NCBI RefSeq assembly: GCF_016863655.1
Contig: NZ_BOPH01000050.1
Coordinates: 25,665-57,664, forward strand
DNA: 32,000 nt
Reading direction: 5' to 3'
Origin: Virgisporangium ochraceum
Lineage (GTDB): Bacteria; Actinomycetota; Actinomycetes; Mycobacteriales; Micromonosporaceae
This document shows, one piece after another, positions 1 through 32,000 of this stretch. The notes under the pieces were generated by a model. It had not been told where the DNA came from and did not search any database. It saw only the letters and a list, made by a program, of their open reading frames with translations. The position numbers were made by a program, and so were the translations under genes. Positions within the stretch are counted from its first letter, which is position 1, and the number at the start of each line of letters is the position of its first letter.

Positions 1-948
1 CCAGCGCAGCCGGTGGGCGGCACGCACGACCAGCGCGGTCTTGCCGACGCCGGGTGGGCCGGCGACGGTGACGACGGGCATGCCGCCGATGCCGAGGAGG
101 TCGTCGATGCGGGCGAGGCCCGGGCCACGGCCGACGAAGTCGGCCACGTCCAGGGGGAGCTGGCACTCGACAGTCCAGGTGAAACGGGTGGCCGGCGTGG
201 CCGGGGAAGGGAGGGCGAGCACCGGGTCGCCGGTGAGCACGGCGCGGTGCAGGCGCTGCAGCTCGTCGCTCGGGTCGAGGCCCAGGTCGGAGGCCAGCTT
301 GCGGGACAGGTCCGCGTAGGCGTGCAGGGCGTCGGCCTGCCGCGACGAGCGGTAGAGCGCCAGCATGAGGTACCCCCACAGGCGCTCCCGCAGGGGGTGG
401 CGGCCGGTCAGGTCGGTCAGTTCGGAGACCAGGTCGGCGTGCTGACCGAGTGCGAGCCGCACGTCGATGAGGCTCTCCTGGGCGGCGAGCCGCTCCTCGG
501 CCAGCCGGGGTACCTCGTCACGCACGAGGGTCTCGGCGGTCATCCCGGCCAGCGGCTCGCCCCGCCACAGGCCCAGGGCCTCGTCGAGCAGCCGGAGGCG
601 GCGTACCGGGTCCTCGGCCGGGTGGGCCTGCGTCACCAGGGCGCGGAAGCGCAGCAGGTCCAGCTGCCACTGGTCCACCTCGATGAGATAGCCGCTCTCG
701 CGCGTGCGCACGGCGTGGCCCTCGCCACCGAGCGCCAGCCGGAGCCGGGCGACGTTGGTCTGCACGGTGCGGCGCGGGTTGCCCGGCGGTCGCTCGCCCC
801 ACAGGCGCTCGACCAGCTCGTCGACCGACACCACGCGGTTGGGCTGGAGCAGCAGCGTGGCCAGCAGCGTGCGCGCCCGGGGCGTGCCGAGCTCGACGAC
901 CTGTCCGCGGTCGCGGGCCTCCAGCGGGCCGAGCACACGAAACTCCAT
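1..948 (-). CDS. SARP (AfsR/DnrI/RedD)-family regulator, N-terminal part: winged-helix DNA-binding domain, BTAD and start of an NB-ARC/P-loop ATPase. The 3' end lies beyond the window.
   Basis: Absent from the ORF track because it runs off the left edge. My reverse-strand translation from ATG 948..946 reads MEFRVLGPLEARDRGQVVELGTPRARTLLATLLLQPNRVVSVDELVERLWGERPPGNPRRTVQTNVARLR. A BTAD-like stretch follows (LWRGEPLAG...ERLWGYLMLALYRSSRQADALHAYADLSRKLASDLGLDPSDELQRLHRAVL). A Walker A motif VTVAGPPGVGKTALV lies near nt 40-80. Track ORF 13..2238(+) is partly its antisense shadow. Confidence 0.85.
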   Translation of the reverse strand, partial: MEFRVLGPLEARDRGQVVELGTPRARTLLATLLLQPNRVVSVDELVERLWGERPPGNPRRTVQTNVARLRLALGGEGHAVRTRESGYLIEVDQWQLDLLRFRALVTQAHPAEDPVRRLRLLDEALGLWRGEPLAGMTAETLVRDEVPRLAEERLAAQESLIDVRLALGQHADLVSELTDLTGRHPLRERLWGYLMLALYRSSRQADALHAYADLSRKLASDLGLDPSDELQRLHRAVLTGDPVLALPSPATPATRFTWTVECQLPLDVADFVGRGPGLARIDDLLGIGGMPVVTVAGPPGVGKTALVVRAAHRLRW

Positions 949-1041
949 CGTGAGAGGAGACCAGCGAGGACCATCACGGGTTGCCAGTCGCAGAGAATTT
1001 CGAGCGCGCGACCGGGGCGGCCGCGCATAGTCTGCCGGGCG

Positions 1042-2238
1042 ATGACAGCACTCCTCCGGGCCAACCCCGCCTTTCGCCTCCTGTGGACCGCGCGCACCGC
1101 GAGCTACATCGGCGACTCGCTGGGTCTCGTGGCGTTGCTGATCTACCTCGAGGTCACCACCGGGCAGGCGCTGGCGGTCGCCACGTTGCTGATCGTCGTC
1201 GACTTCGTGCCCGGGCTGCTCGGACCGTTCACCGGCGCGGTCGGTGACCGGTTCGACCTCCGGCGGGTGCTCGTCGCCTGCGACGTGGCGCAGGGGCTGC
1301 TGACGCTCGCCGTCGCGGTGCTGCTGCCGCCGCTGCCGGTGCTGCTGCTCCTCGTCGGGCTGCGCGGGGTCGCCGCCCAGGTGTTCCAGCCGGCGTCGCG
1401 CAGTGCCGTGCCCGCGCTGGTCCCGGACAAGGACCTCGAAACGGCCAACTCGGCGCTGGGCGCCGGCACGTTCGGGCTGGAGGCGCTCGGACCGCTGCTC
1501 GCCGCGGCGCTGCTGCCCGTGCTCGACACGCGCGGGCTGCTGTTCCTCGACGCGGCCACGTTCGGCCTCTCGGCCGTGCTGCTCGCGCTCCTCCCGCCGC
1601 TGCCGCGCGAGCCCACGGAGAAGACCTTCGGAGCCGGGACCCGCGAGGGCGTCGCGTACATCTGGCGCACCCCGGTCGTCCGGGCGATCGGGCTCGGGTT
1701 CGTCGCCGTGGTCGCGTTCAGCGGAGTGGACGACGTGGCGCTGGTGTTCCTCGGCCGCGACGCGCTCGGAGCGGGCGACGCCGGAACCGCCCTGCTCTAC
1801 GCGGGCATCGGCATCGGGCTGGCCGTCGGATACGTCCTGCTGGCCCGGTACGGGGCGAAGGTCGGCAGCCTCACCCTCATCGTCGCCGGCTTCGCCATCA
1901 GCAGCGCCGGCAATCTGCTCACCGGGCTGGCGTGGGCGGTGGGTGCCGCGCTCGCGCTGCAGACCGTGCGGGGACTGGGCGTCGCGGCGCTCGACGTCGG
2001 CGTCAACACGCACGTGCAGCGGGTGGTGCCACCCGACCTGCTGGGCCGGGTGTTCGGCAACCTGTACGGAGCTGTGGGCGTCGCCGCCGGAGTGTCCTAT
2101 GTGCTCGGTGGGGTGCTGCTCGAACTGACCGGCGCCCGCACGACGTTCGTCGTCGCCGGCGCCGGCGGCCTGATCGCCACCGCGGCGACAGCGTTCGCGC
2201 TCGGAGCGCGGACGAAGCCGTCACGAACGCGACCGTAG
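1042..2238 (+). CDS. MFS transporter (EntS/MFS_3-like efflux permease)
   Basis: In-frame ATG at 1042 inside track ORF 13..2238. Translation MTALLRANPAFRLLWTARTASYIGDSLGLVALLIYLEV... continues as hydrophobic helices to the stop at 2236..2238. Divergent from the SARP gene across a 93-bp gap. Confidence 0.85.
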   Translation: MTALLRANPAFRLLWTARTASYIGDSLGLVALLIYLEVTTGQALAVATLLIVVDFVPGLLGPFTGAVGDRFDLRRVLVACDVAQGLLTLAVAVLLPPLPVLLLLVGLRGVAAQVFQPASRSAVPALVPDKDLETANSALGAGTFGLEALGPLLAAALLPVLDTRGLLFLDAATFGLSAVLLALLPPLPREPTEKTFGAGTREGVAYIWRTPVVRAIGLGFVAVVAFSGVDDVALVFLGRDALGAGDAGTALLYAGIGIGLAVGYVLLARYGAKVGSLTLIVAGFAISSAGNLLTGLAWAVGAALALQTVRGLGVAALDVGVNTHVQRVVPPDLLGRVFGNLYGAVGVAAGVSYVLGGVLLELTGARTTFVVAGAGGLIATAATAFALGARTKPSRTRP

Positions 2239-3123
2239 CCATTGCGGGTCGAGGTCGGCCGGCGGCTCCGGTGCGCCCAGATCGCCCGGCTCGTACCCGG
2301 TCGGATAGCCGGGATACGTCCGGTTGCGGGCCTCCTGCGCCAACCGTGACACCTTCCGCGGCCGGACCACGCCCACCGTGCGTCCCCAGCCCAGGAGCCT
2401 GGCCCGCGCCTTCAGCGAGAAGCCGCCGACGGCCGTGACCCACCGCGGCGCCGGGCGGAAACCGAACGCGTTCAGCATCATCGGGTCCAGCATGCTGCGC
2501 ACCCCCAACCGGGCGAGCGGACGCAGGAACCGCGGGAACCACGAGGCGAACAACCCGACCGTGTACTCCCCCACCCGCCGGTTCGTCTCCGAGAACCGGA
2601 AATGCGAAGACTCGTACGCGGACTTGAAGGAACGGAACTCGACGAACGTCGACGGGATGTCGCGGATGCCCATCCGCCTGCCGACCTCGCGGTAGTAGTG
2701 GAAGGCGGCCAGCTTCTCGGCCTCGGTGAGCGGGCGCCAGCCGTACCGGTCGAGCCAGTCGACCGGGTCGTAGACGAACGTCGACAACACGTAGAGCATG
2801 TCGTCGTTGGAGATCGCGTACCGGCCGTGCATCCGGTTGACGACGCGCAGCGCCTCCTTGCCGCGCGGCGAGTCGTACCCGTGCGCGGCGATCTCGGCCA
2901 TCAGCAGCGCGGTGTCGTCGTAGCGGCGCTGCGGCCGGTCGCGGAACTCGCGCGTCGCGTCGAGAAGGGCCGAGATCGACGGGACGCAGTACGTGCGGAA
3001 AAGGGCGAACTCCAGTGCCCGCGTGTAGTCCCACGGGAACTCGTGGCCCGCCGAGATGCGGTAGATCTCCTCGTGGTCCTTCACCGGATCGAGCGCCGAG
3101 ATCCGGTCGACCCACACGTTCAT
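2221..3123 (-). CDS. MpaB-family oxygenase (DUF2236 / rubber-oxygenase-like catalytic domain)
   Basis: Internal ATG at 3123 of track ORF 2221..3516(-). Translation MNVWVDRISALDPVKDHEEIYRISAGHEFPWDYTRALEFALFRTYCVPSISALLDATREFRDRPQRRYDDTALL... matches my memory of actinobacterial MpaB-family proteins. The start lies 2 nt after the upstream stop (TAG 3128..3126). Confidence 0.7.
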   Translation of the reverse strand: MNVWVDRISALDPVKDHEEIYRISAGHEFPWDYTRALEFALFRTYCVPSISALLDATREFRDRPQRRYDDTALLMAEIAAHGYDSPRGKEALRVVNRMHGRYAISNDDMLYVLSTFVYDPVDWLDRYGWRPLTEAEKLAAFHYYREVGRRMGIRDIPSTFVEFRSFKSAYESSHFRFSETNRRVGEYTVGLFASWFPRFLRPLARLGVRSMLDPMMLNAFGFRPAPRWVTAVGGFSLKARARLLGWGRTVGVVRPRKVSRLAQEARNRTYPGYPTGYEPGDLGAPEPPADLDPQWLRSRS

Positions 3124-3125
3124 GG

Positions 3126-4259
3126 CTACACCCCCAGCGACCGCCCGATGACCTCTTTCATGATCTCCGTGGTGCCCCCGTAGATGGTCGCGATCCGCGA
3201 GTCGAGGTACGCCTTCGCGACCGGGTACTCCAGCATGTAGCCGTAACCGCCGTGCAGCTGCAGGCAGCGGTCGACGACCCGCTTCTGCAGCTCGGTGCAC
3301 CACCACTTGGCCATCGCGGCGGTCTCGGCGGTCAGCTCGGGCTCGGCGACGCACCGGTCGACGAACGTGCGCCCCAGCTCCAGCTCGGTCGCCATCTCGG
3401 CGAGCACGAACCGGTTGTGCTGGAACGACCCGATCGGCCGGCCGAACGCCTGCCGCTCCTTGCAGTAGGCCAGCGTCAGCTCGAACACCTTCTCGGCCGC
3501 CGCCAGCGCCGCGCACGCGATCGACAGCCGCTCGGCGGGCAGGTTGCGCATCAGGTAGAGGAACCCGGCGCCCTCCTCGCCCAGCAGGTTCGCCACCGGC
3601 ACGCGCACGTCGGCGAAGAACAGCTCGGCGGTGTCCTGCGCCTTCTGACCGATCTTCTCGAGGTTGCGGCCGCGGTCGAACCCCTCCATGCCGCGCTCGA
3701 CCACGAGCAGGCTGATGCCGCGGTGGCCGGCCTCCGGGTCGGTGCGCGCGACCACGATCACGAGGTCGGCCAGGATCCCGTTGCTGATGAACGTCTTTTG
3801 TCCATTGAGGACATAGTGGTCGCCGTCGCGGACGGCGGTGGTGCGGATGCCCTGCAGGTCGCTGCCGGCGCCGGGCTCGGTCATCGCGATCGCGGTGATG
3901 ATCTCGCCGCTGCAGAAGCCGGGCAGCCAGCGGCGCTTCTGCTCCTCGTTGGTGAGGTCGGTGAGGTACGGGCCGATGATGTCGTTGTGCAGCCCGAACG
4001 CCGGTCCGCTCGCACCGGCCCGGGCGGCCTCCTCGGTGAAGACGGCCGAGTAGCGCCGGTCCTTCACGCCCCCGCCGCCGTACTCCTCGTCGACGAAGAA
4101 CCCGAGGAGGCCGGCCCTACCCGCGGCGAGCCACACCTCGCGGTCGACCACACCGGCGGCCTCCCACCGTTCGTGGTGCGGCACGACCTCCTTGGCGAGG
4201 AACGTCCGCGCGAGCTCCCGGAACGCCTCGTGCTCCGGCTCGAAGATGGTCCTACGCAC
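3126..4259 (-). CDS. Acyl-CoA dehydrogenase (long-chain/FadE-like)
   Basis: Track ORF 3126..4325(-). Motifs: TIFEPEHEAFRELARTFLAKEVVPHHERWE, AMTEPGAGSDL, and C-terminal IYGGTTEIMKEVIGRSLG (LCAD-like Gly in place of the MCAD catalytic Glu). I prefer GTG 4259 (VRRTIFEPEHEAF) over the upstream TTG at 4325. GTG 4259 overlaps the upstream gene's stop by 8 nt. Confidence 0.9.
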   Translation of the reverse strand: MRRTIFEPEHEAFRELARTFLAKEVVPHHERWEAAGVVDREVWLAAGRAGLLGFFVDEEYGGGGVKDRRYSAVFTEEAARAGASGPAFGLHNDIIGPYLTDLTNEEQKRRWLPGFCSGEIITAIAMTEPGAGSDLQGIRTTAVRDGDHYVLNGQKTFISNGILADLVIVVARTDPEAGHRGISLLVVERGMEGFDRGRNLEKIGQKAQDTAELFFADVRVPVANLLGEEGAGFLYLMRNLPAERLSIACAALAAAEKVFELTLAYCKERQAFGRPIGSFQHNRFVLAEMATELELGRTFVDRCVAEPELTAETAAMAKWWCTELQKRVVDRCLQLHGGYGYMLEYPVAKAYLDSRIATIYGGTTEIMKEVIGRSLGV

Positions 4260-5406
4260 CCGATGCCTCCTCAATGGCGCCGCCGGTGATCCACGGTTCG
4301 ATGTCGTCGATGCCCCAGTCGACAAGCGCCGACCTGCTGTGCTCGCCCGGCAGCGGCGGTGGCAACCGGCGAATGGGCGTATCAGCGCCGCCTACGAAGC
4401 GGGGCGCGGGCGCGGGCTGCACGACGCCGTCGCGCTCCTCGTACGTGCCGCGGGCCACCAGGTGCGGGTCGTGCGGTGCCTCGGCGACCGACAGCACCGG
4501 TGCCACGCAGGCATCCGTGCCGCCGAACACCTTCGTCCACTCCTCGCGGGTCCGCGACGCGAAGACCGCGGCGATCCGCTCCCGCATCTCGGGCCAGCGG
4601 TGCAGCTCGTACTGCGTGGGGAAGTCGGGCCCGTCGAGGCCGAGCAGGCGCACCAGTTCGGCGAAGAACTGCGGTTCCAGCGCGCCGACAGCCATGTGAC
4701 CGCCGTCGGCCGTCTCGTACACGTCGTAGAACGGCGCGCCGGTGTCGAGCAGGTTGGCGCCGCGGGTGGGCGTCCACCGGCCGCCGGCCATGAGGCTGTA
4801 AACCATCGTGGTGAGGTGTGCGGCGCCGTCGACGATCGCGGCGTCGACCACCTGTCCGCGTCCCGTCGAGGCGACCTCGTGCAGTGCGGCCAGGATCCCG
4901 ACGACCAGATACAGCGAACCGCCGCCGAAGTCGCCGACCAGGTTGATCGGCACCTGCGGCGGACCGCCGGCCCGGCCGATCGGGTGCAGCGCGCCGGCGA
5001 CGCCGATGTAGTCGATGTCGTGGCCGGCCGAGTGCGCCAGCGGACCCTCCTGGCCCCAGCCGGTCATGCGCCCGTAGACCAGCTTCGGGTTGCGGGCCCA
5101 CACGTGCTCCGGGCCGACACCGAGCCGCTCGGCGACGCCGGGCCGCCAGCCCTCGATGAGCACGTCGGCCCGCTCGGCGAGGGCGAGCACCACCTCGGCG
5201 CCCCGCGGGTGCTTCAGGTCGACGGCCACCGACCGCTTGCCGCGGTTGAGCAGGTTGAGACGCGGGTCGCCGGTGATCGGCGACACCGGGCCGGGCCGGT
5301 CGACCCGGACGACGTCGGCGCCCAGGTCGGCCAGGTGCATCGCCGCGAACGGACCCGGACCGATGCCGGCCAGTTCCACCACGCGAAGTCCGGCCAACGG
5401 CGCCAT
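4252..5406 (-). CDS. Family III CoA-transferase (CaiB/BaiF), alpha-methylacyl-CoA racemase-like
   Basis: Track ORF 4252..5463(-). Start chosen at ATG 5406 (MAPLAGLRVVELAGIGPGPFAAMHLADLGADVVRVDRPG, the typical N-terminus of Mcr/AMACR-type proteins). A GGAGG lies 8 nt upstream on the coding strand. Confidence 0.85.
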   Translation of the reverse strand: MAPLAGLRVVELAGIGPGPFAAMHLADLGADVVRVDRPGPVSPITGDPRLNLLNRGKRSVAVDLKHPRGAEVVLALAERADVLIEGWRPGVAERLGVGPEHVWARNPKLVYGRMTGWGQEGPLAHSAGHDIDYIGVAGALHPIGRAGGPPQVPINLVGDFGGGSLYLVVGILAALHEVASTGRGQVVDAAIVDGAAHLTTMVYSLMAGGRWTPTRGANLLDTGAPFYDVYETADGGHMAVGALEPQFFAELVRLLGLDGPDFPTQYELHRWPEMRERIAAVFASRTREEWTKVFGGTDACVAPVLSVAEAPHDPHLVARGTYEERDGVVQPAPAPRFVGGADTPIRRLPPPLPGEHSRSALVDWGIDDIEPWITGGAIEEASGA

Positions 5407-5414
5407 GCCCACCT

Positions 5415-5441
5415 CCGTAGATTTGATATTTGATACCGTAG
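5415..5441. promoter_or_regulatory. AT-rich tandem heptamer (ATTTGAT x2) flanked by direct CCGTAG copies, in the divergent racemase/GntR promoter gap
   Basis: Sequence is CCGTAG ATTTGAT ATTTGAT A CCGTAG. It is the only AT-rich island in the 56-bp gap between the starts at 5406(-) and 5463(+). The GntR RBS GGAGGAGGGG follows at 5451..5460. Confidence 0.45.
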
Positions 5442-5462
5442 CTCCCGCCGGGAGGAGGGGCA

Positions 5463-6110
5463 ATGAGACCGCAGCTATCCGACGAGGTGGCGGGGCACCT
5501 GCGCTCGCAGATCATGTCCGGTCGGCTCCGCCCGGGTGAGCGCATCCGTCTGGAGGAGGTCGCCGAGCAGGTCGACGTCAGCATCACCCCGGTGCGCGAG
5601 GCCCTCCTCACGCTGCGCGGCGAGGGCATGGTCGAGCTGGAGCCGCGCCGCGGCTACGTGGTGGCGCCCATGTCCCGGCAGGACATCCTCGACGTGTTCA
5701 CCCTGCAGGGCGACATCGCCGGCGAGCTGGCGGCCCGGGTCGCCGCGAAGGTCACGGCCGACGAGCTCGCCGAGCTGTCCACACTGGACCGCAAGCTCGG
5801 CACCGCCACCCGGGCCCGCCGCGTCACCGACATCGAGCGCCTGGAGTTCGAGTTCCACCGGGCCGTCAACCGCGTCGCCGACGCGCGGAAGCTCTCCTGG
5901 TTCCTGTACACGGCCACCCGCTACACGCCGGCGCGGTTCCTGTCCTCCGACCCCGGCTGGCGGTCGGCGATGCGCACCGACCACGAGGCGCTGCTCGCCG
6001 CGCTGCGCGCGGGCGACCCGCCGGCCGCCCGCGCCGTCATGAGCCGCCACTTCACCGACGGCGCCGACCGGCTGGTGAAGCACCTCGACGATCTCGGCCT
6101 CTGGAGCTAG
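5463..6110 (+). CDS. GntR-family transcriptional regulator (FadR/FCD subfamily)
   Basis: Track ORF translation: MRPQLSDEVAGHLRSQIMSGRLRPGERIRLEEVAEQVDVSITPVREALLTLRGEGMVELEPRRGYVVAP (GntR wHTH), followed by a helical FCD-like C-terminal half. Divergent from the acyl-CoA operon. Confidence 0.9.
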   Translation: MRPQLSDEVAGHLRSQIMSGRLRPGERIRLEEVAEQVDVSITPVREALLTLRGEGMVELEPRRGYVVAPMSRQDILDVFTLQGDIAGELAARVAAKVTADELAELSTLDRKLGTATRARRVTDIERLEFEFHRAVNRVADARKLSWFLYTATRYTPARFLSSDPGWRSAMRTDHEALLAALRAGDPPAARAVMSRHFTDGADRLVKHLDDLGLWS

Positions 6111-7327
6111 ATCCCCGCCAGAAAGGCCAGCACGCGACGGTGGGCGTCGGCCCGTGCCGCCGCGGTGGCCGCCGGCGTGCCGCCGTACTCGAACGTCACC
6201 GCCGGCCCCGGCCCGGTCGACTCCGTGGTCGGCCCGTACGGCGGCGCCGCAACCAGATGACCGGCATCCGGATAGACGATGTGTTCGAACGGGCGGCCGT
6301 GCGCCGCGAGCCGGTCGGCCGCGATCCGGTGGTAGGCCGGCCCGTACCCGCCATCGTCCTCTGTGGACAGGAGCAGCACCGGCCCACCGATGCGCTCGAC
6401 CGGGATCGTCGCGGCGTCGAGGACGTCGAGTGCCAGTCCCGGTTCGAACGCGTCGCGCAGGCGCACCGGCAGCCCGTCGGCGACGGCCTTCTCCAGCGCC
6501 GGCGTGACCACGTTCGGCACGTACGGCAGCGGCTCGCCGCCACGCGTCCAGTTGGGCACCGGCGTGTTCATGATGTCGAGGAACGACCCCGTGAACACGC
6601 TCTGGTCGATGCCCTGCGTCATCACGCCGCTGCCGACGATGCTCACCACGCCCGCGATCTCCGGGTACTCCGCGCCGGCCACGAGCGCCGCCTCGCCGCC
6701 CTTCGACCCGCCGGCGAACACCACCCGCCCGGGGTCGACCGCCGGCGCCCCGCGCAGATACGCCAGCGCCCGCCCGAAATACTCCACCGGGATGTTCGTC
6801 ATCGTCGATGGCCGGCCCGGCGCACCGTAGACCGCCAACGCGAACGCCGCGTAGCCGTGGGCGGCGAACAGCGCGGCGTCCTCCTCGTGGAGGCCGCCCT
6901 CGGAGCCCGCGAGGAGCACCACCGTCGTCAGACCCGTCGCGCCGGCCGGGTGGTACAGCACGCCGTACAGGTCGCCGTCCGTCACCTCCGTACGCTCCAG
7001 GCCGGCCGGGATCCGTTGCCGCACAACGGTTGCGGAGGCATCGCCGGCGGTCAACGTCAGCTCGACCGGCCCGCCGCCGCCCGCGGCGCCCACCCGCCGC
7101 ATCGACCACACCGGCCCCATCGGGTCGACGCCCTCGTACGAGCCGTCGGTCGGAGCGTCGCGGCCCACGTCGACGGTGCCGGCGTCGTCGGCGGTGAAAA
7201 CCATATGTGACGCCCAACCCGGCTGCTCGGCGCGAAGACGGACACGTTCGCCCGGCGGGAAGCCGGTGAGCCGGATCCGCAACTCGGTGTCGAGAGCGGG
7301 TTGGTCGGGGGTGATGTCGATCCGCAT
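6107..7327 (-). CDS. Acyl-CoA thioesterase / BAAT-family protein (N-terminal BAAT domain plus alpha/beta-hydrolase C-terminal domain)
   Basis: Track ORF 406 aa: MRIDITPDQPALDTELRIRLTGFPPGERVRLRAEQ..., with a nucleophile elbow in VVFAGGSKGGEAALV. Its stop overlaps the GntR stop by 4 nt (convergent). Confidence 0.75.
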   Translation of the reverse strand: MRIDITPDQPALDTELRIRLTGFPPGERVRLRAEQPGWASHMVFTADDAGTVDVGRDAPTDGSYEGVDPMGPVWSMRRVGAAGGGGPVELTLTAGDASATVVRQRIPAGLERTEVTDGDLYGVLYHPAGATGLTTVVLLAGSEGGLHEEDAALFAAHGYAAFALAVYGAPGRPSTMTNIPVEYFGRALAYLRGAPAVDPGRVVFAGGSKGGEAALVAGAEYPEIAGVVSIVGSGVMTQGIDQSVFTGSFLDIMNTPVPNWTRGGEPLPYVPNVVTPALEKAVADGLPVRLRDAFEPGLALDVLDAATIPVERIGGPVLLLSTEDDGGYGPAYHRIAADRLAAHGRPFEHIVYPDAGHLVAAPPYGPTTESTGPGPAVTFEYGGTPAATAAARADAHRRVLAFLAGI

Positions 7328-7343
7328 GCCTCGACCGTACGAT

Positions 7344-7373
7344 GAAAGCCCGACCGCGCTATGTCGGTCTTTC
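7344..7373. promoter_or_regulatory. Imperfect 11-bp inverted repeat (GAAAGCCCGAC n8 GTCGGTCTTTC) between the BAAT start and the HTH gene
   Basis: The arms differ at 1 of 11 positions. The repeat sits in the low-GC3 (non-coding-looking) stretch 7328..7389. Confidence 0.35.
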
Positions 7374-7389
7374 GCGTGGGGGTGGAACG

Positions 7390-7788
7390 GTGCCGAGACT
7401 GGTGGGTCCGGGCAACAAGGCCGGCTTCGTGCAGCTGCACCAGGCCCTGCCGCTGATCGAACGCCAGCACGCGCTCATCGAGGAGCTGCGCGCCCGCGCA
7501 CCGCGGTACGTGCCCGGACGCGACCTCGCGCTGCGCACCGGAACCACCGTGCGTACGGTCGAGCGCGACATCGCCCGGCTCGTCGAGGCCGGCGTTCCCG
7601 TCCGGGTCCGGCGCGGACGCGGTGGCGGCTACCGCATCGACGCGCGGCGCGAGCTGCCACCGCTCACGTTCACCCCGGGCGAGGCGTCGGCGATCCTCGC
7701 ATCGCTGGTGGCCGTGGGGCCCTACATCTCCGCGTCGGCGCAGTCGGCGCTGGGCAAGCTGCTCGACGCGCTCACGGTCCCTTCCTGA
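7390..7788 (+). CDS. HTH transcriptional regulator, YafY/DeoR-type HTH_11 domain only (no WYL domain)
   Basis: Track ORF 7342..7788. Codons 7342..7389 are rich in A/T-ending codons (aaa, cga, tat, ctt, aga), so I place the start at GTG 7390; the start remains uncertain. HTH stretch: ERQHALIEELRARAPRYVPGRDLALRTGTTVRTVERDIARLVEAGVPVRVRRGRGGGYRI. The protein ends about 45 aa after the HTH. Confidence 0.6.
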   Translation: MPRLVGPGNKAGFVQLHQALPLIERQHALIEELRARAPRYVPGRDLALRTGTTVRTVERDIARLVEAGVPVRVRRGRGGGYRIDARRELPPLTFTPGEASAILASLVAVGPYISASAQSALGKLLDALTVPS

Positions 7789-9424
7789 ACCGCGACCCGT
7801 CACGGAACAGCTCCTCGATCCGGGGCGGGATCACGTTGTCCACGTAGGACAGTTCCCAGTCGCGGTTCCACGACCCGCTGGTACCGAACCGCCACCGCCC
7901 GTCGAGACCCGGCCGGCCGTCGCCGCGCGACACCGTGAACTCGACCCGGCCCTCCGGGTTCTGCCCCGCGGTGCCGGTCTCGACCTGGTTCCACCACCCC
8001 ACGAGCTTGTCCTCTTCGAGCTCGGCGTACACCCGGCCGTCCTTGAACGTGTAGACCATGCGGAACACGCCGTCGTCGGTCTTGATGTAGCAGTCGCCGT
8101 ACACGGAGCTGGTCCAGTGCCCGGCGAGGCTGTCGAGGATCCGCCGCTGGTCGGCGGTGAGCGCGGACGCGCCCGCCGGCCGGTCGAGGTAGCGGTAGAC
8201 GCCGTAGCCCGCCCCGCCCAGCAGAACCAGGAGCACCGCCGCGCCGACGAGCAACCGCGCCGGCCAGTTCACCCCGCCCGCCGGCGCCGCGGCCGCCGGA
8301 GCCGCCGGGGTCGTTCGGTCCGTCCGGGTCGGCCGGGTCGGTCGGGGCGCCGCGGCCGCCTGCGACCGATCCGGTGGCCGCGGCTGTGCCCGCGTCCGTT
8401 CCGCCGGGTCCGGAACCGACAGCAACGCGCCCTCGGCGACCGTCAGCTCCGGCTGGTCGGCCATGTGCGGCGCCATTCCCGTGGCCCGGTGCAGCATCGT
8501 GCCCGCCAACGGGATCCGGCTGCCGCCGCCGACCATGAGCACCGCCGCGACCTCGGTGCCCGCGAACCGCATCGCCGACAGCGTGGTGTGCACCGTCCGC
8601 GCCAGCAACGGCTGCACCACCGCCTCGAACTCGTCGCGGGTCACGTGGGCGTCGAGGCCGATCGACGCGTTGCGCAGGGCCACCGTCGACGTGGTCGACA
8701 GCATCTCCTTGGCGACGCGCACCTCGTCCCGCAGCGCCTGCCGCGCCTGGAGGTCGACCGGCTCCGGGTGGCCGCCGTGGTCGCGCACGTGCGTCGCGAG
8801 GGCCTCGTCGAGGTCGATGCCGCCCACGTCGTCGAGGCCGTCGAACGCGGCGGCCTCGTAGCCGGACGCGCCGCGCACGACCACGCCGACGTCGAACGTC
8901 CCGGCGCCGAGGTCGTACACCACGACCGACCGGCCGACCGGGATCGCGTCCTCGTACCGGGACGCGGCCGCCACCGGCTCCGGCACCATCGCGGGCTCGG
9001 TGATCCCGGCGCGGCGGGCGGCTTCGGCGAGCACGGCCCGCCGGGGCGCGGCCCACCCGGCCGGGTAGGTCACCGCGGTGCGCGGCACCGGTCCCGACGT
9101 GATCTTCACCGCGGCCGCGACGACGCGCTCCAGCACCGCGGCGAACATGTCGACGACCGCGACTTCGCGACCGCCGAGGAGCACCGCGTACTCGTCGACC
9201 CGGCGCTTCGGGTTCGGCTCCAGCCGCGCCGGGTCGAACCGCCCGTGGTGGAGTGCGTCCCGCCCCGTCTCCAGTCGCCCCAACCCCGGCGCGAACACCG
9301 CCGACGGCAGCAGCGGCGAGCCGTCGAACAGGAGCGGTTGCATGCGGCCGGTCGGCCATCGCAGCACGGCGACCGTGCTCGATGTCCCGAAGTCGATCCC
9401 CAACGCGTAATGGCCCGTAGCCAT
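7772..9424 (-). CDS. Hsp70-family (DnaK-like nucleotide-binding domain) protein with Pro/Ala-rich linker, one TM helix and a small C-terminal domain
   Basis: Track ORF 550 aa. Motifs: ALGIDFGTSSTVAV (phosphate-1), VVVYDLGAGTFDVGVV (phosphate-2), LMVGGGSRIPL (adenosine). A linker PRPTRPTRTDRTTPAAPAAAAPAGG follows, then the TM segment WPARLLVGAAVLLVLLGGAGYGVY and about 120 further aa. Confidence 0.85.
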   Translation of the reverse strand: MATGHYALGIDFGTSSTVAVLRWPTGRMQPLLFDGSPLLPSAVFAPGLGRLETGRDALHHGRFDPARLEPNPKRRVDEYAVLLGGREVAVVDMFAAVLERVVAAAVKITSGPVPRTAVTYPAGWAAPRRAVLAEAARRAGITEPAMVPEPVAAASRYEDAIPVGRSVVVYDLGAGTFDVGVVVRGASGYEAAAFDGLDDVGGIDLDEALATHVRDHGGHPEPVDLQARQALRDEVRVAKEMLSTTSTVALRNASIGLDAHVTRDEFEAVVQPLLARTVHTTLSAMRFAGTEVAAVLMVGGGSRIPLAGTMLHRATGMAPHMADQPELTVAEGALLSVPDPAERTRAQPRPPDRSQAAAAPRPTRPTRTDRTTPAAPAAAAPAGGVNWPARLLVGAAVLLVLLGGAGYGVYRYLDRPAGASALTADQRRILDSLAGHWTSSVYGDCYIKTDDGVFRMVYTFKDGRVYAELEEDKLVGWWNQVETGTAGQNPEGRVEFTVSRGDGRPGLDGRWRFGTSGSWNRDWELSYVDNVIPPRIEELFRDGSRFRKGP

Positions 9425-9499
9425 GCAGTGAGCTTAAGGGCCGCGGCAAGTGGGCCGTTCGGCTGCGACGGAGCGGCCGATCGAGTGATACCGATGGAG

Positions 9500-10348
9500 C
9501 TACGGGATCAGTTCGGTGCGCAGCTCGTGGCTGCCGTCGGGGAGCGGCGCCTCGTAGTAGAGGCGGTATCCACCGCCCGGCAGCGGCAGGACGTCGAGGT
9601 ACCGGACGGCCGCCACCGGTTCACCCTCGCTGCGCAGCGTGCCGTTTTCTGCTCTTGCGATTCCGGTGCGCTCGTCGAAGTTCTCCTCGGCGGTGGCCCG
9701 GCCGTCGTAGGCGGCCCGCCCGTCGGGCAGCACCGCGGTGACCCGGGCGCCACGGGCGTCCCACTGCCCCTCGCGACCGGCGAGCACGGTGCCGTGCCAG
9801 GTCCAGGCGAGACCGTCGTCGCTCGTGGCGTAGGCGGTGGTCATCCGGTCCTCGGCGTCGACGATGTCGAGCGGGTGGCAGCAGATCCAGGCGTGCCACG
9901 TGTCGTCGACGATCCGGACGACGGGGTCCTTCACGCCGAGGTCGGCGGAGCCGGAAAAGACCGTGCTCCTCTCCGCGGTCTCGAGGCTCGCGAGGTCGTC
10001 GGCGTCGAGGGCGTCGATCCACCAGTGCTTGGAGTTCGGCGTGGCGCAGCACACGTAGATGCGCCAGCCGCCGTCGGGCCGGCGCACCAACGCCGGCCGT
10101 TCCAGGGACTCCGCACCGAAACGATCCTTGTCCAGCGTTGCCACGGTGTGGAAGCGCACGCCGTCCACTGAAGAAGCCACGACCACGGCGGCGCCGCGCT
10201 GTTCGACGCGCCGTACGCGGTAGGCGAGAGCGATTCCTCCGTCGTGGAGGGCCGCGCTCGGGGCGCCGACCCACTGGCCGAAGCCCTGCCCGGGGGCGGG
10301 AACGACGACGGACGGGGTGGCGGAACCGGGAACGGGGAAGGTGGTCAT
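9500..10348 (-). CDS. Hypothetical protein, possibly a beta-propeller glycosidase-like fold (GH32/43/130-like). Function not supported beyond fold-level resemblance.
   Basis: Track ORF 282 aa with high GC3. It has repeated beta-strand-like blocks ([46 protein letters not shown]) and no signal peptide. Confidence 0.55.
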
Positions 10349-10424
10349 ACGTGATCTTATCCGTTGTCCACAGATTCCTCAGCGGGGCAGCGATCTTCGA
10401 CGGGACGGCGGCACGCTGTTCGCC

Positions 10425-11270
10425 ATGCTGTCGGTGCCGTTCCTCGGATCCGTGGCGGTGACGGCCGGTCTCGTGACGCCGGCACGCCTGCGCGGGCCAC
10501 GCTTCCGGCGGTTGTTCCGCGGCGTGTACGTGGAACGGGCCACGGTCGTGGACCACTACACGCTGTGCCGCGCGGCCACCCTGCTGCTGCCGCCGGGCGC
10601 GGCGTTGAGCCACCGGTCGGCGGCGATGCTGCACAACGCGTTCGTGCTGGCCCGCGACCAGCCCGTGGAGGTCACCGCCGAGGCCGGGGTGCGTTCGCAG
10701 CCCGGGCTGCACGTCGTGCGCTCCCCGTTGGGGGCGGGCGACGTGGTGAGACGCGGCGGGCTGCCGGTCACGAGCCCGCTGCGGACGGCGTTCGACCTGG
10801 CGCGTCGCCGGGACCCGGTGACCGCGGTCGTCGGTGTGGACGCCCTGCTGAAGGTGCGGGCGGTGCACCCGGCCGCGCTCGCCGACTACATCGAGGAGCA
10901 CGCCGGCTGGCAGGGCACCAACGCCGCCCGGCGGGCGGTCGCGCTGGCCCGGCCGTACGTGGAGTCGCCGATGGAGACCCGGCTGCGGCTGATACCGGTG
11001 CTCGGCGGGCTGCCCGAACCGGTGGTGCAGTACGAGGTCTACGACGGGGTCGGACACCTGGTGGCCCGGCTCGACCTCGCATATCCGGAGCACCGGCTGG
11101 GACTCGAGTACGACGGCGACCACCACCGGGAACGGGACACGTTCCGGCGCGACGCCGTCCGTCTCAACCGCTTGAACCTGCTGGGCTGGACCGTGCTCCG
11201 CTTCACGGCGGACGACGTGCTACGCAATCCGGACAGAACGCTCGCGCACATCCGGGCAGCCCTCGCATGA
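10425..11270 (+). CDS. DUF559 / Vsr-like endonuclease-domain protein with an AbiEi-like N-terminal region
   Basis: In-frame ATG at 10425 of track ORF 10317..11270. The C-terminus SPMETRLRLIPVLGGLPEPVVQYEV...LDLAYPEHRLGLEYDGDHHRERDTFRRDAVRLNRLNLLGWTVLRFTADDV is typical of actinobacterial DUF559 proteins. Confidence 0.7.
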   Translation: MLSVPFLGSVAVTAGLVTPARLRGPRFRRLFRGVYVERATVVDHYTLCRAATLLLPPGAALSHRSAAMLHNAFVLARDQPVEVTAEAGVRSQPGLHVVRSPLGAGDVVRRGGLPVTSPLRTAFDLARRRDPVTAVVGVDALLKVRAVHPAALADYIEEHAGWQGTNAARRAVALARPYVESPMETRLRLIPVLGGLPEPVVQYEVYDGVGHLVARLDLAYPEHRLGLEYDGDHHRERDTFRRDAVRLNRLNLLGWTVLRFTADDVLRNPDRTLAHIRAALA

Positions 11271-11281
11271 TCGAAAGTGTT

Positions 11282-11328
11282 GGCGACTTTCTGCTGTCCG
11301 CGGTGGCCGGAGACAGCAGAAAGTCGCC
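11282..11328. terminator. Perfect 17-bp stem / 13-nt loop hairpin between convergent genes (candidate bidirectional terminator)
   Basis: GGCGACTTTCTGCTGTC (11282..11298) is the exact reverse complement of GACAGCAGAAAGTCGCC (11312..11328). The hairpin lies 12 nt after the DUF559 stop and 12 nt before the amidohydrolase stop. Confidence 0.6.
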
Positions 11329-11329
11329 A

Positions 11330-11338
11330 CCACTGTGG
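11330..11338. repeat. Iterated palindrome copy: CCACTGTGG
   Basis: Intergenic. It begins 2 nt after the 11282..11328 hairpin and ends 2 nt before the amidohydrolase stop. Confidence 0.9.
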
Positions 11339-11339
11339 A

Positions 11340-12164
11340 TCATGACTTGAAGAAGAGGCGCCTCGCGTTGCCGGCCAGGAAGAGGGCGCGGGCCTCGTCG
11401 TCCAGGCCGAGCTTGTCCAGGTGTTCGAGGCAGCGGGCGGGGCTGAGCATCGGCCAGTTCGAGCCGAACAGGACCCGCCCCCTCCCCCGTCCGCGCATGA
11501 AGTCGACCAGCTCCGGCGGGAGACGGTGCAGCGCGTAGGCGGAGGTGTCGACGTGGAAGTTCGGGTACTTGGCCGCCAGCGCCAGCACCTCGTGCATCCA
11601 TGGGTACCCGACGTGGCCGCCGACCACCACGAGGTCGGGGAAGTCGAGCAGCACCTCGTCGAGGTACGGGATCGGCCGTCCCGGTTCCGAGGGGAACAGC
11701 GGTCCGGTATGACCGATCTGCGTGCACAGCGGCACGCCGAGCTCGACGCATGCCACGTAGATCGGGTAGTACCGGCGGTCGTTCGGCGGCAGCTTCCACA
11801 GCCACGGAACGATCCTCACCCCGACGAACCCGAGCTCCGTTACTGCGTGGCGGATCTGGCGTGTGGCGGCGACCGGGTCGGTCAGGTCGACGGCCGCGAG
11901 GCCCGCGAAGCGGTCCGGATGCGCGTTCACCACCTCGGCGACCTCGTCGTTGGAGATGAGCGACCCGTTCGGCGCGTGCCAGGCCGAGAGCAACGCGGTC
12001 GTCACGCCGGCCTGGTCCATGGCGCCCAGGGTGGCCTCGACCGGAAGGGCGCGACCGACGGTGGGACCGGCGTTCTGCGTCCAGCGCAGCAGCGGCGCCA
12101 GCCATGGGACCTGGGTGAACCGCTCGGTCGGATGCTGTGCCCAGACGTCGACGATGTCGTCCAT
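11340..12164 (-). CDS. Amidohydrolase-2 family protein (ACMSD/LigW-like metal-dependent hydrolase/decarboxylase)
   Basis: Track ORF 274 aa: MDDIVDVWAQHPTERF...GVTTALLSAWHAPNG...FVGVRIVPWLW...IGHTGPLFPSEPGRPIPYLDEVLLDFPDLVVVGGHVGYPW...HVDTSAY...VLFGSNWPM, with characteristic His/Asp metal-ligand blocks. Confidence 0.8.
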   Translation of the reverse strand: MDDIVDVWAQHPTERFTQVPWLAPLLRWTQNAGPTVGRALPVEATLGAMDQAGVTTALLSAWHAPNGSLISNDEVAEVVNAHPDRFAGLAAVDLTDPVAATRQIRHAVTELGFVGVRIVPWLWKLPPNDRRYYPIYVACVELGVPLCTQIGHTGPLFPSEPGRPIPYLDEVLLDFPDLVVVGGHVGYPWMHEVLALAAKYPNFHVDTSAYALHRLPPELVDFMRGRGRGRVLFGSNWPMLSPARCLEHLDKLGLDDEARALFLAGNARRLFFKS

Positions 12165-12174
12165 GAGAACCTCA

Positions 12175-12188
12175 CTTCACTAGTGAAG
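12175..12188. promoter_or_regulatory. Perfect 14-bp palindrome CTTCACTAGTGAAG in the amidohydrolase/MarR divergent gap (candidate MarR operator)
   Basis: The sequence is self-complementary. It sits 11 nt from the amidohydrolase ATG and about 48 nt upstream of the MarR start. Confidence 0.5.
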
Positions 12189-12235
12189 CGAGACTAGAAA
12201 GCGGCGGGACCCCCGTCAAGCTCTGCAAGGATTGC

Positions 12236-12676
12236 GTGATGAGCGACGCCGAACCGGACCAGCGGGTGTTCCTCCTGCTCCAGCAGGCCGCACACCGGCT
12301 GCGGCTGTGGGCCGACCGGCGCAGCGTCGACCTCGCCGGAGTGACCACCGCGCAGACCGGCGCCCTGTTCGCGCTGCACGACGCGCCGAGGTCCACGCAA
12401 CGGGAGCTGGCCGCGGCGCTCGGGCAGCGGGAGTCCGCCGTCACGGCGATGGTGCGCCGGCTGCTCGACGCCGGGCTCGTCGAGCGTCACCCCAGCCCCG
12501 ACGACCACCGCGCCCACCAACTGGCCCTCACCGATTACGGGGTGGAAACCCTCGAAACCGTCAGGCCGTTGGTGGCCGAGTTCAACGCGATGCTGCGGCG
12601 GGTGCTCGGCGCCGACGGACCGCGCGCGCTCGCGGACGCCCTGCGGACCCTGCGCGACGCCGACGAGTTCCGATGA
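12236..12676 (+). CDS. MarR-family transcriptional regulator
   Basis: Track ORF 146 aa: ...FLLLQQAAHRLRLWADRRSVDLAGVTTAQTGALFALHDAPRSTQRELAAALGQRESAVTAMVRRLLDAGLVERHPSPDDHRAHQLALTDYG (MarR wHTH). Start is GTG 12236 or ATG 12239. Its TGA (12674..12676) overlaps the next ATG (12673..12675). Confidence 0.9.
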   Translation: MMSDAEPDQRVFLLLQQAAHRLRLWADRRSVDLAGVTTAQTGALFALHDAPRSTQRELAAALGQRESAVTAMVRRLLDAGLVERHPSPDDHRAHQLALTDYGVETLETVRPLVAEFNAMLRRVLGADGPRALADALRTLRDADEFR

Positions 12677-14180
12677 CCCTGGTCGACGTCCTCCTGCGGG
12701 CGGCCGACGAGGCACCGGACCAGGTGGTCGTGCACGTCCACGCCGACGGCACCGAGACCACGGTGACGCACCGCCAGCTGCGCGACGACGCGCTGCGGGT
12801 CGCCGCCGGCCTGTCGGCCGTTCCGCGGGGCATGCCCGTGATCCTCCGGTTGGACCGGAGCGCGGACTTCCAGGCGGCGTTCTGGGGCGCGGTGTGCGCC
12901 GGCCTCGTGCCGGTTCCGCTGGCTCCCGGCGCCACCCACGTGGCGGCGGCACTCGACCATCCACCCGTGGTCACGGCGGCCGACCTGCCCGCGTTGCGGC
13001 GCAACGGTTCCACCGGCGTGCGCCGGCGGGCGGCGGACGACCTCGCGTTCCTGCAGTACTCCTCGGGCAGCACCGGCGACCCGCGCGGCGTCGAGGTGAC
13101 GCACGCCAACATCGTGGCGAACCTGTCGCAGTCCGTCGCGGCGGGTGGCTTCCGGTCATCCGACGTGATCGTCACCTGGTTGCCGTACCACCACGACATG
13201 GGGCTGATCGGCAGCCATCTCGTGCCGCTGTCCGTCCACATGAGACAGGTCGTGCTCAGCCCGGTGACGTTCGCGAAGCGGCCCGTCCGCTGGCTGGAGA
13301 CCGCGACCCGGCACCGCGCCACGGTACTGCCCGCGGTGAACTTCGCGCTGGCGCTGGTCGTGCGGCGGGTACCGGACTGGGACGCGTTCGACCTGAGCCC
13401 GGTGCGGTTGTGCGCGGTCGGCGCGGAGCCGATCGCACCGGCCGTGTGGCGGTCGTTCCTGGAGAAGGCGGCGGCCGCCGGGCTGAATCCGGCCGCGGTG
13501 CAGCCGGTGTACGGGTTGGCGGAGGCGACCCTCGGCGTCTGCGCGCCGCCGTTGGGAGAGGCGGCGGTACCGGTGGTGCTCGACCGCGCGGCGCTGGCGG
13601 AAGGCCGGGCCGAGCCCGCTTCCTCCGGTGTGGGGGCCGAGTTCATGGACGTCGGCCACCCGGTGCCGGGATGCACCGTGCGGATCGTCGACGACGCGCG
13701 CGCCGCCCTGCCCGACGACCGCGTCGGCCACATCGAGGTGCGCGGACCGAACGTGGCCCGCGGCTACCACCGCGACCCGGACGCCACGGCACGGTCCTTC
13801 GTGGACGGTTGGCTGCGCACCGGCGACCTCGGGTTCCTCCGGCGTGGACGGTTGTGCGTCACCGGCCGGGCCAAGGACGTGGTGTTCGTCAACGGAGCGA
13901 CGCTCCACGCGTCGGACCTGGAGGCGGTGGCCGCCGCCACCCCCGGCATGCCGGCGGGCACGTGTGCGGTCGTGGGGACACCCGACCCGGCCACCGGCGC
14001 CGACCGCGTCGTGGTGTTCGTGCCGCGCCACAGCCCGGTGGCGCGCGTCGCGGGCCGGATCGCCGCGGCGACCGGGCACTCCGACGTCCACGTCGTGCCG
14101 CTCGCCACGCTGCCGCGCACGACGAGCGGCAAGGTGCGCCGCGCACTCCTGCGCGCCCGGTTCGAGGCGGGCGAGTTCCC
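12673..14180 (+). other. Domain: fatty acyl-AMP ligase (FAAL)-type adenylation domain
   Basis: Motifs: DLAFLQYSSGSTGDPRGVEVTHANIVANL, VTWLPYHHDMGLIG, YGLAEATLGV, WLRTGDLGF, TSGKVRR. Confidence 0.85.
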
Positions 14181-17100
14181 CGCGAAGCCCGACGCGGAGA
14201 GCACGGTCCGCCGCGCCTGGGGCAGGGCCCTGCGCCGGGACCCGGCGACCCTCGACGCGCACGACCGGTTCCTCGAGATCGGCGGCACGTCGCTCACGGC
14301 GATGCAGGTGCTGGCCGACCTCGAGGACGCGTACGGCGTCGAGCTCGACCCGCTCGTGCTCCGCGACCACGCGACGATCGCCCAGCTGGCCGGATACCTG
14401 GACGGCCACCGGCCGACCCCCGCGCGACCCACGACCGGCGCCGCGCCGGCAACGGGAACCGTGGCCGTCATCGGGATGGCGTGCCGGTTCCCCGGAGCCG
14501 ACACGCCCGAGCGCTTCTGGGACGCGCTGCTGGCCGGGTACGACGCCGTCGCCGACTCGACCCGCTGGGCCGGGTCCGGGTCGTTCCTCGACGATCCGGC
14601 GGCCTTCGACGCCGCGTTCTTCGGCCTCGACGCCGACGAGGCCGGGCACACCGATCCGCAGACCCGCATCCTCCTCGAAGTGGCGCACGAGGCGCTGGAA
14701 CGGGCCGGCTACGCCGGTCACCGCCGCCGCGGGGTACGGGTCGGTGTGTTCGCCGCGGCCGGCGAGAGCGGGTACGCCGACCTGCAGCGGCGGGCGGGCG
14801 TCTCCCCGCGGGCCGGGCTGATCGGCGGGCTGCGCACCCTCGTGGCCGCCCGCGTCGCCCACGCGCTCGACCTCGACGGGCCGGCGCTCGTCGTCGACAC
14901 CGCGTGCTCGTCGGCGCTCGTCGCCCTGCACCTGGCCCGGCTGAGCATCGCCGCCGGCGAATGCGACCTCGCCGTCGTCGGCGGGGTCAACCTGAACCTC
15001 ACCTCCGACGCCCACCGCGCGCTCGACGACGCGCGGGCCGTCTCGAAGACGGGGCGCTGCCGCGTGTTCAGCGCCGACGCCGACGGGATCGTGCCGGGCG
15101 AGGGCGCGGCGGCCCTGGTGCTCGCCGGTGCCGAGGCCGCCCGCCGGCGCGGAGATCCGGTGCTGGCGCTGGTACGCGGCAGCGCGGTCAACAACGACGG
15201 CCGCTCGCTCAGCGTCCTGACCCCGAACCCGCCGCGGCAGCAGGAGGTGATCGCCCGCGCGTACCGGGAGTCGGGGGTGGACCCGGCCCGGGTGTCCTAT
15301 GTGGAGGCCCACGGCACCGGCACGGTACTGGGCGACCCGATCGAGGTCCGGTCGCTGGCGCGGGCCCTGCCGCCCCGTCGCGACGGCCGGCCGCGGTGGC
15401 TGGGCTCGGTCAAGGCCAACCTCGGGCACCTGCTGAACGCGGCCGGCATGCCGGCGCTGGTCAAGGTCGTGCTGGCGCTGGGGCACCGGCGGCTTCCCCC
15501 GTCGCCGCACCACGACCCGGTCTCGACGCGGCTCGGCCTCGCCGGCGCGGGCCTCGCCGTGGTCGCCGGGCCCGTGGAGTGGACGGCCGACGGCCCGCTC
15601 GTCGCGGGCGTGAACGGGTTCGGCTTCGGCGGCACGAACGCCCACGTGATCCTGGAGGAACCGCCCACGGCACCGGTCTCCGCGCGGCGGCCGGGTCCCC
15701 ACCTGCTGACCCTGTCGGCCGGCAGCCCGCGCGCGCTCGACGAGGCGGTGGCCGCCCTACGCGCCCACGCCACCGCCCGGCCGGACCTCGGTGCCGGCGA
15801 CCTGTGCGCCAGCGCCGGCTCCGCGCGGGACCACGGCCGCCACCGCGTCTCGGTCGTGGTCGACGGCGACTCGGCCGCGGACGTGGCGGCCGCCCTGGCG
15901 ACCGCGACACCGGTGACGGCGGCCGGTTCCGCGCGGCTCGCGTTCGTCCTGCCCCCGACCGGGGGCGTCGGTGCGGCGCTGGCCCGTCGTCTCATGGCCG
16001 CCGGCATCCGCCCCGACACGGTGGTACGGGCCGGATCCGCCGTCGACGGGTCCGCGGTCGTCGTCGCGTTCGCCGGTGCGGCGCCGGGCGCCGCGGTGCC
16101 TGGCGACGGGCCGCGCGCCGCGGTGCCGGGCGCCCACGTGGTTCCCGCCGACGCCGACGGGCGGGCACTGCTCGCGCTCGCCGGCCGGCTGTGGGAGGTC
16201 GGCGTACCGCTGGACCGCACCGCGCTCGACGCCGGATCCACGCGCGTACCGGTGCCGACCTACCCGTTCCAGCGGCAGCGGTACTGGGTCGACCCGCCGC
16301 CGGCGCTGCACCGGCTCGACTGGCGGCCCGCCCCGCTGGCGGCCGGCGAGCCGCGACCCGTTCTGGTGCACCGGGTCGGCCCGTCCTCCACTGTGGACAG
16401 CGTCGGCAGCCTCGATGCCGAGGTCCGCGCGGCGGTCGCGGCCGTCCGCGGGCTGCTGGACCGGCGGACCGGCGCGGTCCTCGTGGTGACCGAGGACGTG
16501 TACGCCACCGGCGCACCCGGCGAGACGGTGCGACCGGCGCAGGCCGTGGCCGTCGGGCTGGCGCTGGCGCTGCCCGCGGAGGTACCCGGGCTCGGGGTGC
16601 GGGTCGTCGATCTGTCCACGGTGGACGGCGCCGACCGGCACGCCGCAGCGCTGGAGCGGGAGAGCACCGCGCCACCGGCGCCGGGCGCGGCCGAGGTCGT
16701 CGCGTGGCGCGGCGGTGAACGCCTGACCCGCGTGGCCGTACCGGTCGACGGTGCCGGTACCGGGCCGGTCGGCGGCGCCTATCTCGTCACGGGTGGCACG
16801 GGCGGCCTGGGCACCGCCCTGGCCCGGGACCTCGCCGCGAGCGGTCGGCCGACGGTCGTCCTCGTCGCCCGTGGCGCCACCCCGCCCGCGGACCTGCTCG
16901 CCGAGCTCCGGTCGCTCGGAGCCCGGGCCCACTACATCCCGTGCGATGTCGGCGATCCCGCTTCGGTCGAGGCGCTCGCCGCGGCCGTCGACGCGCTCGC
17001 GCCCACGCTGGACGCCGTGTTCCACGCGGCCGGCGTGCTCCGTCCGGGCAGCCTCGCCGCGCAGTCGGACGACGACCTCGCCGCGGTGCTGGCGCCCAAG

Positions 17101-20100
17101 GTGCGGGGAACCCACCTGCTCGCGGACGCCCTGCGCCCGCGCCGGTTCGTCTCGGTGTCGAGCGTCGTGACGCGCCGGCCCGGTCTCACGGGTGCCCTCG
17201 CCGGGTACGCCGCGGCCAACCACTTCCTGGCCGCCTCCGGCGCCGGCCGGGACGGTGCGGTGACGGTCCACCTGCCGCTGGTCGCCGACACCGGCATGGC
17301 CACGCCGGCGCTGACGGCGGCCCTCGCCGCGAAGGGCGTGCCCGTCGTCGACCGGGCCACCGCGGTGCGGGCGCTGCGGGCGGCCCTGACCGTCGACGGC
17401 GCGCACGAGCTGACGACCGTCGCCGAGGAACCGCCGCCGGAGCCCGGACCGCCACCCCCGGCCGGCCTGAAGGAGCTGCTGGAGCACCACGTCGGGCGGG
17501 AGCTGCGCACCGACGAGTCGCTGCTGCGACAGGGCATCGACTCTCTCACGGCGGTGGACCTCGTGAAGAAGCTGGAGCAGCGGCTCAACCGGGACCTGCC
17601 CACCACGCTGCTGTTCGAGTACGACACCATCGACGCGCTGGCCGGGTTCCTCGGCGAGGGCACGGCCCTCACGCCCGTGCAGCGCGCCTTCCACACGGCC
17701 GCCCGCATGTACCCGGACGTGCCCGCGTACGGCTACGTCCGGCAGACGCTCGACGGTCCGCTGGACGCCGCGCGGGTCGGCCGCGCGTTCGCGGTGCTGG
17801 CCGCGCGCCACCCGATGCTGCGGATGCGGCTCGTCGGCCCCGGGCCGCGGCAGGTGATCGCGCCACCGGCCACAGTGGACGTCGCACCGCCGTGGTTCAG
17901 CGAGGTGAGCCTGCGCACGACGCCGGAACAGCTCGACGAGGACCTGTGCAACCGGCCGATCGACCTCTTCCACGAGGCGCCGCTGCGCGCCGTGCTCGCC
18001 CGCGAGTCGTCCGGTCTCTCGCATCTCGTGATCGTCGGCCACCACGCCGCCGTCGACGGGTACAGCCTCCACCTGCTGTGCCAGGAGCTGTGGTCGATCT
18101 ACCGCGACGGCGCCGGCCCGGTGGCGCAGACCCCGTTCTCCGGGCTGCCGGTGACCCCGGCCTCCACAGTGGACACCGCGTACTGGCGGCGCGCGCTCGC
18201 CACCTACCCCGCCGGCCTCGCGCTGCCCTACGACGGAGACCCGTCCGCGGCACCGGCGCCGCCGCTGGTCACCCACCGGGTCGCGACCGACGCGGCGGCG
18301 CTGCGGGAAGCCGCCGCCGACGCCGGTGTCTCGCTGTTCCACCTCGTGCTCGCGTCGTACCTGCGGTGCCTCGCCACGTGGACGGGGCAGGAGCGGGTCG
18401 CGGTGACCGTCGCCCGGGCGGGCCGGGATGCCCGGGTGCCCGGGATCGGCGCGCTCATCGGTCCGCTCGCCGACGTGCTGCCGGTGGCGGTCGAGGTCGG
18501 CCCGGCCGACGACGTGCGCGCGGTGGCGGCCCGGGTGCGCGCGGCCTGGCTGGAGTCGGAGCGGCACGCATCGGTGTCCGGTGTGGACATCGGCCGCCTC
18601 GCGCCGGCCGGGGGCGCCGGGCTGCGGACGGCCGGGTTCAGCTTCGCCCGCTTCCCGGTGACCGTCGACACCGCCGGCCTGCCACCGGTGACCGCCACCG
18701 CGGCGGGCACCGGCTCGGCCGCCACCCGGCTGAGCCTGCTCGCGTGGGAGCTCGACGGGTCGCTGCACCTGTCGTGGACGTTCCCGCTCGCGTTGTTCCG
18801 CCGGGAGACCGTGGCGCGGCTCGCGACGGAGCACCTGGCCACGCTGACGGCCGCCGCGGGAGAGCACCCGGCCACGCTGACGGCCGCCGCGGGAGAGCGC
18901 CGGGCCGGGATCGTGCGCCGCGTCCTCGACCGCTGCGCCACCACGCCGGACGCCGTCGCCGTCGACCCGATGACGGGTCCGCCGCTCACCTACCGGGACC
19001 TCGACCGGGAATCCGGCCGCCTGGCCGCCGCGCTCGCGGCCCGCTCGGCCGGCGCGCGGGTCGGTCTGCTGACCCGGCCCGGCGTCGACACGGTCGTCGG
19101 CGTGCTGGGCGTGCTGCGGTCCGGCGCCGCGTACGTCCCGGTGGACGCCACCCACCCGCCCGGCCGCCTGCGCGACCAGCTCGACCGGGCCGGGGTCCGC
19201 CTGGTCGTGTGTCACGCGGCCACCGCCGACGCGGCGGCCGCGATCGGCCTGGAGCGGTTGGACCTGTCGGAGACCGGGGCGGCGACGTCCACTGTGGACG
19301 CCGAACCGGGTGACCTCGCGTACGTCATGTTCACCTCGGGGTCGACCGGCCGCCCCAAGGCTGTTCCGGTGACCCACACCGCGCTCGCCACCTACCTCGA
19401 CTGGGCCGTCGACACGTTCGGGTACGGGCCGGACGACCGGATGCTGCAGGTCGCACCGAGCTGTTTCGACGCCTCGGTGCGGCAGATCCTCGCGCCGCTG
19501 CTCGCCGGCGCGACGGTGGTTCCGGTCGACCGCGACCTGCTGCGCGACCCGGACGCGCTGCTCCGCCTCCTGGAACGCGGCCGGATCACGGTGTGGAGCT
19601 CGGTGCCGTCGCTGTGGGAACGGCTGCTCGCCGCCGCCGAACGACGGGCCGACCGGCCGGACCTGTCCGCACTGCGGTGGGTGCACGTCGGCGGCGAGCC
19701 GCTGGCGGTCGGCGCGGTGCGGCGCTGGTTCGACCTGTTCGGCGCGGGTGCACCGGTGACCAACCTGTACGGCCCGACCGAGACCACGATCAACGCGACG
19801 TACCACGTCGTCGCGCGGCGGCCGGCGGACGACGACCGCTCGGTCCCGATCGGACGGCCCGCCGCCGGTGCGCTCCTGCGGGTCGTGGACGACGACGGCC
19901 GCCCCGCCGACGAGGGCGAGCTGCTCATCGGCGGACCCGGCGTCAGCCCCGGCTACCTCGACGATCCCGAGCGCACGGCGGCCGCGTTCCGGTGGCGCGA
20001 CGGCCGGCGCTGGTACGTCAGCGGCGACGTGGTGCGGCGCCGCCCCGACGGCGTGCTGGAGTTCATCGGTCGCCGCGACGACCAGGTGAAGGTCCGCGGG

Positions 20101-22884
20101 CACCGGGTCGAACCCGGCGAGACCGAGGCGGTGCTGCGCGGTCACCCCGACGTCGAGCACGCGGCCGTCCTTCCCGACGGCACCCGGCTGGTCGCGTACG
20201 CGCAACCGCGGGCGGGAACCGATCCGGACCTGCGCGCGTACCTGCGCGAGCGGCTGCCCGAGTACCTGGTGCCGGCGCGGATCCACGTGCTCTCCGCGAT
20301 GCCGATGACCTCCGCCGGCAAGGTCGACCGGGGTCGGCTCGTGGGCACCGACGACGCGGACGCGACCGGCGGGCCACCGCGGGGCGTCACCGAGAAGGCG
20401 GTCGCGGCGGCGTGGTCGCGGCTGCTCGGCGCGGACCTGGTGGGACGCGAGGACGACTTCTTCACCCTCGGCGGCGACTCGATCCTCGCCCTGGACCTGT
20501 TCGCCCACCTGGCCGACGAGTTCCCCGGGCTCCCCCGCCCCACGGCGATCTACCGGCACCGCACCGTGCGGGCGCTGGCCGCCGCCATCGACGCGGCCCG
20601 CGGCGGACCGGAGCCCGAACCACGGGTTCCGGACCGGGCCGACACCCCGTTCCCGCTCACCGCGTCCCAGCGGGGTTTCCTGCTCGCCGAGGCGCTCGAC
20701 CCGGCCGGCAACCACGGCTGGCTGGCGCGCATCCGGCTGCGGGGGCCGCTCGACCGGGACCGGTTCCAGCGCGCCGTCGACGCGCTCGTCGAGCGGCACG
20801 GGATGCTGCGCACGGTGTTCCCGGCCGGGGCGCGGCCGCCCGTGCAGCAGGAGCTGCCGCCCGCGCTGCGGCTGCCCGTCGGGTTCCACACGTCCGATGT
20901 GGACGGTGTGGTCGCCGCGGAGCGGGTGCGCCGGTTCGAGCCGTGGGCCTGGCCGCTCATCCGGCTGCGGCTGGTGCGGGTCGGGCCGGAGGAGCACGTG
21001 CTCGTGGTCCACGCGCACCATCTCATCGGTGACGGCTACAGCGCCGCGCTGCTCGGCCGGGAGCTGCTCGACCGGTACCGCGACCCGGACCACCGGCCGC
21101 CCCCGCCGCGGAGCACGTTCCGGGACTTCGTCGCGGTCGCCGGCACCGGGCCGACGCTGCGTCCACGCGCGGTGCGGGCACCCGGCGGCGGCGCGGTGCG
21201 GGAGCACACCGGCGTCGCCGAGTCCCGTGTGGACGGTCGCACCGTCGCCGGGCTGCGACGGCTCGCCGCCGCGCATGGCGCCAGCGTCCACGGCGCCGTG
21301 CTCACCGCGTACGTGCGGGCGCTACGGCGGCACACCGGGCGCGCCGACCCCGCTGTCGGCGTCGCCACGACCGGGCGGGACCACCCGCTCCCCGACCTCA
21401 CGAGGCTGTTCGGCCCGTGTGTCACCGCCGTCGTCGTGCGGCCGGTGCCGGCCACGGGCTTCGTCGCCGACCTGCGGGCGGTGGCCGCGGCGCTGGAGAC
21501 GGCGCACGACAGCACGGCCGGCGGTGAGGTCGACGCCTTCCTCACGTACCTGGACTTCACCTCGCTCACCCGCCCGACCGGACCGGGCGAGCTGACCGCG
21601 GAGTGGGAGCCCGGCACCGAACTGGACCCGCCGGCCGCCGGCGCGGAGGTCGTACTCGCCGCCCGGCCCACGGACGACGGCCTGCTGTTCACCGTCCGCG
21701 CCGCGCTGCCACCGGACCGGGCGCGGGCTCTCGCCGACGCGGTCAGGGACGAGCTCACGGACGCGATCAGGCACGAGCTCACGGACGCGGTCAAGGGCCG
21801 CGCACGACGGAGAAGCTGGGCCGGGACGCTCGACGCCGCCCTGATCGGTTACCTGCCCTCGCCGGCGCACCTGGCCGCGATGGCCGGCCTGCCCACGAAC
21901 GCCGTTCCGCGCGACCGGGTCCGGGCCGCCCTCTTCCCGGGCGGCGCGCCCCGCCTCCTCGAGGTCGCCGAGACCGCCCTCGGCCGCTCCGGATACGTCT
22001 GTCTGCCCCGGTTCGCCGACGAACTGTCCACCGTGGACGGCCTGGCGGCCGAGGTCACCCGGGCGGTCGGGGAGGCGCACCGGTTCGGGGCACGCGGCGT
22101 CTCGCTGGCGGGGATGCTGCCGTCGCTCACCGGGTACGGGTTCGCGCTCGGGGACGACGACACGGTCACCACCGGGCACGCCGCCACGGCCGTGGCGGTC
22201 GCGGGCACCGTGGCCGCCGCGCTCAGCGCCACCGGCCGGGCGCCGGGCACGATCGCGTTCCTGGGCGTCGGCTCGATCGGACGCGCCGCGTTGAACCTCG
22301 TGCTGGCGCGGCTTCCCGAGCGGCCCGACCGGGTGCTGCTGTGCGACCTCCCCGCCACGGTGCCCGTCCTCCAGGAGCTACGCCGCACGCTGATGGACGC
22401 CGGCCACCGCGTGTCGATCGGCGACTGGTCCGACGCCGACCTGATCGTCGCGGCCACCAGCGCGTCGACGGCTCCGCTGCGGGCGGAGGACCTGCGGCCC
22501 GGCACGATCGTCGTCGACGACTCGTTCCCGCCGGCCATCGACCCCGTCGCCGCGCTCGACCGCATGCGCCTGAAGCGCGACGTGCTCGTGGTCGGCGGCG
22601 GGCTGCTCGCCGTCGGAGCCGTCGACCGCGTCACCGCGCCGGACCTGCCGCCGGACGTGATCGAGCGGTACGCCGCGCAGCCGCGGGTGCCCGGAACGCT
22701 GGCGTCGTGCCAGGTGGAGTCGCTGGCCCGGGCCGCCGATCCGGGGCTGCCGCGGGTCCGTGGCCTCGTGGAGCCCGAGGTCGCCGCCGCCTACGCGTCG
22801 GCGCTCGATCGGCTGGGCGTCGGCACCGCGCCGCCGCACCTGATGCACCACGTGATCGACCCGGCGACCCTGCGGCTGCCGTAG
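12673..22884 (+). CDS. Hybrid PKS-NRPS megasynthase: FAAL-ACP-KS-(AT-less linker)-KR-ACP-C-A-PCP-C-(AAR-like NAD(P) domain)
   Basis: In-frame ATG at 12673 (MTLVDVLLRAADEAPDQVVV...) inside track ORF 12232..22884. The first 147 codons of the track ORF overlap the MarR gene in another frame and are Arg/Pro-rich junk. Domain motifs are listed in the sub-features below. Confidence 0.95.
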   Translation: MTLVDVLLRAADEAPDQVVVHVHADGTETTVTHRQLRDDALRVAAGLSAVPRGMPVILRLDRSADFQAAFWGAVCAGLVPVPLAPGATHVAAALDHPPVVTAADLPALRRNGSTGVRRRAADDLAFLQYSSGSTGDPRGVEVTHANIVANLSQSVAAGGFRSSDVIVTWLPYHHDMGLIGSHLVPLSVHMRQVVLSPVTFAKRPVRWLETATRHRATVLPAVNFALALVVRRVPDWDAFDLSPVRLCAVGAEPIAPAVWRSFLEKAAAAGLNPAAVQPVYGLAEATLGVCAPPLGEAAVPVVLDRAALAEGRAEPASSGVGAEFMDVGHPVPGCTVRIVDDARAALPDDRVGHIEVRGPNVARGYHRDPDATARSFVDGWLRTGDLGFLRRGRLCVTGRAKDVVFVNGATLHASDLEAVAAATPGMPAGTCAVVGTPDPATGADRVVVFVPRHSPVARVAGRIAAATGHSDVHVVPLATLPRTTSGKVRRALLRARFEAGEFPAKPDAESTVRRAWGRALRRDPATLDAHDRFLEIGGTSLTAMQVLADLEDAYGVELDPLVLRDHATIAQLAGYLDGHRPTPARPTTGAAPATGTVAVIGMACRFPGADTPERFWDALLAGYDAVADSTRWAGSGSFLDDPAAFDAAFFGLDADEAGHTDPQTRILLEVAHEALERAGYAGHRRRGVRVGVFAAAGESGYADLQRRAGVSPRAGLIGGLRTLVAARVAHALDLDGPALVVDTACSSALVALHLARLSIAAGECDLAVVGGVNLNLTSDAHRALDDARAVSKTGRCRVFSADADGIVPGEGAAALVLAGAEAARRRGDPVLALVRGSAVNNDGRSLSVLTPNPPRQQEVIARAYRESGVDPARVSYVEAHGTGTVLGDPIEVRSLARALPPRRDGRPRWLGSVKANLGHLLNAAGMPALVKVVLALGHRRLPPSPHHDPVSTRLGLAGAGLAVVAGPVEWTADGPLVAGVNGFGFGGTNAHVILEEPPTAPVSARRPGPHLLTLSAGSPRALDEAVAALRAHATARPDLGAGDLCASAGSARDHGRHRVSVVVDGDSAADVAAALATATPVTAAGSARLAFVLPPTGGVGAALARRLMAAGIRPDTVVRAGSAVDGSAVVVAFAGAAPGAAVPGDGPRAAVPGAHVVPADADGRALLALAGRLWEVGVPLDRTALDAGSTRVPVPTYPFQRQRYWVDPPPALHRLDWRPAPLAAGEPRPVLVHRVGPSSTVDSVGSLDAEVRAAVAAVRGLLDRRTGAVLVVTEDVYATGAPGETVRPAQAVAVGLALALPAEVPGLGVRVVDLSTVDGADRHAAALERESTAPPAPGAAEVVAWRGGERLTRVAVPVDGAGTGPVGGAYLVTGGTGGLGTALARDLAASGRPTVVLVARGATPPADLLAELRSLGARAHYIPCDVGDPASVEALAAAVDALAPTLDAVFHAAGVLRPGSLAAQSDDDLAAVLAPKVRGTHLLADALRPRRFVSVSSVVTRRPGLTGALAGYAAANHFLAASGAGRDGAVTVHLPLVADTGMATPALTAALAAKGVPVVDRATAVRALRAALTVDGAHELTTVAEEPPPEPGPPPPAGLKELLEHHVGRELRTDESLLRQGIDSLTAVDLVKKLEQRLNRDLPTTLLFEYDTIDALAGFLGEGTALTPVQRAFHTAARMYPDVPAYGYVRQTLDGPLDAARVGRAFAVLAARHPMLRMRLVGPGPRQVIAPPATVDVAPPWFSEVSLRTTPEQLDEDLCNRPIDLFHEAPLRAVLARESSGLSHLVIVGHHAAVDGYSLHLLCQELWSIYRDGAGPVAQTPFSGLPVTPASTVDTAYWRRALATYPAGLALPYDGDPSAAPAPPLVTHRVATDAAALREAAADAGVSLFHLVLASYLRCLATWTGQERVAVTVARAGRDARVPGIGALIGPLADVLPVAVEVGPADDVRAVAARVRAAWLESERHASVSGVDIGRLAPAGGAGLRTAGFSFARFPVTVDTAGLPPVTATAAGTGSAATRLSLLAWELDGSLHLSWTFPLALFRRETVARLATEHLATLTAAAGEHPATLTAAAGERRAGIVRRVLDRCATTPDAVAVDPMTGPPLTYRDLDRESGRLAAALAARSAGARVGLLTRPGVDTVVGVLGVLRSGAAYVPVDATHPPGRLRDQLDRAGVRLVVCHAATADAAAAIGLERLDLSETGAATSTVDAEPGDLAYVMFTSGSTGRPKAVPVTHTALATYLDWAVDTFGYGPDDRMLQVAPSCFDASVRQILAPLLAGATVVPVDRDLLRDPDALLRLLERGRITVWSSVPSLWERLLAAAERRADRPDLSALRWVHVGGEPLAVGAVRRWFDLFGAGAPVTNLYGPTETTINATYHVVARRPADDDRSVPIGRPAAGALLRVVDDDGRPADEGELLIGGPGVSPGYLDDPERTAAAFRWRDGRRWYVSGDVVRRRPDGVLEFIGRRDDQVKVRGHRVEPGETEAVLRGHPDVEHAAVLPDGTRLVAYAQPRAGTDPDLRAYLRERLPEYLVPARIHVLSAMPMTSAGKVDRGRLVGTDDADATGGPPRGVTEKAVAAAWSRLLGADLVGREDDFFTLGGDSILALDLFAHLADEFPGLPRPTAIYRHRTVRALAAAIDAARGGPEPEPRVPDRADTPFPLTASQRGFLLAEALDPAGNHGWLARIRLRGPLDRDRFQRAVDALVERHGMLRTVFPAGARPPVQQELPPALRLPVGFHTSDVDGVVAAERVRRFEPWAWPLIRLRLVRVGPEEHVLVVHAHHLIGDGYSAALLGRELLDRYRDPDHRPPPPRSTFRDFVAVAGTGPTLRPRAVRAPGGGAVREHTGVAESRVDGRTVAGLRRLAAAHGASVHGAVLTAYVRALRRHTGRADPAVGVATTGRDHPLPDLTRLFGPCVTAVVVRPVPATGFVADLRAVAAALETAHDSTAGGEVDAFLTYLDFTSLTRPTGPGELTAEWEPGTELDPPAAGAEVVLAARPTDDGLLFTVRAALPPDRARALADAVRDELTDAIRHELTDAVKGRARRRSWAGTLDAALIGYLPSPAHLAAMAGLPTNAVPRDRVRAALFPGGAPRLLEVAETALGRSGYVCLPRFADELSTVDGLAAEVTRAVGEAHRFGARGVSLAGMLPSLTGYGFALGDDDTVTTGHAATAVAVAGTVAAALSATGRAPGTIAFLGVGSIGRAALNLVLARLPERPDRVLLCDLPATVPVLQELRRTLMDAGHRVSIGDWSDADLIVAATSASTAPLRAEDLRPGTIVVDDSFPPAIDPVAALDRMRLKRDVLVVGGGLLAVGAVDRVTAPDLPPDVIERYAAQPRVPGTLASCQVESLARAADPGLPRVRGLVEPEVAAAYASALDRLGVGTAPPHLMHHVIDPATLRLP
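14200..14410 (+). other. Domain: carrier protein 1 (ACP)
   Basis: Motif DRFLEIGGTSLTAMQVLADLE. The phosphopantetheine Ser codon is at 14290..14292. Confidence 0.8.
14461..15660 (+). other. Domain: ketosynthase (Cys-His-His triad intact)
   Basis: Motifs: VAVIGMACRFPGA, VVDTACSSALVALH (Cys codon 14905..14907), YVEAHGTGTVLGDPIE, GSVKANLGHLLNAAG, GFGFGGTNAHVILEE. Confidence 0.9.
15661..16290 (+). other. KS-to-KR linker lacking an acyltransferase core (AT remnant)
   Basis: Only about 200 aa separate TNAHVILEE from the post-AT-linker signature PTYPFQRQRYWV. A relic of the AT N-terminus (ARLAFVLPPTGG, where FVFPGQGxQ is usual) is present. There is no GHSxG and no xAxH motif. Confidence 0.7.
16387..16397. 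repeat. Iterated palindrome copy: TCCACTGTGGA
   Basis: Within the megasynthase. Read as tcc act gtg gac (S-T-V-D); ACT is a rare Thr codon. Confidence 0.9.
16614..16626. repeat. Iterated palindrome copy: GTCCACGGTGGAC
   Basis: Within the megasynthase. Read as tcc acg gtg gac (S-T-V-D). Confidence 0.9.
17455..17670 (+). other. Domain: carrier protein 2 (ACP)
   Basis: Motif LLRQGIDSLTAVDLVKKLEQ. The Ser codon is at 17542..17544. Confidence 0.8.
17870..17878. repeat. Iterated palindrome copy: CCACAGTGG (context GCCACAGTGGAC)
   Basis: Within the megasynthase. Read as gcc aca gtg gac (A-T-V-D); ACA is a rare Thr codon. Confidence 0.9.
18163..18173. repeat. Iterated palindrome copy: TCCACAGTGGA
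   Basis: Within the megasynthase. Read as tcc aca gtg gac (S-T-V-D). Confidence 0.9.
18829..18906 (+). repeat. In-frame 33-bp tandem duplication (2.4 copies) in the C-A interdomain linker
   Basis: Unit 18829..18861 (gagcacctggccacgctgacggccgccgcggga) and unit 18862..18894 differ at one base. A partial third copy follows. They encode EHLATLTAAAG / EHPATLTAAAG / ERRAG. Confidence 0.9.
18900..20345 (+). other. Domain: NRPS adenylation domain
   Basis: Motifs: LTYRDLD, LRSGAAYVPVD, LAYVMFTSGSTGRPKAV, SCFDASVRQI, NLYGPTETTI, GELLIGGPGVSPGY, YVSGDVV, QVKVRGHRVEPGE, SAGKVDR (Lys codon 20320..20322). Confidence 0.9.
19286..19300. repeat. Iterated palindrome copy: CGTCCACTGTGGACG (7-bp arms)
   Basis: Within the megasynthase A domain. 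Read as tcc act gtg gac (S-T-V-D). Confidence 0.9.
20380..20600 (+). other. Domain: peptidyl carrier protein
   Basis: Motif DDFFTLGGDSILALDLFAHL. The Ser codon is at 20479..20481. Confidence 0.85.
20640..21735 (+). other. Domain: condensation domain 2 (terminal; no carrier domain follows it)
   Basis: Motifs PFPLTASQRGFLLAEAL and VLVVHAHHLIGDGYSAALL (HHxxxDG; His codons 21016..21021). Confidence 0.75.
21736..21798 (+). repeat. In-frame 24-bp tandem duplication (2.6 copies) at the C2 / terminal-domain junction
   Basis: Unit 21736..21759 (gacgcggtcagggacgagctcacg) and unit 21760..21783 (gacgcgatcaggcacgagctcacg) differ at 2 bases. A partial third copy follows. They encode DAVRDELT / DAIRHELT / DAVKG. 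Confidence 0.85.
21800..22881 (+). other. Domain: C-terminal NAD(P)-binding domain resembling acyl-ACP reductase (AAR) / shikimate-DH-like fold; candidate reductive release domain
   Basis: Sequence blocks: ALIGYLPSPAHL, GVSLAGMLPSLTGYGF, VTTGHAATAVAVAGTV, IAFLGVGSIGRAALNLV (GxGxxG), DLIVAATSA, IVVDDSFPPAI, VLVVGGGLL, TLASCQVESL (Cys codon 22708..22710). The resemblance to AAR is from memory and was not searched. Confidence 0.5.
22026..22038. repeat. Iterated palindrome copy: GTCCACCGTGGAC
   Basis: Within the megasynthase terminal domain. Read as tcc acc gtg gac (S-T-V-D). Confidence 0.9.
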
Positions 22885-22898
22885 CCGACGGAGACCGG

Positions 22899-23585
22899 TC
22901 AGAGCTGCGCGTCGAGAACGGGCGCGGTGCCGGCGAGGATGCGGAGCAGGTCGTCGCGGAAGCGGCTGATCGCCGCCGCCATCGCGGCGGCGGCCGCGTC
23001 GGGGTCGCGGGCGCGCAACGCGGTGAGCAGGGTCAGGTGCTCCTCGCGGATGCGGGGCGCACCACCCGGCACGCCGGCCGCGAACGCTGCCGCGATCGCC
23101 CGCTCGCTCTCGTCGAGCAGGCGCTCCACCAGCGCCTCCTGGCGGCTGTTCCCGGCGGCGGCCGCGACCGCCACGTGGATGTCGCGGTTGACCGCGAGGA
23201 AGTCCTCCACAGTGGACCCGCCTTCATCCGACAGCCGGCCGACGCGGGCGACGAGCCCGTCGACGACCCCGGCGTCGAGGACCGTCGCCGCGACGCGGGC
23301 ACCGGCCGGCTCGACCAGCACGCGCAGGTCGTAGATCTCCCGGACGTCGCGCAATGTCAACGGCGCGATCACGTGCCCGCGGCGCGGCTCCGCCAGCACC
23401 AGCCCCTCGGCCCGCAGCCGCGCCAGGGCCGCCCGTACGGCCGCCTTCGACAGCCCGAAGCGGTCGCTCAGGTGGGTCTCCGACACCGGCGCCGACGGCG
23501 GCAGCTCCAGCCGGACGATCGCCCGGCGCAGGCGGAGGTAGGCGGCGTTGCCCGACGACGTTGCCGGTACGGCGACAGTGCTCAC
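22899..23585 (-). CDS. GntR-family transcriptional regulator (FCD subfamily)
   Basis: Within track ORF 22899..23978(-). Translation AYLRLRRAIVRLELPPSAPVSETHLSDRFGLSKAAVRAALARLRAEGLVLAEPRRGHVIAP (wHTH) plus a helical C-terminal half. I prefer GTG 23585 (VSTVAVPATSS...). The ATG at 23606 is followed by AT-rich codons (tca ata caa). Everything upstream of 23606 in the track ORF is antisense to the aminotransferase. Confidence 0.85.
   Translation of the reverse strand: MSTVAVPATSSGNAAYLRLRRAIVRLELPPSAPVSETHLSDRFGLSKAAVRAALARLRAEGLVLAEPRRGHVIAPLTLRDVREIYDLRVLVEPAGARVAATVLDAGVVDGLVARVGRLSDEGGSTVEDFLAVNRDIHVAVAAAAGNSRQEALVERLLDESERAIAAAFAAGVPGGAPRIREEHLTLLTALRARDPDAAAAAMAAAISRFRDDLLRILAGTAPVLDAQL
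23206..23216. repeat. Iterated palindrome copy: TCCACAGTGGA
   Basis: Within the minus-strand GntR gene. Read as tcc act gtg gag (S-T-V-E). Confidence 0.9.
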
Positions 23586-23599
23586 GCCGTCCCATTGTA

Positions 23600-23632
23600 T
23601 TGACATGTCACGGCAGCAATGTTGACATGTCA
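23600..23632. promoter_or_regulatory. Two copies of TTGACATGTCA (10-bp perfect palindrome TGACATGTCA), start-to-start spacing 22 bp; candidate GntR operators overlapping promoter elements
   Basis: Copy 1 is at 23600..23610 and copy 2 at 23622..23632. Each contains a TTGACA hexamer. On the minus strand a TACAAT hexamer (23594..23599) lies 8 nt upstream of the GntR GTG, consistent with a leaderless mRNA. Copy 2 ends 2 nt before the aminotransferase GTG (23635). Confidence 0.55.
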
Positions 23633-23634
23633 GG

Positions 23635-24918
23635 GTGACCACCGACAAGCTGATCCGGTACGGCGGCGAGTTCGCCTCCGAGCTCATCGAACGCGCCGAG
23701 GGCAGTTGGCTGACCACCGAGGGCGGCCGGCGCATCCTCGACTTCACGAGCGGGCAGATGTGCGCGACGCTCGGGCACGGCCACCCCGAGATCCTCAAGG
23801 CGATCGGCGACGCGAGCGGCCGGGTCGTGCACCTGTTCAGCGGCTTCCTGTCGCGTGACGTCACCGAACTGGCCCGCGAGCTGATGGCCACGCTGCCGGA
23901 GCCGTTGGCGCGCGCCATGTTCCTGTCGACCGGCGGCGAGGCGAACGAGGCCGCACTGCGTCTGGCGAAACTGCACACCGGCGGCTACGAGGTGCTGGCG
24001 TTCGCCGGCTCGTGGCACGGGATGACCGCCGGCGCGTCGTCGAGCACGTACAGCGCGGGACGGCGCGGCTACGGTCCCGGCATGCCCGGCGCGATGGCGC
24101 TGCCGGCGCCGAACACCTACCGGTGCCCGATCCGGCACTGCCGCGACACGTGTGACTTCACCTGCCTGGACACCGGGATGGCGCTCGTCGACACGATGTC
24201 GACCGGCGCTCCGGCGGCCGTGATCGCCGAGCCGATCCTCAGCGCCGGCGGCATCGTGCCGCTGCCGCCGGGCTACCTCGCGCGGCTGCGCGAGCACTGC
24301 GACGAGCGCGGCATGGTGATGATTCTCGACGAGGCGCAGACCGGCATCGGCCGCGTCGGCTCGATGTACGCGTTCGAACAGCACGACGTCGTACCCGACA
24401 TCCTCACGCTCAGCAAGACGCTGGGTGGCGGATTACCTTTGTCCGCAACGGTGACCACGAAAGAAATCGAGGAGGACGCCGCCGCGAAGGGCTTCCTCCA
24501 CTTCACCTCGCACGTGAGCGACCCGCTGCCGGCCGCCGTGGGACGGGCCGTGCTCCGCACGGTGCTCGCCGACGACCTTCCCGGACGCGCCCTGAAACTC
24601 GGCGAACGGCTGCGCGCCGGGCTCCTGGAACTGCAGCGCAAGCACGAGCCGATCGGTGACGTCCGCGGGCAGGGACTGCTGCTCGGAGTGGATCTGGTGG
24701 CCGACCGCGACACCCGCGCGGCCGCGCCGGAGTACTCGGTAGCGGTCACCAACCGGGCCCTGGAACTGGGCGTGAACATCAATATCGTCAAGTTCCCCGG
24801 CTTCGGCAGCGTACTGCGGATCGCCCCGCCGCTCACCGCGACCACCGACGAGATCGACCTCGGACTGGAGATGCTCGACAGAGCGCTGACCCTCGCACTG
24901 AGCGACGTTCGCGTTTGA
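23635..24918 (+). CDS. Class-III PLP aminotransferase, 2,2-dialkylglycine decarboxylase (DgdA)-like
   Basis: Track ORF 427 aa. Blocks LIRYGGEFASELIERAEGSWL...ILDFTSGQMCATLGHGHPEI...HLFSGFLSRDV...FLSTGGEANEAALRLAKL...AGSWHGMT...IAEPILSAGGIV...ILDEAQTGIGRVG...PDILTLSKTLGGGLPL...THVSDPLPAAVG...GDVRGQGLLLGV...RIAPPLT. From memory this aligns block for block with Burkholderia DgdA. Confidence 0.85.
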   Translation: MTTDKLIRYGGEFASELIERAEGSWLTTEGGRRILDFTSGQMCATLGHGHPEILKAIGDASGRVVHLFSGFLSRDVTELARELMATLPEPLARAMFLSTGGEANEAALRLAKLHTGGYEVLAFAGSWHGMTAGASSSTYSAGRRGYGPGMPGAMALPAPNTYRCPIRHCRDTCDFTCLDTGMALVDTMSTGAPAAVIAEPILSAGGIVPLPPGYLARLREHCDERGMVMILDEAQTGIGRVGSMYAFEQHDVVPDILTLSKTLGGGLPLSATVTTKEIEEDAAAKGFLHFTSHVSDPLPAAVGRAVLRTVLADDLPGRALKLGERLRAGLLELQRKHEPIGDVRGQGLLLGVDLVADRDTRAAAPEYSVAVTNRALELGVNINIVKFPGFGSVLRIAPPLTATTDEIDLGLEMLDRALTLALSDVRV

Positions 24919-24943
24919 GCAACGGCGAAAACGCCTCTACGGT

Positions 24944-24959
24944 GCTACGGATCCGTAGC
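24944..24959. promoter_or_regulatory. 16-bp perfect palindrome GCTACGGATCCGTAGC between the aminotransferase and glxA (short terminator hairpin or operator)
   Basis: The sequence is self-complementary. An extra direct CTACGG copy precedes it at 24937..24942. It lies 26 nt after the aminotransferase stop and 20 nt before the glxA GTG. Confidence 0.35.
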
Positions 24960-24978
24960 CTCGAAGGGGAAATCGCCT

Positions 24979-26889
24979 GTGAGACACCGGTTCCGTCAGC
25001 ACATCGTGCTCCCGTTGGTCGCGACCGGCGTGCTCGGTTTCGCCAACTTTCCGCCAGCGTTCGACGCCGTCACCGGTTGGCTGCACGAGCGAAAAATCAA
25101 CAGCGCCGACTACAAGCAGGCGCACGGCCACTGGCAGATCGTCGAGCTGCCGCAGCGGCAGCGGATCAACGCGATCCACGCCGCGGTGCTGCCGACCGGC
25201 AGGCTGCTGCTGATCGCCGGGTCCGGCAACAAGCGCGACCAGTTCGAGGCGGGCACGTTCCGCACCGTGGTGTTCGATCCGGAATCCGGTGCCACGACAG
25301 CGGTACCGACACCCACCGACCTGTTCTGCGCCGGGCACGCGTTCCTGCCCGACGGCAAGCTCCTCGTCGCCGGCGGCACGCTGCGGTACGAGGTGCTCCA
25401 GCCCGACGTGACGCGGGCGGGCGGCACGATGGTGGTCCGCAACGAGTCACCCGATCGGGCGGCATCGCTGCGCAAGGGAACGACGTTCATCGCACCCGAC
25501 GGACGCCGCTACCTCACCAACGACGACATCACCGTCGAGCCGGCCCGCAAGACCGGCGAGGGCCTCGCCACGAAGGTCACCGCGAGCGAGACCCGGGTGT
25601 GGGTCGACGCCGCGGGCCTGGGAGCGGGCTTCGTCAACAACGGCCCGGCGCAGTACCGGGTCGACGGTGCCACCGGCGGTGACGTCTACGGGGTCGCCGA
25701 GAAGATCACCATGGACAAGCAGGACTACCAGGGCCGCAAGGAGACCTACGAGTTCAACCCGTACACCGAGCGGTACGAGCGGGTCGCCGACATGCACGAG
25801 AAGCGCTGGTACCCCACGCTCACCGCATTGCCCGACGGCAAGGTGCTCTCGGTGTCGGGGCTCGACGGCGGCGGCCAGGTCGTCAACGGCGCCCAGAACG
25901 AGATCTACGACCCCGCCACCAAGCGGTGGACGCTGCGCCCCGACCTCGACCGGTACTTCGCGACGTACCCGGCGCTGTTCCAGACGGCGGTGCCGGGTCG
26001 GTTGTTCTACTCCGGGTCCAACGCCGGCTTCGGCCCGGAGGACCGCGGCCGCGAACCCGGGTTCTGGAACCTGACCGACAACTCGTTCCGCCCCGTGGGC
26101 GGCCTGCGCGACGCCGACCAGATGGAGACCTCGACGTCGGCCTGGGCCGGACCGGTGCAGAACCAGACCGTGATGGTGGTCGGTGGCGGCGGCATCGGCG
26201 AGTCGGCCCGCTCGACGAAGCGGATCGACCTGATCAACCTGTCGGACCCGGACCCCCGCTACCGCCCCGGCCCGGACCTTCCCGAGGGCACCCGCTACGC
26301 CCACGCGGTGACCCTGCCCGACGACACCACGCTCATCACCAACGGCTCCAACGACTACCGCGGCCGCGGAATGAGCGACAACCACACCGCCCGCCTCTAC
26401 CACCCGGCGACGAACACCCTGTCGGTGGTGGCCGACCCGCGGGTCGGCCGCAACTACCACAGCTCCGCCCTGCTCCTGCCCGACGGCAGGGTGCTGACGA
26501 TCGGCTCCGATCCCCTCTACAGGGACAAGAAGAACTCGATCTCGGGCGAGTTCGAGCAGCGGATCGAGATCTTCACGCCGCCCTACCTGTTCCAGGGTTC
26601 CCGACCGATGATCGAGGACGCCCCCGCCGCGGTGGCGCACGGCGCGACCTTCGAGGCCATGGTGAGCCGTCCGGTGAAGACCGCCCGCCTGATCCGGCCG
26701 GGCTCGGCCACCCACATGCTCAACACCGACCAACGCTCGATCGCGGTGGACGTGGCCCCCACGAGCACCGGCGGCGTCACCCTGACGGTGCCGGCCGAGA
26801 AGGCCCTCGTTCCGCCGGGCCCGTACCTGCTCTTCGTGGTCGACGAGGCGGGCGTCCCCTCGGTGGGCCGCTGGCTACGGGTGCAGTAG
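24979..26889 (+). CDS. glxA: GlxA-like radical copper oxidase (galactose-oxidase-like; Kelch propeller plus C-terminal DUF1929-like domain), N-terminally membrane anchored
   Basis: Track ORF 636 aa, GTG start with GAAGGGGA upstream. N-terminal TM segment HIVLPLVATGVLGFANF. Motifs: LLLIAGSGN, DLFCAGHAFLPDGKLLVAGG (Cys of the Cys-Tyr cofactor context), RWYPTLTALPDGKVLSVSGLD, YHSSALLLPDGRVLTIGSDP, and a C-terminal Ig-like end PPGPYLLFVVDEAGVPSVGRWLRV. Confidence 0.8.
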   Translation: MRHRFRQHIVLPLVATGVLGFANFPPAFDAVTGWLHERKINSADYKQAHGHWQIVELPQRQRINAIHAAVLPTGRLLLIAGSGNKRDQFEAGTFRTVVFDPESGATTAVPTPTDLFCAGHAFLPDGKLLVAGGTLRYEVLQPDVTRAGGTMVVRNESPDRAASLRKGTTFIAPDGRRYLTNDDITVEPARKTGEGLATKVTASETRVWVDAAGLGAGFVNNGPAQYRVDGATGGDVYGVAEKITMDKQDYQGRKETYEFNPYTERYERVADMHEKRWYPTLTALPDGKVLSVSGLDGGGQVVNGAQNEIYDPATKRWTLRPDLDRYFATYPALFQTAVPGRLFYSGSNAGFGPEDRGREPGFWNLTDNSFRPVGGLRDADQMETSTSAWAGPVQNQTVMVVGGGGIGESARSTKRIDLINLSDPDPRYRPGPDLPEGTRYAHAVTLPDDTTLITNGSNDYRGRGMSDNHTARLYHPATNTLSVVADPRVGRNYHSSALLLPDGRVLTIGSDPLYRDKKNSISGEFEQRIEIFTPPYLFQGSRPMIEDAPAAVAHGATFEAMVSRPVKTARLIRPGSATHMLNTDQRSIAVDVAPTSTGGVTLTVPAEKALVPPGPYLLFVVDEAGVPSVGRWLRVQ

Positions 26890-26896
26890 AACCGCG

Positions 26897-26926
26897 GTGG
26901 GACAGGGCCGGTCGGCCCTGTCCCAC
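26897..26926. terminator. 13-bp stem / 4-nt loop hairpin between convergent glxA and GH6 genes
   Basis: GTGGGACAGGGCC (26897..26909), loop GGTC, GGCCCTGTCCCAC (26914..26926). The arms are perfectly complementary. Confidence 0.6.
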
Positions 26927-26933
26927 GCCGGCA

Positions 26934-28010
26934 TCAGGACCTACGGGCCAGATCCAGCGCGTACTCCGGCCACCACGCACCGGCGCCGGGCTCCCCGGAA
27001 CGGCAGGCACCGTCCGACTCGCCGGGTCGTTTGATCCAGAGCAGTGCCGCCGCCCGCGGGTGCCCGGTGTCCACAGTGGGCGGTTGGCCGAGCTTGCGCC
27101 CCGGCGGGTTGCACCAGCTCGGCCCGCCGTTCACCTCGGCACCCGGAGCCGGGCCCGCGCCGTTGCGGCTCGTGTCGACGACGAACCGCTTCCCACCCAT
27201 CGCCGACGACAGGCGGTCGCCGTAGGCGAGGTTGTCCGCGGTCGGGATGAAGTTGGAGACGTTCAGGGAGAAGCCGTCGGCCGCGTCGCCACCGGCGCGA
27301 CGCAGCGCGCCGGCGAGCCTGCCCACGTCGGCGACCCACGCGGGATGGCCGGCGTCGAGGTAGACCAGGGCGTTCGGGGACGACTTCAGCGTGGTGACCG
27401 CGTCGCGCAGCAGCGCGTAGCGCTCGTCGGCCAGGTCTCCGCAGCCGTCGACGGTGTGCGGCACGGCGTCGGGCTCCACGACGACGACCGCGGGTCGGCC
27501 CTTCAGACCGGCCGCCACGGTGCGGATCCACGCCTTGTACGCCGCGGGTGACGCCGCTCCGCCGGCGCTGTAGCTGCCGCAGTCCCGGCCGGGGATGTTG
27601 TACGCGACGAGCACCGGCACCTGCCCGGCTGCCGCCGCGCGCGTCATGAGCGCGTCGACCTCCCGGGTCGCGTTGGTACCGGCGGTCAGCCAGTGGGCCA
27701 CCGCCCGGTCACCGATCTTGCGGATCTGCTGGGCGTCGGTGGCGCGGCTCTCGGCGATCCACCGCGCGGCCTGCTGGGTGGCCGGGTTCGCCGGGTCGAC
27801 GTAGAACTTCTTTCCCGCCAACGGGTTCGGTGGAAGGGGTGGCGGCGGCGACGGCAGCCCTTCCTGCTGTGCGTTGCCGCCCACACCACCCGGCAGCGCC
27901 GGTGCTCCGGTGCCGGTGACGGACGGCGGCTCGTCGGATTCGCATCCGGCCAACCCGGGAACCGACAACGCAAGGGCCGCAACGGTCGCAAGCCGAAGAA
28001 ATCTCGTCAT
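26934..28010 (-). CDS. cslZ: Glycoside hydrolase family 6 endoglucanase-like lipoprotein (CslZ-like)
   Basis: ATG at 28010 within track ORF 26934..28082(-). MTRFLRLATVAALALSVPGLAGC is a lipoprotein signal with lipobox LAGC. GH6 motifs: YNIPGRDCGSYSAGG, VVVEPDAV, YLDAGHPAW, WIKRPGESDG. Confidence 0.85.
   Translation of the reverse strand: MTRFLRLATVAALALSVPGLAGCESDEPPSVTGTGAPALPGGVGGNAQQEGLPSPPPPLPPNPLAGKKFYVDPANPATQQAARWIAESRATDAQQIRKIGDRAVAHWLTAGTNATREVDALMTRAAAAGQVPVLVAYNIPGRDCGSYSAGGAASPAAYKAWIRTVAAGLKGRPAVVVVEPDAVPHTVDGCGDLADERYALLRDAVTTLKSSPNALVYLDAGHPAWVADVGRLAGALRRAGGDAADGFSLNVSNFIPTADNLAYGDRLSSAMGGKRFVVDTSRNGAGPAPGAEVNGGPSWCNPPGRKLGQPPTVDTGHPRAAALLWIKRPGESDGACRSGEPGAGAWWPEYALDLARRS
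27071..27079. repeat. Iterated palindrome copy: CCACAGTGG (context GTCCACAGTGGG)
   Basis: Within the minus-strand GH6 gene. Read as ccc act gtg gac (P-T-V-D). Confidence 0.9.
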
Positions 28011-28051
28011 GAATCCATTCCGGTTCTCGACAAGCGGAAACCATAACCCAG

Positions 28052-28067
28052 CCACCCGAACGGGTGG
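28052..28067. promoter_or_regulatory. 16-bp palindrome CCACCCG-AA-CGGGTGG in the cslZ/cslA divergent promoter region
   Basis: Perfect 7-bp arms with a 2-bp spacer. It lies in the comparatively AT-rich 143-bp gap between the starts at 28010(-) and 28154(+). Confidence 0.4.
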
Positions 28068-28153
28068 ACTAAATCTGCGCATACATCACCTACCGGTGCG
28101 AACAGCCCCGACGCGAGTTAGCTTCACCGGGACCCGGAAATACCGTCCGCGCA

Positions 28154-30166
28154 GTGGAACCGAACATCCCTGTCTACGGCCGATCGTGGGCAAGGCTGGA
28201 GACATACAGCAAGCTCGCCGGTCCACTGCAGACGCCGGACGCCGACTATCGGGTCAGCTACCGGAACATGCGTGGCCGGCGGTACCTCGGTGCGGCGTTC
28301 ATCGCGGTGGCGAACGTGTGCGTCGAGATCGTGTTCTTCGCGTGGCTGCTGCAACCGGAGCACTTCGCCGACACCAACCCCGGTCCGGTCGAGAAGGTGG
28401 CGTTCGTCGCCAACATCTTCGTGATCGTGTCGATCGCGGTCGTCGAGGTGCTGCGGCTGCTCAACGTCGTGTCGTTGTCGTTGGCGTCGATCACCGCACG
28501 GGACCCGGTGCCGGTGACGCCCGACCCGACGGTCAGGGTCGCGTTCCTCACGACCATCGTTCCCAGCAAGGAACCGGTCGACGTCGTGCGTGAGACCCTC
28601 CGCGCCGCCAAGCGGATCCGCCACCGTGGTGTGTTCGACATCTGGCTCCTCGACGAGGGCGACGACGACGCGGTCAAGGCCATGTGCGACGAGCTGTCGA
28701 TCCGGCACTTCACCCGCAAGGGCGTGGAGAAGTACAACACCGCGAAGGGACCGTTCCGCGCGAAGACCAAGCACGGCAACTACAACGCCTGGGTCGACAC
28801 GCACGGCGCGGACTACGACGTGTTTCTCTCGGTCGACCCCGACCACGTGCCGTTGGCCAACTTCGCCGAACGGATCCTCGGCTACTTCCGCGACCCCGAC
28901 GTGGCGTACGCCGTCGGACCGCAGTGCTACAAGAACGGCGAGGCGTTCGTGACCCGCGCCGCCGAGTCGCAGCAGTTCCCGTTCCACAGCGTGATCCAGC
29001 GGGCCGCGAACCGGTACGGCGCGCCGATGCTCGTCGGCACCAACAACGCTGTCCGCATCGACGCGCTGCGGACCATCGGCGGGCTCGCCGACTCCATCAC
29101 CGAGGACATGGCCACCGGGTTGGCGTTCCACACGAAGCGCAACCCGGCCACCGGCAACAGGTGGAAGTCGGTGTACACCCCCGACGTGCTGTCCGCCGGT
29201 GAGGGACCGTCGAGCTGGAGCGACTACTTCAGCCAGCAGCGACGGTGGGCGCGGGGCACATTCGAGATCCTGCTGACCACGTACTGGCGGAAGTTCTTCA
29301 AGCTGTCGCCGGGCGGCATGCTGCACTACACGCTCATCACGACGTTCTACCCGTCGATGGCCATCGGCTGGATCCTCGGCATCGTCAACGCCGTGCTGTT
29401 CCTGGCGCTGGGCGTGAGCGGCATGACGATCAGCCCGCAGGTCTGGTTCGCGCTGTACACCGACGCCACCGCGTTCTCGCTGTGGCTCTACATCGACAAC
29501 CGGCGGTACAACGTGAGCCCGTACGAGCCGCCGGGGTCACGCGGGCTCAAGGGCATGCTGATGTCGGTGCTCGCCGCGCCGCTCTACGCCGTGCAGCTGC
29601 TCAGCACGCTCGGCCGGCGGCCGGCGAAGTTCGTGGTGACGCCGAAGGGGTCGAGCAGCAGCAGCGACGGCCTCCGCACGTTCCGCAACCCGATCGGGTG
29701 GGCGGTGCTGCTCGTCGGCGCCATCGTGGTGTCGTTCGTGCGCGGGTACGCGAGCCCGGCGGCGCTGCTGTGGCCGGTGACCGGTCTCCTCATCTGCCTG
29801 CTGCCACTGGTGCTCTGGCGCATGGAGGCGGTCCTCAACCGCGCGGAGGCGGCCGAGGCGTTCGTGCCGCGTCAGGCCGGGACGCCGGAGCACGCCGGCG
29901 ACATCACGATGGAGATGCCGAAGGCGCTGCTGCGCGAGCACCTGGCGGCCCGCGTCGGCGGCAACCCGCACGACGACGTCGGCGCGACGCTGATCATGCC
30001 GCGCGTCGACCTGCCGGCGCAGCGGTCCGGAAACGGGGCGACCGTGCGGGGACGCAGCGCCGTCTCGCCGGCGAACCGCGTGCCGGCGCAGGGACGCGGC
30101 CCCGACGGGTCGGGGGACGGTGTGCCCGCGCAGGACCGGAGCCCCGTCGACTCGGGGAACACGTGA
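28154..30166 (+). CDS. cslA: Cellulose-synthase-like family 2 glycosyltransferase (CslA-like), polytopic membrane protein with a disordered C-terminal tail
   Basis: Track ORF 670 aa, GTG start. GT2 processive-synthase motifs: FLTTIVPSKEP, WLLDEGDD, SVDPDH, SITEDMATG, FSQQRRWARGTFE (QxxRW). TM helices flank the catalytic domain. Confidence 0.9.
   Translation: MEPNIPVYGRSWARLETYSKLAGPLQTPDADYRVSYRNMRGRRYLGAAFIAVANVCVEIVFFAWLLQPEHFADTNPGPVEKVAFVANIFVIVSIAVVEVLRLLNVVSLSLASITARDPVPVTPDPTVRVAFLTTIVPSKEPVDVVRETLRAAKRIRHRGVFDIWLLDEGDDDAVKAMCDELSIRHFTRKGVEKYNTAKGPFRAKTKHGNYNAWVDTHGADYDVFLSVDPDHVPLANFAERILGYFRDPDVAYAVGPQCYKNGEAFVTRAAESQQFPFHSVIQRAANRYGAPMLVGTNNAVRIDALRTIGGLADSITEDMATGLAFHTKRNPATGNRWKSVYTPDVLSAGEGPSSWSDYFSQQRRWARGTFEILLTTYWRKFFKLSPGGMLHYTLITTFYPSMAIGWILGIVNAVLFLALGVSGMTISPQVWFALYTDATAFSLWLYIDNRRYNVSPYEPPGSRGLKGMLMSVLAAPLYAVQLLSTLGRRPAKFVVTPKGSSSSSDGLRTFRNPIGWAVLLVGAIVVSFVRGYASPAALLWPVTGLLICLLPLVLWRMEAVLNRAEAAEAFVPRQAGTPEHAGDITMEMPKALLREHLAARVGGNPHDDVGATLIMPRVDLPAQRSGNGATVRGRSAVSPANRVPAQGRGPDGSGDGVPAQDRSPVDSGNT
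30080..30163 (+). repeat. Imperfect 42-bp tandem repeat encoding the last 28 aa of CslA
   Basis: Unit 30080..30121 encodes VPAQGRGPDGSGDG and unit 30122..30163 encodes VPAQDRSPVDSGNT. DNA identity is roughly 70% by eye. Confidence 0.6.
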
Positions 30167-30199
30167 TCGCGGGGGGCTCCCCTGTGGAGCCCCCCGCGA
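30167..30199. terminator. 14-bp perfect stem / 5-nt loop GC-rich hairpin immediately after the cslA stop
   Basis: TCGCGGGGGGCTCC (30167..30180), loop CCTGT, GGAGCCCCCCGCGA (30186..30199). It begins 1 nt after TGA 30164..30166. Confidence 0.7.
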
Positions 30200-30807
30200 C
30201 CGGTTACCTGTGCCGACCTGTACGTCCAGCGGGGCCAGCCGTCGTGCCAGGAGGGCCGGACCGGCGACGCCGCTTCCGCGGTGCGCTCCTGGTCCGGCGG
30301 CGCGACGCTGACGGCGCCAGCCAGATCGGATGTGGCTGCCTCACCGGTGACGCCGCGGTTCCCCGTCGTCGTCGGCACACCCGCGGTGGCCGTCGGGAAC
30401 CAATGTCGTGCGGCGTGTGCCGGCGTGACCCCCACTCTGTCGACGCCCCGTCAGCTCCACCGTCCGGTGTGGACATCGGTGCGGTGGCCGGGTGTGCGTC
30501 GGTGGTCACGGGCGGCGTGGTCGCCGGTGGGCGTGGGCTGCGCCGGTGCGGTCTTCACGCGTCGGGCGCCGCCTCGGTGTGGATCCTCCATTCGTGTTCC
30601 CGGTCATACTGCCGGCCGGGTCGGCGGGTGAGGTGCGTCAGGTGTTTCCGGGCTCGGTACGTCCAGGCGGTCCGCGCTCTCGCGCGGCGCGCCGGCTCGG
30701 ACGGGCCCTGCGGCCGGTCCTCGCACTTCCGTTGCGCGCCATGTACCGAGTGTCCTTGCGATGGGACGCTCAGTACAAGGGGTGGCAACCGACCTGCACC
30801 CGGGGAG

Positions 30808-31311
30808 CTACTCGCCGATCACCCCGTCGATGCGCTCCCGCAGCAGGTCAGCGTGGCCCAGGTGCCGGGCGTACTCCTTGATGAGGTAGTGGTAGCTCCA
30901 GCGCACCGTGAACGGGCGCTCCGTGCCGAACCCGTCGTCGAGGCCGAGCTTGCCGAGCACCTCCCGCGACCATCCACAGTGGACGGCGAACGTGTCGAGG
31001 TCGTCGAACGCGGCCCCGGCGGACACGTCGTCGAAGTCGCCGTCGGGGCTGTCGTCGGTGCAGTAGAGGAGCCCGATGTCCGGCTCGGCCAGCTTGTGGA
31101 CGTACATCCGCTCCATCTCCACCAGGTGCCGCACCAGCCCGATCATCGACATGGGCGACGGCGGGCACGACTTCTCCGCCAGCTGCGCACCGTCGAGACC
31201 GGCGCACTTGTGCAGGATGCTCGCCCGGTAGTACTCGAGCCAGGCGTCCAACGACGCGCGCTCGTCGGCGACGCGGGGCGGGTCGATCCGGTCGACATCG
31301 GGAGCCGTCAT
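30808..31311 (-). CDS. DinB-family / DUF664 protein (mycothiol-dependent transferase-like four-helix bundle)
   Basis: Track ORF 167 aa: ERASLDAWLEYYRASILHKCAGLDGAQLAE...MSMIGLVRHLVEMERMY...WSYHYLIKEYARHLGHADLLRERIDG. Its ATG (31311..31309) overlaps the TetR stop (ATGA). Confidence 0.8.
   Translation of the reverse strand: MTAPDVDRIDPPRVADERASLDAWLEYYRASILHKCAGLDGAQLAEKSCPPSPMSMIGLVRHLVEMERMYVHKLAEPDIGLLYCTDDSPDGDFDDVSAGAAFDDLDTFAVHCGWSREVLGKLGLDDGFGTERPFTVRWSYHYLIKEYARHLGHADLLRERIDGVIGE
30973..30983. repeat. Iterated palindrome copy: TCCACAGTGGA
   Basis: Within the minus-strand DinB gene, in a different reading frame: gtc cac tgt gga tgg (V-H-C-G-W). Confidence 0.9.
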
Positions 31312-31886
31312 TCCGACACGCTACCGCCGTACGCGTTGAGGTAGAGCGCCAGGAACCGGTCCATCGCCTCCCGCACCCCGTCCTGGTCGCCGGTGGCGAG
31401 CAGGTCGAGCAGCAGTCCCCGCGTCACCGCGACACTCAACCGGGCCGTCGCACGCGCGTCCCCCGGCGGAACGCCGTTACGGACATTGAGGTCCGCGATC
31501 GGCGCGACCCACGACTCCACGACCCCCTCGAGCATCGCGGCCGTGTGCGGCCGCGACCGCAGCGCCTGGCTGTAGACCTCGAAGAAGAGCTTCTCGTACG
31601 GCCACATCGCCGGATCGGAGAGCCGTTCCCACAACCGCTGGCCCATCTCCACCGGCGGCAGCGACCCGTCGAGGTCGGCGAGGAACGCCCGCTGCCGGGC
31701 CTCGACCTCACGCACGACCGCGACGAGCAGCCCCTCCTTCGAGCCGAAGTGGTACACGAGCATGCGGTGGCTGGTGCCGAGCGCGGCGGCGAGCTGACGC
31801 AGGCTGACGTCGGCGATGCCGTGGTGTGCCGCGTATTCGACAGCCGCGTCCAGCAACGCGTCCCTTGCCTCACCCATGTACCACAT
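31308..31886 (-). CDS. TetR-family transcriptional regulator
   Basis: Track ORF 192 aa: ARDALLDAAVEYAAHHGIADVSLRQLAAALGTSHRMLVYHFGSKEGLLVAVV (TetR HTH). The start is ATG 31886 or, more likely, ATG 31877 (MGEARDALL). Confidence 0.9.
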   Translation of the reverse strand: MWYMGEARDALLDAAVEYAAHHGIADVSLRQLAAALGTSHRMLVYHFGSKEGLLVAVVREVEARQRAFLADLDGSLPPVEMGQRLWERLSDPAMWPYEKLFFEVYSQALRSRPHTAAMLEGVVESWVAPIADLNVRNGVPPGDARATARLSVAVTRGLLLDLLATGDQDGVREAMDRFLALYLNAYGGSVSE

Positions 31887-31906
31887 GGTACATGTACCAC
31901 ATGGTA
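31875..31906. promoter_or_regulatory. Tandem 16-bp repeat CATGTACCACATGGTA x2, creating the perfect 14-bp palindrome TGGTACATGTACCA (31886..31899); candidate TetR operator
   Basis: Units are at 31875..31890 and 31891..31906 and are identical. The repeat covers the possible start codons of both divergent genes. A TTGACA hexamer follows at 31912..31917. Confidence 0.55.
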
Positions 31907-32000
31907 CAGAAGATTGACAGGTCGGCGCGTTCGGCCGCCGACGCCACCACGGTGTACTCGCTGCTGGCCGACGGCACGACCTGGCCCGCCTGGTCGCCGC
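31901..32000 (+). CDS. SRPBCC-family (polyketide cyclase/dehydrase-like) protein, 5' end only
   Basis: My translation from ATG 31901 reads MVQKIDRSARSAADATTVYSLLADGTTWPAWSP..., resembling the usual SRPBCC N-terminus (VYxLLADxxxWPxWxP). It runs off the right edge. ATG 31892 is an alternative in-frame start. Confidence 0.55.
   Translation, partial: MVQKIDRSARSAADATTVYSLLADGTTWPAWSP

Follow-up and report, generated by a model that had tools for sequence, protein, structure and literature searches.

The window, by which we mean the whole 32,000-nucleotide stretch of Virgisporangium ochraceum DNA that was analysed, contains an NRPS-PKS cluster with a 10-kb megasynthase, together with genes for an acyl-CoA dehydrogenase, a BAAT thioesterase, an Hsp70-like protein, a DUF559/AbiEi-like protein, a GH6 protein, CslA, an MST/DinB protein and regulators of the MarR, GntR (GntR1 and GntR2) and TetR types. 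Distributed over it is a family of short palindromes whose consensus unit is the 13-bp GTCCAC-W-GTGGAC, with GTCCA-N3-TGGAC and GTCC-N5-GGAC as minimal forms (Table 1).

Abundance and arrangement of the palindrome

The initial annotation of this DNA, made by eye, listed 11 exact copies of CCACNGTGG. All of them are present, with starts at 11330, 16388, 16616, 17870, 18164, 19289, 22028, 23207, 27071, 28621 and 30974, and the offsets of 1–3 bases in its coordinates are the starts of longer quoted strings. Its counts of 11, 8 and 7 for the 9-mer, the 9-mer with an A/T centre and the 11-mer TCCACNGTGGA were reproduced as well, and dinucleotide shuffles of the window yield on average 1.38 copies of CCACNGTGG (maximum 5) and 0.07 of TCCACNGTGGA. 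Codon-preserving shuffles, which had been named at the outset as a way in which the counts might be explained away, fail to reproduce them: synonymous shuffling gives means of 4.1 for CCACNGTGG, 1.3 for CCACWGTGG and 0.7 for TCCACNGTGGA, and none of 500 shuffles reaches the observed 11, 8 or 7. When GTCCANNNTGGAC is searched with at most one mismatch, 19 sites are found between 3800 and 30984, compared with 1.4 in dinucleotide shuffles, 2.7 under codon permutation and a mean of 5.0 (maximum 12) under synonymous shuffling, where 0 of 1000 replicates reach 19. The spacing is equally particular, with 15 occurrences of GTCC-N5-GGAC, 0–1 for out-of-phase spacers, and 0 and 5 for the in-phase spacers N2 and N8. 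Among 2560 palindromic patterns scanned (a 4-mer, a spacer of N0–9 and the reverse-complement 4-mer), the two strongest outliers, GTCC-N5-GGAC and TCCA-N3-TGGA, are two registers of one and the same 13-mer. The control palindromes GTCG-N-CGAC and CTCG-N-CGAG also occur at about twice their synonymous-shuffle expectation, so part of any palindrome excess here reflects codon-pair context.

The sites form a patch of about 27 kb with roughly one site per 1.4 kb, neighbouring sites lying about 0.3–1.6 kb apart. They are overwhelmingly intragenic; two to three are intergenic and none lies in a divergent promoter. It had been noted that no exact copy precedes 11330, and this holds; however, the family is wider than its exact members, and four degenerate sites, including the previously reported near-copy at 5777, which is real, occupy the first 11 kb. 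The array ends with the site at 30972..30984, after which at least 7 kb are free of sites. No similarity links the flanks of the sites, which fall in different domains; even the identical 18-mers at 18576 and 30462 have nothing in common beyond the site, and internal repeats or module duplication within the megasynthase were accordingly rejected as a source.

Table 1. Members of the palindrome family in the window, with gene context and state in the relatives V. aurantiacum and L025.
Positions	Sequence	Location	Remarks
3800..3812	GTCCATTGAGGAC	acyl-CoA dehydrogenase gene	degenerate, 1 mismatch to GTCCANNNTGGAC; codon phase unlike most sites; outside the coverage of the sister-species loci
5777..5789	GTCCACACTGGAC	GntR1	S-T-L-D; rare codon ACA
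6356..6368	GTCCTCTGTGGAC	BAAT thioesterase gene, minus strand	S-T-E-D; ACA
7838..7850	GTCCACGTAGGAC	Hsp70-like gene	
11328..11340	CACCACTGTGGAT	intergenic, directly 3' of the DUF559 terminator hairpin	weak member; core CCACTGTGG exact, outer bases mismatched
13794..13806	GTCCTTCGTGGAC	megasynthase	V. aurantiacum and L025 have GTCCTTTGTGGAC with rare codon TTT
16386..16398	CTCCACTGTGGAC	megasynthase	S-T-V-D, ACT; conserved
16614..16626	GTCCACGGTGGAC	megasynthase	perfect; relatives decayed to 2 mismatches
17001..17013	GCCCACGCTGGAC		doubtful member; not retained in the relatives
17868..17880	GGCCACAGTGGAC	megasynthase	A-T-V-D, ACA; conserved
18162..18174	CTCCACAGTGGAC	megasynthase	ACA; V. ochraceum only
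18576..18588	GTCCGGTGTGGAC	megasynthase	S-G-V-D, GGT; both relatives identical
19287..19299	GTCCACTGTGGAC	megasynthase	perfect; both relatives identical, flanks just 70–73% identical
20892..20904	GTCCGATGTGGAC	megasynthase	V. aurantiacum has GTCCGAAGTGGAC, centre T to A
21222..21234	GTCCCGTGTGGAC	megasynthase	V. aurantiacum has GTCCCTTGTGGAC
22026..22038	GTCCACCGTGGAC	megasynthase	perfect; S-T-V-D peptide without counterpart in Streptomyces and Micromonospora homologues
23205..23217	CTCCACAGTGGAC	GntR2, minus strand	S-T-V-E; centre A or T, exchanged between species
27069..27081	GTCCACAGTGGGC	GH6, minus strand	P-T-V-D, ACT; V. aurantiacum identical
28619..28631	CGCCACCGTGGTG	cslA	CCACNGTGG core exact; G/C centre, other phase, outer bases mismatched; probably a chance copy
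30462..30474	GTCCGGTGTGGAC	intergenic	within a 640-bp non-coding stretch, 88% conserved between species
30972..30984	ATCCACAGTGGAC	MST/DinB gene	other frame, V-H-C-G-W, TGT and GGA

Codon cost, conservation and distribution of the sites

The six exact megasynthase copies are read in a single phase, all as xCC-ACN-GTG-GAC encoding (S/A)-T-V-D in unrelated domains, and four of the six use ACA or ACT; on each of these points, and on the different frame of the MST/DinB copy, the initial annotation was right. The rarity of these codons is also borne out: of the 608 Thr codons in the window 5.3% are ACA or ACT, whereas at site centres these two account for 8 of 11. Over all amino acids, A/T-ending codons occupy 11 of 16 site centres (69%), compared with 7.6% overall, and the A/T preference at the dyad forces rare codons there. 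Nearly all genic sites share one codon phase, which is tentatively attributed to codon compatibility. The encoded peptides themselves are not maintained. At the three alignable megasynthase sites S-x-V-D is absent from the Streptomyces and Micromonospora homologues, and a conserved protein motif was rejected on this ground. The GH6 site position reads CCG ACG/ACC in 12 other Micromonosporaceae and the GntR2 position reads TCG ATC GAC in a distant orthologue; from these alignments, the GH6 and GntR2 sites arose through lineage-specific synonymous and non-synonymous changes.

A comparison of orthologues had been suggested with the first description of the motif. In the orthologous region of V. 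aurantiacum, which is 81% identical overall and 67% identical at third codon positions, 14 of 16 sites persist, with a mean identity of 10.9 of 12 positions versus 9.5 in phase-matched windows (p ~0.003). The A/T centre is retained at 7 of 7 megasynthase sites, versus 31.5% for other A/T third positions, and at all other aligned A/T-centre sites, with A-to-T swaps at two sites; just outside the 13 bp, conservation drops to 0.36–0.64. The same sites are positionally kept in a third genome, the metagenome relative L025 (~79% nucleotide identity). V. aurantiacum has no site without a counterpart in the window, which indicates low site turnover. Purifying selection on the sites at the DNA level is demonstrable from these alignments. 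Horizontal transfer from a donor rich in the motif, of which the sites would be a relic, was rejected, because retention is far greater than neutral decay would leave and because GH6 and GntR2, which are native genes, also gained sites. In imperfect sites there is no compensatory pairing, and the family has no fixed orientation relative to transcription, which argues for double-stranded DNA that is read half-site by half-site; an RNA hairpin or other structured RNA was discarded given these uncompensated mismatches and the lack of any Rfam match in the window.

The distribution along the chromosome is uneven. The Virgisporangium DNA sampled amounts to about 120 kb, in which the window, L019 and L109 are dense loci, whereas L022 (no site) and L006 (one site) are at the level of chance. 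There is no site at all in 40 kb of V. ochraceum and V. aurantiacum DNA lying outside the patch, so the palindrome may alternatively be no more than a local array. At three unrelated loci, namely L109 of V. aliadipatigenens (7 sites in 21 kb), L026 (11 sites versus 0.67 expected) and L015 (8 sites), it is again the top outlier, dense patches being thus present in V. aliadipatigenens and in two other actinobacterial lineages. Over-representation relative to the null models was found in the window and in L019, L025, L026, L015 and L109. Between L026 and its orthologue L036, three of the four exact GTCC-N5-GGAC sites of the aligned part lie at the same positions, and in both of these loci the inner triplet is free. 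The exact sequence of the palindrome drifts between lineages, its density varies over tens of kb, and its occurrence among lineages is phylogenetically patchy.

What may read or maintain the sites

An excess devoid of any DNA-level meaning, as a by-product of an S-T-V-D-like peptide, of codon-pair bias or of repeat modules in the megasynthase, has next to no probability in our view. It would fit the single phase of 8 of the 10 genic exact copies, many of which encode S/A-T-V-D, the rise in expectation from 2.7 to 5.0 that protein sequence alone brings about, and the roughly two-fold excess of other palindromes. However, synonymous shuffles never attain the observed counts, the Thr codons at the sites are the rarest ones, the copies lie in different domains with unrelated flanks, their peptides are not conserved in homologues, and intergenic and other-frame copies are conserved too. 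The sites, as the 13-mer GTCCACWGTGGAC, might alternatively be operators of a regulator of the NRPS-PKS cluster (the MarR, GntR or TetR protein encoded in the window), acting as multiple intragenic roadblocks or as looping sites that silence the cluster. The array is densest in the megasynthase and its neighbours, four transcription factors are encoded in or beside the patch, and its right-hand edge coincides with the MST-TetR operon in both species. Yet the motif is missing from the promoters of all four regulators, each of which has a different sequence of its own: CTCACTTCACT/AGTGAAGCGAG at 12171-12192 for MarR, two copies of TTGACATGTCA at 23596-23631 for GntR2, two copies of TGTACCACATGGTACA at 31877-31908 for TetR and a TTTGATA repeat for GntR1. 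An operator set of this kind was rejected on that basis. The scarcity of intergenic sites and their absence from divergent promoters, the sites in the native neighbour genes GH6 and GntR2, the equally dense arrays at loci without the cluster (L109, L026 and L015) and the lack of the site peptides in Streptomyces and Micromonospora synthetase homologues also count against such operators, which we regard as highly improbable.

The half-site resembles a DnaA box, and the region might be a DnaA-titrating or -regulating cluster, comparable to datA or to the clusters of DnaA boxes in Bacillus. In actinobacteria the high-affinity DnaA box is TTGTCCACA. CACA is the most conserved part of DnaA boxes, and known clusters of such boxes are compact, spanning at most ~1 kb, not spread across 27 kb of coding sequence. 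The heptamer GTCCACA of the best half-sites equals positions 3–9 of the Mycobacterium tuberculosis and Streptomyces coelicolor box (PMC4285127, Table 1). An A or T centre gives each site exactly one perfect GTCCACA, this heptamer occurs 14 times versus 4.7 expected, TTGTCCACA with at most one mismatch occurs 9 times versus 2.5 expected, and an exact copy of the box is found at 10364-10372, upstream of the DUF559 gene. The flanking TT of the box is not conserved, however: the would-be T1/T2 positions have an identity of 0.57–0.64 just outside the 13-mer, with no T preference at -2. A DnaA box acts singly, whereas the palindrome requires a symmetric GTCC partner at a fixed spacing, and in 5 of 14 TGTGGAC copies the partner half retains GTCC even without CACA. 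Variants in other lineages lose the CACA core, the inner triplet being free in L026 and L036. The palindrome matches a DnaA box poorly, and a DnaA-box cluster has a very small chance of being the right explanation.

Sequence-directed repair, or a methylation-dependent mismatch-correction drive that makes and restores the palindrome even though the sites themselves confer no benefit, is a more serious though still unlikely candidate. Models of such drives exist in the very-short-patch repair by Vsr in Escherichia coli and in Elhai's model for HIP1. The DUF559/AbiEi-like gene, whose product has a Vsr-like nuclease fold, lies inside the patch at 10425-11270, and another is found in the L026/L036 patch. 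A drive would also account for amino-acid-changing substitutions towards the motif, for retention in both species, since it would likewise conserve sites, and for the patchy occurrence among lineages; for HIP1, a repair ratchet dependent on methylation has been put forward (PMC4390886). Nevertheless, 40 kb of site-free DNA in the same genomes would be unexpected under a genome-wide drive. L022 carries no sites despite a DUF559 paralogue of 77% identity, and L015 has sites and no DUF559 gene in its 22 kb. A general link between DUF559 and the motif was rejected after 654 kb of other, metagenomic DUF559 loci showed no overall excess, only the L026 orthologue having it. Inner positions are degenerate, A and T are interchangeable at the centre, the window encodes no methyltransferase, and V. 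aurantiacum has acquired no private site since the split, which fits retention better than continuing creation. The degenerate symmetric half-site pattern, the A/T dyad and the low turnover favour a selected protein site over an ongoing repair drive. Of the three options first listed for the motif, a protein-binding site is therefore the favoured one and repair is retained as a rival, whereas a restriction-modification target was rejected, since avoidance of restriction predicts depletion and the motif is enriched.

We consider it about an even bet (probability near 0.5) that the palindrome is a selected, HIP1-like family of two-fold symmetric DNA sites with a putative dimeric DNA-binding or DNA-modifying reader. 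In the Virgisporangium lineage, the family would have been superimposed on coding sequence that already existed, and kept by selection at the DNA level. Each site would be read by a dimer of either a nucleoid-type DNA-binding protein or a symmetric DNA-modifying enzyme, one subunit of which may contact the GTCC half and the other the GGAC half, about one helical turn away; the dyad base would stay uncontacted and preferably A/T, so that the DNA is easier to deform. With many sites ~0.3–1.6 kb apart, the ~27-kb chromosome patch could become densely occupied, and we infer chromosome structuring or domain marking as the purpose. More speculative is the proposal that this may be the first HIP-like system outside cyanobacteria, in which the 13-bp palindrome, occurring in patches of tens of kb, is read by a putative nucleoid or chromosome-domain protein of actinobacteria or by a symmetric DNA-modifying enzyme.

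Most known cases of over-represented palindromes that prevail over codon choice come from cyanobacteria, and the palindrome described here would be a second, independent example, in high-G+C actinomycetes. If the HIP-like reading is true, the element is powerful enough to alter codons and amino acids in giant biosynthetic genes. Recoding the NRPS-PKS cluster with synonymous codons, or refactoring it, would wipe out about a dozen conserved DNA sites, and where rare Thr, Gly or Asp codons occur in genes of this kind, translational tuning is not necessarily the cause. At 13 bp and with its symmetry, the site is longer and more specific than HIP1, its selection is demonstrable and its patches are sharp-edged; such features would permit direct tests of domain-protein sites versus methylation marks versus repair footprints, and would offer a tractable route to the function of such elements.

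Comparison with known iterated and chromosome-organizing sites

The sites recognized by chromosome-organizing proteins, namely parS/ParB, matS/MatP (GTGACRNYGTCAC) and NBS/Noc, are likewise 13–16-bp palindromes that are mostly intragenic, conserved in position between species and confined to chromosome regions, and matS, too, has 13 bp and a free centre. They differ in sequence, and the density of the palindrome here is 10–100 times higher. A parS array was rejected, as the 16-bp TGTTTCACGTGAAACA has no match in the window at up to three mismatches; the canonical dif is absent too, and no ParB-, MatP- or Noc-like genes lie near the sites. The uptake sequences DUS/USS and the Dcm/Vsr motif CCWGG are similarly short intragenic motifs, at about one per kb in permissive frames, and their excess is kept up by molecular drive, not by gene-level function. 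However, DUS/USS are non-palindromic and linked to natural competence, CCWGG shows a genome-wide excess that stays well below two-fold, and there is no sign here of competence or of a Dcm-like methylase.

The closest parallel is HIP1, to which the initial annotation had likened the motif. HIP1 is the highly iterated palindrome GCGATCGC of cyanobacteria, with variants. Its exact and one-mismatch sites are conserved between genomes, it has lineage variants, and its density has a periodicity of 18–94 kb (PMC5861425), a scale comparable to that of the variation seen here. Proposals for HIP1 include a binding site for a nucleoid protein (PMC5861425) and a methylation-directed or mismatch-repair drive (PMC4390886). 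Searches of the literature for the palindrome in several notations returned primers or nothing relevant, and searches for HIP in actinobacteria, or for a protein or methyltransferase with the specificity of the palindrome, returned nothing. HIP1 is a contiguous cyanobacterial 8-mer, in contrast to the bipartite 13-bp actinobacterial site with an uncontacted or A/T centre, for which no cognate methyltransferase is known. The excess of HIP1 is 15–300-fold, whereas the local excess of the palindrome is ~4–14-fold. Genome-wide hyper-abundance, at about one copy per gene, may not hold, given the site-free 40 kb of same-species DNA. What stands is a short palindrome far over expectation, mostly in genes and at a cost in codon usage, with exact and one-off copies conserved beyond codon and peptide constraint (PMC5861425, PMC4390886), a preferred sequence that drifts by lineage and a density that is modulated over tens of kb.

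Copy number and architecture of the palindrome

A pattern search recovered all 11 copies of CCACNGTGG and all seven of TCCACNGTGGA listed in the initial annotation, and no others. In a window whose G+C content ranges from 67 to 79%, dinucleotide-preserving shuffles predict 1.38 and 0.07 copies, respectively, and none reaches the observed 11 and 7. Synonymous codons were also shuffled within each gene (500 shuffles), leaving every protein and the per-gene codon usage unchanged. The CCACNGTGG excess survives this codon-preserving control, which had been proposed alongside the original counts (11 observed versus 4.1), as do those of CCACWGTGG (8 versus 1.3) and the 11-mer TCCACNGTGGA (7 versus 0.7), with 0 of 500 shuffles reaching the observed value in each case. 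When one mismatch is allowed, GTCCANNNTGGAC occurs at 19 sites from 3800 to 30984, compared with 1.4 expected from dinucleotide shuffles, 5.0 from synonymous shuffles and 2.7 from codon permutation. Two unrelated palindromes, GTCG-N-CGAC (20 copies) and CTCG-N-CGAG (17 copies), also lie about two-fold above synonymous shuffles window-wide, which indicates some general codon-pair or context bias in the genome, unrelated to the motif, and makes this null somewhat liberal. The motif exceeds the same null by a much larger margin than they do, and ranks first.

In a scan of every 4-mer/N0–9/reverse-complement pattern in the window, the top outlier was GTCC-N5-GGAC (observed 15, expected 4.7, z = 6.9), followed by TCCA-N3-TGGA (z = 6.4), while CCAC-N-GTGG scored z = 4.1; the three are registers of a single 13-mer, GTCCACNGTGGAC. 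The spacing of GTCC and GGAC is strict, with 15 occurrences at N5 in the window versus 1, 1, 0 and 1 at N3, N4, N6 and N7, and 0 and 5 for the in-phase controls N2 and N8. The CC...GG core is near-invariant, most mismatches lying either in the inner AC/GT or at the two ends of the motif, and the centre base is A or T in 15 of 22 members. Several imperfect members combine a perfect TGTGGAC with GTCC at the symmetric position, and their middle codon is GGT, GAT or CGT, each with a rare T at its end. Mismatched members show no compensation on the opposite arm, and their better half may lie on either side with respect to the direction of transcription. By these two observations, the unit behaves like a symmetric double-stranded DNA site that is read half by half, and unlike an RNA hairpin.

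Codons, residues and conservation at the sites

Genes were placed by third-position G+C and Pfam, giving the order MFS transporter, acyl-CoA dehydrogenase, CoA-transferase, GntR1, BAAT thioesterase, Hsp70-like protein, unknown protein, DUF559/AbiEi-like protein, amidohydrolase, MarR, hybrid NRPS-PKS (the megasynthase), GntR2, class-III aminotransferase, GlxA, GH6, CslA-like glycosyltransferase, MST/DinB and TetR. The MarR-family gene lies directly upstream of the megasynthase and overlaps it. The shared phase described initially holds for all six megasynthase copies, which read xCC-ACN-GTG-GAC, four of them with the rare Thr codons ACA or ACT, and the MST copy is indeed in another frame. ACA and ACT account for 8 of 11 Thr codons at site centres versus 5.3% window-wide, and 69% of site centres are codons ending in A or T, versus 7.6% overall.

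Comparisons with homologues indicate that the motif was put into tolerant positions via both synonymous and non-synonymous substitutions. GH6 reads CCC ACT GTG GAC in both Virgisporangium species (that of the window and V. aurantiacum) and CCG ACG/ACC followed by varied codons in twelve other Micromonosporaceae, V. aliadipatigenens included. GntR2 has TCC ACW GTG GAG in these species and TCG ATC GAC in a distant orthologue. At three megasynthase sites, the residues are variable and differ in Streptomyces and Micromonospora homologues.

The window DNA is also contained in NCBI assembly GCA_039525495.1, and the closest named proteins are those of V. aurantiacum (94% identity for the aminotransferase), which places the window in Virgisporangium, most likely in V. 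ochraceum. The V. aurantiacum orthologous region is 81% identical to the window overall and only 67% at megasynthase third codon positions, and 14 of 16 alignable sites are still within two mismatches of the palindrome there, at unchanged positions. Based on BLAST alignments of 11–16 sites, mean site identity is 10.9 of 12 positions versus 9.5 in phase-matched windows. Resampling gave p = 0.003 for this difference, and p = 0.007 when the controls were G+C-ending. An A/T centre is maintained in 7 of 7 megasynthase sites, versus 31.5% for other A/T third positions, and in all other aligned A/T-centred sites. Two sites, 23205 and 20892, swap A and T, and others have an altered amino acid with the T-ending codon kept (CGT to CTT, TTC to TTT). 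Position by position, identity is 0.86–1.0 over the 13 bp except at the outermost left base and the free centre (0.71 each), and falls to 0.57, 0.64 and 0.36 just to the right. A metagenomic relative (L025) retains the same sites. No V. aurantiacum site is without a counterpart in the window; the array is therefore older than the species split and its turnover is low.

Distribution within and between genomes

Site density is 0.70 per kb within 3800–30984 and 0.91 per kb in the 13-kb orthologous segment from V. aurantiacum, with the last site within the MST gene in both species. Outside this patch, the same two species have 0 sites in 40 kb, comprising window positions 1–3799 and 30985–32000, 6.3 kb past the window end, 8.1 kb past MST in V. 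aurantiacum and an unrelated locus of 20.9 kb (L022). At one mismatch or fewer, GTCCANNNTGGAC has 7 sites in 21 kb of an unrelated V. aliadipatigenens locus (other spacers 0–1), 11 versus 0.67 expected in another actinobacterial genome (L026) and 8 in locus L015, and each of these loci has GTCC-N5-GGAC as its leading spacer-specific palindrome. Where L026 aligns with its orthologue L036 (78% identity), three of its four exact GTCC-N5-GGAC sites have a counterpart at the identical position. Because the inner triplet is free in L026, the common denominator is GTCCA-N3-TGGAC. The overall excess is absent from 654 kb of other metagenomic loci, and counts are at background in 349 kb of GlxA loci taken from 17 further genomes of Dactylosporangium, Actinoplanes and V. 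aliadipatigenens, with 10 CCACNGTGG, nearly all G/C-centred. Within the DNA sampled, which amounts to about 120 kb for Virgisporangium and to a few loci for other lineages, the element is dispersed yet patchy, both within genomes and across lineages.

Several side observations concern these loci. V. aurantiacum is without glxA and cslA here, GH6 directly following the aminotransferase (L019 11257–12300 versus window 24919–30166); in the window, these two genes have almost no motif sites. A 640-bp stretch (L019 12296–12980) is 88% identical between the species, above flanking coding DNA (79–82%). It has no convincing ORF and no Rfam match, contains site 30462 and a hairpin, and may represent a regulatory region or an RNA that has escaped annotation. 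Relative to the window, glxA in the JCM draft assembly of this organism is interrupted by a break of about 60 bp (L018 ~12418 versus window 25778–25840), probably an assembly error or indel; the glxA gene call there is 348 aa, versus about 636 aa. L015 (CAWACW010000011.1) is a MAG labelled Candidatus Melainabacteria, yet it has 70% G+C and an actinobacterial-type glxA-GH6-cslA locus, and the label looks wrong.

Candidate readers and comparison with HIP1

None of the local regulators is a likely reader, since the own promoter of each carries a distinct sequence. The repeats at GntR2 and TetR are likely the operators of these regulators; the TetR pair sits between TetR and a divergent polyketide-cyclase gene. 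The GntR2-aminotransferase pair is kept in distant genomes without the megasynthase (L027, L028). Searches for canonical parS, a dif-like site and Rfam families found none of them.

Genes, promoter elements and structures, in window coordinates unless a locus is named
Feature	Position	Sequence or remark
MarR gene	12236–12676	absent from the initial annotation
Hybrid NRPS-PKS	end at 22884	~3400 aa; real start near 12676
MarR divergent promoter	12171–12192	CTCACTTCACT/AGTGAAGCGAG; 22-bp palindrome CTCACTTCACTAGTGAAGCGAG
GntR2 promoter	23596–23631	two direct copies of TTGACATGTCA (palindrome TGACATGTCA) in 49-bp GntR2/aminotransferase gap
TetR promoter	31877–31908	two tandem copies of palindrome TGTACCACATGGTACA, overlapping TetR start codon
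GntR1 promoter		TTTGATA repeat
DUF559 upstream 11-mer	10364–10374	TT(G/A)TCCACAGG
same, L022	~9920, ~9955
same, L025	~655
same, L029	628–667	perfect 40-bp palindrome of two 11-mer copies
same, L026 and L036	upstream of DUF559	TTATCCACAGG
DUF559 3' hairpin	11284–11327	GGCGACTTTCTGCTGTC...GACAGCAGAAAGTCGCC
640-bp stretch	30166–30808
Hairpin in 640-bp stretch	30170–30195	GGGGGGCTCCCCTGTGGAGCCCCCC

A conserved 11-mer resembling a DnaA box lies upstream of all DUF559/AbiEi-like genes in this subfamily and may be either a true DnaA box or an operator for autoregulation; each of these genes is followed by a long G+C-rich hairpin (also in L022 and L029). The two-mismatch 'site' at 11296 is merely the loop of the window's copy of this hairpin.

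The half-site GTCCACA coincides with the core of the DnaA box in actinobacteria, TTGTCCACA (PMC4285127), and DnaA-box-like 9-mers are enriched (9 versus 2.5). However, the TT positions of the box are not conserved at the sites, the partner half retains GTCC without CACA, and the L026 variants are without the DnaA-box core, all of which argue against DnaA as the reader. The location of a DUF559 (Vsr-fold) gene in the patch suggests a repair drive, but sites are absent from L022 despite a close DUF559 paralogue there, are present in L015, where no DUF559 gene occurs, and are generally not enriched at DUF559 loci. The methylation-dependent repair ratchet that Elhai proposed for HIP1 (PMC4390886) is a possible alternative, although it accords less well with the site-free regions and with how rarely new sites have been gained.

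We read the motif as a HIP-like element of actinobacteria, under selection as the recognition site of a putative dimeric protein. This reading follows from the combination of features, which matches HIP1 as reported by Xu, Lawrence and Durand (PMC5861425) and is in line with the initial likening of the palindrome to the cyanobacterial element. HIP1 is in 15–300-fold excess, its exact and one-off sites are conserved beyond codons or peptides, it has lineage variants and a density modulated with periods of 18–94 kb, and a role in nucleoid-protein binding has been proposed (PMC5861425). The features shared with HIP1 are symmetry, strict spacing, a degenerate inner sequence and an A/T dyad, together with codon and residue cost, purifying conservation, low turnover and patchiness over tens of kb.

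Follow-up and report, generated by a model that had tools for sequence, protein, structure and literature searches.

An acyltransferase-less FAAL-PKS-NRPS synthase of Virgisporangium ochraceum ending in a condensation domain and a domain homologous to the terminal amidation domain of CarI

The DNA of Virgisporangium ochraceum analysed here, a stretch of 32 kb referred to below as the window, contains one gene for a hybrid synthase in which neither an acyltransferase (AT) nor a conventional releasing domain could be recognised. The locus thus raises the question of how an acyl chain would be extended, joined to an amino acid and set free by such a protein. We propose, with moderate confidence, that the gene encodes a functional stand-alone megasynthase of the type FAAL-ACP-KS-(AT)-KR-ACP-C-A-PCP-C-TAD, which would receive malonyl in trans, incorporate one amino acid and release its product without hydrolysis through its second condensation domain (C2) and a terminal amidation domain (TAD), most likely as a carboxamide. 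The features of the locus are the following (window coordinates):

12236..12676, + strand, MarR-family regulator (Pfam MarR_2, E = 4e-16)
12673..22884, + strand, synthase gene, 3,403-codon hybrid FAAL-PKS-NRPS, stop included
12673..14187, + strand, FAAL loading domain (fatty acyl-AMP ligase), aa 1-505; AMP-binding at the N-terminus, NCBIfam FAAL families match
14203..14400, + strand, ACP1, Pfam PP-binding at aa 511-576; Ser in GGTSL 537-541
14458..15864, + strand, KS and KS-AT linker, aa 596-1064; ketoacyl-synt, Ketoacyl-synt_C, KAsynt_C_assoc, CurL-like_PKS_C
15865..16308, + strand, AT remnant, aa 1065-1212; no Acyl_transf_1 match, recognised by orthologue alignment
16348..17352, + strand, KR (structural and catalytic halves), aa 1226-1560; Pfam KR 1368-1524, E = 7e-33
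17440..17637, + strand, ACP2, aa ~1590-1655, second of three PP-binding matches; Ser in GIDSL 1621-1625
17665..18876, + strand, C1, Pfam Condensation at aa 1665-2068; HHAAVDG at 1790
18931..20322, + strand, A domain, aa 2087-2550; AMP-binding and AMP-binding_C, TIGR01733; code DARSHGLINK
20374..20592, + strand, PCP, aa ~2568-2640, third PP-binding match; Ser in GGDSI 2600-2604
20635..21792, + strand, C2, aa ~2655-3040; Pfam Condensation E = 3e-28, N-lobe best; HHLIGDG at 2782
21814..22881, + strand, TAD-family domain X, aa 3048-3403; acyl-ACP-reductase-like, without Pfam family
23635..24918, class-III aminotransferase, beginning 750 nt downstream of the synthase

The 3,403-codon ORF of the initial annotation was confirmed and lies inside a maximal ORF of 12232..22884. 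The ATG at 12673 is the credible start, because it overlaps the stop of the MarR gene in the sequence ATGA, the in-frame stretch 5' of it is Arg/Pro-rich out-of-frame junk, and the Virgisporangium orthologue begins at the same residue; the GC3 of 0.92 supports the coding status of the ORF. Pfam searches of the 3,403-aa product, together with NCBIfam/TIGR models and motif inspection, gave the domain order FAAL-ACP-KS-(AT relic)-KR-ACP-C-A-PCP-C-X, in which X denotes the last ~360 aa. Pfam agrees with the order first described, and every motif quoted for it was found at the expected place. The loading domain has its best PDB matches among FAALs (3pbk, 3kxw, FadD23/32/28; E 1e-45 to 1e-74), the CoA ligases following at ~1e-25, and is succeeded directly by ACP1 in the Pfam map. 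The KS (Pfam bounds 596-946, with the KS-AT linker families at 956-1064) has an intact Cys-His-His set (DTACSS 742, HGTGT 880, NLGH 916), the KR contains GGTGGLG at 1374 and YAAAN at 1512, and C1 matches solved C domains over its full length; on inspection, all catalytic motifs of the synthase are intact. Pfam found no Thioesterase in the 3,403-aa product, and a scan for the pentapeptides GHSxG and GYSxG found neither form in any coding frame of the synthase. The last 364 aa gave no match to an SDR-type R domain (NAD_binding_4 or Epimerase-type) even at E <= 10. HMM scanning for an intact AT or a standard TE or TD C-terminus thus found neither, which bears out the reported lack of a TE and an SDR-type R domain.

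The final domain had been annotated as an NAD(P)-type domain; its Rossmann-type character stood, and the identity left blank at that stage is now supplied by its similarity to the TAD of CarI (PDB 9e4x/9e4s), which phmmer detects across residues 57-356 of the 364-aa domain (E = 3.3e-24). The AF2 model of X (pLDDT 90.6, pTM 0.91) consists of a macrodomain-like N-lobe and a Rossmann C-lobe (AF2/Foldseek), and is superimposed by Foldseek on 9e4s, 9e50, 9e56, 9e4u and 9e4x with TM 0.83-0.86 and rmsd 2.6-3.0 A, these being the TAD crystal structures released in 2025 (PDB 9E4S, 9E4U, 9E4X, 9E50 and 9E56; Rankin et al.). Five motifs were located in X, namely TTGH 3166, GVGSIG 3198, LLCD 3222, DDSFP 3282 and Cys3346 in ASCQVE. 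In the alignment with CarI, VTTGH faces ITTGH, the next three face GLGSVG, TLCD and DDSGP, with Phe for Gly in the last loop, and ASCQVE faces ..GCAFS.. with the invariant Cys2238. The TTG, the GxGxxG, the NAD-selecting Asp, the DDSxP and the Cys are invariant in 81/81 family sequences. As judged from sequence and model, X is homologous to the TAD of CarI and has an acyl-ACP-reductase-like fold, and its selectivity for NAD is predicted from the Asp that follows the GxGxxG P-loop. It evidently belongs to the groups that form cluster 1 (460 sequences, dominated by Streptomyces) and cluster 5 (Micromonospora) of the TAD sequence network (bioRxiv 10.1101/2024.10.28.620694).

TADs end the NRPSs of carmabin, vatiamide and hectoramide, the products of which end in primary amides; they bind NAD(H), and the PCP arm reaches their Cys (bioRxiv 10.1101/2024.10.28.620694). 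Chain release in vitro has been shown for no TAD so far. The TADs of CarI, VatR and HcaD share with X the homologous sequence, the two-lobe fold, the TTG, GxGxxG-Asp and DDSxP motifs and the catalytic-type Cys, and like X they occupy the extreme C-terminus of an NRPS without TE. The identity is only ~25%, however, and the CarI-type domains stand behind a long peptide line, whereas the family of the window has a fixed single lipo-amino-acid module set. The two types also differ in what precedes the TAD: a 26-residue linker joins it to the PCP in the CarI type, where the window synthase has a full C domain. As a point against the amide reading, the characterised cyanobacterial TADs follow their last PCP directly, whereas in the window synthase, and likewise in all close relatives, a C domain of ~390 aa lies between PCP and X.

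A family search with the C2-TAD part as query, instead of the full-length protein, found this unit encoded in 341 species-level genomes, the taxa with a C-TAD synthase including Streptomyces, Micromonospora and Nonomuraea. Among the best 80 of the 341 loci, 74 contain the whole domain order in a single ORF; the six exceptions are truncated, split or masked. The domain string had been presented as unrecognised. This is correct in that the literature searched, to which MIBiG did not belong, yielded no characterised pathway or family member with it, but not as a statement of rarity, since among the orphan megasynthases of actinomycetes it counts as one of the more widespread.

The neighbouring genes do not share this distribution. 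The upstream MarR gene is conserved only in the Virgisporangium locus L001 (84% identity), and MarR, GntR and aminotransferase are common only to Virgisporangium, being absent from the other 79 loci. The synthase is conserved at 77% with Virgisporangium, aminotransferase and GntR at 94%, as would be expected if these two were unrelated housekeeping neighbours. Antisense ORFs within the GC-rich synthase gene prevailed when neighbours were clustered over the 80 loci; the genuine neighbours recurred in at most 14/80 and were unrelated (TerB, arginase, AAA, SIS), so that no neighbour gene is conserved across the 80 loci. For upstream neighbours the judgement covers L081 and roughly a dozen loci, the synthase filling the 10-kb flank in most of the others. 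Because conserved neighbours are lacking, the synthase is a single-gene system, and the initial proposal of a compact cluster with its own MarR gene and a GntR/aminotransferase pair had to be given up. For the same lack of conservation, the pair was rejected as a PigE-like partner of the synthase.

From the domain set we infer the following course of synthesis. A fatty acid would be adenylated by the FAAL and loaded onto ACP1, and the KS would extend it by one malonate, the malonyl-ACP2 coming from an acyltransferase encoded elsewhere, most simply FabD. The KR would then give 3-hydroxyacyl-ACP2, and C1 would move the 3-hydroxyacyl group onto one PCP-held amino acid, predicted to be the same across the family. 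The A-domain code is DARSHGLINK in 63/80 family sequences (window and 79 loci) and DARSHGLVNK in 15 more; its Arg239 hints at an anionic side chain on the amino acid, and DARSHGLINK was not found in the literature searched. The course agrees with the chemistry suggested at first as far as the N-(3-hydroxyacyl)-aminoacyl thioester. The thioester would leave without hydrolysis via the conserved C2-TAD pair, so that the product would be an N-(3-hydroxyacyl)-amino acid released most likely as the C-terminal carboxamide, the analogy being with the primary amides that are so far the only products associated with TADs. The chain may pass through the invariant TAD cysteine, or ammonia or an amine may attack it in C2.

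A second reading treats the TAD-family domain as a reductase, in which the chain would be transferred to the Cys and reduced with NAD(P)H to an aldehyde, to be converted into an amine by the class-III aminotransferase (23635..24918), as in PigE. The next structural match of X after the TADs is indeed AAR (6jzq/6jzu; TM 0.66-0.67, E ~1e-16), and the sole NCBIfam match below 1e-5 is the N-terminal part of the PigE model (E = 1.2e-6), reported as a thioester reductase domain fused to a class-III aminotransferase (PMC8341465). AAR (PDB 6JZQ/6JZU) and the N-domain of the PigE/TamH type have the fold of X (TM 0.67), a Cys in the same place and carrier-bound thioester substrates; the aminotransferase 750 nt downstream matches the aminotransferase part of the PigE model, and a route of reduction and reoxidation is among the possibilities listed in the TAD paper itself (bioRxiv 10.1101/2024.10.28.620694). 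AAR, however, is free-standing and paired with an oxygenase, the PigE N-domain being fused to its aminotransferase, and AAR shares only 17-18% identity with X, which is much nearer to the TADs (E 1e-30 versus 1e-16). AAR works with NADPH, and a Gly takes the position of the Asp found in TADs. Both TAD-type Asp residues are present in X, as read from the alignment against the TAD paper, so that its site is not of the AAR-like NADPH type; one Asp excludes NADP and the other lies under the nicotinamide. Moreover, the aminotransferase and GntR genes are missing beside the other 79 loci, and the reductase reading leaves the invariant C2 unexplained. We therefore consider it unlikely.

C2 has to be considered as a releasing catalyst in its own right. 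Its AF2 model shows a complete two-lobe C fold, its HHxxxDG is invariant in 15 homologues and from actinomycetes to distant phyla, and no carrier domain follows 3' of it. The nearest single-domain structures are HtmB2-CT, AmbE-CmodAA and the terminal C domain of MokA, that is, "special" C domains and not those of ordinary elongation. Release by a terminal C domain, through cyclisation or capture of an amine, is well established for NRPSs. C2 might be pictured as cyclising the chain with a side chain or the 3-hydroxyl as nucleophile, or transferring it to a free amine, with the TAD as an accessory that would, for instance, modify the product or generate ammonia, either from NAD or from an amino acid. 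The A domain adds to this picture, in that the Arg at code position 239, present in every C-TAD protein and not in PCP-TAD proteins, links C2 to a particular substrate.

On the other side, the invariance of the TAD cysteine and NAD site speaks for a catalytic action of the TAD on the chain as such, and the AF2 model of C2-TAD (pTM 0.50) predicts no confident interface, channel or usable inter-domain geometry. Release by C2 with an accessory TAD is likewise considered unlikely. A dehydrating CmodAA function of C2 found no support on inspection: the signature of these domains, a [K/R]SVLLAAH helix before motif C5 (PMC11342130), is absent, C2 reading ASVHGAVLTAY and the family consensus at this position being TTLYAPVLTAY, which also counts against the C2 reading.

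The amide-forming megasynthase that we prefer would further depend on a source of malonyl groups. The missing AT of the initial annotation was confirmed, as Acyl_transf_1 matched neither the full product nor residues 1040-1370 scanned separately at E <= 10, and tblastn with a Streptomyces AT as query found none in the whole 32-kb window; nor is there a discrete AT within 10 kb on the downstream side of the Micromonospora loci. The linker described in its place exists, but it is shorter than the 200 aa reported, with ~150 aa (residues 1065-1212). It is without GHSxG and retains, by alignment with orthologues having full or truncated ATs, a 19-residue AT relic, VGAALARRLMAAGIRPDTV, at aa 1099-1117 (15967-16023), and the post-AT motif YPFQRQRYW at aa 1197-1205 (16261-16287). 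A full malonyl-type AT (GHSVG, HAFH) is kept in the orthologues of Streptomyces, Nonomuraea and Melissospora; the copies of S. griseus NCTC13033 and S. viridochromogenes NRRL 3413 are Streptomyces examples with an AT of their own. The AT is truncated and Ser-less in those of Micromonospora, and in the window synthase and its Virgisporangium orthologue it is deleted down to the relic. KS-first relatives without AT represent independent AT-less lines. The absence of the AT, first listed as part of the domain architecture, reads in this comparison as the lineage-specific loss of a domain that the ancestral cis-AT module possessed, and not as a design feature of the family. Without an integrated GHSxG AT the window synthase stands outside the cis-AT type, and no discrete AT, such as marks the cluster of a trans-AT system, lies within the 32-kb window; it adds a new AT-less form to a family that is known but uncharacterised.

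Since the built-in AT is deleted, malonyl-ACP2 would have to come from an acyltransferase encoded elsewhere, and supply in trans by FabD of the fatty acid synthase is the simplest candidate. A precedent for trans malonyl is MycA of the mycosubtilin/iturin type (FAAL-ACP-KS-aminotransferase-C-A-PCP), which combines fused FAAL loading, one KS extension without integrated AT and an NRPS hand-over, and receives malonyl from the discrete FenF. MycA has an aminotransferase and gives a beta-amino acid, whereas the window synthase has a KR for a beta-hydroxy group, no discrete AT gene nearby, only one amino acid, and the C-TAD pair in place of further modules and a TE. The front half follows, as had been noted, the logic of the olefin synthase (Ols)/CurM type (FAAL-ACP-KS-AT-KR-ACP-ST-TE), of which the Streptomyces orthologues have the part FAAL-ACP-KS-AT-KR-ACP, and its KS-AT linker matches CurL-like_PKS_C; in contrast to Ols/CurM, the window synthase is without sulfotransferase-TE, its chain continues to an NRPS module and its AT is deleted.

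That the gene is a decaying relic, with a PKS module dead after AT loss and nothing made or only an unextended acyl-amino acid, is very improbable: the AT is deleted here, degenerate in Micromonospora and not replaced in the window, and the structural half of the KR is partly shorter than in Streptomyces, but the 10.2-kb ORF is uninterrupted, every catalytic motif is intact, the KS has the lowest dN/dS and all domains remain below 0.55, and forms without an AT have persisted in several independent lineages. Against the Virgisporangium orthologue the dN/dS of the synthase is 0.32 overall and, per domain, from 0.20 (KS) to 0.53 (PCP); these low values in every domain place the gene under purifying selection. 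The series from full through truncated, Ser-less to deleted AT within one orthologous gene records, as a natural experiment, the passage of a cis-AT module to dependence on a trans-acting acyltransferase.

More tentatively, and with more doubt than attaches to the synthase as a whole, the C-TAD pair may be a distinct, undescribed release machine, unlike a TE, an SDR-type R domain, a terminal C domain or a PCP-TAD, and tied to one unusual building block, every C-TAD protein having Arg239 in its code and a large sub-group being even without the alpha-amino-binding Asp235; several lineages would then depend on a malonyl transferase of primary metabolism. If the release is distinct in this way, the single-gene family would make a conserved, unrecognised class of N-acyl lipids in actinomycetes, Chloroflexota and Bradymonadales. 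TAD has been proposed as the answer to C-terminal amide formation without a glycine-cleaving oxygenase, and the C-TAD family offers a simple test bed for it, with one gene, no conserved partners, one fatty acid and one amino acid, in easily handled Streptomyces among others.

The distant C-TAD copies, from Chloroflexota and Bradymonadales, were found among the matches listed in a search of representatives with a profile spanning C2 and TAD (818 positions). The 100,590 matches of this search at E <= 0.001 are mostly ordinary C domains and give no measure of the size of the TAD family, so that only the listed C-terminal C-TAD matches were used. Apparent "stand-alone" TAD proteins turned out to come from copies of the C-TAD synthase gene that are split or broken up by frameshifts, and the locus of S. 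himastatinicus (L002), which had the look of a different assembly line, gives no Pfam match at all in its centre, probably masked sequence.

The scan of the window, the G+C content of which is 65-79%, showed a single very long open reading frame (ORF) on the plus strand, 12232..22884, which upholds the synthase gene of the initial annotation. The ATG at 12673 is the credible start, since it overlaps the stop of a 146-aa MarR gene (12236..12676) as ATGA, the in-frame stretch 5' of it is translated into Arg/Pro-rich nonsense, and the start of the closest orthologue falls on the same residue. Pfam analysis of the 3,403-aa product gave the domain order previously read from motifs, all of which were found in the same succession.

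Domains of the synthase assigned by Pfam (residues of the plus-strand product)
N-terminal, first in order: AMP-binding
511-576: first PP-binding
596-946: KS
956-1064: KS-AT linker families
1368-1524: KR
Between KR and first Condensation: second PP-binding
1665-2068: first Condensation
2087-2550: AMP-binding with C-terminal lobe
Between AMP-binding and second Condensation: third PP-binding
After third PP-binding: second Condensation (C2)
Final ~360 residues: no Pfam family matched

The N-terminal adenylating domain is FAAL-like, its nearest solved structures being the E. coli and Legionella FAALs, FadD23, FadD32 and FadD28 (E 1e-45 to 1e-74), with acyl-CoA ligases at around 1e-25. The synthase carries three carrier serines, two HHxxxDG C domains and one A domain. 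No acyltransferase (AT), thioesterase (TE) or SDR-type reductase was matched by Pfam, even when the relevant pieces were searched alone at E <= 10, and tblastn with a Streptomyces AT as probe found no AT anywhere in the 32-kb window, so that the absences claimed initially were confirmed. A TE system and a terminal SDR-type R domain were rejected on these searches, a cis-AT module because only a 19-residue AT relic is left, and a classical trans-AT cluster because no discrete AT lies in the window. The front half would work like a lipo-initiation module of the Ols/CurM or MycA kind; one NRPS module and a terminal amidation domain (TAD) follow it.

NCBIfam matched the last domain only weakly, the model being PigE in its N-terminal portion (E = 1.2e-6). 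With phmmer against PDB sequences the match was clear, to 9E4X/9E4S (E = 3e-24), described as 'TAD from the carmabin biosynthetic pathway' (Rankin et al., bioRxiv 10.1101/2024.10.28.620694). [quoted passage not shown] Five motifs of the carmabin (CarI) TAD were located by alignment and are invariant in all 81 collected family sequences.

CarI TAD motifs and their counterparts in the synthase
TTG: TTGH 3166
P-loop: GVGSIG 3198
NADP-excluding Asp: LLCD 3222
Asp-Asp-Ser-Gly-Pro loop: DDSFP 3282
Invariant cysteine: ASCQVE, Cys3346

Since all the crystallographers' key residues are aligned, together with the phmmer match and the model superposition, the domain is a member of the described TAD family; the initial annotation was correct in excluding TE and SDR-type R, and its unassigned 'X' is replaced by this identity. 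Sequence, fold and motifs agree with TAD membership and position does not: a CarI-type TAD directly follows the PCP, whereas in the synthase C2 stands between the two.

The architecture, at first regarded as unfamiliar, is very common. When 185,579 species, each represented by a single genome, were scanned with a C2-TAD alignment, 341 loci were detected, and when the eleven window domains were mapped by BLASTP onto the best 80, the same order was found wherever sequence was available, in one uninterrupted ORF in 74; the remaining six are split, masked or truncated where a contig ends. Many hosts are Streptomyces (griseus, californicus, anulatus, viridochromogenes, phaeochromogenes and others), joined by Micromonospora, Melissospora, Actinoplanes, Nonomuraea, Streptosporangium, Microtetraspora and Thermopolyspora. 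The nearest relative is that of Virgisporangium aurantiacum (protein 77% identical, flanks syntenic and 84-94% identical), which assigns the window to a Virgisporangium-like bacterium of the Micromonosporaceae. In the supplement of the TAD paper 460 TAD sequences already form a cluster dominated by Streptomyces, and a second cluster is from Micromonospora, with no function given for either (bioRxiv 10.1101/2024.10.28.620694); literature searches, with MIBiG outside their reach, found no characterised member. The synthase is therefore genuine and intact, an AT-less member of a family that is widespread and had been catalogued before, and it is less exotic than was supposed.

Among distant C-TAD proteins the full order occurs in one Chloroflexota and one Bradymonadales genome. 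A further class of ~2,900-3,010 aa from read-archive assemblies (P0099, P0103, P0111, P0126, P0127, P0130, P0141, P0146, P0158, P0174, P0196, P0213) is KS-first, lacks FAAL-ACP and AT, and ends in C-A-PCP-C-TAD; the one locus inspected (L083, 10001-19015) is a stand-alone gene with unrelated neighbours. P0088 (Streptomyces pseudovenezuelae, 2,789 aa) joins FAAL-ACP straight onto C-A-PCP-C-TAD without the KS/KR module, its A-domain code unchanged. The gene is cleanly split in Actinoplanes sp. CA-252034 (L081, 1182-12709; 2,936 + 902 aa) and called as ten fragments in Streptosporangium lutulentum (L082, 1-11182), probably through assembly frameshifts. Free-standing TAD or C-TAD database proteins were rejected, being pieces of the same gene.

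Pfam analysis of the KS-to-KR stretch of seven orthologues, combined with alignments, showed three states of the AT.

AT states among orthologues
Streptomyces, Nonomuraea, Melissospora: full ~275-aa AT, GHSVG and malonyl-type HAFH motif
Micromonospora: first ~115 AT positions only, active-site serine replaced by Gly (GHG/GYG/GVG)
Window and Virgisporangium: 19-residue relic only, before the post-AT motif

These states indicate that the absence of the AT is a lineage-specific loss; the spacing from KS-His to the post-AT motif is 318 aa in the synthase vs 541-701 aa elsewhere. Inside Micromonosporaceae one orthologous gene thus presents a graded decay, from Melissospora (full) through Micromonospora (Ser-less) to Virgisporangium and the window (window 15865-16308; L045, L047, L053, L058, L063, L065, L074, about 4100-4900 each; L060). 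The KR structural half is also shorter, by ~60 aa, in the window and Virgisporangium than in Streptomyces copies. Every synthase domain is under purifying selection against Virgisporangium (dN/dS 0.32 overall; KS 0.20, the lowest; TAD 0.25; AT-relic linker 0.33), which, with the intact KS Cys-His-His and KR residues, argues that both domains are active and that chain extension still happens. Malonyl would be supplied by an acyltransferase encoded elsewhere, FabD being the obvious candidate.

The ten-residue A-domain code, DARSHGLINK, occurs unchanged in 63 of the 80 family sequences compared (window and 79 loci), and a further 15 read DARSHGLVNK; DARSHGLINK was not found in the literature searched. 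Distant C-TAD proteins have DARS[H/K/Q]GLINK or GGRNLGLVNK, and Arg239 is present in every C-TAD code compared; codes of PCP-TAD NRPSs without the C domain are unrelated. A basic residue at 239 accompanies carboxylate-bearing substrates (Glu, alpha-aminoadipate), and from this pairing it may be guessed, with low confidence, that the amino acid is anionic. The large GGRNLGLVNK sub-group (P0113, P0131, P0141, P0146 and others) keeps Arg239 without the alpha-amino-binding Asp235, so that its building block may not be activated at the carboxyl next to the amine.

We infer that a fatty acyl chain would undergo one C2 extension and reduction to a 3-hydroxyacyl group, which would N-acylate the amino acid selected by the A domain. 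Non-hydrolytic release as a carboxamide by the C2-TAD pair is the best-supported reading, because all products linked to TADs so far end in primary amides (bioRxiv 10.1101/2024.10.28.620694); an amide terminus is tentatively proposed. TAD function is itself a proposal: NAD(H) binding and a PCP arm reaching the cysteine were seen, and no product was released with ammonia or any amino acid (bioRxiv 10.1101/2024.10.28.620694). Reductive release by AAR/PigE logic, to which the PigE match and the AAR-like fold point, is unlikely. It is also improbable that C2 itself catalyses release and the TAD only assists. The HHxxxDG of C2 is invariant across 15 homologues, and AlphaFold2 gives C2 a complete C domain fold, its position relative to the TAD not being fixed (pTM 0.50). 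The nearest single-domain structures of C2 are unusual C domains (HtmB2-CT, AmbE-CmodAA, MokA terminal C); the signature helix of CmodAA is absent, and that assignment was rejected.

The compact cluster with MarR and a GntR/aminotransferase pair, as first proposed, was not sustained. MarR, amidohydrolase, GntR and class-III aminotransferase genes adjoin the synthase in Virgisporangium only, where they are conserved more strongly than the synthase itself, and clustering of all ORFs of the best 80 of 341 loci gave no neighbour common to more than 14, those in common being of unrelated housekeeping types. Neighbours of the Actinoplanes copy and of one unclassified KS-first copy are also unrelated. 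Search of the window confirmed that it holds no PPTase, MbtH, discrete AT or type II TE. The family behaves as a single-gene system, and in a tractable Streptomyces it is probably the simplest route to learning what TADs do; it could also show why the C-TAD branch needs an extra C domain.

The GntR/FCD ORF (22899-23978, minus strand, 359 aa) has a ~140-aa domain-less N-terminal extension overlapping the start of the aminotransferase (23635-24918, plus strand); the true start is probably near 23560, giving an ordinary divergent pair. A glxA/GH6/cslA-like set lies 3' of the aminotransferase (24979-30166), in which an opposite-strand GH6 (CslZ-like) gene stands between the gene of a GlxA equivalog, whose 922 bits exceed the NCBIfam cut-off, and that of a CslA-like glycosyltransferase; this differs from the Streptomyces order, cslA-glxA-cslZ, and V. 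aurantiacum has only the GH6 gene at the same place (L001, 14178-15293). The window also encodes an MFS transporter extended at its N-terminus by ~350 aa (13-2238, plus strand), a 550-aa Hsp70/MreB-like ATPase (7772-9424, minus strand) and a DUF559/MTES_1575 endonuclease-like protein (10317-11270, plus strand).

Follow-up and report, generated by a model that had tools for sequence, protein, structure and literature searches.

Organization of the megasynthase

The window, meaning the whole 32,000-nucleotide stretch of Virgisporangium ochraceum DNA analyzed here, encompasses a gene specifying a hybrid PKS-NRPS megasynthase, the open reading frame of which is unbroken, displays a GC3 of 0.92 and terminates with a TAG codon at 22882-22884. 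The true start is ATG 12673, generating a protein of 3403 aa, and was preferred to TTG 12232, the start given in the open reading frame list, which was rejected. The following features were assigned:

12673..22884, + strand: hybrid PKS-NRPS megasynthase gene, 3403 aa (translation and Pfam domain map)
[quoted passage not shown]
14203..14400, + strand: ACP1, aa 511-576 (Pfam PP-binding, E=3.6e-15)
14458..15510, + strand: ketosynthase (KS), aa 596-946 (Pfam ketoacyl-synt and Ketoacyl-synt_C)
15937..16287, + strand: internally deleted acyltransferase (AT) remnant, only ~96 aa from LAFVLPPTGG to the post-AT linker PTYPFQRQRYW
16774..17253, + strand: ketoreductase (KR), aa 1368-1527 (Pfam KR, E=4e-34)
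17455..17652, + strand: ACP2, aa ~1595-1660, motif GIDSLT (Pfam PP-binding)
17665..18876, + strand: first condensation domain (C1), aa 1665-2068, carrying HHAAVDG at aa 1790-1796 (Pfam Condensation, E=6e-33)
18931..20322, + strand: adenylation (A) domain, aa 2087-2550 (Pfam AMP-binding and AMP-binding_C)
20398..20589, + strand: PCP, aa 2576-2639, motif LGGDSIL, the last carrier of the protein (Pfam PP-binding)
20650..21777, + strand: terminal condensation domain C2, aa ~2660-3035, HHLIGDG at nt 21016-21036 (Pfam Condensation)
21832..22881, + strand: terminal domain with an acyl-ACP reductase (AAR) fold, very probably a terminal amidation domain (TAD) family member, aa 3054-3403 (sequence, profile, AlphaFold2, Foldseek)

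For the FAAL assignment, near homologues carry the NCBI name fatty acyl-AMP ligase. The AT region contains neither a Pfam Acyl_transf_1 match nor a GHSxG motif, the latter being present as GHSVG in the Streptomyces and Couchioplanes orthologues, and the KS and KR are separated by 420 aa as compared to 640-810 aa in most other orthologues. The ten-residue code of the A domain, extracted by hand, is DARSHGLINK; this code is shared by 52 of the 77 orthologues, while 22 exhibit DARSHGLVNK, one DARSHGMINK and two are truncated at the first three positions, so that variation is limited to I/V at position 8 and a single L-to-M replacement at position 7. The entire FAAL-ACP-KS-(AT)-KR-ACP-C-A-PCP-C-TAD layout recurs at ~75 of 80 related loci, and this recurrence in ~75 actinomycete genomes is added by the current work; no neighbouring genes are kept across these genomes.

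Motifs and fold of the terminal domain

All eight sequence blocks listed in the initial annotation were located in the translation of the terminal domain, together with the residues expected of a TAD active site:

aa 3056-3067: block ALIGYLPSPAHL
aa 3142-3157: block GVSLAGMLPSLTGYGF
aa 3165-3180: block VTTGHAATAVAVAGTV
aa 3194-3210: block IAFLGVGSIGRAALNLV
aa 3256-3264: block DLIVAATSA
aa 3279-3289: block IVVDDSFPPAI
aa 3304-3312: block VLVVGGGLL
aa 3341-3351: block GTLASCQVESL
22168..22176, + strand: Thr-Thr-Gly (TTG) motif, aa 3166-3168, equivalent to CarI 2042-2044 (aligned to 9e4x)
22264..22281, + strand: dinucleotide-binding P-loop GVGSIG, aa 3198-3203, with invariant glycines
22345..22347, + strand: Asp3225, equivalent to CarI Asp2102 (LCD motif aligned)
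22516..22530, + strand: Asp-Asp-Ser-Phe-Pro loop, aa 3282-3286 (alignments)
22708..22710, + strand: Cys3346, predicted catalytic cysteine that would accept the acyl chain, counterpart of CarI Cys2238, AAR Cys294 and PigE Cys296 (alignments)

A regular-expression search of the last 363 aa retrieved no GxSxG, TGxxGxxG or YxxxK motif, in agreement with the earlier view, upheld here, which excluded both a thioesterase and an SDR-type R domain, and GVGSIG was the only nucleotide-binding motif that it found there. Cys3346, correctly placed by the initial annotation, is encoded by TGC. The 77 orthologues (T in 76/77 at each Thr, 77/77 for the rest) and 110 family representatives conserve the TTG motif, GxGxxG, Asp3225, the DDSxP loop and Cys3346 almost without exception, and the cysteine is retained in 110/110 of the representatives. 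The loop reads DDSFP here, DDSGP in CarI, DGGYP in AAR and DVALP in PigE.

[quoted passage not shown] The CarI TAD, for which structures have been solved, is a much nearer relative, matched beyond chance (single-sequence phmmer E=4e-24; profile E=4e-83 over the full length). An AlphaFold2 model of the domain (pLDDT 92.6, pTM 0.91) retrieved the CarI TAD at Foldseek ranks 1-10 (E=3e-30, TM 0.82-0.86) and AAR at ranks 11-16 (E=1e-15, TM 0.65-0.71), all lower matches having a TM of ~0.3. Ornithine cyclodeaminase, glutamyl-tRNA reductase and shikimate dehydrogenase matched the Rossmann half only (TM ~0.3). An unrelated family among the top matches, combined with a non-conserved cysteine, had been named as the alternative; the top matches are instead TAD and AAR, and the cysteine is invariant.

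TAD family and the preceding condensation domain

The domain carries every hallmark of a TAD: TTG, GxGxxG, the NAD-selecting Asp, the invariant Cys and the Asp-Asp-Ser-x-Pro loop. We assign a probability of about 0.88 to the terminal domain belonging to the TAD family of the AAR superfamily with its Cys/NAD active site intact, a value that covers identity and not the end product. TADs are C-terminal in NRPS assembly lines, are homologous to cyanobacterial AAR and combine an N-terminal lobe resembling a macrodomain with a Rossmann lobe that binds NAD(H), as described for CarI (crystal structures PDB 9E4S, 9E4U, 9E4X, 9E50 and 9E56, released 2025-02-26; Rankin et al., bioRxiv 10.1101/2024.10.28.620694). 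At E<=1e-30, 632 family representatives were retrieved, and in nearly all of the best-scoring 150 of these the domain occupies the extreme C-terminus of a large synthetase.

The idea that a cis-fused AAR-like release domain was undescribed does not hold, because the TAD family has been known since 2024 and Rankin et al. had catalogued TAD clusters dominated by Streptomyces and by Micromonospora (460 sequences in a Streptomyces cluster and one Micromonospora cluster in the supplement), the AAR likeness and the invariant Cys. The Virgisporangium TAD falls in the actinobacterial group, corresponding to their SSN clusters 1 and 5. AAR-like thioester reductase domains joined to other enzymes were likewise known before, from PigE (PMC8341465) and TamH (PMC9594044).

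The carrier-less position of C2 was borne out: the three Pfam carrier domains end at ~aa 576, 1660 and 2639, C2 begins at ~aa 2660, and the gap to the terminal domain, being only ~20 residues, leaves no space for a further carrier. C2 has PDB sequence matches to the C domains of PvdL and TycC, and its active-site motif HAHH[LIV]IGDGYS is kept in 77/77 orthologues. The current work adds that roughly half of the TADs overall are preceded by a C domain instead of a PCP, and that the C-TAD subfamily possesses its own active-site signature, DDS-F-P plus Cys-x-x-Glu (family representatives, n=110), of which the Phe is specific to this subfamily (53/54 representatives). In contrast, the amide-linked cyanobacterial TADs display DDS-A/G-P plus Cys-x-x-Ser. 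Judged from these active-site differences, function may not be uniform within the family.

Cofactor and chain release

The CarI TAD binds NAD(H) and not NADP(H), with the nicotinamide C4 at 4 A from the Cys, which is crosslinked by the PCP Ppant and forms a disulfide with dephospho-CoA; Thr-Thr-Gly 2042-2044 positions this Cys, and Asp2102 keeps out the 2'-phosphate and discriminates against NADP(H) and CoA in favour of NAD(H) (bioRxiv 10.1101/2024.10.28.620694). Asp3225 is predicted to make the same selection, and because the equivalent of Asp2102 is conserved, use of NADPH would be unlikely.

The megasynthase is a self-contained lipo-amino-acid assembly line ended by a TAD. The FAAL would load a fatty acid, which the KS, the KR and an acyltransferase, acting in trans because the cis AT is deleted, would extend to a 3-hydroxyacyl chain, followed by attachment of one amino acid by C1, A and PCP. 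In the likeliest mechanism, the last PCP (aa 2576-2639) would then insert its Ppant arm into the NAD tunnel, the N-(3-hydroxyacyl)-aminoacyl chain would be transferred to Cys3346 as a thioester, and release would occur in an NAD(H)-assisted step.

According to Rankin et al., neither the CarI nor the VatR TAD released anything in vitro with NAD(H), and catalysis in vitro is not known for any TAD; we therefore infer, rather than observe, both amide formation and thioester reduction. A primary amide is a tentative candidate for the released end group, by analogy with TAD pathways of known product, which yield C-terminal primary amides and link the family to amides, not aldehydes (same source); its active-site positions set the C-TAD subfamily apart from the amide-linked cyanobacterial TADs. 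An aldehyde, formed by AAR-type reduction with NADH, is a slightly less likely candidate than the amide; the Cys-x-x-Glu part of the signature is common to the C-TAD subfamily and the reductases AAR and PigE. Transfer directly from PCP to Cys gives no role to C2, which lies between PCP and TAD with an invariant active site, and some other outcome involving this catalytically intact domain is conceivable to a similarly limited degree as the amide.

Identity of the terminal domain

The megasynthase encoded in the window ends in a domain of ≈350 residues, which the initial annotation had presented as an undescribed off-loading domain resembling cyanobacterial acyl-ACP reductase (AAR). This domain is a member of the terminal amidation domain (TAD) family, which is already in the literature and in the PDB with its AAR ancestry noted, and the main outcome of the analysis is in that respect negative. 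The positions concerned are:

12673..22884 (+), megasynthase gene, 3403 aa
21832..22881 (+), terminal domain, aa 3054-3403
22708-22710 (+), TGC codon of Cys3346, at the placement proposed initially

The TAD was described as a 400-aa domain ending the carmabin, vatiamide and hectoramide NRPSs (CarI, VatR and HcaD), and the CarI TAD is composed of a macrodomain-like N-terminal lobe and a Rossmann C-terminal lobe, a structure its authors likened to that of cyanobacterial AAR, with CarI Cys2238 being the equivalent of AAR Cys294 (Rankin et al., bioRxiv 10.1101/2024.10.28.620694).

No Pfam family (including SDR, NAD_binding_4 and Thioesterase) was detected in the terminal 394 aa of the megasynthase, and NCBIfam returned weak matches alone, to PigE, SbnB (1.2e-4) and cyclodeaminases, these being superfamily-level or Rossmann-only similarities, with no AAR model among the matches at E≤1. 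The sequence blocks quoted in the initial annotation were all retrieved at aa 3056-3351 of the megasynthase, and a regular-expression search of the last 363 residues agreed with it in yielding no GxSxG, TGxxGxxG or YxxxK, the sole nucleotide-binding motif being GVGSIG. A phmmer search against PDB chains gave E=4e-24 (query residues 87-386) to 9E4S, 9E4U, 9E4X, 9E50 and 9E56, which are deposited under the name “Amino acid adenylation domain protein”. A family profile, consisting of an alignment of 21 database homologues, was searched against PDB sequences and matched the CarI TAD over its full length (E=4e-83), followed by the PigE N-terminal domain (E=1.9e-11) and AAR (E=2e-9), both with the Cys aligned, and by SbnB (4m54; E=7.5e-4), for which the match covered the Rossmann part only. 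The profile alignment pairs Cys3346 with AAR Cys294, in accordance with the acyl-accepting role first assigned to it.

The AlphaFold2 model generated from the family alignment (pLDDT 92.6, pTM 0.91) displays the two-lobe TAD fold when compared by Foldseek. Against the PDB, ranks 1 to 10 are occupied by ten CarI TAD chains (E=3e-30, TM 0.82-0.86, rmsd 2.8-3.6 Å) and ranks 11 to 16 by AAR (E ≈1e-15, TM 0.65-0.71), below which there is a sharp fall to Rossmann-only matches (TM ≈0.3) to pyrroline-2-carboxylate reductase, CmnK, shikimate dehydrogenase, ornithine cyclodeaminase and glutamyl-tRNA reductase; no hydrolase is present among the fold matches. The AAR likeness reported initially is real, yet the already described TAD family is far closer. 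The domain is neither a TE nor an SDR reductase, the motifs, Pfam families and fold of both being absent: with SDR-type R and TE domains it shares the assembly-line end position and the presumed task of chain release, whereas the fold is unrelated. Thus, the fold, the Cys and the distinction from TE and SDR domains are retained from the initial annotation, and the claim of novelty is not.

The same searches bear on whether the domain could be a small-molecule tailoring enzyme of the ornithine-cyclodeaminase/SbnB/shikimate-dehydrogenase type, unrelated to chain release. Such an assignment would draw on the weak NCBIfam and profile scores for SbnB and the cyclodeaminases and on Foldseek E-values of ≈1e-5, but in these matches only the Rossmann lobe is covered, over ≈110 residues and at TM ≈0.3, compared with full-length matches to TAD and AAR at TM 0.65-0.86, and the Cys, TTG and DDS motifs are TAD/AAR-specific. 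The profile search, together with the Foldseek comparison of the predicted model, effectively refutes this assignment, which is considered highly improbable.

Full-length homology to the CarI TAD (25-26% identity) is accompanied by the two-lobe fold, TTG, GxGxxG, the NAD-selecting Asp, Asp-Asp-Ser-x-Pro, the invariant Cys and an extreme C-terminal NRPS position. Unlike in CarI, where the TAD directly follows the PCP, a complete condensation domain of ≈375 aa lies here between the PCP and the TAD; moreover, the loop residue is Phe instead of Gly/Ala, Cys-Gln-Val-Glu is found in place of Cys-Ala-Phe-Ser, and ≈12 residues of one Rossmann loop are missing. With respect to aligned homologues, this gap affects loop/strand residues at window ≈22380-22440 (aa ≈3236-3255), which read RVS-I-GDWSD against a consensus of VxVxESDxxLPxxVY, the model confidence there being at least 86. 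Identity of the terminal domain reaches 80% with a Virgisporangium orthologue and 47-54% with Streptomyces and Micromonospora members, the latter values placing it in the catalogued group of TAD clusters 1 and 5, which contain the same kind of sequence (460 sequences in SSN cluster 1, mainly from Streptomyces, and 33 in cluster 5, mainly from Micromonospora; supplement, bioRxiv 10.1101/2024.10.28.620694).

AAR (6JZQ, 6JZU, 6JZY, 6JZZ) has in common with the terminal domain the overall fold, the Cys (Cys294 for Cys3346), Cys-x-x-Glu, the dinucleotide loop and TTG(N/H), although identity is 17-18%. In contrast to the terminal domain, AAR is free-standing, uses NADPH and docks an aldehyde-deformylating oxygenase; its counterpart of the DDS loop has Gly in place of the second TAD Asp, and the strand and helix that open the TAD N-lobe are absent from it, as is a 32-residue excursion. 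The PigE N-terminal domain (4PPM; PMC8341465) and the TamH C-terminal domain (PMC9594044) are likewise cis-fused AAR-superfamily domains acting on carrier-bound thioester substrates, TamH using NADH (PMC9594044) and PigE sharing the aligned Cys and Cys-x-x-Glu. However, their fusion partner is a class-III transaminase and not an NRPS, and they carry out a reduction and then a transamination; where the present domain has DDSFP, DVALP is found in PigE, and the transaminase is in our case a separate nearby gene that is not conserved across the other loci examined.

Domain order and active-site conservation in the megasynthase

The window has a GC content of ≈72-77%, and translation combined with codon-position GC content identified the plus-strand ORF 12232-22884 as one gene with its true start at ATG 12673 (MTLVDVLL...). 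The TTG start at 12232 (ORF list) was rejected, the 147 Arg/Pro/Ala-rich codons that it adds (window 12232-12672) being a high-GC open-frame artefact outside the protein. Two minus-strand ORFs beneath the terminal domain (21849-22634 and 22378-22851) display the codon-position GC pattern of an antisense shadow and are not genes. The exact megasynthase protein is without a database record, and the adjoining aminotransferase has one.

Table. Domain order of the megasynthase as determined with Pfam.
FAAL, aa 1-490
ACP, aa 511-576
KS, aa 596-946
KR, aa 1368-1527
ACP, aa ≈1595-1660
C1, aa 1665-2068
A, aa 2087-2550
PCP, aa 2576-2639
C2, aa ≈2660-3035
Terminal domain, ≈350 aa, without Pfam family

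The Pfam map leaves no space for a carrier domain between the terminal condensation domain (C2) and the TAD, so that C2 is carrier-less as initially stated. In the PKS module, window 15937-16287 (aa 1089-1205) holds an AT remnant in which LAFVLPPTGG is followed ≈96 aa on by the post-AT linker PTYPFQRQRYW, and from which GHSxG is absent. The Streptomyces and Couchioplanes orthologues retain GHSVG, which is absent in the Virgisporangium and two Micromonospora orthologues. The cis AT having been deleted, a trans-acting malonyl transferase is needed. The 10-residue code of the A domain (window 18931-20322), extracted manually with GrsA motifs as anchors, reads DARSHGLINK or DARSHGLVNK in nearly all 77 orthologues and DARSHGMINK in one, and therefore the same amino acid is expected for all. 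DARSHGL(I/V)NK is not known to match any described A-domain code; with an Arg, a Ser and a His lining the pocket, the substrate may carry a polar or acidic side chain.

The CarI TAD binds NAD(H), and not NADP(H), owing to Asp2102; its invariant Cys2238 is located at the start of a helix, 4 Å from the nicotinamide C4, and is reached by the Ppant arm of the PCP, while the site further includes Thr-Thr-Gly, which is invariant, and, beneath the nicotinamide, an Asp-Asp-Ser-Gly-cisPro loop (bioRxiv 10.1101/2024.10.28.620694). Residue-level alignment provided the counterparts in the terminal domain.

Table. Active-site residues of the terminal domain and their counterparts (residue-level alignment).
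T3166-T3167-G3168: CarI 2042-2044
GVGSIG, aa 3198-3203: CarI 2076-2081
Asp3225, within the aligned LCD motif: CarI Asp2102
D3282-D-S-F-P3286: CarI 2169-2173 DDSGP; AAR DGGYP; PigE DVALP
Cys3346: CarI Cys2238; AAR Cys294; PigE Cys296

Across the 77 orthologues retrieved from genome loci, each Thr of TTG is present in 76 and the remaining active-site residues in all; conservation of the Cys, a check proposed in the initial annotation, extends to 110/110 family representatives. The DDSFP loop keeps both Asp, the Ser and the Pro, and the Gly of CarI is replaced by Phe in 77/77 orthologues, a change that may be tolerated since the CarI Gly makes its contact via the backbone. Use of NADPH is unlikely because of Asp3225, and NAD(H) is predicted instead. 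By homology and conservation, the domain has a NAD(H)-type Rossmann site and a conserved Cys equivalent to the one that receives the acyl chain in AAR and is reached by Ppant in CarI. The C2 motif HAHH[LIV]IGDGYS is also invariant among the 77 orthologues, and the invariance of both sets of motifs indicates strong selection on the active sites of both terminal domains.

The preceding condensation domain and chain release

The family profile was also searched against 1.84 billion cluster representatives; at E≤1e-10 it retrieved 1517 proteins, of which 632 scored E≤1e-30. Among the 150 best-scoring matches listed, the TAD is almost always at the extreme C-terminus, in proteins of 1000-4300 aa. 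For the best representatives with enough upstream sequence, the domain before the TAD is a PCP in 56/119 (PCP-TAD) and C-like in 54/119 (C-TAD), with the catalytic His nearly always retained in the C-like domains. C-TAD is a major arrangement that is not peculiar to the megasynthase gene, and, given its share of ≈45%, the PCP-adjacent placement is a trait of the studied examples and not of the whole family; the main text of the TAD paper is silent on the C-TAD arrangement (bioRxiv 10.1101/2024.10.28.620694).

The two arrangements also differ at the active site. The DDS-x-P loop contains Phe in C-TADs (53/54) and Ala or Gly in PCP-TADs, and the invariant Cys is part of Cys-[Q/R]-x-Glu in C-TADs (Glu in 53/54) compared with Cys-[V/I]-[L/F]-Ser in PCP-TADs (Ser in 53/56). 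Cys-x-x-Glu is common to AAR (C-F-A-E) and PigE (C-M-A-E), CarI having C-A-F-S; no described role was found in the AAR structure paper for the Glu located three residues past the Cys. The C-TAD is marked by DDS-Phe-Pro, Cys-[Gln/Arg]-x-Glu and an accompanying, always intact condensation active site, its active-site signature being partly intermediate between TAD and true reductases. It is conceivable, if rather unlikely, that the C-TAD didomain releases chains in a functionally distinct way and is not a TAD plus spacer, in which case the TAD would either reduce the chain or oxidatively make the partner of the C domain, and the product would be a novel lipo-amino-acid derivative from a single-gene pathway conserved across Streptomyces, Micromonospora and relatives.

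As regards the reaction sequence, FAAL, KS and KR, with the trans-acting malonyl transferase, would generate a 3-hydroxyacyl chain, to which C1-A-PCP would append one amino acid; the chain would then pass from the PCP to Cys3346 and be freed in a step assisted by NAD(H). The end group of the released product is not decidable from sequence: an amide is a tentative candidate, an end group of another type is equally so, and an aldehyde is only slightly more doubtful. The products of the cyanobacterial TAD pathways are primary amides, and in favour of an amide the terminal domain is far nearer to amide-linked TADs, with which it has the second Asp of the DDS loop in common.

An aldehyde would be formed if the domain acted as an AAR-type thioester reductase, in which case the PCP would pass its chain to Cys3346 and reduction with NAD(P)H would release an N-acyl-amino aldehyde. 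Thioester reduction is the only chemistry proven for the superfamily, in AAR (PMC7089970), TamH with NADH (PMC9594044) and PigE (PMC8341465), but the CarI and VatR TADs gave no substrate release with NADH and no catalytic activity was demonstrable (bioRxiv 10.1101/2024.10.28.620694). The C-TAD Cys-x-x-Glu is as in AAR and PigE, amide-linked CarI having Cys-x-x-Ser, yet the DDS loop keeps its second Asp, a TAD-specific residue that is Gly in AAR and Val in PigE, and Asp3225 speaks against NADPH. Clusters 1 and 5 are those closest to AAR in the identity matrix of the TAD paper (25.5 and 26.1%, the other clusters being at 17.9-21.4%; bioRxiv 10.1101/2024.10.28.620694), whereas the profile scores lie at E=4e-83 for TAD and E=2e-9 for AAR. 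A class-III aminotransferase gene is found ≈750 bp downstream, although, of the loci examined, only the present one and that of Virgisporangium aurantiacum have it next to the megasynthase. Finally, reduction would leave the invariant C2 without a role, and release by this route is regarded as doubtful.

Neither the amide nor the aldehyde model accounts for the invariant C2 site, which leaves room for a scheme in which C2 is the true release catalyst and joins the PCP-bound chain to a small nucleophile, in one version provided by the TAD. The HHxxxDG of C2 is present in 77/77 orthologues, about half of the family representatives have a C-like domain before the TAD with the catalytic His nearly always present, and the TAD sits where a downstream A-PCP would be; however, PCP-TAD systems work without a C domain, and the invariant Cys, reached by Ppant, suggests covalent catalysis within the TAD. 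As no conserved partner gene was found on either side in the loci examined, the nucleophile would have to be a common metabolite. Among the schemes of the TAD paper is one in which the TAD generates ammonia, but amino-acid dehydrogenases are not known among TAD homologues (bioRxiv 10.1101/2024.10.28.620694). Release by C2, arrived at by pure inference, is clearly unlikely.

The literature yielded nothing on TAD function that extends the TAD preprint beyond the preprint itself, and no relevant product of the megasynthase architecture. Residual interest lies in the C-TAD signature, in the orphan megasynthase as a tractable TAD system and in its predicted lipo-amino-acid product. The actinobacterial C-TAD offers a different experimental handle on the TAD reaction, the cyanobacterial assays having given no product with either enzyme, and a single self-contained gene would specify a very small product, built from a fatty acid, a ketide and an amino acid, one of each. 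The C-TAD megasynthase is kept in hundreds of culturable actinomycetes, always with the extra catalytic C domain, and knowledge of its product would reveal how the C-TAD acts and help to settle the mechanism of the whole family.

Genomic context of the megasynthase gene

One genome per species was scanned for relatives, of which 237 were found, and the best 80 loci were fetched. When the individual domains of the megasynthase were used as tblastn queries, the complete FAAL-ACP-KS-(AT)-KR-ACP-C-A-PCP-C-TAD order was located in ≈75 of these 80 (the best of the 237), in genera that include Streptomyces, Micromonospora, Streptosporangium, Microtetraspora, Thermopolyspora, Couchioplanes and Virgisporangium. 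De novo ORF clustering across the 80 loci revealed no conserved downstream gene (best candidate 17/80), and the upstream neighbours all differ among three Streptomyces orthologues. In the absence of conserved neighbours there is no candidate nitrogen donor or partner enzyme, and the megasynthase seems to constitute a complete pathway in a single gene.

The class-III aminotransferase gene (nt 23635-24915) was considered as a PigE/TamH-like partner and rejected, its adjacency being limited to this locus and that of V. aurantiacum; a homologue of 39% identity occurs in two Micromonosporaceae loci, ≈7 kb off and on the opposite strand, and is absent in the other loci examined. Window 22899-24915 comprises a GntR/FCD regulator (minus strand) and the divergent class-III aminotransferase (94% identical in V. 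aurantiacum), which are probably an unrelated catabolic pair, since they are unlinked to the megasynthase in the other loci examined.

Further downstream, window 24979-30163 encodes a radical copper oxidase of the GlxA type, a minus-strand GH6 glycosidase and a family-2 glycosyltransferase similar to CslA, and thereby resembles the Streptomyces cslA-glxA-cslZ glycan locus with a different gene order. The V. aurantiacum locus keeps the GH6 gene and its flanks, and the glxA-like and cslA-like genes are absent at that position. Upstream of the megasynthase, window 3126-12164 contains genes for an acyl-CoA dehydrogenase, a family III CoA-transferase, a GntR regulator, a BAAT-type acyl-CoA thioesterase, an Hsp70/MreB-like protein of 550 aa, a 282-aa protein without a Pfam match and a DUF559 endonuclease-like protein, as well as an Amidohydro_2 gene divergent from the megasynthase; none of these recurs beside the orthologues examined.

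The closest named relative is V. aurantiacum, at ≈80% nucleotide identity. Window 21245-32000 is 99.8-99.98% identical to contig BAAAHN010000169.1 of GCA_039525495.1, which consequently represents the same or a near-identical strain; this contig breaks within C2 and differs by ≈61 bp near window 25778-25840.
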